The position numbers and the translations under genes are program-made. A DNA stretch of 50,193 nucleotides, filler included, from Jimgerdemannia flammicorona (taxonomy: Eukaryota): the NCBI GenBank assembly GCA_003990765.1. It is 2 parts of 2 records of this genome, joined end to end, with 100 filler letters (N's around TTAATTAATTAA, not from the genome) between each part and the next. Parts side by side here need not be neighbours in the genome. Positions count along the whole stretch, not along the records: positions 1 to 25,052 come from RBNJ01000888.1; positions 25,153 to 50,193 come from RBNJ01000889.1. One strand, 5' to 3'. This document shows, piece after piece, positions 1 through 50,193 of this stretch (position 1 is its first letter; the number at the start of each line of letters is the position of its first letter). The notes under the pieces are model-generated. The model worked only from the letters and a program-made list of their open reading frames with translations. It had not been told where the DNA came from and did no database searches.

Positions 1-172
1 AATACTGTACATAATACTACTACTATGGCCTCCACTCAATTCTGTCAAGACTATATTACCTTTATAGCCCTCACTACCTCTTGCCTTACTGATGCCATCT
101 CTTTCTATGACTTCCAGGCTGATGAAGTTCCTTCTGCTGCCACTGACATCAATACTGTTCATTGTTTTCTTA

Positions 173-176
<4 letters not shown>

Positions 177-211
<35 letters not shown>

Positions 212-1300
212 GACTCAATGTCCTACAGATTTTTATTGGAAGGAAACCTAGACTATATAGGCCAAAACCCTCCCCCACCACCCATCAAGCACTGCTCCCT
301 CATTAATCTAGGCTAGCTATTGTCCAGCAGCTTGACTATACCAGGTGCAGCAGGGCTTATATTGGCCCATATCTCATTCTGTACACCATGCTCTCCCTAC
401 TACTAGGGGAAACCCAGCCATATGCCAATAACTGAAAGTGCATGCCTGAGACCCCAACATATATACAAGGCCATGCCCAAGCCAAATAGAATAGCCCCTG
501 CTACTCCAAAGAGAATGATAGGTACATCATAGTGGATAGGGCCTAGTTATCTCAGTCAAGGTAAGTAAAGGACTTATACATGAGGTGAGAGGAGATACCC
601 AATACCCCACTACTCAAGCCTGCAGGCCTAGATCATATTGCTATATCAGCTCTCAGTTCCAGTTGAGTGCAGCTAAGAACCTGAAATAGGTAGCCTCAGG
701 CCCTCCAACCCCCCCCCATTGACTGGGGTCCAACCTGTCAAATTGCCAAAAGAAGCCAAGAGTGACACCTACTACCTAACCACTCTGTACCAATCAAAAG
801 ACCCCACCAAAGCAGCATTCACCCCAGCCTTGATGACTGCCTCCAGCCTGGCACTCTACTGGTTCACCATAATTGCCCTTCCTCCTATCTGTAATGGCCA
901 TCTCTCCTTCCATCTCAACAATACTCAAAAAGCAGTCACCTATACCAGAACCACACTCGCCAAGAAGCTCACCAAAGCCAGAGGGCCCCACTATAGGCAC
1001 TGAGGACCTGCAGGTAACCTATACTGAGCACTTGATACCCAAGGTCAGCCAACTCTCTACATAGCCCATGACACACTGAGACAGTACCTTGTTGGTGATA
1101 GCAAAAAGAAGAAGGTGCCATACCAAAATAGATATACTCCAGATACAGCCAAAGGCACTAGAAACCATGAAAAAGTAGAGAAGATACTGATCTAACACTG
1201 ATAAAGGGGCAACTCATCACTATTGCCTCCCTCCCACTACTCTGCAATAGGTACAGCAAACCAACCCAAGGTAGAGGGGGTAATAATTGTAGAAAGTAGA
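177..1300 (-). mobile_element. Probable 3' end of a decayed non-LTR retroelement (poly-A tail on minus strand); upstream boundary approximate
   Basis: T31 run at 177-207 with AATAAA on the minus strand (tttatt 232-237) about 25 nt upstream of the tail. No protein motif confidently recovered. Confidence 0.35.
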
Positions 1301-2099
1301 CTTAGAAGATTGCCTACCAAACTATTGTGACTGGTAAGGTAGCAGAGAAAGAGGTGTTGTTTTCTTATTACTGGCTGCTCCTTATCTCATCTTCACAAGA
1401 CTGAGGTCTCTCAAACTACTGCTACTACTCATGCTACTACTACTACTTCTACTTCTGCCTTTTCTGAGGTTTTTATCTCTAAGGCCATTTGGGCCAAAGC
1501 TTGGACTACTACCTGTACTGAGGTTCATTCTTATACTACTACTACTGCTAAGGGCCCCAAGGTCTCTAAGGCCTCCAAGGCCCCTACTACCAAGAAGTCT
1601 TCAGCTTTCTTCTATTCTCTCTCTTCTAAGACTGCCTCCCATCATAATTGTACCCTTAGTATTTACTCTGTTAGCTCCTGGCCTTGCTCTTCCAGCTCTG
1701 GCTACCTCTACTGAGCATATTTTCATCTTACCAAGTCTATCTACTGATATAGTAGTGCTCCTCCACCTACAGCCACTTCTGCTACTACCCTCTCCTTCTT
1801 CTCTAAGATATCTTTATACCTCTACTCTCCCTCCTCCTCTTTGGCTACCTTCTCCAGGTCCTATTTCCTCTATGCCCCCAAGTACAAAAGCTGCATGAAG
1901 GCCTGTGATCACAAGGTCTAGCATTTGGATGGGGTTTGCTCATGGTTGTCTGACTCATCTCTCTCAAAAAAAGTCTAAGAGAAGGAGAAGTCCTTCTACT
2001 CTTAAACTTCCCCCTGGCCTAGTTCTCTTCCAGTGCCCCAGTTCCTTTTTAGATTCTGACATCACTTTTGGTATACTCTAAGTAATTCCTCATATTGTC

Positions 2100-4026
2100 T
2101 CTCCTTCACTTTTCCCAGTTGCTTATCTTGAATTTTTGAGTTTATTCTTCTTTTAGAGTTCTTTTGTTATCTTCTTTTTCTTGGGCTGACTGCTCTCTTA
2201 CTCCCCTTCAAACTTTTGCACTCTTTTTGAGTCCTCACTTCATCTTTCTAGTGACTTGTTCTCAATTCTCCTTTATTGACCTGGTTTATCTCAAGCACTT
2301 TCAATATACTCTTAATCTTACTATCTTTTTTGAAAGTTATGCTGAGTTGTCCTCTCACTATTATATTTCTAGTAAATGGATCTCCCCTCTCAATATCTCT
2401 TCACATTGAATATTCTAAGATATGGCTTACTTGCTGACTCTTCTAGATCATACTCACTCTTGTCTAGTTTTAGGCTATACTGCATATACTATACTTAAAT
2501 TAGTCAAGCAATTGCCTTCACACTTGCTTATAGTCACTGATAAGAACTAAAGTTTTGCTCTCATTTCTTAATTGCTTTACCTTGGTGGTCTTACTACTCT
2601 TCTCTGTACTATGGCTTATGAGTTATGTGTCCTTAAATTAGATGAGATACTCTTTTTTCTCTAGGTTGATCTGGCTCATATAGTCTCACTTTTGGATTCT
2701 CTATTTGTGCCTTCTGTTTTTCACTTCTACTAAGACTTTTTATCCTTATCAGATGTTTATCTCTGTGGTTTTTATGCCCTTTCTAATATTTATAAGTCTA
2801 TTTTGGCCTGGTATCCCATTATAGCTACTTTTTACTCATCTACCACTGAAGTTTCAAAATAGGTATCCCATTTCTTCCTCTTCTAGATAGCTCTTCTTCA
2901 GCACTATCTTGAGCCTGAGTATACTATTCTTCATAATACTCAGGAGCTTGCACTTCTTTGTTCCACTATTATATCTATTTACTGTTTTTTCTATTTGATC
3001 TCTGGTGATTTCTCCTCTTTCTACACTGCTATTTGTTTTGATGAGATTGAAGATTATCTTTATTACTTAGATTCTATTATCTTTCCTTTAGATTCTCTGG
3101 TTTCATTGGCCTCAATTATCAAGCTCATGCTTCTTGTCTGCTACTCTAATTACTTTGAGTCAGCTCTTGGCTATTTTACCAGATTTCTAACATTGCTATG
3201 GAAATAAATTATACCCCAACCCTTACCAATCTTATTGGCCTGGCCCATGAACTTTGTATACTATATGATCCTTCTTCACCTCTTGCTATCACTTTCTGGG
3301 CTGAAGATATCTTCTTCTTTTACCAATATATTGATGACTTTATTGTTCTCACTATTGCTGGTATTGATATTTCTAATATATTTTGTAATACATATATACC
3401 CTCTCTATCATTCTATTATATAGATACTCAGTATGACTGATATTCTCTTTTTGGACCTTTCCATTTCTCTTCCTCCCTTCCAAACTATTGTTTATTCCAA
3501 ATTTCCCTATTCTCAATGGTTTTCTGACTATTATTCCAACTATTCTCAGTATACTCTTCATAAGTATATTTATGGTAAGATTCATTATCTTGCTTTATAT
3601 TGCTCCCATCATTCTGACTAAGTGTCTGCTGTCCAGATTCTCAGTTACTTTGTGGTCTATTGTCATACTTACTCTATTTCTATCATTTATAGCCTGCTTA
3701 CTTCTGTTGAATGGTCTATTATTCACTCTTTTCTTCTCTCTCTCTCTTACCCTCTCTCTCTTCCCTCCCTCCTCTCTTACTCTCTCCATACTTTCTCTTT
3801 TTTCCCTATCTCAATTCTCATTATATTATTTGGTCAAGCTCACTGGGCTATACAATGTCCTGATGCTGTTCTGCATTCTACTCTTTTATACAATGAACTG
3901 TCATCTCTTCCTCAGTACTTTCTTATTGCTCATTTGTATCTTCCTTCTGTTTATTTACTTATCCATTGCTCTTATTTTACATTTTCATCACTTTCAGATA
4001 CCTCTGACTCTGCCAGAGAAGATTAA
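2100..4026 (+). pseudogene. Decayed Penelope-like element (PLE) reverse transcriptase, apparently endonuclease-less (Coprina/Athena-like)
   Basis: Ordered PLE RT motifs across frames: VTDKN* (~2533), FYALSNIYK..WYPII (2770-2823; cf. FYGLPKIHK..RPII), GDFSSFYT (3004), NYFES..YF/AMEINYTPTLTNL, QYIDD (3324-3338), FLDL..TIVYSK..S..HKYIYG..L..CS thumb (3448-3610). Frame ends at 4026 without a visible GIY-YIG. Confidence 0.8.
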
Positions 4027-5045
4027 AAAACATCCTGGCCCCCTCTGGGGTCTCACACTCACTCTAGGGTCTTGGTCTTTACTCTGTTCTCCTCTACTAT
4101 CTTTGGCCCCTCAGCTATGTCTCAGGTTCACTGTAGCTTACTCTACTTGACCTCATACCTCACTTATGCTCACTCCTCCAGAGTCTATAAATGTTTTTTA
4201 ATCTTGATTTAGATTTATTTATTTCTAATTTTTATTCTTACTCTGAGATTGGCTCCCCATTATCTTTATATAACATGAGATTCTTAATCTAATTATCTCT
4301 ATATTATGGTATATTATTTCTTTTTAGAACTTTCTATTATATATAAGAACTGTACTTTTGTATAGCAATAAACAATATATATAATTTCCACTCTGTTCTT
4401 TGTCTATCCTTATTTCTCATCTTCTTCATATCTCACCTCTCCTCTATCTCCTTTACTCTCAATTATAATTTAGGCTTTAGCCCTCTTACTAGTTCTTCTG
4501 GCCCTCCTCTGACTCCTATTGTGCTCTCTCCTACCACAACATTCTTCTAAGAGATTTTTCATATAATATACCTATATGATATAATCTTTACTATCAAAGA
4601 CAAAAATCATCCTCTTTATTATCATTAGTACTACTATAGTTATAACTATTATATTAGATATGTTTATACTATCAGTACCTATTTTAGATCTCATTCTACT
4701 TAGGTTACTTGGCTGGCTCATGTTTGACATATTGCTAGTATTGATCAATATTATAGTATAGTATAGTATATATGTTAGAGATATATTTGTTATCTTCTTT
4801 TACTAGCAGAGCTTATAACTTTTTGTTATAAAATACTTAGAAGAGTGAAAAAGAAAAATTGAATAAAGAGAGTATTGTTTATTGATACTAACTTATATGT
4901 TTTATATATTGTGATGAGTAATAGAATTGTACCACCAAATTCATAAATTAGCTATATACTATATCTAGTACACTAAGCAATCAAGACTGCTTTACTATAC
5001 CAACCTGTATATTTAGTCAGAGAGTATGTTTATCTGTACTCTCCA

Positions 5046-5101
5046 GATATACTGTACCCTCAAGATATACTGTACCCTCAAGGTACACTGTACCCTCAAG
5101 G
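5046..5101. repeat. 18-bp tandem repeat x3 (gatatactgtaccctcaa)
   Basis: Directly visible near-perfect tandem copies. Confidence 0.9.
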
Positions 5102-5600
5102 AATACTTATTATAGTTAGCAATCTATAGTTAGCAATATAGTAACCAGTAGCAATTACAACTGTATAAAATACTCCAGAGACAAGAATGAATAAACCTCA
5201 GTCTGAAATACAAACACTAAAGAAGCCTCTAAAGATTGAGCATTGGTCTCCTTTCCACTCTGGTCCACTTTCCAATATAAAGCCTTGGTTTATTTGTCAG
5301 ATAAGTCTAAAGTTTGCTGCTAAGTTCAAGGAGGAACTTTGCTGCCTTTTGAGTAATCTACTGCTTAAGAAATAAGCTGCTACATTTTGATTCACTTGCC
5401 AGATAAGCCTGAAGAATCTGAGTTACCCACATTCTCAGAGATCTCTTAAGAAACCTTACCACAAGTCAGTCTTCTGATGCAACTTCACAGTGATATATAT
5501 GTTCATGCAAACAAAGCCAGTCTTTGATATAACTTGTCAAGAATCCATACTACCTAAGTTATTTCCCAGAAGCCTGCCAATTCAGGAAGAATCTATGACA

Positions 5601-5683
5601 TCTAAGTTATCTGAGTTATCTAAGTTATTCATAACATCTGAGTTATCTGAGTTATCTGAGTTATCTATATTATCTGAGTTATT
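5601..5683. repeat. 9-bp tandem repeat (tctgagtta)n inside an internally repetitive unclassified element
   Basis: Repeated tctgagtta/tctaagtta units, which give SEL repeats in ORF 5490-5906. Confidence 0.85.
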
Positions 5684-7024
5684 TATCTATTCTCAGAAAA
5701 GAAGAATCTATACCAGTATAATTCTCAGTGAGCTGATTCAGAAGAATCCATGCTACCCTCTATCTCCAATAAAGCCAAATTATCAGAATGTTATGCATAA
5801 GGAATCCACTGTACTACATGAGATCATTATGTCAGAAATTACATACTTTTGGGAAATAAGATCATCATGCAAAAATTGTATACTTTTGGAGATCATCACC
5901 ACTTAAGAAGGAAATCAGAGATCATTGTACTATATAGAAATTATCTACTACCCAAGAAGGAGACGGCTCACATCATATATGTACTCATAAATTACTACTA
6001 TATCCAGAGAACTGTCCCAGTAAGGAAATCAACACACAAATCACTTACAGATATCTAGTTTTGACTATTATACTACTAAACACCAAGAATATTTTATTGC
6101 TTTTAATAAAGTAACTGGGGGCTTAAGCCAAACTATATCAACCTCCAATCTTTTAATTTGCCTCTATTGAGCCAAGCATATTATAATATATTAATGATAT
6201 TTATATGATAATATAGTTAGGATCAGGCTGTATCACCATATGTTGAGTTGCTATAACTAAGATATTTTAATAATTTACAATTATCAGAGGACTCTTTATT
6301 ACTAGCTAGAGGTGGTGATGACATTATTCCTGTTTTGATTATATAAAATAATCCTTTATTAACTATAATTTGTATTTCTTTTCATCTTATCTATATAGCA
6401 ATAAATACCTAGATTTTATCAATAATTTTAAGAATATCATTTAGAAAATTAGAATAGTTAAGTTGCAGATCCATCTTAATAATAAATACTATTTATTTAT
6501 TATTTTTCTTATCTGAGTAATTATACTTATTAGTCCTGAACTAAGTCTCAAATTTTTACATATTTCATAAACTAAATTACTAAGAAGCCAGATAAAAAGT
6601 ATAATATATAAACTATAATTTTATGATATAAACTTGAATAACTATAGATATAAACTAGTAGATACTAACAGATTTATTTTTTTTAAAGATATAGTTATAT
6701 AAACTAAATAGTAAGTATATGGATAGAAATATATAGTAATATGAATTCAAATAGCTATAAATATGAACTAGTAAATATAAACTGAAGTTTTTTTTTCTGA
6801 TAGCTGTATTATGAACTTTTATCTATTATTTTTCAATATTAGTTTTCTTCTTATAAAGACTTATAAGTAGAGAAGTAATTTTGGAAAATTCTTAAATAAA
6901 TCTTCAATAATATCTAGTTAGTTCATTAAATTCTTATAGTACTCTGAATAGATGCAATTTATCCAAATGAGATTTGATTCAGATTCATCATATAATAGAT
7001 TCAAATCAACTTAGATTGGTCTCA

Positions 7025-7090
7025 TAATCTGATCTAGATTGATCCAGATTGATCTGGATTGCTCTGGATTGATCCATTCAGATTAATCTA
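7025..7090. repeat. Degenerate 10-bp tandem repeat (gatcYRgatt)n
   Basis: gatctagatt gatccagatt gatctggatt gctctggatt. Confidence 0.75.
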
Positions 7091-8452
7091 TCTAGACTGA
7101 TTATATAAAATCTTTAATGATATCACTCTTTCTTTTATTCATTTTTCACTCTGTTTTTTTTTTCTGTTGTACTTTGGTGATATTACTTTTTTTTTTTGTT
7201 CCTTCCCTTCTTTTGTTCTTTCTTTATTCTTTTTCTTTATTCTTTTTCTTTTCTGCTACATTATAAGCAAACAAAACAGCAGGTCTTAATTATTCATTAG
7301 TCAGTCTACTAATTTTTTTACCCTATAATAATTATTAAAAGAGAGAGTATTTGAGATAGAAATATACTCTCTGCTGACAATATTAGATTCTTTCTCATAT
7401 AGGTAGTATACAAGCTGCTCATTGAGAGCCAAAGGAATGATAGTGGTGGTAATAGTAATGGTGATAGCAGGGATGAGGAAGAATTCTGGCAACAACTCAC
7501 AGCAGCCCTTCAGACCTCAGAATTCACAGACCTCATAGCTATGTATATGGTAGCCTTTTTGGAGCAGCTGATAGTAGATATAGGTTGCTCTTTTCTGCTA
7601 CTACTTGTTTAAATTCTCTCAGTATGACTCAATTCACCTCATACTCTTCTTAGGATCTACAGATTTATAGTAAGATCTGCTGACGTTATTCACAACATCT
7701 GATCAAGATGAAGAAAGGCTGGAGAATATTATAGGGTATGCCTTTGGTAGCTGAGCTATTGAGTCAATATATTGTATGGTAGAGATCTCAAAAGAAACTA
7801 AAGTAAGCCTTTGTAAGCAATCTTATGCAACTTTTTGATATACAACTCATCAGCATATAACTCATTGATATGTAACTTACTCACATATACTCTTTTCTGA
7901 AATACCCATCTCTGTATTTTATTTAACTTCATTTTTATATAGTCTTCTCTAAAAACTCTTATATAATACCTATATATAATCCATCTGTACACAACTCAGC
8001 CCCTCAGATCAGGGCTCAGTTCTATTGAAAGAGAGAATTCAAAGTTATCTGAGTTTGACCACATCTGACATCTGATCAAATAGAGAAGTTTGAGAGCAAG
8101 ATATTCAGTATGAGCAGTATCAGCATCACTATCAAGACTTGGGGGTCTATTTAAATTGGAGCCAATTGTTCTCAACCAAGGGTCCATTGGCCAGCAGAGG
8201 TATTCAATGACAAAGAGAACTATATTATTATTGATGATCATAGAGAGATAGTTTCAATAGTGGTAAGGAATCTCTATAGTAATGAGCTTCACTGCTATAT
8301 CACTGAGGTTTGTAAGGATTGTATCAAATACTAAGTAGCAGGAAAGAGAGGTGAAAAAAGCAAGAATGGGGGGTTTGGATGAGAATCAGATATATTACAA
8401 TACTGGTAAAGAGTGGATTTCTGGAGATCCAAAATCCCCTGCACTCACCTCC

Positions 8453-9300
8453 TTTTTTTTTTTTTTTTTCCAAGATATTCTCTCACTGACATATTCTTTT
8501 TTTGTTACACCTTCAGGAATATACAAGATACTATACCCCTATCAGAACTTTAGAAATGCTGTTAAAGAGCAAACTATATATGAGTATAATATGGCCTATA
8601 TAGCAATAGTGGCTATAATCTGGGGTTCTTTGAGCAGGTTGGTAGAGCATACAGCAGGCCAGCTTAGTGATGATCTCAGTATGGCTATATATACATTTTT
8701 GGCACAATTTAGTATACTGTATGAGGTGAGGTGCTCTACTTTTTTGGTGCAGCCCAGGGTTTCTATCTCCTACATGTAAAAAGGACTGACCAGATGTTAT
8801 CCATTTTTGATAGATTTCTAAGCCAAGGCTCTTGGGGCTTGATGAAGAGTAGATATTCTCTAGTACTACCTAGCAGTATGAAGTCTTGGGCCCAGGGTCC
8901 ACCCAACTATATACTTAGATCACATTAGGATATATCAGGTGCAATATTTCTCTATCTATATATACAGATAACAATGTCACTCTGGTAATATTTTATATTC
9001 TAAAAAAGAAGAGCCCAACTTGGAAGGATAGTGGTGGAGTCTGGTATAACCTCACTTATAATTTTGAGGTCCCATTTATGGTCAACATGGCCATCCTATT
9101 TAACCACATGACCACTATAGTACTGTTGTCTTCAAGGAGAGCTCAGACACAATAGTCATCATAGATGACAGCCTAGGACCAGCAGGTGGAGCAATTTTTG
9201 TTAGGGTTAGGTAATCTTTTGTGAGGGTTCAGTAGTTATTTTGAGCAGGTTGAGTAGTCTTTTGTGGGGGTTGGGCTGACAGCTAGGCACCTCTTTCTGT
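8453..9300 (-). mobile_element. Probable decayed non-LTR retroelement 3' end; upstream boundary approximate
   Basis: T17 at 8453-8469 (poly-A on minus). Upstream minus frame CTKKVEHLTSYSILNC..ILRSSL..LLKEP weakly resembles the C-terminal Cys region of LINE ORF2. Confidence 0.35.
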
Positions 9301-9440
9301 AGCACTAGTTTAGCCATTATGCTGGGCCCTACTAGTCCCTTAGTCCTGCTCTATAGTGCTACTGGTGCAGAACTATAGTATAGGGCCAGGGTGTCTGTAG
9401 GACCTGAACTAGTAATGGGGCCCAAATCGGTGGTGGACTT

Positions 9441-9545
9441 CAACTGTCAGAAGTACCCTCTAATTACCAGAAATGCCCTCTGACTGCCAGAAGCACTCTC
9501 TGACTACCAGAAGCACTCTCTGACCACCAGAAGCACCCTCTAACT
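9441..9545. repeat. 20-bp tandem repeat x5 (tgactRccagaagcactctc)
   Basis: Directly visible degenerate tandem copies. Confidence 0.85.
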
Positions 9546-9574
9546 CGGACTCAGACTCTTTGATAACTTGGGGT

Positions 9575-10095
9575 TACTTCTTTACTACTGGCAGAGGGCT
9601 GCAAATTTTATATACTCTCTCTACCAACTCTGCCAACCCTCTGGCCTGAGTACAGGCTGCTTGGAGATACTCTATACTGCTGGCAGAGGGCTGCAAATTT
9701 TGCATGCTTCCTCCACCAATCCTACTCCCTTTGCCAGCTCTACCAATATCCCCATCCCAGATACCAGTGGCTTGGAGCTGCCCCTTACTACTGGCAGAGG
9801 GCTGTAAACTTTGCACACTCTCTTCACCAACCCTTTGGCCTGGGCACAGGCTGCTTGGGATTACCTCTTACTGCTAGTAGAGCCACAAATTTTGCATGCT
9901 CCCCCTGCCTACCCCACTCCCTCCACCAACCCCCTCCATCTCAGATACTTGTGGCTTGGGGCTGCCCCTTGCTGCTGATAGAGGGCTGCAAATTTTGTAC
10001 ACTCCCTCCACTGACTCCACCCACTAACTCAGATACTGACAGCATAGAGCTGTCCCTTACTGCTAGTAGAGGGCCACAAATTTTGCATACTCCCT
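9575..10095. repeat. Array of six ~35-bp motifs (cttRctRctggcagagggctgcaaattttgca) at 80-110 bp spacing; likely hAT subterminal region
   Basis: Copies near 9580, 9670, 9781, 9864, 9965 and 10054. Intervening sequences are related to each other. Lies just downstream of the hAT stop. Confidence 0.75.
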
Positions 10096-10261
10096 TTATT
10101 GCTACCAACCCTACTGATTACTACCCTACTTAGGCCACAAACTCCAAACCAATTCTCTCTTTTTTTTTTCTTTTTTATTTTAAATAATTAAATCCTCTAT
10201 AAGACTAATTAACTTATCTATAAACTTCAGGACCTGCTGAATTTTAGTTGTTCATGCCCTA

Positions 10262-11320
10262 CTAAGATTTCAGATATATATATGCCTAGATTATCTCAGT
10301 ATTCAGTATATACCTCTTAGGGGTAACAAGATCTATCCCATCTGAGAACACTTGCTCAACAGGAGTACTGGTGGCAGGAATTACCAGGTAGTCCCAAACC
10401 ATACTATATAGGCTGGAGAAGTCTGTTTGATATAGCTGCAGTCATATACCCCAGTGGGTTGAGTGGTGGTTAGAACAGTGGTTAGGTTAGTAGATTAAAT
10501 TGACCCAATACAACCAACTGCCTGACAACCCACCTTCCACCAGTTGAGCACCTCTGCACTCTCCAGCAGGATCATATGGTCACCAGTGAGGTAAATAGTA
10601 AGTTCATCTATTGATAGCAGCTCTTCTACTAATGGCTCCCTCTTCTTCTTTCTGCTGAAGTAAATGTGAGATAAGAGAGATCTCTCAGTATATTTGTCTA
10701 GACTTCAGCCAGAACTTTGCAGTAGTGCATAGTTTTTCTAGTATATTTTGATTATGGCCTACTTGGCTCTCTCAATGAAGTGCTGCTCCCAGCCCTGATC
10801 TTTATAATATTGTAGCTTTAGGTATGGGTCCAGCATTGTTCAGAGAAAGAGAGTGAGATTTACAAGAGTTTCTCTGTTTTGGAAGAGATAATGACTATAT
10901 GTACTGATTGAGTATATAGTAACATCTGTTTTGGAGTAGTATTTTCTGAGCTTGCTTAGAGCAACCTCTATAGCATCTCTCTGATTCAAGCTTAATCATA
11001 AATTACCACAACTCTCCAGCCTATCCTCAAGCTTGTCCTCTAGTCAGTCAATCAAAAGATTATATACTGGTATTGTAGAGCTTATTGTTGGGGTGGTTTG
11101 TTTGACTATATCCTTCATACAATCATTGAAACACTGGAAGTTATATCTAGTAAGGTATTATATTGTACAGAGGTAGATAAAATGAGTATGAGGCTAGAGC
11201 AATTATCACTTACTTTCAAAACTCTGACAATATTCCTAAGTATGTCCCACTTGTTTTCACCTATAACCTCACCCTACATTTCTCTATTGGTAGCAACTGT
11301 TGAATCTATTAGCTTTTTTT
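10262..11320 (-). pseudogene. hAT-family transposase, C-terminal half, intron-containing, decayed
   Basis: Minus-strand translation: KWDILRNIVRVLK/CFNDC..TTPTISSTIPVYNLLID..KLRKYY..MLDPYLKLQYY..DELTIYL..VLNWWK/..FSSLYSMVWDYLVIPATSTPVEQVFS..LKS*, i.e. the hAT dimerisation domain. GT-AG introns at 11134-11213 and 10436-10533 keep the frame. Confidence 0.9.
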
Positions 11321-11406
11321 GTTTTGTTTTTTTTTAAAAAAAAAAAAAAAAATTCTCAATTATCTAAAACAAGTTACTTCAGTCAACTGAAAAAAAGAAT
11401 ACATAC

Positions 11407-12928
11407 TGTCATATAGTGGTCGCTGAGTCCTTCAAATATGCCAGATTCTCTTCAAGATGTATCTCTTAGACTACCTCAAGTTTGTTATAAGCAAGTTCTT
11501 ATTGGAGTACCTTCTCAAGGTCTTATAGTCCTCAAAATTCTTATCTTTAAACTGTCTTGTTATCTTTTAGATTACTTGCAAGAAAGTATGTGTATTGCAC
11601 TAAGTAGGCTGAATGGACTGACTTTATTTCAGAGGAAATAAGAGGAGTATTTATACAAAATATAATTCAATAGTTGCTAAGATATAAAGCTAAATATAAA
11701 TTCCAATAACTAAAATGAAATACAGGACAGGAAAAACTACTAAGTTCCAGGGTCAGTACTGATAGTTGTACAGGTTCAGGATACTGATATAATTCTAGTG
11801 ATATAGGAAAATAGTGCTGGAATAATTCAGTGTTATATCAGAATGCCAGTACTGGCATAACTCAGTATAACAAAGAACTTCAGAGTAGAATTTTCAAGAC
11901 CATAGGGGCTTCATCCTCATTGTTACTGAAGGAGATAAGATCTGCAAATTTGTTGTTATCATACATTTCGCATGCTTCAATATCACATAGGATGATGTCA
12001 TTGCTGATGATGTCATCACATTTGGCAGTGACAGGAAGGAGGTCTGGGGCTCTCCAGTCTATGAGGTTCTCTTCCACAAAATAGAGAACAAATGTGGGTT
12101 CTTGAGGAGGTCTAACCTGGATGCTTGGGCCTTAGAATACTGAGATCAATCTTTGCAGGAATTGGTCTGGGTTGTCCTGGAGGATGGGATACCAGAGGTC
12201 TTCTACTTCATCACTATTGAGAGTAATAGTAGACTGGGCTTCTGTAGCTACTCTGGTTTCTAGTGTATTGATATAGCTGGATGACAGATCTCTGAAATCT
12301 GAGACTCTAATATAATTCAAGTTAGAGATTGACTATGGTGCATGTCTGAAGATCTGATGGATCTTTTTAGCTATCCTTGCTTTACGTATATCCATGAGAG
12401 TGGCATCTTGTAACTCTTGGGGGCTGGCCTGTGGGAACTCCTGGCAGAGGAGGTTTCCTATTTCATACTCCTGCCATATTTGGAGATATTCAGTAGCAAT
12501 GGTGATCCTTGTTTCCATTTCACAGTGGTGGAGAATATAATGATAAGGATCACTAGTACCCATGTTAACACTAGGAGTCCTTTTTGAGTGAGTCCTTATG
12601 GCTCTTCTGATGTTTTGGAACATCCTTTCTTTGACTGAGATGTCTTGGTAGTTCCTTGACCTTGAGGTTTGGTGAGCAGCAGGCATTTCATTTGTGGTAA
12701 GTCTTTGAGCTATTTTGGGATTGGTGGGTCTTGTTGATTGCTGCTACTGTGGTTCCTTGATCCTTCTTTTATATTCCTCAAGATATCTGAACTGTGGTCA
12801 CAATGACTCACAGTTGGTTCTCATTGCTCATCTCATATACCATATGATCTTCTTGTACTCCAATCTGATGGCTTGTAAGGAAAGGCTGTCTCCTGTGCTG
12901 ATGTCATCATTCTAGGGTCACTGTTATA
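11407..12928 (-). repeat. Family A 3' LTR (1522 bp)
   Basis: Direct repeat of 18610-20146. PPT-like aggaggaaaa (12929-12938, minus) abuts it. TATA-like gtataaatac on minus near 11650. Confidence 0.95.
11880..12686 (-). pseudogene. U3-encoded accessory ORF of family A (3' LTR copy), unknown function
   Basis: ORFs 12333-12686, 12132-12320 and 11880-12077 share one frame, 807 nt without indels, the same length as the 5' LTR copy. Homologous to the family B U3 ORF. Confidence 0.75.
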
Positions 12929-13259
12929 TTTTCCTCCTGAATAAGAATCTTCTCAAGTGTCCTTATTCATTGGTCCAGTCCTGAAAAATTTGCTGATTCC
13001 ATAACCTCTAGTAAGGGGTCGAAAAGTGGTATTTATGGGCTGGTGTCTTCCCTATATATTTTGGTGTGATGGTGAAGAGTCACTCCCTTCATATAAAGCA
13101 AGGGCCTGATTCTGATCTTGACCAATCAGTTGATGGTTCGAACTCCTCTAGCTTTAAAAGTCTCATGGATGAGTAGTTGCTAGTAGTATATCCCTTAGAT
13201 AATGGTCCAGACAGATAGCCTACTGGTCATGAGACATGCTGTTACAATTCGCAGACTAG

Positions 13260-14400
13260 AACCTTGTGGGTGGTCATCACATTTTGCTTCTCTTGTATAG
13301 GTTTGTGATACTTCTTGAGTCTGTTTCTGTGCACCATGGTAGGCAGTATGATCCCTGAGATTTTTCTAAGCCAGAAGGTAGTTTCCTTGATATCTTGTAC
13401 ATAGAAGAGTCCTTCCCATTTGGGCTTCAGTTTTTGCAACTATGAGGCTTCTACTATATTTTGATACAGTAGGACCTTTTCTCTAATTTGGATGGATTCT
13501 AGGGTCTTATAATTCTTTTCTGCATTCTTCTTTGTCAGTGCTTGTGATTTGATAATATAATCTTCAGCCTTCTTCCTAATTTAGTGTAGTCTCTGGATTT
13601 CTGTATTAATCCATCTCCAAGTTAGGTCTAGATTTATAGCTGAGGTTCCATCAGAATCTTCTTCTCTGAAGAGCAGTTCCCTTGGGGTAAAGTGTGTACT
13701 CTGTGACCATATATCTTGTAGGACAGAGAGAGCAGTTGGGAGATAATTATCCCAATTCTCATATGTCTCTGAGATCTTCACCAGGATGTTCTTGAGAGTC
13801 TTGTTGGTTCTCTCTGTCTATCCATTTCCTTGAGGATGGTACATGGTGGTCTTGATGTGCTGGATCTTGTATTTCTGATTCATTATCTCATGGAATCCAT
13901 TGACAAATTCTATACCACAGTCTGTTGTGATTTGCTTCAGTGTCTTGTAGTAGCAGATGATTTCTTAGTACAGGAAGTCAGCTATAGAGAGGGCATTGGC
14001 TTCTTGTAATATTCCTGCTTTTATCTATTTGGTAAAGAGGTCTACAATAACTATAATATAGCAGTTTCCTAATAGTATTACTGGTAGTGGCCCAATGATA
14101 TCCATTGCAATGTGGTAGAAGGGGATAGGCTCAATTCTTGATGACCCAGGTACCTGGTCTTGCTGATCATATTTCTGTTTTTGGCACTTGTTATACTCTT
14201 TGACAAATTGGCACAGGTTTTCTTCTATCTTAGGCCACTACATGGTTCTTCTTGCCTTATTATGTATATGTATTGGTTTCTCCTAGGTATCCTTGCTCAT
14301 GTACTTCCTTCATTACTTGATAATTTTTATATTCAAGTATTACTAGCTTTCCTCCTTTTCTGAGTATAGTGTTGTCTAGTTCAAACTGTTTTTAAGTCTG
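13260..14400 (-). pseudogene. Family A integrase with GPY/F C-terminus, no chromodomain
   Basis: IAMDIIGPLP, ITTDCGIEF, MYHPQGNG..ERTNKTLK, WDNYLPTAL, KLKPKWEGLFYV..VHRNRLKKYHK. Confidence 0.9.
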
Positions 14401-14499
14401 GTTGATAATGGAGATTGTCCAGGGTTCAAGGTGGTTGGGCATCTTCTACTGCCCAAGATAGCTGATTAATCCATAGTATAACTCCTTATTCATGTTGAG

Positions 14500-15870
14500 T
14501 AATCTTGATGGAGGTGTTTCAGGGTGTCCTTGAGAGTGCATCAGCATTGGTGTTGGTTCTTCCTGAGTGGTGCTTGACAGTACAGTCATATTCTTACAAC
14601 CTGTAGATCCATCTAATATATATTCCTTTAGGGTTCAGAGTGGGGAATAGCCTGGCAAGAGCAGAATGGTCTGTTTGAATGGTGAAGTGTTTCCTGGCTA
14701 GGTAGTAGTGGAACTTGTCTACTGCCCAAACTACTGCTAAGCATTCGAGCTTGCATAACTCATAGTTCTGTTCTGCTCTACAGGTACCTCAGCTTGCATA
14801 GGAGATGACATATTCATATCCATCTTTCTTCTGAGCTAGGACTGCTCTAAGTCCTATAGCACTCACATCTGTCTGCAGGATGAATTCTAGGTTTCAATCT
14901 GGTCTTCAGAGGATAGGTACTTGGGTCAACCTGGCCTTGAGTTTATTGAAGGTTTCTTGGTGTTCCTTGGTCCATTTGAATTTGGTTTTCTTCTTCAGTA
15001 GCTCATAGATAGGTGCTGCAATATTAGAGTATCCTTTGATGAATCTTCTATAGTAGCTGGCCAGTTCAAGGAAGGCATAGACTTCTGTAGTCATTCTGGG
15101 TCTTAGGTAGGCTACAATAGCCTCAATCTTCATAGAGTCTATGTAGATTCTGGTCTAGTTGATGAGGTGTCCTAGATAGGCAATTTCTTGAGCTACAAAC
15201 TTGCATTTCTTGGGCTTGATGTAAAGGCCATGCTCCTTGAGCTTCTTGAGGGCTAGCTGTATGTGATTGACATATTCCTGTGCAGTATTGCTGAAGATAA
15301 TTACATCATCAATATAGACAAAGAGCCATTTTCCAATCTTGTTGCTGAAGACTCTATTCATCATTTGCTGGAAACTTGCTGGGGCATTATACATTCCAAA
15401 TAGCATTCACAGGTAGATATAGGTGGCATCAGATGTGATGAAGGCTGATTTCTCACTGGCATCTTAAGTGAGACCAATCTGATGGAAGCCTGAGAACAGA
15501 TCCAAGGTGGTGTAGTATTTGGCTTCACTTCCAAGAGTGGTAAGGATTTCTTGAATATTTGGCAAGGGCTGTCTATCCTTCTTGGTGATGGCATTGAGCT
15601 TCTTGTAGTCAATGCAGAGTCTTGGTACAAACTCTCCAGGCTTGCTTCCTTTCTTTGGGGTGAGGACAATAGATGAAGCCCAGGGACTAATAGCTTGCTT
15701 GATGATTCTGGCTTCTTCCATTTCCTTGAGTTTTGCTTGCAGACATTCTCTATAGGCAGGTGGTGTGGGTCTGGCTTTCTGGTAGATGGGCTTGGTATCA
15801 CCAGTGTCAACTTTGTGATAGTACTTGGATTCTTGATTGTGGATATCTCTGAAGTCTGTAGCAAGTACTC
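14500..15870 (-). pseudogene. Family A reverse transcriptase and RNase H
   Basis: SPWASSIVL..RLCIDYKKLN..LDLFSGFHQI, MLFGMYNAPASFQ..VYIDD, FILQTDVS, KLECLAVVWAV, TDHSAL, NTNADALSR. Confidence 0.95.
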
Positions 15871-16004
15871 CTTCATTCTGGTGTAGGATCTTAAGAAGTT
15901 GTTCTTCTAGGGGAAGGTTTTCTCCAATAGTATATGTATGCTTGTTCTGGTCTTTGTCTTTCTTATGTTTAAGTTCAGTAATCTTGGTGGTGGCATAGGC
16001 TCCT

Positions 16005-16400
16005 CTTCCAGTAGATCCAAAGCCTTGTTCTCCTCTCTTAGTCTTGATAAGTTCAATGGCTTCAGTGATCTTGGGTTTCTTAATTTCATGGATCAGCATC
16101 AGGCCAATCCTGTCATACTTCTTGACTTTGAATGGGGTGGTGGAGTTGTGATTCCTGATTATGAGGAAGATCTTGCCAGTGTAATCAGGGTCAATTACTC
16201 CTCCTTCAACTGAGATTTTGCTTTTGGCCAGACTGCTCCTGGTCTTGATAATTCCAGCATAGTTCTCTGGTAGCTTGACTCCAATTCCAGTGCCAAGTAG
16301 AGTGGTAATCTGTGGTTTAAGGATAGCATCTTGAATGCTGGCAAGGTCCATTCCTATGGCTCCTTCAGTCTTGTATTCTGGGGTCTTGGCTTCAGGGTGG
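16005..16400 (-). pseudogene. dut: dUTPase domain of family A pol, between protease and RT
   Basis: MDLAS, TGIGVKLPENYAGIIKTRSSLA, VEGGVIDPDYTG, YDRIGLM, RGEQGFGSTG: trimeric dUTPase motifs, in frame with RT in ORF 15464-16351. Confidence 0.92.
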
Positions 16401-16513
16401 AACTTCTTGACTTTGAGGGTGATATCTGGTTCTTGTTCTTTCTCATCATCACTGTCAGCTTGAAGCTCTGGGGGCTGGTCATCTTCTTCATGTTTCTGTT
16501 AGTGGATTTTCCT

Positions 16514-16630
16514 GACTTCACTGATACAGGACCAGCAGTCATTCAGGTATTCAGAGCAGTACATTCTAGTACCATAGAGGCATCTTCCTTGAGGGGCATA
16601 GCCATTGATAACCTTGTTGTACCACTGCTC
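16514..16630 (-). other. Conserved putative Zn-binding module (C-x-H/Y-x12-C-x2-C) in family A pol
   Basis: EQWYNKVINGYAPQGRCLYGTRMYCSEYLNDCWSCISEV aligns without gaps to family B 36055-36186. Confidence 0.65.
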
Positions 16631-16769
16631 ATCTGTGAGCTTGAGTGTCTTATTCTTATTCTTGTTCTTGTTCTTGTTCACTGAGTACATGAAGACCTCT
16701 GTGTCCTCTTCATCTCCTTCCTCCATGTCTGGTAGAACTCCTTTGTAGACATTGATAGAGACTCATACC

Positions 16770-17120
16770 TTTTTTCCTCTATAGTTGATCTGCATCTTCT
16801 GGGCATTGAGGTCAATGATGGCCTTGGCCTTGTGAGGTCATTGGTTGCCAATAAGGATGTCATAGTTGGTGGCACTTGTAACAATCACATCTACTGAGAT
16901 GGTAGCTCCTCCTATCTTGATGGGGACTTCTCAGATTTTGCCAAGGGAGGTAGCTCATATACCATCTGCTATAACATAGACCATCTTGGTGGACTCTTCA
17001 ATGTCCCAACCTAGGTGGTCAATTGCCTTCTTGCTCATAAGGTATCCTCCTACATTAGTATCAATGATGGCATCAAAGATATAGTCTTTGATCTGACATA
17101 GAGTATAGGCTGATGTCTTG
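16770..17120 (-). pseudogene. Family A aspartic protease
   Basis: AYTLCQIKDYIFDAIIDTNVGGYLMSK (decayed DTG), YVIADG, YDILIGNQ. Confidence 0.8.
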
Positions 17121-17425
17121 CAATGGTCTTCAGATTCTTTACCTGAGTTTTTGGATTCTTCCTGTACATTGTGAGCTTCTACAATATTGTACTCTTGATT
17201 CTTGACAGTAGTTGTAAGTCCTACTCTCAACTGCTGTCTGAAGACAGAGACTTTGGCTAGCTATCCAAAAGTAGCATTGACCTTCTGCTCCTTAAGATTC
17301 TTGTAGATATTATACTGGTGGATCTTGGTCTTGCACAGCTTCTGTTTCTTCTTGCTTTCACTTTTTCCTAAGACTGGAGTAGTGTCTTCAATGATTTGGC
17401 AGGCAGCTTTATCTAACTCCATGTC

Positions 17426-18553
17426 TTAATCAATCTCCTCAGGTTGAGTCTTACTTTGAATAGTGATAGCTAGGGTCTTCTTTGGTCTTCCAACTGGCTT
17501 ACTGTTGCTTTTCTTATCATAGGGCTTGGACCAAGTTCTGATACCTTCAGTAACAGGGTAGAATTTAAGCTTCTCATAGTATTCTTCATCATCAGTATTG
17601 CTAATCTCCTCAATGACTACTATATTAGTTTGTTCTCTAGTTCTACTAGCATTGCTTGGTTGGGCTTTGTGTCTTGTTTCGATTATGTAATTCTTTACAT
17701 AGTGACCTTCTTCTCCACATCTGAAGCATGTGATATTGCATTCTTCTATAGCAGCTACAAATCTCTGCACTGGTCTCCTGTTGGCACTTTGGACTTCTCT
17801 AACAACATTACAAAGGTATGCAGTCATCTCAGCAAACTGCTTGGTAAGTTCCTCCACTGGGTCAGCTTTGGCTGCCTTGGGGGTAGGTGGAGTTGGTTGT
17901 CTGTTTACAACTGTAGCAGGTATGATACTAGTTGGCTTTGATGGCTCCATCTTGATGCCAGTTATTTTTTCCATTGAGTGTTTGGCAGGGTGTCTGGCAG
18001 TCCAATATCTCTGTATAAAGACCACTTTCTGATCAAGGGTCAGTACAGCTGGGGTAGACTGGATTGCTAGGGCAATTTCAGGGTAAACTCCTTTAAGGAA
18101 GGTTGAATCTGCTATTTGTTCCTTGAGGGCATCATCATAGCCAGCCAAGACAATCTGGTGGCAGATTTAGGTATAGAATGAGTTGAGATCTTCACTAAGT
18201 CCCTGGCAGATAGTTTTGAGTTGATCCTTGAAAGCTTGCTTGATCTCTTCAGTATAGTATATTGTTCTGAGGAGGCCTTCATGTTGGCAAGTTTGGCTGT
18301 ACCATTATCAGTAATAGTAGCTATATTGAACTTGTCTCTGGCAGATCCTCTGAGGCTGACTGGTAGAAGGGCTAATTGTACATCCACACCAAGGGCTTGT
18401 ATGGTAGTAAATTGTTCAAAGTCTTCAATGAAGGTCAGGATTGACTCTTCAGTAGTATATCTATAGAATGTGGAGAGATATATTTTTATCTTGTCTTGAA
18501 TTCTTGCAGGGGTGACACTTGTAGTCAGAGTAGTTATTGTGGGGGTTATTCAT
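17426..18553 (-). pseudogene. Family A gag with CCHC zinc knuckle
   Basis: ATG at 18553 just after the PBS; FLKGVYPEI; CFRCGEEGHYVKNY (final Cys mutated to Tyr). Confidence 0.85.
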
Positions 18554-18591
18554 TTTTCAGCTTAAAAGTGAGGGATTCATCTTGAATCACC

Positions 18592-18609
18592 AGCCAATGG
18601 GCACCAAGT
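18592..18609 (-). promoter_or_regulatory. Family A primer-binding site (TGGTGCCCATTGG; tRNA unassigned)
   Basis: TGG (complement of tRNA CCA) 3 nt after the 5' LTR end. Confidence 0.7.
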
Positions 18610-20146
18610 TGTTACATAGTGGTTGCTGAGTCTTTCAAATATATCAGATTCTCTTCAAGGTATATCTCTTAGACTAACTCAAGTTTGTTATAAGCAATTT
18701 CTTATTGGAGTGCCTTCCCAAGGTCTTATAGTCCTCAAACTTCTTATTTTTAAACTGTCTTATTATCTTTTAGATTGCTTGCAAGAAAGTATGTGTATTG
18801 CACTGAGTAGGCTGAATGGACTGACTTTATTTCAGAGGAAATAAGAGGAGTATTTATACAAAATATAATTCAATGGTTGCTAAGATATAAAGCTAAATAT
18901 AAATTCCAATAACTAAAATGAAATGCCAGGACAGGAAAACTGCTAAGTTCCAGGGTTGGCACTGATGGTTGTACAGATTCAGGATGCTGGTATAATTCTG
19001 GTAGTATAGGAAAATGGTGCTGGAATAATTCAGTATTACATCAGAATACCAGTGCTGATATAACTCAGTATAACCAAAGAACTTTAGAGCAGAATATTCA
19101 AGACCATAGGGGCTTCATCCTTGTTATCACTGAAGAAGATGGAATCTGTGAATTCATCATCATTGCACATTTTGCATGCTTCCATATCGCATGGGATAAC
19201 ATCATCACCAATGATGTCATCACATTCAGCAGTGGCAGGAAGGAGGTCTGGAGCTCTCCAGTCTATGAGGTTCTCTTCCACAAAATAGGGAACAAATGTG
19301 GGGTCTTGGGGAGATCTAATCTGGATGCTTGGGCCTTAGAATACTGAGATCAATCTTTGCAGGAATTGGTCTGGGTTGTTCTGGAGAATGGGATGCCAGA
19401 AGTCTTCTACTTCATCACTATTGAGAGTGATAGTGGACTGGGCTTCTGTAGCTACTCTAGTTTCTAGTACATTGATATGGCAGGATGACAGGTCTCTAAA
19501 ATCTGAGACTCTAATATACTTCAAGTTGGAGATTGACCATGATGTATGCCTGAAGATCTGATGGATCTTCTTAGCTGTCCTTACTTCACATATATCTATG
19601 GAAGTGGCATCTTGTAACTCTTGAGGGCTGGCCTGTGGGAACTCCCAGCAGGGGAGGTTTCCTATTTTATACTTCTGCCATATTTGGAGGCATTTGGTAG
19701 CAATGGTGATTCTTGTTTCCATTTAATGATGGTAGAGAATATAGTGATAAGGGTCACTAGTACCTAGATTGGCACTAGGAGTTCTTCTTATGTGGGTCCT
19801 CATGGCTCTTCTGATGTCTTGAAACATCCTTTCCTCAACTGAGGTACCTTGGTAGTTCCTTGACCTTGAGGTTTGGCAAGCAGTAGGCATTTCATTTATA
19901 GTAAGTCTTTGAGCTATTTTGGGATTGGTGAGTCTTGTTGGTTGCTGCTACTGCAGTTCCTTGATCCTTCTTTTATATTCCTCAAGATATCTGAACTGTG
20001 GTCACAATGACTCACAGTTGGTCATCATTACTCATCTCATAGCCTGAGTGAGTCATGCTGTATGATCTTCCTGTACTCTGATCTGGTGGCTTATAAGGGA
20101 TTGCTGTCTTCTGTGCTGATGTCATTATTCTGAGGTCACTGTTACA
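18610..20146 (-). repeat. Family A 5' LTR (1537 bp)
   Basis: tgttaca..tgttaca ends; direct repeat of 11407-12928; followed on minus by the PBS. Confidence 0.95.
19084..19890 (-). pseudogene. U3-encoded accessory ORF of family A (5' LTR copy)
   Basis: Includes ORFs 19336-19722 and 19084-19281 in one frame; 807 nt. Confidence 0.75.
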
Positions 20147-20169
20147 GTATATAAGTTAATGGACTTAGC

Positions 20170-23100
20170 AATCTTACTTGATTTTGAAGAAAAGGCAAAC
20201 TTGAGCAAAAAGATATTTGTCTATACTTTGTATTATCTCAAACTACTTATCTGCAAGATCATACAATACTACCCAGTCATATTATAGACTCTTATAGAAC
20301 TGATACTTATAGTAGATAAGTTGGTAAAATATAGCTAAATCTTATTTTGTATCTACAAATAGGTCATGAACTCCAATTGATAAAGTAGTAAAGATATTAA
20401 TTTATAGATATCAAGAAGAGATATTAGAAATATCACAAGAAAGTTTACAGGCTGATTTAGTATAAATAACTTACTGTTAGACTTGAAAGTTTGGAAAGAT
20501 TCTTCTTATTTACTTGATGACAATAGTCATTTTCAGATGCAAACTAGAGATTATAGAAAAATATCTGAGTAGTAAGTTTGAGATCACATAGCCTAAACAA
20601 TTTTGAAACTTTATTAATATAGAGTATATCTTTAGAGATGCTAGTACTCAGGTTCTAGTATTTCCTAGTTACTAATAAACTTGAGATATCTATGAGCTTG
20701 TTAGTTATAATATGATTGAGCTTATCCTCAAGTACTGTTCAGTACTCTATAAACTTGACAACTTAGAGAAGAGGATTATGTTTGTTTATTCTTCAATATA
20801 ATATCTTAACTTTCATATGATGTTGATGTTCAGTTATCTCTATATATATCAGTATTATCTAGTATATCAAATGTTTGAGTTGACTCAGAAATATGCTGCA
20901 AAGAGTAGAGTTTTTCAAAGTTCAGTAAACTTAATGAGATCTCTGCCAACTGCTCATTTAGTTCACTAAATTGAGATAATAGTATATCTTGATCTATATG
21001 TATTTTTTCAGTCTAGACTATTGAGATATAGAAGTACTACTTAATGAATGTTGTGAGGTATTTGACAATACTAAGTGATTTGAAAATCCCTCTCATATAT
21101 AGGAGGAATATCTTTTAAAGGAATTTTTTTTTTAGTTAAAGAGTTTATAAACAGTTCTCAAACTCACTATAATATATATAATACTCACATATATCAGTTA
21201 TTGATATTTAGTTACATTTATTTGACTAAGATTTGAAATTTCAGTAGAGAATTTTTTGAGCTCAGAATATCAAAAAAAACAAGCTAAATGCAGAGATCTC
21301 ACTCTAGTATAAGTAGATTTGTTATATATATATCAAATGAACTCTTGATAAGATTAAGAGTTAGATTGACCAAATGTTTCCAGATACTTTTTTTCACTTG
21401 GTGAAGTATATCAGTCATAATTATTGAATAAATATTTATAAGAGGTAGTTCCTATGTATATTCTGGAGTTTGGTTGATAGATAATATAATTGTTAGTAAA
21501 AAATATTTATTCAAAAATAAGTAAAATTAATATATATAATTAGTTTCCACAATCTATGTTCTTGAAGGCTCTTCTTAGTTATTTTATATTTAGTAAATCT
21601 GTATACTTACAATTGCTCTCTATATCTCAGAAACTATTTATAGAGGATATATCTTATTAAGATATAAAAATTACAAGTGAGGGGTTATATATTTTGGACA
21701 AACTTGATTTATATAGATTAGGTAGATCAAATATATATATCTTTGGATAATTGACCATGAAGGACATAACTACTGGATAGTAATTATAAAGTTTACCATC
21801 TAGTCTATACATAATAATACTATTACAAAATATATTCATGATTAGCTATTAAATAAAAATTTTATCTAAATAATTTTGTAATTATAAATATTATCTTTTT
21901 CTTACTACAGATAGTCTGTGAAGTACCCATGATATATATCTATAATAAAGAACTGCTTTTACTTTACAGAAGGAGTCTTTTTCAATCTTCTTGAGATTCT
22001 CTTTAATAATTAGAAAACATATAATCACTGGGAATATATTTAGAGAGATTGCTAATAGAAATATATAGTGGATATATTTTGGTACATTCAAATAGATTAC
22101 AATATATTTGATTAATCTCAAATAATACCAGGATTACTATTGCATCAAGTGGGAGTTTCTTCTATAGTTTGGAAAGAGAATTATAGTTTGTGAAAGTAAG
22201 TATACTAACTGAGCACCTGCAAACTTAAAATTAATTATTATTTTACCTGTATTTGCCACCAAAAACCACTCTAATATATCTTGAAGTACTTTTATATATT
22301 ATTTATAATATAGTGTTTCTCTGCTTTAAATTTTATATTATTCTTGAATAAAGTATTTGACATCAGCTTGAGTAGAATAGTAAGTAGATCTTGATAGAAC
22401 AGTATATGTTCACTAGTCCAAGTTTTAGACATATAAGTGATGTTAAAAACTTTATAATTGAAGAGCTAATTTGAAAAAGAGAATTACTGAATGTTCATTA
22501 TTTTTACAGAAATATTAATTATTTAATTACATATTACTCCATTTTCAGCTACTATTTCTAAAAGTTTTATTATCTCTCTTGAGTTTGTGAACTGGAGAGA
22601 CTCATTTACTATTGAAATTCTTCTATTTACAAATATATTAAGTTTATCTGCAACTTTTCAGAATATATTTTTACTTTAAAACAATGGATTCATAAGCCAA
22701 ATTTATCTATCATTCTTCTAAGAATATAAAGAATTGTTCACATCAGTTATAAATATCTATCTGAGTTTAAAAATAAATTCATTATACTATATAAGTACTT
22801 TCTTACTATTGATAATCTAACCACCAGTTGGTTTGTAAATAATATGATCCTTGCTGAACTCCAATATAGTAGATAGACTTCTCTGATCTTAAATTGAATT
22901 ATCATTCTCCCTGAATAATTGTCTTTTCTTTTGAATTAAATTATCATTTTTACTAAACAATAGGCTTTTTTGTTTCTGAATTGAAGATAGACTATTACTG
23001 CTGATATTATCTTAAATTATATATGTATACTTAGTATGATAATATAAAATCTTCTAAGTTCATTTATATAGACTGCTCAAACTTGAAATATATGTAGAAT

Positions 23101-23290
23101 TCAGTATTAATTTACAAACTGTAGATGAATTTATAGATGATGATAATATAATGTTAAAGTTACTAAAATTTTGATGAACTGAAAATTTAAGAATAGACTT
23201 ATCATTCTGATATCATGTAAGTATATCATATATCTTACAGATATATCAAGTCAATCCTGAGACAGATTTGTACTTTAGGTTACAATATGA
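20170..23290 (-). pseudogene. Plavaka-type (CMC/CACTA-related) transposase, heavily decayed, intron-containing
   Basis: N-terminal C2H2-like YCNLKYKSVSGLT*YI; ILFYQDLL..NTLF; WWQIQ/KKLPLDAIVILVL (intron 22162-22246); LDGKLYNYYPVVMSFMVNYPK (cf. DG..R..P....ADYPE); NFEKLYSLQH..FD.LDN..TEHQH..VK..Y..NK.N; YDWVV..FAQVCLFF. Confidence 0.8.
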
Positions 23291-24773
23291 GTAAAAAAGC
23301 TTCAAGCTGATATTAGGTTTAAAGTAGAAAAGGATTTGAAAGACAATATAAATTTTAACAATAAGTTTATGATTACAAAATATACTGGACTAAAATAGAA
23401 TTCTTTAGCTAATTGGCTTTATACTTTTGCTCTTGCTTAACATACATACTTACTTACTTAATATACATATTTAATATATACTTATTTAATATACTTATAC
23501 TTTATTATATTAACTAAACTTATTATGTTGTCATATTAACTAAATGTAAGTAAGTAAGATTTACATTCACTTATTAGACTTTCTGATAACATCTGTATAT
23601 ATATAACTATTATAAATATTGTAGGTATAAAAAGAGATCTTTATCTGAAAGAATTATATCTTTTCTTACCCCCTTTACCACAATCTCTTCATGCCTAAAG
23701 ACAACAGATTATATCCTAAGATGAACAAAATATACTCCAGTATGAACAATAAGTACTAAACTGTAAAAAATATATATCAAGCTATAAATAAATTATATCA
23801 GTTCTGTGAAACTAAAGAGCAGCAGATCATGGATAGGCCACAGACCACAAAGGTGTGCAAATCTAAGAAGCAGACTATAGACAGACTGTATCAGACTATG
23901 AAGATATATAAAATCAAGAAGTAGACCATATTATATCTAGACAAGATCAATACTAGTAAGTTTATAGTTTCCAACTTCAATGAGAGGACAGCTAAATAGC
24001 AAAAGACTATATATATAAGATAAAAATAAAGACAGAATTGGTAAACAAGACAGAGGTAGCAAACAAGGCAGAGATGATGAATGACCTAAGCTTATAATTC
24101 AAGATAATGAGATGTTTTTATAAAGTAAGATACTTTCAAATAATAATATACTTCTGGATAATGAGATGCTTCAGAATGACAATATGAAGACTTGTTTGAT
24201 CAGATATATAGGACAGATGGTTAAGTAAGATAGAAAAAGAAATGAGTAAGTTGTTTTTAGAAATAAGTTCATAAATTATAGTTTGTATATTATAGCTTAT
24301 TTATAAATACAAATTGAATTTTTGTATCATAATTTAGCAGATCCATATGTATCAGTAATCTCTGCCAGAAATATAAGATTAATGAAGTAATCTGGAAGCT
24401 TACAGTGAACTACTTCTTCAATATCTTTTTCTTGGAGATCTTTTTCCAAAGTACAACAGTAATCTGAAAACAGATATTATTATTAAAATTTTAAAAGATG
24501 TGAGCTTAAAGACCAAAGGCAGTGATAGTTCAATTTATGCTATAGTGAGTGTTTAATTTACATTCTATTCATATATTTATTTGACAGTTCATGAACTCAA
24601 CCATTTTCATTTTTATTAAAAAAATAGCTATACCATTAAATTATGATCTACTGTTCTCACATTTATAAAGTCTTTGACAAAAAGTTCAATTAAAACTTCT
24701 CTGATATAGACCAGCTAAGATCTATAGCTCTAAAAGATCTTACTTATGTTTGCCAACAAGTAGTACAAAATTT

Positions 24774-25052
24774 GTCACATCTCTCTCCACTACAATTCAC
24801 GTTACACACACTTTTCAACACACTTTCGAAGCATTTATTGGAGAAAAGATACTAAGGCAATGTCAACCAGCAAGCAAGCCGACGTGCGTCCTAGGTCGGG
24901 TGGACCTGGGGCCTTCGACTGGCAGACTGTCGGGAGAGGGTATGGTTTGGGGATGGGGTCCTTCGGTGGCTCGAGTGGGCAGAGCGGCTCAGGCAGTGGA
25001 AGTGGCACCGGTGGGGAGGCTGGAGGGAAGCAGGGGAGGAGCTTTGCGGACA
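24774..25052 (+). mobile_element. L1-like LINE 5' end (5'UTR and ORF1 start at 24860), young CpG-rich copy, cut by the gap
   Basis: Homologous to 46656-46935; MSTSKQADVRPRSGG..GRSFAD. Confidence 0.7.
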
Positions 25053-25152
25053 NNNNNNNNNNNNNNNNNNNNNNNNNNNNNNNNNNNNNNNNNNNNTTAA
25101 TTAATTAANNNNNNNNNNNNNNNNNNNNNNNNNNNNNNNNNNNNNNNNNNNN
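25053..25152. other. Artificial contig linker N44-TTAATTAATTAA-N44
   Basis: Exactly 100 bp, symmetric, with a 12-mer giving stops in all six frames. Confidence 0.97.
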
Positions 25153-25336
25153 TTGATAGAGGAGACTTCTTCTCCCTCTTTTCAATACCTTTATAAATAG
25201 CAGGCATAGGATCTCCTCTGTATATGATGGTGGTATCAGCCTTGTGGCTGTGGCAGATGGGGATTGGGGTGGATATGACAATAGTGGTGAGCATCACCAG
25301 AAGGATGAAGAAGATGAGGATGTTGGAAAGCTTCAT
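25153..25336 (-). CDS. Small secreted protein / peptide precursor, 3' end lost in the gap
   Basis: MKLSNILIFFILLVMLTTIVISTPIP is a typical signal peptide; repeated IYxG (IIYRG, AIYKG); EKR Kex2-type site; pyrimidine-rich leader upstream. Confidence 0.6.
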
Positions 25337-26859
25337 GATAATAGAGATGAGAGGAGATGAGAGTATGAGATTATGAGTTGAGCTGATGAGATTGCAAATT
25401 CAATATACATGGCAAGGAAGAATTTGAAACCTTCTGTACAAAACTTGAGTCACTCCTAAACACTGTTGGTCTAAGATATATTGCCAATGATGAAGTATAT
25501 AATAGTACAAGAGTAGACTATCTATTTGATGCACTACCTGAATGGCTTACCAGAAAAATCCAAGAACAAGGCTGCCTAGTTGGTTGTGATCATCAACAAT
25601 GATGCCTAACCAGAATCAAGACCATGATCAAGCAAATTCTAACAGCTGGACCAATTCTGCCCTGAAGACAATTTAACAACAAGAAAAAGACTTAGATCAA
25701 GAAAGAAGAACCCAAGTATGAAGCATCTCAAGCTCCCTCAACATCCACTTTATGGACACCTAGAAATCATAAATCCACCCAGCCAAGTACCTTTAAGAAA
25801 CTCACCAAAGGAGAAAGAAATGAACTTTGAAGAAGCAGAGTATACTTCTATTGCTGAAAGACAGGACACATGGCCAGTATCTGCCCTAACTGAAAACCCC
25901 AAACAATAATATGAGCAACTGTTACTACTCTGTACCACCTCAATAACCTGACTACCAGAATACTGGACTTTGTCAAGTTAAGACAAACTACTAAGGCCCC
26001 AATCAAAGGAAGTCAAAAAGTAGCTAGATATGACCTGTATGCAGTTAAAGAAGCTACAGTTTCCAACCAAGAAGTCAAGTAAGTCTATACAGGAATCAGC
26101 ATCCAAATTCCTGAAGGACATGTTGGAAGAATATGCTGTTGCAGCAGCCTAGCATTGAAAGAACTCTCAGTAGAAGGAGGAGTCATTGATAAAGATTATA
26201 CAGGCGAAATTATTGTCCTCATCCAAAACCATAGTTGGATACTCTTCAAGATCTCTATTGGTTTCTACATTACCCAGATCTTATTTGAGAAAATCGAGTC
26301 AACTTTGACAGTCAAGGAAGTCTCTGAACTACTATCTACCATCCAAGGATCCAAAGGATTTAACTTATCAAATAAGACTCCAGCCCAATCTACTATGAGC
26401 AAAGAAGAATAATTCTATAAGAAAATTGAAGATAGATATATACCAAGTGGCTGATATCCCCATGACATTAGAATATACTCTTCTCAAATGATCAATGATT
26501 ATTTCTCTTATGTCAATGAATTGGCTCAAAGAAGAACCAATAGAAGGAAAACTCCTACAACTGAAATTACTACTATTGGATCAGACAAACTGCTTATACT
26601 CCAAGCTTTTGTCAACTGAGCACCTGTTAAGATTATAATAGATAGCAGTGCCTCAGGCAACTTCATTAATGAAGAAACAGCCAACAGACTTAAGGTCTTT
26701 ACCTCTCCAGTATAATAAACTCAAGCAGTTGCTACAGCTGATAGAACCTCATATGTTATCAGCAAGGAAGTCTGCAATCTACCCTTCTGAATTGGTGACT
26801 ACCAAGTACATGTTACCCTCCAGATCATACCACTCTCTGACAATGAAATCATCCTTGGA

Positions 26860-28361
26860 TATAAGAGGGTTACTTTTTAGGGTAATCATTACATAGTTCT
26901 GGAAGGGTTTTCTAGAAGTTCTGGATGTTCTGGAAGACTATTTTCTTATGGTCAAGATCAATTTCATAAGGAGTATGTCCTCTATGCTTATTGATTTCAA
27001 GATCAGGTTGATATCTCAACCAAAGTCCTTTTTCAGAATAGTTCTGGATGTTCAGGATTTTCTATGTTTCAGGAAGTTTAAGAAACTAAGACCAGCTTAG
27101 TTGAATTGGTATATCACTGCAGACAATACCCAATTAGGAAATTTCATGATGGAGTTAGGAGTAGGACCTAACAGGGGAGTGGATTTACTTAAGAGTGGTT
27201 TGTGGGTTATTAAATAGGTTTATTCACTATTCATAATATTGCTATACTAAGAGTAGTTGTGTAAAGGGATATTGTGGGAAAGTACTCAGGAGTTGTGTTT
27301 GGATTGTTCAGGTCTTCAGGTCTGAGATTCTAAGGTCTGGGGGAGGGGGTATTTATACTAGTGAGAGGCTATCTGGACTATGCTAAATATGGATGTAGCA
27401 CTAAGTACCTTGTTGAGTTGGAATACAGTCACATAGTACAAGAGTGATCTGACATGTCAAGAGATCATCTGACTGCTGAGTCAGTTCACAGTCATATCAT
27501 ATAAGACTAATCTAACTATACTATGACAGCTAAACTATTTATAGGTTTAGATACTATCTGGGTAGTCTTTGATGATATTACTATTGATGATACCATCGCT
27601 GGTAAAGTCTGAGCAGTTTTCTGACTTCTGACATCATCAGTTTCAAGGTGTTGTCACTTCTATCTCTTGCAAGATTAAGGCTGTCCTTGGTGGTGGTGGT
27701 TGTACAAGGATAACAGGTCTTGGTTCTCTTTTTTTTTAGTCTACTGGTGCATTTGCGAGGACTGGCCATTCTTGTCTAGGGTGAGGGCTCTCAATGTCAT
27801 GGCTGGGGATTCAAACCTCTCAGAAATGATATTTTCTGTAATCTGAGGTAATTTCTAGTAGTAATATCTGTCACGTGGATGGCTTGAGATTGGTTTCGAC
27901 AATGTTGGCTTTCTTGAGTTCAGATAAAGCATCTGTCACTCTCCAATAGAAGTGATATAGATAGAGCAAATGAAGTTATTCAAATGTGTTTTACTTCTGC
28001 TAAGTAATGAGGTCTTGTATAGTCACAGTGTATCTTGGTCTTGAGTTGATAAGTGCAGTTTGTGAACCTTTTGGTAGATGAGATAGGGTTCTTCTTGTCT
28101 TGATTTGAGTTTGGTACTTTTGGTTTCCTTTTGTAATAGTATAGTATACTAAACTAGTTATAGTGATTTGGAGTCAGTCTTGTAGTTATAGTACTTCTTC
28201 TAGTATTCTTATATCTTGGCAGTGGGTTCTCGTGCTTGCTGGCATATTTCATATAACCAGATGATCTCTTCAGTAACTTGTTTTGTAGTCTCGTATGTAG
28301 TTTCCAAATTAGCTCTGAGAATGCCATGCAATTTTGGTGGCTTGGAGGTTGTGTGCTTACA
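26860..28361 (-). mobile_element. Solo LTR, family B variant with a different U3 cassette (1502 bp)
   Basis: t(a)taag..cttaca ends; perfect 5-bp TSD TTGGA (26855-26859, 28362-28366) in the B1 protease region EIILG|TPW. 26860-27590 and the last ~35 bp match B LTRs; 27590-28325 does not. Confidence 0.92.
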
Positions 28362-30059
28362 TTGGAACCCCATGGTTAAAATAAGAGAACCCCATGATCA
28401 ATTGGGTAAACCATTCTCTAACCATCAAGAAAGGACATCACAACTTCAAACTGCAAGATGAAAAGGACCCACTCAACTCTAGTGACCCTGGACCAAAGAT
28501 CATTCATATCAATAAGCTACAACTTAAGAAATTAGCCAAGAAATGCCCTCTCTTTGCCATCTCCATCCACCCATCCAAAGGAGAACCTGAGAACTTTAAA
28601 GAAGACTTTTCCAAAGTTGACAGCTGTGTCAGACCACTACTTCAGAAATTCTGAGATATATTTCCAAAAAACTTCCAAAAGGTCTACCTCCTAAATGAGC
28701 AGTAGACCATACCATCAAGACCATCCCAGATGCCAAGCCAGCCTTCAAGTCAATCTACCACATATCTCCAAGAGAAATTAATGTACTCAAGAAAGAAATT
28801 GACAAACTCCTAGAACAAGGATTCATCAGACCCAGTATATTACTCTATGGTACACCAGTCCTCTTTATTGTCAAGAAAGGAGGAGACTTGCAAATATATA
28901 TTGATTACCATGACCTCAATGAACAGACCATCAAGAACTGCTACCCACTACCTAGAATCGATGAAATATTTGACAGGCTTACTAACCCACAATTTATAAG
29001 CTCTTTTGACCTGTGAAATAGTTACTAGCAAATTGCCATGAAAGAAGATAACATCTACAAGACAGTCTTCCAAACTTGCTATGGACAATTCGAGTTTCTG
29101 GTTATGTCTTTTAGCTTAACTAATGCTCCTGCAACCTTCCAGACCCTGATGAATACTATTCTGCACCCATACCTGAACAAATTTGTTGTTGTCTACATTG
29201 ATGATATCTTAGTCTTCAGCAAAACCCTGGAGGAACATCTCAAACACCTTGAACTAGTACTACTGAAACTCTGAGAAAACTGACTCTTTGCAAAACTCAG
29301 TAAGTATGAATTCCTCCTGAAGGAAATTTAATTCCTTGAATACATTATCACACCAAATGAAATCAAAGTAGACCCCAGCAAAATCTCTGCAATCAAGGAC
29401 TGGCCCAGATCCAAGAAGCTGAAAGACCTCCAGTTATTCCTGGAATTAGCAAATTATTACAGGCAATTTGTTACCAACTTTGCCAAAATTGCTACTGCCC
29501 TCACCCAAATGACTAAGTACAGTAAGAAAGAAGAACAGCTGTAGACCATAAAATAAGAAAAAGATTTCAACAATTTTGCAAATTGGGGACCTGAATAAGA
29601 TATAGCCTTTCAAGCACTAAAAGATGCCTTGATAACCACTCCAGTACTTTAAGTGGCAAACTCTGCCCTACCATATGAAGTTACTACTGATGCCTCTGAT
29701 CTAGCCCTTGGAGCAGTGCTTATATAAGAAGGACATCCTGTGGCCTATCATTCCTGCAAGTTCAATGATACTGAAATCAACCATGTAACTTATGAGAAAG
29801 AAATGTTAGCCATTGTAGATACTCTGATCAAATGGTGACCATATCTAGAAGAAGTACACTTTACCATATTAACTGACCATAAGTCATTAGTCAATATCAA
29901 GATGCAGGCTACTCTTTCTCAAAAGCAAGCCAGGTAGATGAAAGTCCTCACCAACTTTGACTATGAAATCCAGTATCACCCTGGTAAGAAAAATATTGTT
30001 GCTAATGCAATCTCCAGACTATCAATCAAAGAGGTTATCCAAACTCTCACCTTGATTAC

Positions 30060-32128
30060 TGTAAGAGGATTGCTTTTTAGGGTAACCATTACATAGTTCT
30101 GGAAGGGTTTTCTGGAAGTTCTGGATGTTCTGAAAGACTGTTTTCTTATGGCCAAGATCAATTTCATATGGAGTATATCCTCTATACTTATTGATTTTAA
30201 GTTCAGATTGATGTCTCAACCAAAGTTCTTTTTCGGACTAGTTCTGGATCAGGATTTTCCATATTTCAGGAAGTTCAAGAAACTAAGACCAGCTTAGTTG
30301 AATTGGCATATTACTGCAGACAATACCCAATTAGGAAATTTCATGATGGGGTTAGAAGTGGGACCTAATGGGGAGCGAATTTACTTAAGAGTAGTTTGTG
30401 GGTTATTAAATAGGTTTATTCACTATTTATGATATTGCTATACTAGGAGTAGTTGTGTAAAGGGATATTGTGGAGAAGTGCTCAGGAGTTGTGTTCAGAT
30501 TGTTCAAGTCTTTCAAGTCTGAGATTCTGAGGTCTGGGGGAGGGGGTATTTATACTAGTTAGGGGCTATCTGGACTATACTAGATATGGATGTAGCACTA
30601 AGTGCCTCGCTGAGTTGGAATGCAGTCACATAGTATAAGTGTGATCTGATATGTCAAGAGATTGTCTGACTGCTGAGTCAGTTCACAGTCATGTCATATA
30701 AGGCTAATCTAACTATACTATAACTACTATGCTATTTATAGATTTAGACACTGTCTGGGTAGTCTTTGATGACATCACCATCAATTACATCATCTCTGAT
30801 AAAGTAGTTATCTAGGAAGAGTGGTTCGCAGATTACTTCTCCTTGTTTACTGAGGTAATAATACATTGGAACTTTGTCTCCATTCCACAAGATGGTATCA
30901 TCAGTCTCATATGCTGGATAAGGTATTGGTGGGCAAAGAAGGGGTACATCATCTTCACTTTCATTAGTTTTGCTATCTGCATACCTTCTATAAGTTACAG
31001 CACTATGAGTCACGGAGTTGTAGTAAGCTGATGGCTGTGGTTCATGTCACTCATACTCAGGTGGTGGAGTGGTTAGTTCAATCTCAAGGGTTGTCTGGAG
31101 GTATAGATTGTGTTCTCTGGTATCTTCATTATAGTTGAAGTAATTGGGGGTAAATGTGGGTTGGTATTCGTACCAGTGATTATTGTTCCAATAAGTCTCG
31201 TATGCTGTTATAAATTGTTGTAAGTTCATCAGCAAGATTGGCAATGTGATCAGGGTTGGCAGGGATCCTTGGCTTGAGGTCATGTCAGTATCAGAGAGAT
31301 CATTGTCTTCTACTTTATCTTCGTTGAAGTGGATTATATTGTAGATGTCCTTCATGGTGTATCCGACTTAGGGCATTTGCAGGATATGATCGTTGAGGTG
31401 GGGGAAGGTTCTGTCTGTGGTTTCGATATACTCGAGGTACTTGTGGTTGAGTTCTTGTATCATGTCGTCGATTTGGCCATAGAACAGGATAGCAACCATT
31501 TCAGCTGTGGTAACTCAGGGGTGGAGAATAACAGTGCTATACTCGTAGAAGAGTTCTCGATGTTTGCAAGCAATGAGTTTCTGGTGTTGAGACATCTGGA
31601 TAATGTCTGTATCATGGTAGTGTTCGACTATGTCTTCCAGGAGGTGGCCAATCTGGTAGTAGCTTGAGATTTGTCCAATTTGGTGGGCCTCATTAAGCAT
31701 GTTCAGAGTATTCCATCGGGCTTCCATGAAGTAAAGGGGTGCTAGACTATGGATATTCATAAGGGGTAGAGAGGGTGTGGCTCAGTTGACAATGGCATTC
31801 CAAATGTCAGCACAGATACAGTTATAGATCTCAGTGGTCATGTTTGTGTGTTGGAAGTTGTAGTTGTTGTTTGTTTTGGTTCTCTGTTTTGATACATCTT
31901 GGTGCTTGGTATATATACATTTGGTCCTGATTGGTAAGATTCCATTTATATGGATCTTGTATTCTGTGACTTCATATTGACTCAGCTTTGTGTGCTGTGA
32001 CTTCAGTTTGACTCAGCTTTATGATCGAGCAGGTGATTTCCAGATTTGTTCAGAGGTCACATGTGATTTCAGTGGCTTGTTCAGAGGATGACATGTAATT
32101 TCGGTGGCTTGGAGGTTGTGTGCTTACA
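30060..32128 (-). repeat. B2 3' LTR (2069 bp)
   Basis: Direct repeat of 38646-40714; PPT at 32129-32142; TATA-like gtataaatacccc on minus near 30550. Confidence 0.97.
30744..31841 (-). pseudogene. U3-encoded accessory ORF of family B (B2 3' LTR copy), unknown function
   Basis: ATG 31841; ORFs 31515-31760, 31047-31355 and 30744-31013 share one frame, 1098 nt, the same length as the B1 copy 42902-43999. Confidence 0.78.
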
Positions 32129-32552
32129 ACTCTCCCCTTCTTAGCTTTCAACGTCCTTGTCAGGGCCTTCTAATTTTGTTCTAGTATTGTTACACTATTT
32201 AGGAGGTCAAAAGTCCAGTAAAGTCCATTTTTTCAGAAAGTGGTATGCTCATAGTACAGTTGCCTAATGCATTGGATTTATACATTAAAGGGTTGTGTGT
32301 TCAATGCCATATGCTGGAAGTGATTCTGATGTCATTCACTGCTGGAGAATTTCCTCTAAGAAATCTTCTTAAATGTCTATGCCTCATTTCCCACCAGTGG
32401 TATGGGGAGAATAGACTGGCTTTCAGTTTTGCTATTTTTTTCAGAGGGTCGGTATTCTTATCTTGTTTTGCTAAGTTCTTGATTTTTGATAATTATAGTG
32501 TTTGGGAGGATAATATATAGTATATACAGATAGGTGCAGAGTATTTGGTTTT

Positions 32553-33930
32553 AGTTATTCAAGGAATCATATTCCTGAACTAAGTTGGTAGCATTCTGGA
32601 GATTGGTCTTGGGTTCCCAGGTTACATCATAGATTGGGTAATCTTTCCATTTAACAAGATACTCAGGGTGGCTCTTGTTGCCATATTTGTTGAGGATTTG
32701 TTCAACTTCATACTCTTCTTAGTCATTAATAATAATAGGTGCAGATGGTTCGGTAGTTCAGTTCGGGAATAGTTTATCATTATTATCATTATATCGCTTG
32801 AGACATTAGACATTGAAGACTGGGTGAATCTTAATGGTGTCTGGTAGCACCAGTTTGTAGGAGGTTGGAGAGACCTATGCAATGACTTCAAATGGTCCAA
32901 TGAACTTGCTATTCAGCTTTGTAGATGGTCTGTGCTTGAGGTTATCAACTCAGTATCCTCGGATGTCTAGTAGAACTTTTTCTCCAATATTGAAGGTTTC
33001 TTCTCAGCAGTATTGGTTAACATACTGTGACTGTTGTTCTTGAGCTTGCAATAAATTCTCAATTGCAATCTGGCTTAGATTATGCATTTGGAGCAGGAAT
33101 TCTTCAATAGCTTCGACTATAGAGGGTTCATCAGTAGTTTGGATAAGTGTCAGAGGAGTGTTTGGGTTTTGTCCAGTATTGGCGAAGAATGGAGTCATTC
33201 CAAGAGAGGCTTGCTTGCTATTGTTATAGGCAAACTCGACTACAGTGAGGTGTTCATGCCAATCATCTTGTTTGTAGGAAACATAGTTCCTTAGTATTTG
33301 TTCCAGAGTTTGGTTCATTCTTTTGGTTTGGCCATTAGTTTCAGAGTGAAAGGCTGTAGATAGTGCAAGTTTTGTTCCAAGGTGTGCATGGAGGGCTTTC
33401 CCAAAATGGCTGGTGAATTTCAGATCTCAGTCACTAACGATGATCTTAGAAAGACCATAATAGTGGAAGATGTTGTCAAACAAGAGTGTGGCTATGTCTG
33501 GTGCTGTTGCAGTAATGGTAGTTGGTACAAAGTGGGCTTGTTTGCTGAGATAGTCTATGAAGACAACAATTGCATCTTTTCTGTTCTTGGTTTGGGGTAG
33601 TTATATAATGAAGTCCATAGAGATTTGTTCTCAATTCGTGAATGGTACTGGGATAGAGTGAAGTAAGCCAGGTTTTGCTAGTGTTGAGGACTTGTTTTAT
33701 TGGTGGGCATCACAGGAAGTGATGTAGGTTTTGAGCTGATCTACTATGCAGGGCCAATAGAAGTTTCAGGAGATAACTTTGTAACATTTATCGAATCCTA
33801 AATGTCTAGCTGTAGGGGCATTATGACACTCGAATAAGATAGTTCTTTGGAGGTCTCGGTTGTTTGGGACATACAGTCTGTCTTTGTAGTAGATAGTATT
33901 ATCCTTCAGTTGGTATTGATGATACTGTGT
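32553..33930 (-). pseudogene. B2 integrase plus chromodomain
   Basis: ECHNAPTARHLG..FYWP..ITSCDAHQ, ISMDFII, IVSD*DLKFT, MNQTLEQILRNYV, FIGPFEV, EYEVEQIL..YLVKWKDY..TWEP. Confidence 0.93.
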
Positions 33931-34059
33931 TTGCTTGTCAGTATTATCACTATTCAGGATTTCTCAGAGTGCTTGAGCTTCCTTATTATTGGCACATACT
34001 GCAATAATTTACTCTATAATAGTGTTGGTAACCAAGGTGAGAGTATGGATAACTTCTTC

Positions 34060-35400
34060 AATAGGTGGTCTGGAGATTACATTGGCAATAATATTTTCCT
34101 TGCCAGGGCGATACTGGATTTCATAGTCAAAGTTGGTGAGGACTTTCATCCATCTGGCTTACTTTCGAGAAAGGGTAGCCTGTGTCTTGATGTTGAATAA
34201 TGACTTGTGGTTAGTCAATACAGTGAAGTGTGCTCCTTCTAGGTATGGTCACCATTTGATCAGAGTGTCTATGATGGCTAGCATTTCCTTCTTGTGAGTT
34301 GCATAGTTGATTTTGGCATCATTGAACTTGCAGGAGTGATAGGCCACTGGGTGTCCTTCTTGCATGAGTACTGCTCCAAGGGCTAGGTCAGAGGCATCAG
34401 TGGTAACTTCATATAGCAGTACAGGGTTTGCCGCTTGAAGTACTGGAGTGGTTATCAGGGCATCCTTCAGTGCTTGAAAGGCGGTATCTTACTTAGGTCC
34501 CCAATTTACAAGATTGTTGAAGTCTTTTTCTTGTTTTATAGTCCAGGGCTATTCTTTTTTCTTATTATGCTTGGTTATTTAGATAAGGGCAGTAGCAATT
34601 TTAGCAAAGTTGGCAACAAATCGCCTATAGTAGTTTGCTAATCCTAGGAATAACTGGAGGTCTTTCAGCTTCTTGGGTCTGAGCCAATCCTTGATTGCGG
34701 AGATTTTGCTGTAGTCCACTTTGATTCCATTTGGAGTAATAATGTGTCCAAGGAATTGAATTTCTTTCAGGAGAAATTCACACTTGCTGAGTTTTGCAAA
34801 GAGTCAGTTTTCTTGGAGTTTCAGTAGTACTAGTTCAAGGTGTTCAAGATGTTCCTCCAGAGTTTTGCTGAAGACTAGAATGTCATCGATATAGACAACA
34901 ATAAATTTGTCCAAGTATGGGTGCAGAATAGTATTCATTAGTATCTGGAAGGTTGCAGGAGCATTAGTTAAGCTAAAAGGCATAACCAGGAACTCAAAGT
35001 GTCCATAGTAAGTTCGGAAGGCTGTCTTGTAGATGTCTTCTTCTTTCATGGTAATTTGCCAGTAACTATTTTGCAAGTCAAAGGAGCTCATGAATTGTGG
35101 GTTGGTAAGTCTATCAAATATTTCATCGATCCTCGGTAGTTGGCAACAGTTCTTGATGGTCTGTTCATTGAGATCATGGTAGTCAATACACATTCGCAGG
35201 TCTCCTCCTTTCTTGACAATAAATAGGACTGGTGCACCATAAGGTGATATGCTAGGTCTGATGAATCCTTATTCTAGGAGTTTGTCAATTTCTTTCTTGA
35301 GTGCATTGATTTCTCTCAGAGACATGTAGTAGATTAACTTGAAGGCTGGTTTGGCATCTGGGATAGTTTTGATTACATGGTCTACTGCTTATTTGGGAGA
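34060..35400 (-). pseudogene. B2 reverse transcriptase and RNase H
   Basis: [67 protein letters not shown]. Confidence 0.95.
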
Positions 35401-35689
35401 TAGGCCTTTCAGAAGCTTTTTTGGGAATATGTCTCGAAATTTCTGGAGTAGTGGTCTGACATGGCTGTCAACTTTGGAAAAATCTTCTTCAGAGTTCTCG
35501 GGTTCTCCTTTGGATGGGCAGATGGAGATGGCGAAGAGAGGGCATTTCTTGGCCAATTTCTTGAGTTGTAGCTTATTGATGTGGGTGATCTTTGGTCCAG
35601 GGTCACTAGAACTGAGTGGGTTCTTTTCACCTTACAGTTTGAAGTTGTGGCGTCCTTTCTTGATGGTCAGAGAATAGTTTACCCAATCG

Positions 35690-36000
35690 ATCATGGGGTT
35701 CTCTTGTTTCAACTATGGAGTTTCAAGGATGATTTCATTGTCAGAGAGTGGTACGATCTGGAGGGTAACATGTACTTGATAGTCACCAATTCAGAAGGGT
35801 AGATTGTAGACTTCCTTGCTGATAACATGTGAGGTTCCATCAGCTGTGGCAACTGCTTGAGTTTGTTATACCAGAGAGGTGAAGACCTTAAGTCTGTTGG
35901 CTGTCTCTTCACTGATGAAGTTGCCTGAGGCACCACTGTCTATCATAATCTTGACAGATACTTGATTGACAAAAGCTTTAAGTGTAAGCAGTTTGTCTGA
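35690..36000 (-). pseudogene. B2 aspartic protease
   Basis: KIMIDSGASGNFISE, ATADG, EIILETP. Confidence 0.9.
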
Positions 36001-36054
36001 TCCAATGGTAGTGATTTCAGTTGTTTGACCTTTCCTTCTGTTGGTTCTTCTTTG

Positions 36055-36186
36055 AGCCAGTTCATTGACACAAGAGAAGCAATCATCAATCATTCAGGAA
36101 GAGTACATTCCAATGCCATGAGGGCATCAGCCACTTGATACATATCCATCTTCGATCTTCTTGTAGAATTGTTCTTCTTTGCTCAT
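36055..36186 (-). other. Conserved putative Zn-binding module C-x-H-x12-C-x2-C in family B (second copy 26395-26525, plus)
   Basis: MSKEEQFYKKIEDGYVSSG*CPHGIGMYSS*MIDDCFSCVNEL; the stops are explicable as CGA->TGA. Confidence 0.65.
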
Positions 36187-36204
36187 AGTAGATTGGGCTG
36201 GGGC

Positions 36205-36620
36205 CTTATTCAATGAGCCAAATTCTTTGGATCCTCAGATGGTGGGCAGTAGTTCAGGGACTTCCTTGACTGTCAGGGTTGACTTAATTTTTTCAAATAG
36301 AATCTGGGCAATGCAGAAACCTATAGAGATCTTGAAGAGTGTCCAACTGTGGTTTCAAATGAGGACAATGATTTCGCCTGTGTAATCTTTGTCGATAACT
36401 CCTCCTTCTACTGAGAGTTCTTTCAATGCTAGGCTGCTGCGACAGCATATTCTTCCAACATATCCTTCAGGGATTTGGATGCTGATTCCTGTGTAGACTT
36501 GTTTGACTTCTCAGTTGGAAACTGTAACTTCTTTGGCTGCATATAGGTCATATCCAGCTGCTTTTTGACTTCCTTTGGTTGGGGCCTTAGCAGTTTGTCT
36601 TAACTTGACAAAGTCTAGTG
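36205..36620 (-). pseudogene. dut: dUTPase domain of family B, between the gag zinc knuckle and protease
   Basis: FVKL..AKAPTKGSQKAAGYDLYA, TGISIQIPEGYVGRICCRSSLA, VEGGVIDKDYTGEI, IAQILF, *GSKEFGS. Confidence 0.92.
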
Positions 36621-36649
36621 TTCTGGTGGTCAGGTTGTTGAGATGGTGC

Positions 36650-38450
36650 AGAGTGGTAACAGTTGCTCATATTGCTGTTCAGGGTTTTCAGATAGGGCAG
36701 GCACTGGCCATGTATCCTGTCTTTTGGCAATAGAAGCATACTCTACTTCTTTGAAGTTCATTCCTTTCGCCTTCAGTGAGTTTTTTGAAGGTGCTTGGTT
36801 GGGTGGGTTCATGATTTCTAGGTGTCTAAGAGGTGGATGTGGAGGGAGCTTGGGATGCTTCATGCTTGGGTTCTTCTTTCTTGGTCCAAGTCTTTTCCTT
36901 GTTGTTGAATTGTCTTCAGGGCAGAATTGGTCCAGCTGTTAGGATTTGCTTGACCATAGTCTTGATTCTTGCCAGGCACCATTGTTGGTAATCACAACCA
37001 ACTGGGCAGCCTTGTTCTCAGATTTTTCTAGTAAGCCATTCAGGCAGAGTATTGAATAAATGGTCTGCTCTTGTACCATTTTGTGCTTCATCATTGGCGA
37101 TATATCCTAGGCCAACAGTGTTCAGGAGTAACTTGAGTTTTATACAGAAGGTTTCAAATTCTTCTTTGCCATATACATTAAATTTGAGGTTGCAGAGTTT
37201 TACTCAGGATTCAGCAATCATAGTTTCACTGCGGTATTGGGCAATCATGAGTTGTTTGAGTCCAGGGGCTGCAGGATGGGCTCCATATCCTGGGGTATTA
37301 TTTACTACATTCTGAGCAACTACTGCAGGTCAGGTATCCCATATGAGGGGTTTTTCAGGAAGGGTTCACCACCATTCTTTGGCAGATCCTTGGAAGAATG
37401 TAACAACTCAGCAGACATAGGCTGTAGTGATAGCAAAGAGTTGTTCCAGAGTGTGGTTTTAATTGTTTATCAGAACATGATCAGCAACTCACTCATTGGT
37501 CCATTGATTGGCTTTGAAGTTGATGTCAACTACACTAATGAAGCTTTGGACTTCTTGTGCAGTACCATTGAAGATAGGTAGGCTCAGATTTTTGGTGGGT
37601 CGGGTCTGTTCAGCTAAGGCAGTAATGGTTGCTGCCATTATTGCTACCTGGGCTGTGAGGTCTAGAATCTGTTGGTTTGCTATGTTGTTTACTGGAGGTG
37701 GTTGGACTACTGATAGTAGTATTACTGGTACTACTTGAGGTACTGGTGCAGAGTGTGATAGGGTTCTTTGAGTCTGTATAAGTTGCTAAAGTAGTAGTTG
37801 TAGGTCTGGAGTGAGGGCTTGATAGATAACTGTTTATTGCTATGTAGGTGTATTCTGTCCTGATAGAGGTACTTCTTCTTTAGTGGTATATCCGGGATCG
37901 AATTCACTAAGATACTCCTCCTCTTCTTCGGTTTGGTCCCCATGTAATTGGGTTTGCTCGGCATCAAAGTAGATAGAATTAGTTGTATATCTGATTTCAG
38001 ATAGACTTAATTCAAAGTCAAGTTCAGGTTCAGTATTGGTTTCAGATTCAGATAGGGCTATAACAGAGCCTGCTTCAGGTTCAGGGTCAGGTAGTTGATG
38101 AAGGGTTTCTCTTACTTCTTCTTTAAGAATATGGTGGACCTTGCTGTTCTGGAATCAGTAGTATAATGTGGTCTTGGTCCTGGTACAGTGAAAATTGGTA
38201 GAGTTGAGCTACTTGGCTATAGAGGCTTGAGCTTTATGAGGAACTAAGGCTAGAAAGACTGCTGCTGGTTGTCCTAGATCACTCGGGTTTGTGAAGCTGA
38301 CAAAACTCTTGTTGAGAAGAGTAAAGAAGGCTTCAATAAGACCTTCTTCATCTTGACTTGCTAGGTATAGTGCAAGGAGTTTGGTGAATAGGGCTTCACC
38401 TATTTGCTAGTTTAGTCAGAGTACTTCTTTTTTTGAATAAAGTTTGTCCC
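36650..38450 (-). pseudogene. B2 gag with CCHC knuckle; start approximate
   Basis: CFYCQKTGYMASAC at 36695-36745; LPIFNG..; FNTLPEWL; lies directly downstream of the PBS. Confidence 0.8.
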
Positions 38451-38627
38451 ACTTGTTACAGATGTAGAGGTCAAATTGTCCTTATATATCAGGTTCAATT
38501 CTCTCCAAATTGTCAGATGGTTCAGGATAAATTCCAGTTCAGAGTTTGGGCTTTATACCAACTTGTAGGAATTCTCAGAAGGGTTTATAGCAGGATGAGG
38601 AAGTGTCTTGAAGCAGAATTGAATTGT

Positions 38628-38645
38628 AAACCACTGCTACCAAGT
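38628..38645 (-). promoter_or_regulatory. B2 primer-binding site TGGTAGCAGTGG (initiator-Met-like)
   Basis: 3 nt after the 5' LTR; TGGTAGC is the complement of the eukaryotic tRNAi-Met 3' end, as in Ty1/Ty3. Confidence 0.75.
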
Positions 38646-40714
38646 TGTAAGAGGGTTGCTTTTTAGGGTAACCATTATGTAGTTCTGGAAGGGTTTTCTG
38701 GAAGTTCTGGATGTTCTGGAAGACCATTTTCTTATGGCCAAGATCAATTTCATATGGAGTATATCCTCTGTACTTATTGGTTTCAAGTTTGGGTTGATGT
38801 CTCAACCAAAGTCCTTTTTTGAACTAGTTCTGGATGTTCAGGATTTTCTATATTTCAGGAAGTTTAAGAAACTAAGACCAGCTTAGTTGAATTGGTGTAT
38901 CACTGCTGACAATACCCAATTAGGAAATTTTGTGATGTGATTAGGAGTGGGACCTAATGGGGAGCAGATTTACTTAAGAGTGGTTTGTAGGTTATTAAAT
39001 AGGTTTATTCACTATTCATGATATTGCTATACTAGGAGTAGTTGTGTGAAGGGATATTATGGGAAAGTGCTCAGGAGTTATGTTCGGATTATTCAAGTCT
39101 TTCAAGTCTGAGATTCTGAGGTCTGGGGGAGGGGATATTTATACTAGTGAGGGGCTATCTGGACTATACTAGATATGGATGTAGCACTAAGTGCCTCACT
39201 GAGTCAGAATGCAGTTATATAGTACAAGTGTGATCTGACATATCAAGAGATCATCTGACTGCTGAGTCAGTTCACAGTTACATTGTACAAGGCTAATCTA
39301 ACTATACTATGACTGCTAGGCTATTTATAGGTTTAGACACTGTCTGGGTAGTCTTCGATGATATTACTATCAATTGTATCATCTCTGATGAAGTAGTCAT
39401 CTAGGAAGAGTGGTTCGTGGATTACTTCTCCTTGTTCGCTGAGGTAATAATATATTGGAACTTCATCTCCATTCTACAAGATAGCATCATCAGTCTCATA
39501 TGTTGGATAAGGTATTGGTGGGCAAAGAAGGGGTGCATCATCTTCGCTTTTATTGATTTTGCTATTTGTATACCTTCTAGGTTACAGTACTATGAGTTGT
39601 GGGGTTGTAGTAAGCTGGCGGCTGTAGTTCATATCACTCACACTCAGGTGGTGGAGTGGTTGGTTCAATCTCGAGGGTTGTCTGGAGGTATAGGTTGTAT
39701 TCTCTGGTATCTTTGTTGTAGTTGAAGTAATTGGGGGTAAATGCAGGTTGGTATTTGTGTCAGTGGTCATTATTCCAATAAGTCTTGTATGCTGTTATGA
39801 ATTGTTGTAAGTTCATTAGCAAGGTTGGCAGTGTGATCAGGGTTGGCAGGGATTCTTGGCTTGAGGTCATGTTGGTATCAGAGAAATCATTGTCTTCTGC
39901 TTCATCTTTATTGAAGTAGATTATATTGTAGACATCCTTCATAGCATATCCAACTTGGGGCATTTGTAGGATATGATCATTGAGGTGGAGGAAGGTTCTG
40001 TCTGTGGTTTCAACATACTCGAGGTACTTATGATTGAGTTTTTATATCATGTCATCGATTTGGCCATAGGACAGGGTACAACCATTTCAGCTATGGTAAC
40101 TCAGAGATAGGAGATAACAGTGCTATACTCATAGAAGAGTTCTCAATGTTTGTGGGTGATGAGTTTCTGGTATTGAGACATCTGGGTAATATCTGTATCA
40201 TGGTGGTGTTTGACCATGTCTTCCAGGAGGCAGCCGATCTGGTAGTAGCTTGAAATTTGTCCAATTTGGTAGACCTCGCTAAGTATGTTCAGAGTATTCT
40301 ATCAGGCTTCCACAAAGTAAAGGAGTGCTAGGCTATGGATATTCATGAGGAGTAGAGGAGGTGTGGCTCGGTTGACAATGGCATTCCAAATATCAGTGTA
40401 GATACAGTTGTAGATCTCAGTGGTCATGTTTGTGTGTTGGAAGTTGTGGTTGTTGTTTGTTTTGGTTCTCTGTTTCGATGTGTCTCGGTGCTCAGTATAT
40501 GTACATTTGGTCCTGATTGGTAAGATTCTGTTTATGTGGATCTTGTGTTCTGTGACTTCATATTGACTCAGCTTTGTGCGCTGTGACTTCAGTTTGACTC
40601 AGCTTCATGATCAAGCAGGTGATTTCCAGATTTGTTCAGAGGTCGCGTGTGATTTCAGTGGCTTGTTCAGAGGGTGATATGTAATTTCAGTGGCTTGGAG
40701 GTTGTGCGCTTACA
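38646..40714 (-). repeat. B2 5' LTR (2069 bp), with U3 ORF copy at 39333-40427
   Basis: TGTAAG..CTTACA; direct repeat of 30060-32128. Confidence 0.97.
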
Positions 40715-42612
40715 GTTACCAACTCTATCATAGAACAAATTATCACAGCATGTGCTGATAATAAGGAAGCTCAAGCACTCTGAGAAATTCTGAACAGTAA
40801 TGATGCTGACAAGCATACCTGGTACCATCAATACCAACTGAAGAATAATACTATCTACTATAAGGACAGACTATATGTTTCAAACAACTAAGACCTCTGA
40901 AGAACTATTCTATTCGAATGTCATAATGCCCCTATAGCTGGACATTTAGGATTTGATAAATGCTATGAAGTTATCTCTCAGAACTTCTATTGGTCTCACA
41001 TAGCAGATCAGCTCAAGACCTACATTACTTCTTGTGATGCCTGTCAATAGAACAAGTCCTCAACACCAGCAAAACCTGATCTACTCCACTCTATCCCAGT
41101 ACCATCTGCTAATTGGGAACAAATCTCTATAGACTTCATTGTACAACTACCCTGAACCAAGAATGGGAAAGATGCAATTGTTGTCTTTGTAGATTATCTC
41201 AGCAAACAGACCCACTTTGTGCCAACTACTACTACTGTAATAGCACCAGACATAGCCACACTCTTGTTTGACAACATCTTCTGCTATCATGGTCTTCTTA
41301 AAATCATTGTTAGTGACTGAGATCTGAAATTCACCAACCATTTTTAGAAAGCCCTCCATGCATACCTTGGAATAAAACTTGCACTATCCACAGCCTTTTA
41401 CTCTGAAACTGATGGCCAAACTGAAAGAATGAACTGAACTCTAGAACAAATGCTAAGGAACTATGTTTCCTACAGACAAGATGATTGGTATGAACACCCC
41501 ACTACAGTCAAGTTTGCCTATAACAACAGTAAGTAAGCCTCTCTGGGAATAACCCTATTTTTTGCCAATATAGGACAAAACCCAAACACCCCTCTGACAC
41601 TTATCCAAACCACTGATGAACTCTCCACAGTTGAAGCTGTTGAAAAATTCCTGCTCTGAATATGCAATCTAAGCCAGATTACAATCAAGAATTTATCATA
41701 AGCTTAAGAACAACAGACATAGTATGTCAATCAATACCATCAAGAAGAGACTTTGGATATTGGAGAAAAAGTTCTACTAGATATCCAAGGATACTGAGTT
41801 GACAACCTCAAGCATAAACCATCTACCAAGCTGAATAGCAAGTTTATTAGACCATTCAAAGTCATTGCACAAGTCTCTCCTACTTCCTACAAATTAGCAC
41901 TACTAGATACTATTAAGGTTCATCCAGTCTTTAATGTTCAATATCTTAAGCAATATAATGAAAACAATGATGAACTATTCCCAAACTGAACCATGGAACT
42001 ACCTGTACCTATCATAATTAATGACCAAGAAGAGTATGAAGTTGAACAAATCCTCAACAAACATGGTAACAAGAACCACCCTGAGTACCTTGTCAAATGG
42101 AAAGGTTACCTGATCCATGATGCAACATGGGAACCCAAGACCAATCTCCAGAATGCCACTGACTTAGTTCAGGAATATGATTCCTTGAACAACTAAAACT
42201 GAACATCTGACACCTATCAGTATATATTATATATTACTCTTCTGAACATTATAATTATCACAGACAAAATCAAGAACTCAGCAAGTCAAGACAAAAGAAT
42301 ACCAACTCTCTAGAAAATTAGCAAAACTGAAAGTAAGCTTATTCTCCCTATATCACTAGTGAGAAATGAGGTGTAGACATTTAAGAAGATTCCTTAGAGG
42401 AAATTCTCTAGTAATAAATAACATCAGAATCACTTCCAGTGAACACATGACCCTTTAACATATGAATCCAATACATTAGGCAACTGTATTACAAGCATGC
42501 CACTTTCTGAGAAAAATGGACTTTAAGACTTTTGACCTTCCAAATAGTGTAACAATACTAGAACAAATTAGAAGACTCTGATGAGGACATCAAAAGCTAA
42601 GAAGGGGAGAGT

Positions 42613-44703
42613 TGTAAGCACACAACCTCCAAGCCACCAAAACCACATATTATCCTCTGAACAAGCCACTGGAATCACATGCAACCTCTGAACAAATCTG
42701 GAAATCACCTGCTCAATCATGAAGCTGAGTCAAACTGAAGTTACAGCACACAAAGCTGAGTCAACAAGAAGTCACAGAATACAAGATTCACACAAATAGA
42801 ATCTTACTAATCAGGACTAAATATATATATACCAAGCACTGAGATACATCAAACAAAGAATCAAAACAAACAACAACTACAACTTCTGAATATATACAAA
42901 CATGATCACTGAGATCTACAACCACATACATGCTGATATTTGGAATACCATTATCAACTGAGCTACACCCCCTCTGCCCCTCATGGATATCCATAGTTTA
43001 GCATCCCTCTACTTTATGGAAGCCCAATGGAATGCCCTGAATATACTTAGCGAGGCCCACCAAATCAGACAAATCTCAAGCTACTACTACCTCAGCTGCC
43101 TCTTGGAAGATATGGTCAAACACTACTATGATATAGACATTACCCAGATGTCTCAACACTAGAAACTTATTGTCTGCAAATACTGAGAACTCTTCTATGA
43201 GTACAGCACCTTTATTTCCCATCTCTGAGTTACTATCAGTAAAATGGTTGCTACCTTGTTCTATAGCCAAATCGATGACATGATACAAGAACTCAACCAC
43301 AAGTACCTTGAATATATTCAGACTACAGACAGAACCTTCCTACACCCTGATGACCATATTCTACAAATGCCTCAAGTCAGATATACAATAAAGGATATCT
43401 ACGATATAATCCAATTTGATGAAGATAAAGCAGAAGACAATGATCCCTCCAATGCTAACATAACCTCTAGCCAAGAATCTCTGCCAACTCTGATCACTTC
43501 ACCAATCTTGCCAATGAACTTATAACAGTTCATAACTACCTATGAGACCTATTGGAACAATGATCACTGGTACAAATACTAACTTGCATTTACCTCTAAT
43601 TACTTCAACTATAATGAAGAGACAGGAGAATGCAACCTGTACCTTCAGACAACCCTTGAGATTGAACCAACTACTCCACTACCCAAGTATGAGTGACATG
43701 AATCACAGCTACCAGCTTACTACAACCCTATAACTCATAGTGCTATAACCTATAGAAGGTATGCAGACAGCAAATCTGATGAAAGTGAAGATGATACATC
43801 ACTCCTTAGCCCACCAATGCCTTATCTAGTATATGAGACAGATGATGCTATTCTGTGGGATGGCAATGAAGTTTTAATATATTATTACCTCAGTAAACAA
43901 GGAGAAGTAATCCACAAACCACTCTTTCTAGATAACTACTTCATCAGAGATAATATCATTAATAGTGATATCATTGAAGACTATCCAGACAGCATCTAAA
44001 TCTATAAATAGCTTAGCAGTCATAGTATAGTTAGATTAGCCTTGTATGATATGACTGTAAACTGACTCAGCAATCAGATGATCTCTTGATATGTCAGATC
44101 ACACTTATACTACATGACTGTATTCTGACTCAGTAAGGTACTAAGTATTACATCCATATTCAACATAGTCCAGATAGCCCCTCACTAGTATAAATACCCC
44201 CTCCCCCAGATCTCAGAATCTTAGACTTGAAGATATAAATAGACTTGAACACTTGAACAATCTGAACACAACTCCTGAGCACTTCCCCACAATATCTCTT
44301 ATATAACTACTCCTAGTATAGTAATATCATAAATAGCAAATAAACCAATTTAATAATCCACAAACTACTCTTAAGTAAATTCACTCCCTGTTAGGTTCTA
44401 CTCCTAACCCCATCATAAAATTTTCTAATTGGATATTATCTGCAGTGATATGCCAATTCAACTAAGCTGGTCTTAGTTTCTTGAACTTCCTGAAATATAG
44501 AAAATCCTGAACATCCAGAACTAGTCTGAAAAAGGACTTTGGTTGAGATGTCAACTTGATCTTGAAATTAATAAGTATAGAGGATATACTCTATACAAAA
44601 TTGATCTTGACCTTAAGAAAATGGTCTTCCAGAATATCTAGAACTTCCAGAAAACCCTTTCAGAACTATGTAATAGTTACTCTAAAAAGTAAACCCTCTT
44701 ACA
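42613..44703 (+). repeat. B1 3' LTR, with U3 ORF at 42902-43999, TATA-like site ~44188 and AATAAA ~44339
   Basis: Follows the PPT at 42599-42612; tgtaag..cttaca; reverse complement of the B2 LTRs. Confidence 0.95.
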
Positions 44704-46652
44704 CCCAGCCTCTTCCCTACTTCTATCCAAAAGTCCCCCAAAATCTCACACTCTCCCAGCCAATGTTCCAGCATCTGCACAAATCCCCCAACTTGTCCTA
44801 TATTATAACACTTCTCACAATCTAATTGGCTACCTTCTACCAAATGCCCTATATAGAAGTTCAACATAATATTCCTCTGCAGCATTCTTTACCATATTAT
44901 CCAGAATTTGGGAGGAAGCCACCTCAAGAGAGACCCTTCATCAACAACCTGACCCTGAACCAGAAGTAGGCCCTGCTATAGCTCTACCTGAACCTGAAAC
45001 CAATACTGAACCAGAACTTGACTTTGAATTAAGTCTTTCTGAAATCAGATATATAACTGATTCTATCTACTTCAATGCCAAGCAAACCCAACTACATAGA
45101 GACCAAGCTGAAGAGAAGGAGGAGTATCTCAGTAAATTCAATCCTGGATATATTACTGAAGAAGACACACCTCCATCAGGACAGAATATACCTACATAGC
45201 AATAGATAGCTATCTATGAAGCCCTTAACCCAGACCCACAACTACTACTCTAGCAACTTACACAGACTTAAAGAACACCCTCACACTCTGCACCAGTATC
45301 TCAAGTAGTACCAGTAATACTACTATCAGCAGTCCAACTACCTCCAGTAAACAATATGGCAAACCAACAGATTTTAGATCTTATAGCACAAGTAGCAATA
45401 ATGGCAGCAACTATTATTGCCTTAGCTGAACAGACTTGACCTACCAAAAATCTGAGTCTACCTACCTTTAATGGTATTATACAAGAAGTCCAAAGCTTTA
45501 TTAGTATAGTTGATACTAACTTTGAAGCCAATCAATGGACCAATGAGTGAGTTGCTGACTGCCTTCTGACAAATAATCAAGACCATACTCTGGAATAACT
45601 CTTTGCTACTACTACAGCCTATGTCTATTGAGTTGTTACATTCTTTCAAGGACCCACTGAAGAATAGTGGTGAACTCTTTCTGAAAAATCCCTCACATGA
45701 GACACCTGACCTATAGTTGTTGCCCAAAATGTAGCAAATAATACTCCAGGATATAGAGCCTATCCTACAGCCCCTGGACTGAAACAACTCATAATTGCTC
45801 AATACTGCAACAAAACTATGATTGCCAAATCTTGAGTCAAACTCTATAATCTCAAATTTGATGTATATTGCAAGGAAGAATTTAAAACCTTTTGTACAAA
45901 ACTCAAGTCACTCCTAAACACTGTTGGTCTAGAATATATTACTAATGACAAAGTACAAAATGGTACAAGAGCAGACCATCTATTCAATGCACTACCTGAA
46001 TAGCTTACAAGAAAAATCCAAAAACAAGGATGCCCAGTTGGTTGTGATCACCAACAATGGTATCTGGCAAGAATCAAGACTATGGTTAAGTGAATTCTAA
46101 TAGTTAGACTAATTCTACCCCAAAGACAATTCAATAACAAAGAAAAGACTTGGATTAAGAAAGAAGAACCTAAGCATGAAGCATCCTGAGCTCCCTCAAT
46201 ATCCATCTCATAGATATCTAGAAATCATAAACCCACCCAGCCAAGTATCTTTAAGAAACTCACTAAAGGAGAAAGAAATAAACTTTGAAGAAGCAGAGCA
46301 TACTTCTATTGCTGAAAGACAGGACACATGACCAGTGTCTGCCCTAACTAAAAACCCCAAACAGCAACATGAGTAACTATTACTACTCTGTACTATCTCA
46401 ATAATCTGACCACTAGAACACTGGACTTTGTCAAGTTAAGACAAACTGCCAAGGCCCAGTCAAAAGGCAGCTGGATATGACCTATATGCAGCTGAAGAAG
46501 CTACAGTTTCCAACCAAGAAGTTAAGCAAGTCTATATAGAAATTAGTATCCAAATCCCTGAAGGATATGTTGGAAGAATATGCTGTCACAGCAGTCTAGC
46601 ATTGAAAGAACTCTCAGTAGAAGGAGGAGTCATTGATGAAGATTATATAGGC
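44704..46652 (+). mobile_element. Family B fragment B3 (gag to mid-dUTPase), host of B1 and cut by the LINE
   Basis: 44927-46652 is collinear with B2 gag/CCHC/dUTPase. No PBS follows the preceding LTR, so that LTR belongs to B1. Confidence 0.85.
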
Positions 46653-46655
46653 ATA

Positions 46656-47930
46656 GTTACCACCTTTCTCTACTATAATTCACGTTACATACACTTTAAC
46701 AACATACTTTCAAGTCATTTATTAGAGAAATATATTAAGGCAATATCAACCAGCAAGCAAGCCAATGTATATACTAGGTCAGGTAGACCTGGGGCCTTCA
46801 ACTGGTAGTATGTCAGATGAGGGTATGGGCTGGAGATGGGGTCTTTCAGTGGTCCAAGTGGGCAGGGCAGCTCAGGCAGTAGAAGCAACATTAGTGGTGA
46901 GGCTGAAGAGCAGGTAGGGAGGAGCTTTGCTGATATGCTGAGAGATGGTGGTTGGCCGGTGGGGACTCAGGGTGGGCAGACAGGAGAGAAGGAGAAGCAG
47001 AAGGTTGGAGAAGCTGGAGGAGCTGAAGGTGCTGGACCTCAGCTAGTGGGTGGTAGGGCTAGTGGGGTAGCTGCTGGGGGTAGTGGTGGGACTACTGATG
47101 GTGGTATGACTGGGAATCTGGAAAAAAATCCAGATGTGACTGCTGATGATGGGGCTGGGCAGATGGGCCCAAAGTGAAAGGAGGACCTGGCTGACAGTGT
47201 GATGGGGCTAGCAGTAGCACCATTACTCAAGAAGTCAATTTCAGAGTTTGCAGCTACCTTGTACTTCTGGGGCTTGGTAGTGACTACAAGAATGGTCCTG
47301 GGGCTTGTCTCACAGTAGGTGGCTGAGGCAGCCTCAGTGAAGTTCCTAAAGAGGCTGGAGGGAGTTGAGGTGGGCTTTGAAGAGACAGGCCCACTGGATG
47401 AGGTGCTGAAGTCTGGAGTGGTAGTCAGGGAAGTAGTGGTCTCCATGGTGCACTGTCTGAGGTAAGACCCTAGGGTGGTATAGCTATTAGTGAAGGGGGT
47501 ACCTACAGTGATGAAGGAGGAGACTAGGAGGAGAGTAGAGGAGGTGATGGTAGAGTATGGTGATGTGGTAGATATTGGCTTCCAGGTGTAGGAGGGGACC
47601 TCTATTAGGATGAGTGATGTTAGGATTAGATTGGCTGGAAGAGAGGCCACAGGAAAGACAAGTGACTGGTCCTCAGTATTGATGTGGGGAGCTTTTGTCT
47701 ATAGGGTATTGAGGGTGAGAGGGAGTGAAGTGGAGGAGGAGGACTTGTTAGAGGCTCTAGAGGAGTTGAGTAGTATAGTTGAGCAGAGGGCAAAGACCTG
47801 GAAATTATATAAGGAGTTGATACATCTGGAGATTATTGATGAGAAGTATGTCCACACTGATAAGAGGCAGTGGGAGAGGGCTCAAGGGTACAGAAGGCAG
47901 AGGGAGTTGCTAGTGAGCATAGATGGAGGG
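46656..47930 (+). mobile_element. L1-like LINE 5' part (ORF1: Gly-rich N-terminus, SFAD, RRM-like regions), decayed, interrupted by element C
   Basis: One frame from 46743 with transition-derived stops: ..GRSFADML..LLVKGVPTVMKEE..VMVEYGDVVDIGFQV.EGTSIRMSDVRIRL; homologous to 24774-25052. Confidence 0.7.
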
Positions 47931-48333
47931 TGTAACGGTTCTAGTTTCTAAATGAGGAAGCGACTAATTCTGGTGGTTCTAAGTAGCTCAAAGAGATACT
48001 AAGGATTCAAGTGTTCTCAAAAGATTTCTGGGAGAAAATATTCTGAGGCTTTATTCATGAGAACAAAGGGGATATTTATACAAGATCTGAAAGAAGGATC
48101 CAGAAGGATCTGAGAAATCAAAGGAAAATGCCAAGAGGAAAGTTCTCGGCAAAGATGACAAATGATGACAAATAAAGTTCTACAAGTTTCCAGGACATTC
48201 AGTGACTAACTAAATAAGTACTAGTTAATGCTCGGTGCCAAGAAAGGATTTCTAAGCATTCGGAAAATGCCAGAAGGTTGTAGAATATTGGAGAAAGACA
48301 AAGAAAAGGAATAAACTACACTAAAATGTTACA
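47931..48333 (-). repeat. Family C 3' LTR (403 bp, no U3 ORF)
   Basis: TGTAAC..GTTACA perfect terminal inverted 6-mer; abuts the PPT; TATA-like gtataaatatcccc on minus near 48075. Confidence 0.9.
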
Positions 48334-50193
48334 TCTCCCCCTCCTTAAGAATCAACATCCTCGTTGAATTCTCAAAGTTACATATGATAAACAATAAGAC
48401 TAAAAGAAACTTCAAATTAAATATACCGACTCATTGGCAAGGATTGGCTGTCCTTGTATAAGGCGAGGGCTAAAGTATCATCTTGATCAGATGAGAACTG
48501 GTTTGAACCTCATTGGTTGCAGAATTTATAGGGTTCTCCTGTATCTCTTGCTTCTGATGCTGTATCCCTTAGAGAGCCCTGATGCGTAATATGCCTGATC
48601 AGCACAGTAGGTTGTCTACTATCCAAGAGGAGAACCTCACTGGCAGTCAATGAGTTCCTTTTTGCTCGAACTCTTGGATGAGGTCTTGGGAGTTCTTGAG
48701 GTTGGCGGCAGGTTCCCAGGTAGTGTCATATTCAGGGTAACCCATCTACTTGACTAGGTATTCTGTGCGATGGTATCAGACTCGTTTGTCTAAGATTTTC
48801 TCAACTTCATACTCGATGTGGTCTTCAACTATAACTGGTGCTGATGGCATCAGAATTTGGCCAGGGTATGGGGGTGACTGGTTCCAGGCCTTGAGTTGTG
48901 ACACATGGAATACTGGGTATATATACATGGTTGTCAGCAAGTTGAGATGGTAAGACCAGGTAGAGACTTGCTCGGTGATCTCGAAGGGTCCAAGGTACTT
49001 GGGCTGGAATTTGGCTGACTGGCGGTTGACTTGAGATTGAGCCTTGATGTTGTCGGCTTTGAGTAGAACCATATCGCCAATGTTGTATATGACATCTCGC
49101 CACTTCTTATCTGCATACTTAGCTTGATGTTGCTGAGCCTTTTGCAGGTTCGTAGTGGCGATCTTGAGAAGGGAATCCATTTTGTCGATAAGGTTCTGGG
49201 CTGTGGGGACTTGTGTGTGACTGGATTGCTGGAATTGGACTAGACTTGCAGGGGTCTCGGGGTTTTGACCGTGAAGTAGCTGAAATGGGGAAAGACCAGT
49301 TGATGATTGGTTGGCATTGTTATAGGCGAACTCAGCATAGGTCAGATAGTGGTCCCAATCATCTTGCTCATAAGACACGTAGTTTCTGAGCATTTGTTCA
49401 AGTGTTCTGTTCATTCGCTCTGTCTGTCTATCGGTTTAAGGATGGAAGGCTGTAGACATAGCAATTTGGATTCCAAGGGTCTTGAAGAGTGCTTGCCAGA
49501 AGTGACTTGTGAACTTGGGGTCGCGGTCGCTGATAATTACTTGGGGAAGTCCATAATGGCGGAAGACAGTCTTGAAGAAGATTCTTGCAATTTCTGGGGC
49601 AGTGGCATTGGTTGTGGTTGGCTTGGTGATTGTAATCTTGGTGAGATGGTCCACAAACACAACAATAGCATCATAGCCTGTTTTGGTTCGTGGGAGTTGT
49701 ACAATGAAGTCCATTGTGACTTGTTCGAACTTCTTGGTTGGAATTGACAAGGGTTGTAGAAGACCGGCAGGTGCTTGGTTGCTTGACTTGTTTCTTTGGC
49801 AAAGATCGCAGCTTTGGACATACTCCTTGATTTCCTTGAGCATATTTGGCCAGTAGTAGCCTTGTTGGATATTCTTGATGGTCTTCTCGGTTCCAAGGTG
49901 GCCAGCTAGTAGGGAGTCATGGTGTTCATGGAGAATCTTGTACCGTAGTTCAGGGTTGGCAGGAATATATACTTTATCTTGATAGTACACAAGGTTGTCC
50001 TTGATGGTATACTTTTCCTTGAATTCCTTGGTGTTCCTTTGTAGAACCAGAGAGTCTTGTTCGTACGCCTTCTTGATCTGGTTGAGGAATTCAGGTGCCA
50101 CGGTGACTTGTAAAATTGCGGCAAGGTCAGGTCTCCTTGAAAGTGCATCTGGTACAACTAGAGTTTTGCCAGGCTTGTAGATGATGTTTGGGG
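47931..50193 (-). mobile_element. Young chromoviral Ty3/Gypsy family C, 3' part (RH end, integrase, chromodomain, PPT, 3' LTR)
   Basis: HDSLLAGHLG..YYWP..CDLCQ, MDFIVQLP, SDRDPKFTS, YLGPFEI, EYEVEKIL..YLVK*MGY..TTWEP; PPT aaggagggggaga at 48334-48346; many CpGs retained. Confidence 0.95.

Follow-up and report, generated by a model that had tools for sequence, protein, structure and literature searches.

The window, by which we mean the whole stretch of 50,193 nucleotides analysed here from Jimgerdemannia flammicorona, is an artificial join of two contigs, with N44-TTAATTAATTAA-N44 at positions 25053-25152 (unstranded). The two elements central to this report, A and B, each belong to a different contig, and the window does not imply that they are adjacent in the genome. 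The window is best read as a nest of dead Ty3/Gypsy retrotransposons in a CpG-depleted genome, a reading held with the moderate confidence that we give to our best explanation as a whole. The CpG observed/expected ratio is 0.09, and C>T/G>A changes are heavy in every copy. Transitions make up 159 of the 176 mismatches between the LTRs of A and 208 of the 212 between those of B1, one of the copies of B. Set against soil-metagenome contigs in run X1, the window copy differs at 507 places, and at 403 of these it has A or T and the contigs have G or C.

Element A (11407-20146, minus strand) is a decayed Ty3/Gypsy element without a chromodomain, identified from an LTR pair and Pfam searches on translations with stops read as X. 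Its domains follow the order gag, CCHC, protease (PR), Cys module, dUTPase, reverse transcriptase (RT), RNase H and integrase (IN). The LTRs, at 11407-12928 (3', minus) and 18610-20146 (5', minus), share 87.9% identity across 1536 nt; the polypurine tract (PPT) AGGAGGAAAA precedes the 3' LTR, and the primer-binding (PBS) region ACTTGGTGCCCATTG follows the 5' LTR. All internal features are on the minus strand. The protease (16811-17107) is weak and under the curated cut-off (Pfam E 0.003), and it is followed by a Cys/His module (16493-16642, tblastx and HMM) and by a dUTPase of the trimeric type between PR and RT (16007-16393, PDB matches). RT and RNase H occupy 14588-15655 (RVT_1 1.8e-29; RT_RNaseH_2 6.8e-30), and a frameshift has put the integrase core at 13833-14126 (rve E 7.8e-6, under the curated cut-off) out of frame with them. 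No chromodomain was found downstream or anywhere across the three sense frames (Pfam, E<=0.01). The 4-bp target-site duplication (TSD) that the earlier note gave to A (ATAC/GTAT) works only with two transitions allowed.

B is a nest of chromovirus copies spanning 25395-46652. The copy B1 (30060-40714, minus strand; LTR pair, Pfam, TSD) keeps a single frame with many stops, in the order gag, CCHC, dUTPase, Cys module, PR, RT, RNase H, IN, SH3 and chromodomain. Its LTRs, 30060-32128 (3', minus, 2069 nt) and 38646-40714 (5', minus), are 89.6% identical across 2073 nt. The dUTPase (36214-36591, minus; PDB matches) lies directly 3' of the gag CCHC knuckle and ahead of PR, and the Cys/His module (36037-36183, minus; HMM E 7e-31; intact form in P0040) fills the interval between dUTPase and PR. 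The remaining Pfam domains, PR, RT, RNase H, IN and chromodomain, extend over 32566-36000 (minus), with the chromodomain at 32566-32712 (PF00385, E 5e-13). B1 was inserted into an opposite-strand copy, B2, and its claimed 5-bp TSD (ATTAC/GTTAC) holds, since the 5-nt overlap of the B2 halves agrees with it. B2 (25395-44703, plus strand) is 5'-truncated and survives in three pieces, 25395-26857, 28362-30059 and 40715-44703, which a solo B LTR (26858-28361) and B1 keep apart; a Cys module of its own lies at 26398-26544. A fragment, B3 (44926-46652, plus), runs from gag to mid-dUTPase and ends at the start of element C (46661-50193, minus), a chromovirus with IN, SH3 and chromodomain that extends past the window end. 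The 1.7-kb tail of C includes a 219-codon ORF rich in Ser, Thr and Pro (47042-47698). The short, ORF-less LTR once attributed to C is not confirmed: the 273-nt repeat is truncated by the artificial contig join, and the 219-codon ORF lies just upstream of it.

A and B are old, separate Gypsy lineages. Among the core differences on which this view was first based, the following are found: the RT string is SPWASSIVL in A and SPYGAPVLF in B, the chromodomain is present in B and absent from A, and the PBS regions differ, with the PPTs in place. The two are far apart in a 70-row tree of RT-RNase H. A falls within a set of 18 rows (node value 97), mostly chromodomain-less, with a chromodomain listed by precomputed Pfam for two of the 18 (P0023 and P0024). 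B falls within a 42-row chromovirus clade (node value 100), in which dUTPase-bearing rows appear at four separate places.

Both elements do carry a dUTPase (PF00692, E 4.4e-25 in A and 2e-30 in B), placed differently: PR-dUTPase-RT in A, and nucleocapsid (NC)-dUTPase-PR in B. The similarity between the two dUTPases does not exceed what they show to other dUTPases, whether of transposons or of cells. They are 42% identical, which places the pair 8th among the 19 comparisons for B and 10th among the 19 for A. In phmmer they score 73-80 bits against each other; B reaches 106 bits with P0041 and 88 bits with a cellular dUTPase of solved structure. The dUTPase signature thought to be common to A and B is present but partly generic; among 20 proteins checked (two without a match to the pattern), P0042, P0045 and P0053 have SVEGGVID as well, and P0160-P0162 have DYTG. 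The dUTPase tree, built without cellular fungal dUTPases, is poorly resolved, and an A+B clade is compatible with the AU test (p 0.25), so the two dUTPases may share an origin. A survey of 13 dUTPase-bearing Gypsy relatives showed that position varies widely: dUTPase-PR-RT in P0040, P0041 and P0044; PR-dUTPase-RT in P0042, P0045, P0070 and P0098; dUTPase-RT in P0001, of A's family, by domain search, with PR seen by eye alone; dUTPase-RT with the N-terminus cut off in P0053, P0069, P0081 and P0113; and IN-dUTPase in P0036. The Copia-type polyproteins P0161 and P0162 also bear a dUTPase. A and B would each have gained a dUTPase of the trimeric type, at a place in Pol that differs between the two families. 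By analogy with retroviral dUTPases, the enzyme may keep dUTP low at cDNA synthesis and so leave less uracil in the cDNA. Repeated, position-variable gain of dUTPase in fungal Gypsy elements is a pattern already published (PMC2864245).

The Cys/His module appears to be the sole specific link between A and B. It comprises about 47 residues with the spacing C-x-H-x13-C-x2-C, lies between PR and dUTPase in both elements, and is common to them as the earlier note had proposed (tblastx E 6e-10). An HMM of the module, run against the six-frame window, matched at 16493-16642, 36037-36183 and 26398-26544 and nowhere else; among 172 fetched proteins, picked by RT or dUTPase similarity and not from a whole genome, it matched two, which are the A and B family members. 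The decayed A copy reads CLY..C..Y..DCWSC, and its intact relative P0001 reads CPH..C..H..DCWSC. Between the modules of the intact relatives P0001 and P0040, 22 of 47 residues are identical by hand count (19 of 35 in the core). With A and B in separate lineages, the module is hard to explain by vertical descent. We read it as a putative zinc-binding knuckle that both families received from one shared source, which could be recombination between co-packaged RNAs of co-resident elements or a third element. The transfer would not be recent, since the two versions are just ~47-54% identical. Relative to dUTPase, and likewise to PR, the module is on one side in A and on the other in B, and therefore did not travel as one block with either neighbour. 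This placement would also suit an independent capture of the module from the same host gene by each element, with no exchange between them. We consider such a double capture quite unlikely, because no host-like protein with the module came to light: no Pfam family matched, PDB gave repeat artefacts and one match at E 0.015, and Atlas scores did not exceed 0.81.

The LTRs hold the second feature of interest. In both A and B, a long sense ORF lies upstream of a TATA box, with TATAAA and AATAAA downstream of the ORF. The A-type U3 ORF in the 3' LTR (11880-12686, minus) has 268 codons with two internal stops and begins MPAAHQ; an HMM of P0167-P0171 matches it over 11883-12623 (E 2e-104), and the same HMM matches the 5' LTR copy (19084-19890, minus; E 5.5e-102). 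In the 3' LTR copy, TATAAAAG lies ~90 nt upstream of the ORF, and TATAAA and AATAAA lie ~230-250 nt downstream. The B-type ORF (30744-32012, minus) is a 422-codon frame with four internal stops and its first Met at 31841. Chance open frames in long LTRs would be another account of these ORFs, and it is true that they match no Pfam family, that an AlphaFold model of the LTR ORF is poor (mean pLDDT 41.5) and that no relative of the B-type ORF was detected. For A this account is refuted. Among 1.84 billion representatives, six library proteins are related at E<=1e-3, four of them at E<=1e-30, and these relatives are intact, separately predicted proteins 31-75% identical to the A-type ORF. The metagenome contig L001 holds an uninterrupted 291-codon copy, and 13 columns are invariant in eight sequences of the family. 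L001 and A agree more closely over the leader and start codon context (83% across 41 nt) than over coding sequence (64.5% across 231 nt). For B, the frame has four stops over 1268 nt, a density equal to that of the decayed pol of B1, against 50 and 56 per 2069 nt in the other two sense frames. We therefore regard chance frames as very unlikely. The A-type ORF is a real gene of a small conserved family with a conserved leader. With its own TATA box and this leader, each LTR of A would act as a small gene cassette ending at the LTR poly(A) signal, although TATA-like strings are frequent in AT-rich decayed DNA and promoter use is inferred.

The earlier note held these U3 ORFs to be homologous; both LTRs do bear long sense ORFs, but no significant similarity joins them. 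The best tblastx E is 0.14, the A family HMM scores -2.4 bits against the B LTRs of the window, and hhalign returns E 0.13 (probability 0.46%) and E 0.53 (probability 0.10%). They could still be true homologues, diverged and decayed beyond ordinary detection, so that a U3 accessory gene would be shared. The ORFs occupy the same place: both run in sense, begin ~115-250 nt inside the LTR and stop ~200-230 nt short of the TATA box. Against the A family HMM, few shuffles match the B1 3' LTR copy (6 of 500, 7 of 2000 and 21 of 2000 reach its score), and short motifs occur in the same order (YEIGHxL/YQIGHLL, NSxEVED/NEDKVED, PILxDNxDQF/PILLMNLQQF and DDVIDDVI/DDVIDGDVI). Given this slight excess over shuffles and the ordered motifs, a very distant relationship is possible. 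The motifs, however, were selected post hoc and by eye, and the B2 copy does not stand out, its score being reached by 1633 and 1628 of 2000 shuffles. A 28-nt blastn match also favours homology, with E 6.6e-5 for a small search space, but consists of periodic GAT/GAC/ATC sequence. The ORF lengths are unequal (~270 against 422 codons). Shared ancestry is on balance unlikely; the B ORF is analogous to that of A in position and is not detectably related to it.

Twin CRE-like sites had also been counted among the shared features, and here the claim is not confirmed: the canonical TGACGTCA is absent from the entire window. TGAYRTCA variants occur twice in the A 3' LTR, once in the A 5' LTR and once in three of four B LTR copies, as degenerate octamers within acidic codons.

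These results bear on the broader proposal that dUTPase, zinc module, U3 protein and CRE sites form an accessory set which passes from one Gypsy lineage to another and is retained as a unit, for counter-defence where repeats are methylated or deaminated. Two far-apart lineages do both carry the Cys module, both also have a dUTPase and a long U3 ORF, and the genome is extremely CpG-poor with transition-mutated repeats. Against this, the dUTPases are not specifically related and differ in position, homology of the U3 ORFs is unsupported, and the canonical CRE is missing. The Cys module is absent from 11 of the 13 dUTPase-bearing Gypsy proteins examined, so the modules occur independently of each other. 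A dUTPase hydrolyses free dUTP and cannot prevent cytosine deamination in integrated DNA; with every copy riddled by C>T/G>A changes, nothing suggests protection from genome defence. We hold the proposal to be highly improbable. What stands of it is the elements themselves, their separate lineages, the presence of dUTPases and one specific shared module; the linked set and the counter-defence are not supported. Our preferred explanation, which we regard as probable, is that of separate lineages with their own dUTPase gains, one Cys module from a common source, and their own U3 ORFs. The locus is mostly known biology, with two small new features.

Fungal Ty3/Gypsy elements with dUTPase include PosPlaTy3-3, -4 and -5 of Postia placenta, elements of Phanerochaete chrysosporium and Tmt1 of Tuber (PMC2864245). 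In the Postia families the dUTPase lies at the Pol N-terminus, at the Pol C-terminus or between PR and RT, and the authors suggest independent acquisition (PMC2864245). The present elements are alike in that position varies within one genome, B resembling the N-terminal and A the PR-RT arrangement. The passages covered in that paper mention neither a Cys/His module next to the dUTPase nor an LTR-borne ORF, and a figure legend notes an "additional ORF" without known function. Unlike the elements compared there, A is not a chromovirus; a Ylt1-like lineage is named in the same paper. The bdelloid rotifer LTR retrotransposons Juno, Vesta and TelKA have animal hosts, and their extra ORFs, as described in PMC5408684, are ORF3s downstream of pol and outside the LTR.

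In its placement of dUTPase directly 3' of the gag CCHC knuckle and before PR, B is like the betaretroviruses (compare their pro frame). Betaretroviruses such as MMTV and MPMV have a gag-pro layout with an NC-dUTPase fusion. B differs in having no frameshift organisation and no G-patch, the module spacing differs from CCHC, and the sequence relationship seen is limited to the dUTPase fold family. A working model borrowed from these viruses is that the Cys/His module may serve as a nucleic-acid-binding knuckle attached to the dUTPase. The sag gene of MMTV is an ORF in the U3 of the LTR, and the LTR ORFs described here are likewise sense-strand, protein-coding frames inside U3 that are duplicated along with the LTR. 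They show no sequence similarity to sag (no Pfam match), and they belong to retrotransposons without env whose host is probably a fungus. Unlike sag, the ORF of A seems to be served by a TATA box and a conserved leader of its own, both within the LTR.

In a self-comparison, the LTR elements of the window fall into three groups. Element A (11407-20146, minus strand) is a decayed Gypsy element whose LTRs of about 1.52 kb are 87.9% identical over 1536 nt. The B family occupies a nest at 25395-46652. Within it, the copy B1 (30060-40714, minus strand; 2069-nt LTRs, 89.6% identical) is inserted with a 5-bp duplication into a second copy, B2, which lies on the opposite strand in three pieces (25395-26857, 28362-30059 and 40715-44703) and is also interrupted by a solo B LTR (26858-28361). 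A fragment of a third copy, B3 (44926-46652), is broken off in the middle of its dUTPase at the start of C, the third element, which runs from 46661 to the window end. The hallmarks of Ty3/Gypsy elements are present: the LTRs come in pairs with TG..CA termini, the 5' LTR is followed by a PBS, the 3' LTR is preceded by a PPT, and there is a TSD. The Pfam positions in A and B follow the order PR-RT-RNase H-IN expected of Ty3/Gypsy (Metaviridae). The TSD of A matches only with two transitions allowed, and its 3' LTR begins TATAAC where the 5' LTR has TGTAAC. Positions 25053-25152 read N44-TTAATTAATTAA-N44, a six-frame-stop linker of the kind used for joining contigs, so A and the B nest come from one assembly, and their adjacency in the window is no real evidence that they are neighbours in the genome. 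Beside the truncated end of B2, a short ORF starting MKLSNILIFFILLVMLTTIVISTP (25153-25336, minus strand) has a hydrophobic, signal-peptide-like start and extends to the contig join; possibly it represents the 5' end of a gene for a small secreted protein. At lower coordinates than A, the dimerisation domain of hAT transposases (PF05699) is matched weakly (about 10265-10435, minus strand; E 6.4e-4, below the curated cut-off), which may mark a DNA transposon remnant, and an internal direct repeat at 9582-10094, with a period of about 200 nt and 72% identity over 331 nt, overlaps a 188-codon ORF (9567-10133).

A and B belong to two deep, separate Gypsy lineages, as the earlier note had read them. 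Pfam, run on translations with stops as X, finds in A a gag CCHC knuckle (17693-17731), a weak PR, a dUTPase (E 4.4e-25), RT (1.8e-29), RNase H (6.8e-30) and, in another frame, an integrase core (E 7.8e-6); no Chromo match appears at E<=0.01 in the three sense frames. B1 carries in a single frame a dUTPase (2e-30), PR, RT (2.9e-30), RNase H, an integrase zinc domain, a Tf2-type SH3 and a C-terminal integrase chromodomain (PF00385, E 5e-13), which makes it a chromovirus; C, with a chromodomain at E 2.6e-14, is one as well. The closest database relative of A is P0001, an intact family member at 85%, and its other best relatives are Gypsy polyproteins of at most 42% identity, mostly without a chromodomain and several from animals, while the database relatives of B are chromoviruses. 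A tree of RT-RNase H (70 rows, quick method, LG+G4) was built from 147 proteins aligned over at least 380 residues, taking those numbered up to P0075 and all that bear a dUTPase, and leaving out 79 of the 147. It assigns A to a set of 18 rows (SH-aLRT 97) and B to a chromovirus clade of 42 rows (SH-aLRT 100) that does not include A. That A is itself a chromovirus is ruled out by the missing chromodomain together with this placement of its RT. Rows bearing a dUTPase occur in four separate places within the chromovirus clade.

One specific link joins these two lineages, a Cys/His module of about 47 residues that lies between PR and the dUTPase in both. A tblastx comparison of A with B1 recovers it at E 6e-10. 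Its core reads EQWYNKIINGYAPQGRCPHGTRMYCSEHLNDCWSC in P0001 and EQFYKKIKDRYVPSGRCPHGIGMYSSRMIDDCFSC in P0040, the intact relative of B, with 19 of 35 residues identical (BLASTP), an identity as high as that of the best-conserved RT part between the same two proteins. A module HMM matches only P0001 and P0040 among the 172 fetched proteins, the next best standing at E 0.12, and in the six-frame window it matches only the A, B1 and B2 copies. The sharing of this module, proposed from the sequence, is thus borne out. The two families have the ligand pattern C-x-H-x13-C-x2-C in common. The retroviral CCHC knuckle (PF00098, C-x2-C-x4-H-x4-C) was considered and set aside, as the spacing differs, Pfam gives no match and the true gag knuckles lie elsewhere. 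Neither Pfam, the PDB nor the ESM Atlas yielded a counterpart; the best Atlas score, 0.81, is below the meaningful level. Among the PDB matches, designer PPR repeat proteins are sums of repeats of about 3 bits each, and a tristetraprolin finger reaches E 0.015 in the PDB sequence search; both were judged artefacts.

Because it precedes the dUTPase in A and follows it in B, the module did not move as a single block with either of its neighbours. It may have entered the two families by recombination between co-packaged RNAs, through a third element or from a host gene. A module common to only two unrelated, co-resident families and always beside a dUTPase may be new, and it offers a clear and testable instance of a module being shared between retroelement lineages. 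Near the module, the window copy of A is short by about 36-39 nt at 16488-16497 relative to contigs of two public sequencing runs, X2 and X3, and loose ends at 16488 in runs X1 and X5 may reflect the same gap. In P0001, corresponding additional residues separate the Cys module from an acidic linker. The gap reflects a deletion peculiar to the window copy of A or to its subfamily.

The dUTPases themselves are genuine members of their family, scoring 88.4 bits (A) and 105.6 bits (B) against PF00692, whose curated cut-off is 22, and the best PDB matches of both are dUTPases. In P0001 and P0040, the five conserved motifs of trimeric dUTPases (AxGxDL, RSS, GGVIDxDYxG, RIGQ/IAQ and RGxxGFGS) are present by eye; the window copies carry stops and so cannot be active. 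The domain lies between PR and RT in A and between the gag knuckle and PR in B. As far as can be seen, the two dUTPases have separate histories. They are 42% identical, a rank of 8th of 19 for B and 10th of 19 for the family of A, and they are not sisters in a 20-row dUTPase tree, in which B pairs weakly with P0041 (support 80/77). An A plus B clade is not rejected by the AU test (p 0.25), which indicates that the domain is too short to decide. By phmmer, A and B match each other at 73-80 bits; B reaches 106 bits with P0041 and 88 bits with the solved chain 3p48_A, presumably yeast Dut1, and A reaches 99 bits with P0036, 80.6 bits with a shrimp dUTPase and 53.8 bits with 3p48_A. The signature noted in both is not confined to A and B, as SVEGGVID also occurs in P0042, P0045 and P0053, and DYTG in P0160-P0162. 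The 13 dUTPase-bearing Gypsy relatives show three layouts (dUT-PR-RT, PR-dUT-RT and IN-dUT); P0036 has its dUTPase after the integrase. Two Copia-type polyproteins, P0161 and P0162 (RVT_2 and gag_pre-integrase domains), also carry the enzyme, and the DYTG motif in P0161, P0162 and P0036 resembles that of A and B. Sharing of dUTPases may extend across LTR-retrotransposon superfamilies.

The second point of interest is a long sense ORF inside the LTRs of A (11880-12686 and 19084-19890), with 268 codons and two stops per copy, which its conservation among related sequences marks as a real gene. Among 1.84 billion database representatives, six proteins match it at E<=1e-3, four of them at E<=1e-30. 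P0167 is 75% identical to the ORF, P0169 66%, P0168 43%, P0170 36% and P0171 31%; P0172, the remaining one, is a low-complexity repeat. Scanning metagenomes with this family gave 155 pattern matches and one confirmed locus, L001, a 1535-nt contig without context, so that the LTR setting of its ORF is not readable; it holds an uninterrupted 291-codon member. Against a profile of P0167-P0171, the two LTR copies score E 2e-104 and 5.5e-102. Eight sequences of the family share 13 invariant columns and motifs that include WHEYEIGH, AKKIHQIFRH and PILQDNPDQFLQ. Conservation extends to the leader: A and L001 share 83% identity in the 41 nt that surround the start codon, compared with 64.5% across 231 coding nt, and TATAAAAG stands 80-90 nt upstream of the ATG in both. 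A second TATAAA and an AATAAA follow the ORF at LTR positions 1274 and 1301. From this arrangement, the upstream TATA would drive an LTR-internal mRNA ending at the LTR poly(A) site. Such a conserved LTR-encoded protein family, with a TATA box of its own and a conserved leader, in a Gypsy element that lacks a chromodomain, is possibly new.

Pfam gives no match at E<=0.1 for the LTR proteins, and scans of viral contigs with the A-family alignment found no relatives. The AlphaFold model of the A protein (mean pLDDT 41.5) is too poor for a fold search, and the best ESM Atlas score with P0170, 0.88, is below the meaningful level. Speculatively, its acidic C-terminal tail with repeated hydrophobic motifs recalls activation or adaptor tails. 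Both LTR copies share a stop at the same codon (VF*GPS; 12132-12134 and 19336-19338) where relatives have Gln; either it was already in the inserted copy, or the same C>T change occurred twice.

B also carries a long LTR ORF, of 422 codons with four stops in the 3' LTR of B1 (30744-32012), where the other sense frames hold 50 and 56 stops per LTR. It is followed by TATAAA and AATAAA at LTR positions 1575 and 1709. Viral contig scans with the B ORF returned no relatives. Both ORFs end about 200-230 nt before TATAAA, with AATAAA nearby, so the two lie in what should be U3. The earlier note took them to be homologous, which the comparisons do not show. Between the A and B LTRs, tblastx finds nothing better than E 0.14, mostly in antisense frames; the A-family HMM scores -2.4 bits on the B LTRs in a window scan; and hhalign gives E 0.13, and E 0.53 with fuller alignments. 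Scored alone, the B1 3' LTR ORF reaches 5.3 and 4.0 bits against the A-family HMM, values attained by 7 and 21 of 2000 shuffles, and the B2 copy does not stand out from shuffles (1633 and 1628 of 2000). A few short motifs align in order between the two ORFs, chosen after looking. We regard a distant relationship as unlikely.

The impression of homology goes back to a 28-nt periodic GAT-GAC-ATC stretch, which encodes DDIISNDII in A and DDVIDGDVI in B and contains the octamers described as twin CRE-like sites. These are not true CREs. The palindrome TGACGTCA has no match in the window. TGAYRTCA occurs 15 times against 5.6 expected, but many of the occurrences represent a single LTR site that recurs from copy to copy, where it forms part of the codons for DD(V/I)I. 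Of the A octamers at 11993 and 12008, only one partner is present in the 5' LTR (19212), and B has a single site in three of its four LTR copies. The contrast drawn with a short, ORF-less LTR in C cannot be sustained. The 273-nt repeat of C (46661-46933, matching 24778-25050) is cut short by the contig join, so 273 nt need not be its full LTR length. A Ser/Thr/Pro-rich ORF of 219 codons (47042-47698, minus strand) lies between the chromodomain and this repeat. It matches no Pfam family at E<=0.1, and comparison of the C tail with the A and B LTRs gives nothing below E 0.004, the matches being in mixed frames. C may carry an extra or LTR-borne ORF.

All copies are dead. Their Pol frames hold one stop per about 70 codons, transitions make up 159 of 176 mismatches between the A LTRs and 208 of 212 between the B1 LTRs, and CpG observed/expected is 0.09 across the window. 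Contigs of four public runs (three soil metagenomes and one run of a single organism) were compared with A, and where these have G or C, the window copy mostly has A or T, which identifies it as a C>T/G>A mutated form. In run X1, 234 A>G and 169 T>C places account for most of the 507 that differ from A. Only small shares of the sequence words of the window were found in the soil-metagenome runs and the single-organism run; the family of A is abundant in the samples of those runs. B2 does not serve as an outgroup for polarising LTR mutations, since parallel changes make the apparent T>C and C>T counts equal.

The two lineages, their dUTPases, the common module and the long LTR ORFs are thus as first described; the ORF homology is not supported, and the CRE-like sites are not real CREs. 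An exchanged counter-defence toolkit, retained together, is mostly unsupported: the dUTPases stand apart, the ORFs are not detectably related, most dUTPase-bearing relatives have no Cys/His module, and the copies are mutated to death. The remaining interest lies in the module common to two lineages and the conserved LTR-borne gene of A. A wider reading, which we hold to be quite improbable, is that such LTRs would serve as gene cassettes with their own promoter and the LTR poly(A) site, expressed from 5', 3' or solo LTRs. The A protein, which would combine a helical core with an acidic tail where hydrophobic motifs recur, would act as a regulator or as an adaptor for a host factor, and unrelated co-resident families would trade small Pol modules such as a Cys/His knuckle anchoring the dUTPase. 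If true, this would amount to a modular accessory repertoire that has yet to be described in fungal retrotransposons.

MMTV is the textbook case of an accessory gene carried inside an LTR. A phrase search of the literature returned mostly papers on MMTV and no such gene in fungal retrotransposons. MMTV Sag is a sense ORF wholly in U3, upstream of the LTR promoter; for A and B, the same position is presumed from the TATAAA and AATAAA that follow the ORFs. The Cys/His module may likewise be compared with the betaretroviral NC-dUTPase, whose NC part tethers the dUTPase to nucleic acid; by analogy, the module could be a zinc knuckle tethering the dUTPase, or a processing intermediate, in the same way. 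Since dUTPases in fungal Gypsy elements are already known, that core of the finding adds little. In rotifer elements, Rodriguez et al. 2017 (PMC5408684) place the dUTPase between PR and RT, followed in Juno by an extra zinc knuckle. For one basidiomycete, Novikova et al. 2010 (PMC2864245) report dUTPases in three positions, depending on the family, namely N-terminal in Pol, C-terminal in Pol, and between PR and RT, and suggest independent acquisition; the varying positions seen here match those fungal families.

Follow-up and report, generated by a model that had tools for sequence, protein, structure and literature searches.

Retrotransposon long terminal repeats (LTRs) are usually taken to be non-coding control regions and are masked by annotation pipelines. 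Could an LTR contain a complete gene for a protein? The question is raised by a 50,193-nt stretch of the Jimgerdemannia flammicorona genome ("the window"), in which an initial annotation described homologous, unfamiliar proteins encoded in the U3 regions of two kinds of LTR, types A and B. Our analysis finds that the A-type and B-type open reading frames (ORFs) are real, conserved protein-coding genes inside LTRs. It is also likely, in our judgement, that two deeply diverged lineages of dUTPase-bearing Ty3/gypsy elements each have a complete, sense-oriented gene for an accessory protein in each LTR, most likely in U3. Because such a gene lies wholly in the LTR, every element has it in duplicate, and solo LTRs keep it once the element is lost. 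Its expression could also be independent of gag-pol. Searches of open-access full texts turned up no account of a retrotransposon with a protein gene embedded in its LTR.

The elements that carry the reading frames

Elements A and B are Ty3/gypsy retrotransposons with gag, PR, dUTPase, RT, RNase H, and integrase. Both are old and heavily mutated. Both have the hallmarks of the group (Metaviridae), namely long direct repeats, TG..CA ends, a PBS, and a PPT, as well as the pol order RT, RNase H, integrase and a CCHC knuckle in gag.

Element A occupies 11407-20146 on the minus strand. Its 3' LTR (11407..12928, minus strand, 1522 nt) matches 18610-20144 at 87.9% identity in a blastn self-comparison, and its 5' LTR is at 18610..20146 (minus strand, 1537 nt). 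The first two bases of the 3' LTR are TA; in the 5' LTR they are TG. The PPT (AGGAGGAAAA, minus strand) is directly upstream of the 3' LTR and the PBS (ACTTGGTGCCCATTGGCTGG, 18590-18609, minus strand) comes after the 5' LTR. In contigs from four metagenome runs, the LTR end at 11407 runs on into PBS sequence. The internal region (12929..18609, minus strand) is interrupted by stops and frameshifts, and its domains are gag (CCHC), a PR region, dUTPase, RT, RNase H, and integrase. (The Pfam matches are zf-CCHC at E = 3e-4, dUTPase at 2.6e-26, RVT_1 at 5e-18, RT_RNaseH at 7e-29, and rve at 1.2e-6.) We looked for a target-site duplication around element A and found no clear one. The runs listed with element A are four soil-metagenome DNA contig sets and run X5 (0.05-0.17 of words), none of them listed as RNA; an addition from the same study had 0.01 of words.

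Element B (30060-40714, minus strand) has a 3' LTR at 30060..32128 and a 5' LTR at 38646..40714 (both minus strand and 2069 nt, 89.6% identical to each other). The 3' LTR has the ends TGTAAG..CTTACA and the PPT AAGAAGGGGAGAG (minus strand) upstream of it. The PBS is ACTTGGTAGCAGTGG (38626-38645, minus strand), and the element is flanked by the target duplication GTAAC/GTAAT. Element B sits inserted in a second B-type element, C, whose 3' LTR (42613..44703, plus strand) is preceded by the same PPT. By tblastn, element B matches element A in dUTPase, RT, and RNase H, and RVT_1 was found in element B. Element A and the B-type copies have the rare domain order PR-dUTPase-RT. In this respect they resemble the fungal dUTPase-bearing Ty3/gypsy elements, such as PosPlaTy3-5 of Postia placenta and elements of Phanerochaete chrysosporium and Tuber melanosporum, to which we liken them by domain order (PMC2864245). 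In the accessible part of that paper, the legend of figure 3 marks some of the fungal elements as having an "add. ORF" whose function is unknown, and the accessible text does not give its location (PMC2864245).

Conserved genes and their decayed copies

We will refer to the gene copies in the 3' and 5' LTRs as A3, A5, B3, and B5, and to the copy in LTR C as C3. A3 is at 11880..12686 and A5 is at 19084..19890 (both minus strand, 807 nt, 268 codons plus a stop, with an ATG start). A3 starts with MPAAH, has internal stops at codons 118 (TAG) and 185 (TAA), and scores 458 bits with the A-family profile (hmmsearch). A5 has internal stops at codons 56 (TAA) and 185 (TAA), so the TAA at codon 185 is common to both. 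B3 (30744..31841, minus strand) and C3 (42902..43999, plus strand) are each 1098 nt long (365 codons plus a stop). B3 has four internal stops (three TGA and one TAA), while C3 has seven and no indels relative to B3. B5 (39333..40427, minus strand, 1095 nt) has two deletions, one of 1 nt and one of 2 nt, that split it over three frame pieces (40427-40077, 40080-39580, and 39578-39336). The coordinates, strands, frames, and lengths given by the initial annotation (two A-type copies of 807 nt and two B-type copies of 1098 nt) are borne out; the third B-type copy it listed (40427->39333) is 1095 nt. As it also stated, the ORFs are within the A and B LTRs: all copies are wholly inside repeats with LTR behaviour. 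In both types, the ATG is at LTR position 243-290. An extension of the integrase is rejected as the origin of the LTR ORF, as stops, the PPT, and the LTR start stand between the two. Antisense ORFs over the same stretch are also rejected, since they have 9-39 stops and their frames are not notably open.

Could there be no gene at all, with the frames being open as a by-product of a T-poor sense strand? That strand is indeed A/C-rich and has fewer stops in general. However, the four LTR frames contain just 2, 2, 4, and 7 in-frame stops, as compared to 14.8-21.7 in composition-matched shuffles, and none of 2,000 shuffles were as low. (For A3, 2 stops compare with 14.9 expected.) The other five frames over the LTR genes have 9-44 stops, and the other two sense frames have 10-44. 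Independent open relatives were found as well. The stop counts and the relatives refute this reading, and we give it essentially no credence.

Among public metagenome proteins, there are 10 distinct open relatives of the A-type protein, with 29-81% identity. Six proteins among 245 candidates are A-type relatives (E = 1.7e-117 to 1.7e-34, 55-77% identity), and a search of 1.84 billion representatives gave five clusters, four of them new (E = 1e-138 to 1e-13). The B-type protein has a single open relative, P0005 (60% identity, E = 3.3e-92). A 1,535-nt metagenome contig (L001) carries an intact A-type copy of 291 codons with the same MP..R start as in A. Of the 35 stretches matched when metagenomes were scanned with the A alignment, one is a relative; viral contigs, scanned both with P0005 and with the alignment of A, gave pattern matches and no relatives. 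The family is tiny in the databases, and its relatives are all on contigs of about 1-1.6 kb. Because those contigs are short, placement in an LTR can be checked only in this window and at the junctions of 11407 with the PBS. In the 375 nt of L001 that lie 5' of the ATG, no LTR end or PPT was recognisable.

Where A3 and A5 have the stop at codon 185, aligned relatives have Gln, and most soil-metagenome contigs have a sense codon. At base 12134 (the first base of this codon), a different letter is present in 2259.5 of 2470.8, 211 of 237, 32 of 34, and 116 of 116 depth units in the contigs. Diverged A members (29-46% identical) are still open, with the start, the blocks, and the end motif conserved. 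The A-type ORF is open in diverged members and constrained; for type B, the corresponding evidence is one relative and the comparison of B3 with C3.

The initial annotation had said that a dN/dS near 1 would count against a selected protein, and this is not what we see. Between A and L001, the differences at codon positions 1, 2, and 3 are 0.52, 0.35, and 0.61, with pN of 0.43 and pS of 0.74 (dS is saturated). For B3 versus C3, pN/pS is 0.31, as compared to 0.51 ± 0.07 for a null with the same spectrum that leaves dinucleotide context out of account, and none of 500 simulations were as low; in the shifted frames, the ratio is 0.64 and 0.93. Furthermore, the same pair has no indel events in the 1,098-nt ORF and 6 in the remaining 969 nt of the LTR. 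For A3 versus A5, pN/pS is 0.42, which is not clearly lower than the null of 0.57 (42 of 500 simulations were as low).

The copies in the window are dead: they were broken by transition hypermutation and are decaying neutrally. Copy-to-copy differences are nearly all transitions (ts/tv of 9-52), and CpG is almost absent (observed/expected of 0.03-0.33, versus 0.50 in L001). Within the window, the ORF is conserved no better than other LTR sequence: its substitution density is 0.134 versus 0.097 in the rest of the LTR for A, 0.173 versus 0.112 for B3 versus C3, and 0.119 versus 0.084 for B3 versus B5.

This free decay fits the idea that the ORF is a passenger, either a piece of a host gene picked up by transduction or the relic of a former coding sequence, that is of no use to the element. 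No function can be assigned to the ORF, and a review describes how LTR elements can transduce host sequence in a retrovirus-like manner (PMC7264820). On the other hand, members with just 29-46% identity still have open copies that retain the start, blocks, and end motif, and the codon-position pattern and pN < pS against L001 speak for constraint. Also, searches of 5.8 billion clusters and 1.84 billion representatives gave no homologue of host type, and there is no Pfam family apart from a sub-threshold match of P0010 to NpmA. We therefore view a passenger as very unlikely.

Control signals and the position of the gene in the LTR

The initial annotation had placed the gene in U3 on the grounds that the ORF is in the sense orientation and upstream of a TATA box. 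The orientation and the order of the signals hold. In the A 3' LTR, the main TATA box (GTATAAATACT, 11646..11656, minus strand) is about 225 nt past the gene stop and a candidate AATAAA poly(A) signal is at 11623..11628 (minus strand). The equivalents in the A 5' LTR are at 18849-18859 and 18826-18831 (both minus strand). In LTR B, the main TATA box (GTATAAATACC) is at 30545..30555 and AATAAA is at 30415-30420 (both minus strand). A-type and B-type LTRs share the core GTATAAATA of this box, and every LTR has the GTATAAATAC box and AATAAA downstream of the gene, with AATAAA 27-134 nt past the box. Because in both types the gene stops some 190-225 nt short of the main TATA box and the poly(A) signal, it most likely lies in U3. 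Strict U3 placement, as first annotated, is more than these signals establish.

There is also a putative TATA-like box ahead of the gene. In LTR A this is TATAAAAG (12766..12773, minus strand), about 80 nt 5' of the ATG; the same box is at 19970-19977 (minus strand) in the A 5' LTR, and L001 has TATAAAAG about 83 nt 5' of its ATG. In LTR B, the putative box is TATATATA (31910..31917, minus strand), about 70 nt 5' of the ATG. Such a box is thus 70-85 nt 5' of the ATG in A, B3, C, and L001. It is short, is absent from B5 (TACATATA), and could be a chance occurrence. In LTR B, two TGASTCA sites (31978-31984 and 32009-32015) are near TATATATA and one (30674-30680) is between the gene and the main TATA box, where B5 and C have two. 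The TGASTCA motif is present 23 times, versus 12.1 expected, and none of 100 shuffles reached 23; in B-type LTRs, its sites are paired and stand ahead of both TATA boxes. At the DNA level, neither the A and B promoters nor the two modules of a single LTR are significantly similar (16-162 of 200 shuffles reach the score in five comparisons).

An R longer than 1 kb that leaves gag as a downstream cistron would be unusual in Ty3/gypsy elements. This is what would be needed if genomic RNA started at the upstream TATA-like box, so that the ORF lay in a very long R and formed the first cistron of the full-length RNA, repeated at its 3' end. The recurrence of this box in A, B3, C, and L001 and the TGASTCA sites ahead of it are consistent with such a start, as is the leader directly 5' of the ATG (AAAGACTTACCACAAA), where A and L001 resemble each other more than they do in the coding sequence. 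However, the stronger box, GTATAAATAC, is past the gene in both A and B and is followed by AATAAA, which is the usual U3-R layout. On the strength of these signals, a long R seems unlikely.

A known example of a gene in U3 is sag of mouse mammary tumor virus (MMTV), a superantigen gene in the LTR of a betaretrovirus; Sag is a type II membrane protein. Like sag, the genes described here are sense ORFs of roughly 300 codons that are contained entirely in a long LTR (more than 1.3 kb) and, as judged by consensus boxes, are followed by its main TATA box and AATAAA. As with sag, both LTRs contain the gene, the 3' end of the genomic RNA should include it, and the elements encode a dUTPase. In contrast to Sag, the proteins match no Pfam family, including the MMTV superantigen family, and have no membrane-spanning segment (the maximum 19-residue hydropathy is 1.38). 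Also, the carrier is a Ty3/gypsy retrotransposon without env. The bel/bet genes of foamy viruses and lentiviral nef are accessory ORFs that run into U3, and foamy viruses have a second promoter. The similarities are an accessory gene at the 3' end, which here most likely overlaps U3, and a putative second promoter; by analogy, an acidic trans-acting protein is one plausible role. The LTR genes differ in that the entire ORF, not just its end, is within the LTR, and they have no Pfam or fold match to these proteins, although the fold models are poor.

Additional ORFs (aORFs) are known from other LTR retrotransposons, such as plant Ogre, Grande, RIRE2, and Retand, along with env-like ORFs (PMC7264820). 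They are found upstream or downstream of gag-pol and most often between pol and the 3' LTR, and the accessible text of this review does not contain the phrase "in the LTR" (PMC7264820). The LTR genes resemble aORFs in being extra conserved sense ORFs of unknown function that most copies of a Ty3/gypsy lineage carry 3' of pol, and differ in being inside the LTR and therefore duplicated (PMC7264820).

Relationship of the two proteins and a possible role

The initial annotation held that the A-type and B-type proteins are similar. We found that they have the same place in the LTR, orientation, layout, and domain plan, and that their sequence or profile similarity is not significant. The best BLASTP E value is 0.64. 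With hhalign, E is 0.043, or 0.11 with a deeper A alignment, and the reported probability is 0.5-1.2%. The real score was reached by 2 of 150 column shuffles. In tests of HMMs against shuffles, the real score was reached in anywhere from 11 to 2,770 of 3,000 (p of about 0.004 to 0.9). Blastn self-comparison (E ≤ 1e-10) found no A-B similarity at the DNA level, in agreement with the original description. The alignment register of that description was reproduced by both hhalign and hmmsearch, which pair WxEYEIGxxL in A with SSYYQIGxLL in B and AKKIHQIF in A with IACKHRELF in B. The two R residues in its B string were its own restoration, as no copy here reads R at those positions. The C-terminal YFVEENLID block of A was given no weight because the diverged A members P0013-P0015 do not keep it.

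Homology of A and B is therefore not demonstrated by these sequence comparisons. We put at nearly an even chance the alternative that the two LTR genes are unrelated, with two lineages having captured or evolved different ORFs in the same part of the LTR, and with the likeness seen by eye reflecting chance plus a shared helical, acidic composition. The E values and hhalign probabilities above fit this alternative. So does the A profile, which recovered no B-type protein from the 1.84 billion representatives and scored P0004 and P0005 no better than shuffles (484 and 2,770 of 3,000 reached the real score). The lengths (268 versus 365 codons) and the loss of the YFVEENLID block point in the same direction. 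Against it stand the common position, orientation, and LTR layout in elements that both have the rare PR-dUTPase-RT order, and the fact that one register is picked throughout, by hhalign, by the A profile on P0003, and by the B profile on P0014, P0010, and P0013. Some real scores were rarely reached by shuffles (2 of 150, 11 of 3,000, and 16 of 3,000), and when the window was scanned in six frames with the A profile, the N-terminus of B3 ranked second among the non-self matches (i-E = 0.66). Finally, the RTs of A and B are only 41% identical and their gag proteins do not match (E = 7.9); a homologue that evolves fast would thus be expected to escape detection.

Whether or not they are related, both proteins look soluble. 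Their N-terminal part is helical, and their tail is acidic and disordered. The initial description likewise gave a helical domain and an acidic tail. Helices are predicted in the first 130-140 or so residues of both types, the net charge past residue 130 is -9 to -29, and the maximum 19-residue Kyte-Doolittle mean is 0.59-1.38 across eight proteins. Under our preferred reading, that of an accessory gene in each LTR, the product would be a protein of no known family, with about 270 residues in type A and about 365 in type B. Its helical N-terminal part of about 130 residues would be followed by a tail that is strongly acidic, mostly disordered, and marked by short conserved hydrophobic-acidic motifs.

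We infer the function of the LTR gene, as well as its placement in U3 and its own promoter. The gene would be carried on the 3' end of the genomic RNA. Also, or instead, it might be expressed as a short mRNA that starts from its own TATA-like box, 70-85 nt 5' of the ATG, and ends at the poly(A) signal of the LTR. In that case, expression could come from either LTR or from a solo LTR. The protein may be a trans-acting helper of the element, most likely an adaptor or activator that works via its acidic tail, for instance on the LTR promoter. The initial annotation had suggested a possible transactivator or anti-silencing factor; no homology found here points to either role. If the protein is such a helper, retrotransposons would have a new route for delivering a trans-acting factor, and genes of this kind would account for some orphan "hypothetical proteins" in genomes rich in TEs and in soil metagenomes. 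The case would also parallel MMTV sag, nef, and bel outside the retroviruses, which would make the acquisition of regulatory genes by retroelements testable in a simpler system.

A more speculative scenario, which we regard as doubtful, is that a clade of dUTPase-bearing Ty3/gypsy elements has kept a self-contained LTR gene since before A and B split. With its own promoter and the poly(A) signal of the LTR, this gene would encode an acidic trans-acting protein of new fold that boosts the promoter of the element itself or blunts silencing by the host. Every LTR, including solo LTRs, would then be a small expression unit for such a protein, and the gene would be the retrotransposon counterpart of retroviral regulatory genes.

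The domain was not recognised in the initial annotation, and database searches agree. Pfam-A gave no family at E ≤ 1 for four readings from the window and eight intact relatives. (The lone sub-threshold match is P0010 to NpmA, at E = 0.026 and 14.3 bits versus a cut-off of 60.) Profiles of A and B had 0 matches at E ≤ 10 among PDB sequences. The AlphaFold2 models are poor (pLDDT of 50.3 and pTM of 0.41 for A; 31.1 and 0.21 for B), and with these models, Foldseek found no match at E ≤ 0.001 in PDB or BFVD. The VIA wide fold search gave a best Z of 4.2, which is under the noise level for helical models. In the ESM Atlas, P0005 (whose Atlas model has a pLDDT of 0.39) had no usable match. The best score for P0006 was 0.86 (below 0.9), and the few cluster members that could be placed are from Basidiomycota.

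A gene within the LTRs of two Ty3/gypsy elements

The LTR frames described here are dead copies of a family of accessory genes that is real, conserved, and embedded in the LTRs of dUTPase-bearing Ty3/gypsy elements. By blastn self-comparison, the window contains two complete LTR elements, both on the minus strand. The LTRs of element A (11407-20146) are at 11407-12928 and 18610-20146 (87.9% identity), and those of element B (30060-40714) are at 30060-32128 and 38646-40714 (89.6% identity). Element B is nested in another element of its type, C: internal parts of C are found on both sides of B, and the 3' LTR of C (42613-44703, plus strand) was identified in the same comparison. The LTR ends of A and B are canonical: those of A start with TGTAACAG and end with AACA or GACA, and those of B have the form TGTAAG..CTTACA. 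We found a PPT (AGGAGGAAAA) and a PBS (ACTTGGTGCCCATTGG) in A and their counterparts in B (AAGAAGGGGAGAG and ACTTGGTAGCAGTGG, respectively), and B is flanked by the target duplication GTAAC/GTAAT.

The Pfam domains of A are in Ty3/gypsy order (zf-CCHC, dUTPase, RVT_1, RT_RNaseH, and rve), and B is 38% identical to A in the dUTPase, 41% in RT, and 30% in RNase H. The dUTPase lies between PR and RT in A (15467-16498, minus strand; Pfam 2.6e-26), and a B-type copy (46440-46808, plus strand; Pfam 2.9e-18) has the same protease-dUTPase-RT order. Many copies of A are present on contigs from four soil metagenome runs, and in all four runs the LTR end at 11407 is joined to PBS sequence. The sole taxonomic hint for the element's host is weak: the Atlas neighbours score below the 0.9 bar, and their few placed members are Basidiomycota. 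Around B, the regions 25395-30059 and 40715-46660 hold nested and rearranged B-type elements, with a B-type LTR fragment at 26862-27608 and, after the 3' LTR of C, a further internal piece without a PBS (44926-46652).

Each LTR of A contains a frame of 807 nt that starts with ATG (12686 to 11880 and 19890 to 19084, both minus strand). B-type frames of 1098 nt are found in the 3' LTRs of B (31841 to 30744, minus strand) and of C (42902-43999, plus strand), and the copy in the 5' LTR of B (40427 to 39333, minus strand) has deletions of 1 nt and 2 nt, separated by 500 nt, which jointly restore the frame. The initial annotation had these coordinates right. The frames have 2, 2, 4, and 7 in-frame stops, versus 14.8-21.7 in composition-matched shuffles (none of 2,000 was equally open), and the remaining five frames over the same stretches have 9-44.

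In LTR positions, the A-type gene has its ATG at 243 or 257 and its stop at 1049 or 1063; the main TATA box (GTATAAATACT) is next, at about 1273 or 1288, with AATAAA 27 nt further. The B-type gene runs from an ATG at 288 to a stop at 1385, with the main TATA box (GTATAAATA) at about 1574 and AATAAA at 1709. This shared order (gene, TATA box, AATAAA) confirms the earlier claim of a sense frame 5' of the TATA box. By the usual layout, the gene would be in U3, a placement that rests on consensus boxes.

A second TATA-like box is found 70-85 nt 5' of the ATG. It reads TATAAAAG in both LTRs of A and in L001 (a metagenome contig with an intact A-type gene), TATATATA in the 3' LTR of B and in C, and TACATATA in the 5' LTR of B. 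AP-1/Gcn4-type binding sites (TGASTCA) number 23 in the window versus 12.1 expected (23 was reached in 0 of 100 shuffles), and in B-type LTRs they form pairs ahead of both TATA boxes (LTR positions 114 and 145, and about 1449 and 1512). Together, the upstream box, the TGASTCA pairs, and the AATAAA of the LTR suggest a gene with a promoter of its own that makes use of the LTR poly(A) signal. The promoter modules have no significant DNA similarity, either between the two modules of one LTR or between A and B. Just 5' of the ATG of A, a leader (12688-12715, minus strand; AAAGACTTACCACAAA..) is nearly identical to L001:348-375, even though protein identity between the two is only about 40%. This leader may be an untranslated signal that has been conserved.

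Relatives, constraint, and decay

Among 5.8 billion protein clusters, a word-based search for type A gave 245 candidates, six of which are relatives (P0006-P0011; E = 1.7e-117 to 1.7e-34, 55-77% identity). Five clusters came from a full HMMER pass over 1.84 billion representatives (E = 1e-138 to 1e-13), and four of these, P0012-P0015, were new. In an alignment of 11 A-type sequences, identity to P0006 spans 81% to 29%, and WxEYEI, AKKxHQxFxH, WNPxLxDxPDQ, and FxGPxI are among the conserved blocks; the proteins also share their termini (start MP..R, end LNF.L). A metagenome scan for type A gave 35 pattern stretches, just one of which was a relative: the 1535-nt contig L001, with an unbroken copy of 291 codons. 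As L001 has 47% GC and a CpG o/e of 0.50, it is not hypermutated. For type B, of 851 candidates from a search of this word-based kind, one was a relative: P0005 (247 aa), with 60% identity and E = 3.3e-92. Where both A copies share a stop, the aligned relatives have Gln, and in soil contigs of the four runs aligned on 11300-14000, the first base of this codon (12134) is another letter in 2259.5 of 2470.8, 211 of 237, 32 of 34, and 116 of 116 depth units.

Between A and L001, codon positions 1, 2, and 3 differ at 0.52, 0.35, and 0.61, and pN is 0.43 and pS 0.74 (dS is saturated). The 3' LTR genes of B and C, which are separate insertions, have a pN/pS of 0.31 versus 0.51 ± 0.07 in a same-spectrum null that takes no account of dinucleotide context (as low in 0 of 500 simulations); in the two shifted frames, the ratio is 0.64 and 0.93. 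Furthermore, this pair has no indels in the 1098-nt ORF, versus six indel events across the remaining 969 nt of the LTR. Two results count against constraint: the LTR pair of A has a pN/pS of 0.42 versus a null of 0.57 (as low in 42 of 500 simulations), and in each of the three LTR pairs the ORF has a higher density of substitutions than the rest of the LTR. The evidence for selection is from the between-lineage comparison, and the window copies look like freely decaying ones. The proposal of a selected accessory protein has support between lineages (A versus L001 and the 3' LTRs of B and C), whereas the LTR pair of A is not clearly below its null. The A and B frames are real genes.

Because differences are almost exclusively transitions (ts/tv of 9.4 between the LTRs of A, 52 between those of B, and 9.0 between the 3' LTRs of B and C) and CpG is depleted (o/e of 0.03-0.33 within the LTR ORFs and 0.09 across the window), the window's copies are dead. 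The low CpG and the transition bias point to a cytosine-deamination or RIP-like process and not to plain ageing, so LTR divergence cannot serve as a clock. The transitions are mostly at CpA/TpG and CpC.

In soil run X1, contigs of at least 80% likeness are nearly absent at 11755-12027 (depth 6-147, versus about 1000 on either side). Within the LTR family, this stretch, the acidic tail of A and the sequence past the stop, is hypervariable. In L001, a 33-nt direct repeat (170-202 and 1481-1513; 82% identity, 1311 nt apart) flanks the intact gene, and the copy at 170-202 aligns close to where the LTR of A begins.

The encoded proteins and their relationship

The initial annotation recognised no domain, and likewise we found no family for the LTR proteins in Pfam or PDB sequences. 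Fold searches gave no match with poor models (pLDDT of 50 for A and 31 for B), and P0005 is disordered in Atlas's own model (pLDDT 0.39). Both types have predicted helices over the first 130-140 or so residues and then mostly coil, with a net charge past residue 130 of -9 to -29, in agreement with the helical domain and acidic tail described previously. None of the examined proteins has a membrane-like segment. The tail of A is its most variable part (in the 11-sequence alignment and by the depth dip) and keeps short hydrophobic-acidic motifs (DLISF, DDVI..DVI); the C-terminal end of B is DDVI..D.I.DYPDS[VI]. Such a combination, a small helical domain with a tail that is acidic and bears motifs, would fit an adaptor or activation-type protein.

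A by-eye alignment (WxEYEIGxxL of A with SSYYQIGxLL of B) had led to the claim that the A and B proteins are homologous, which BLASTP, hhalign, and shuffle tests do not establish. The best BLASTP E-value is 0.64; hhalign gives E = 0.043, rising to 0.11 when the A alignment is deepened (probability of no more than about 1%), and 2 of 150 column shuffles of B reached the real score. With the A profile, 11, 484, and 2770 of 3,000 shuffles reached the real score for the B-side proteins P0003, P0004, and P0005; with the B profile, 16 of 3,000 did so for P0014 and 208-490 of 3,000 for four other A proteins. Nor did the A profile recover a B-type protein in the 1.84 billion representatives. On the other side, all methods chose the by-eye register, and when the A profile was run over all six frames of the window, the N-terminus of the frame in the 3' LTR of B was the second-best non-self match (i-E = 0.66). 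The genes are also alike in position, orientation, layout, and domain plan. Gag serves as a calibrator: the two elements are clearly relatives, yet the gag of A has no match in B (E = 7.9), so a homologue that evolves fast would escape detection in any case. We consider a common origin about an even prospect, tilting slightly in its favour; if unrelated, the A and B genes are two families.

Known systems and other features of the window

By placement, the closest analogue of the LTR gene is MMTV sag, from which the A and B proteins differ in matching no Pfam family and in having no membrane anchor. Only the probable overlap with U3 is shared with nef and the foamy virus bel/bet region. In searches of open-access full text, we found no description of an LTR-embedded protein gene in a retrotransposon. 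The extra ORFs of LTR retrotransposons described in passages of one account (PMC7264820) are located outside the LTRs, whereas the A and B genes are inside. The text of a fungal survey (PMC2864245) reports the PR-dUTPase-RT order in a few fungal Ty3/gypsy elements, along with an "add. ORF" of unknown function whose position that text does not give.

A third Ty3/gypsy element extends beyond the window's edge, with its 3' part at 48776-50193 (minus strand) largely open and containing Integrase_H2C2, rve, and SH3_Tf2-1. After it, an open frame of 219 codons (47039-47698, minus strand) encodes S/T/P-rich low complexity and has no match to the A or B LTR protein profile. N runs of 44 each occupy 25053-25096 and 25109-25152. 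Between elements A and B, 20001-24000 is AT-rich (25-27% GC). A diverged tandem duplication (72% identity, offset of about 200 nt) occupies 9582-10094.
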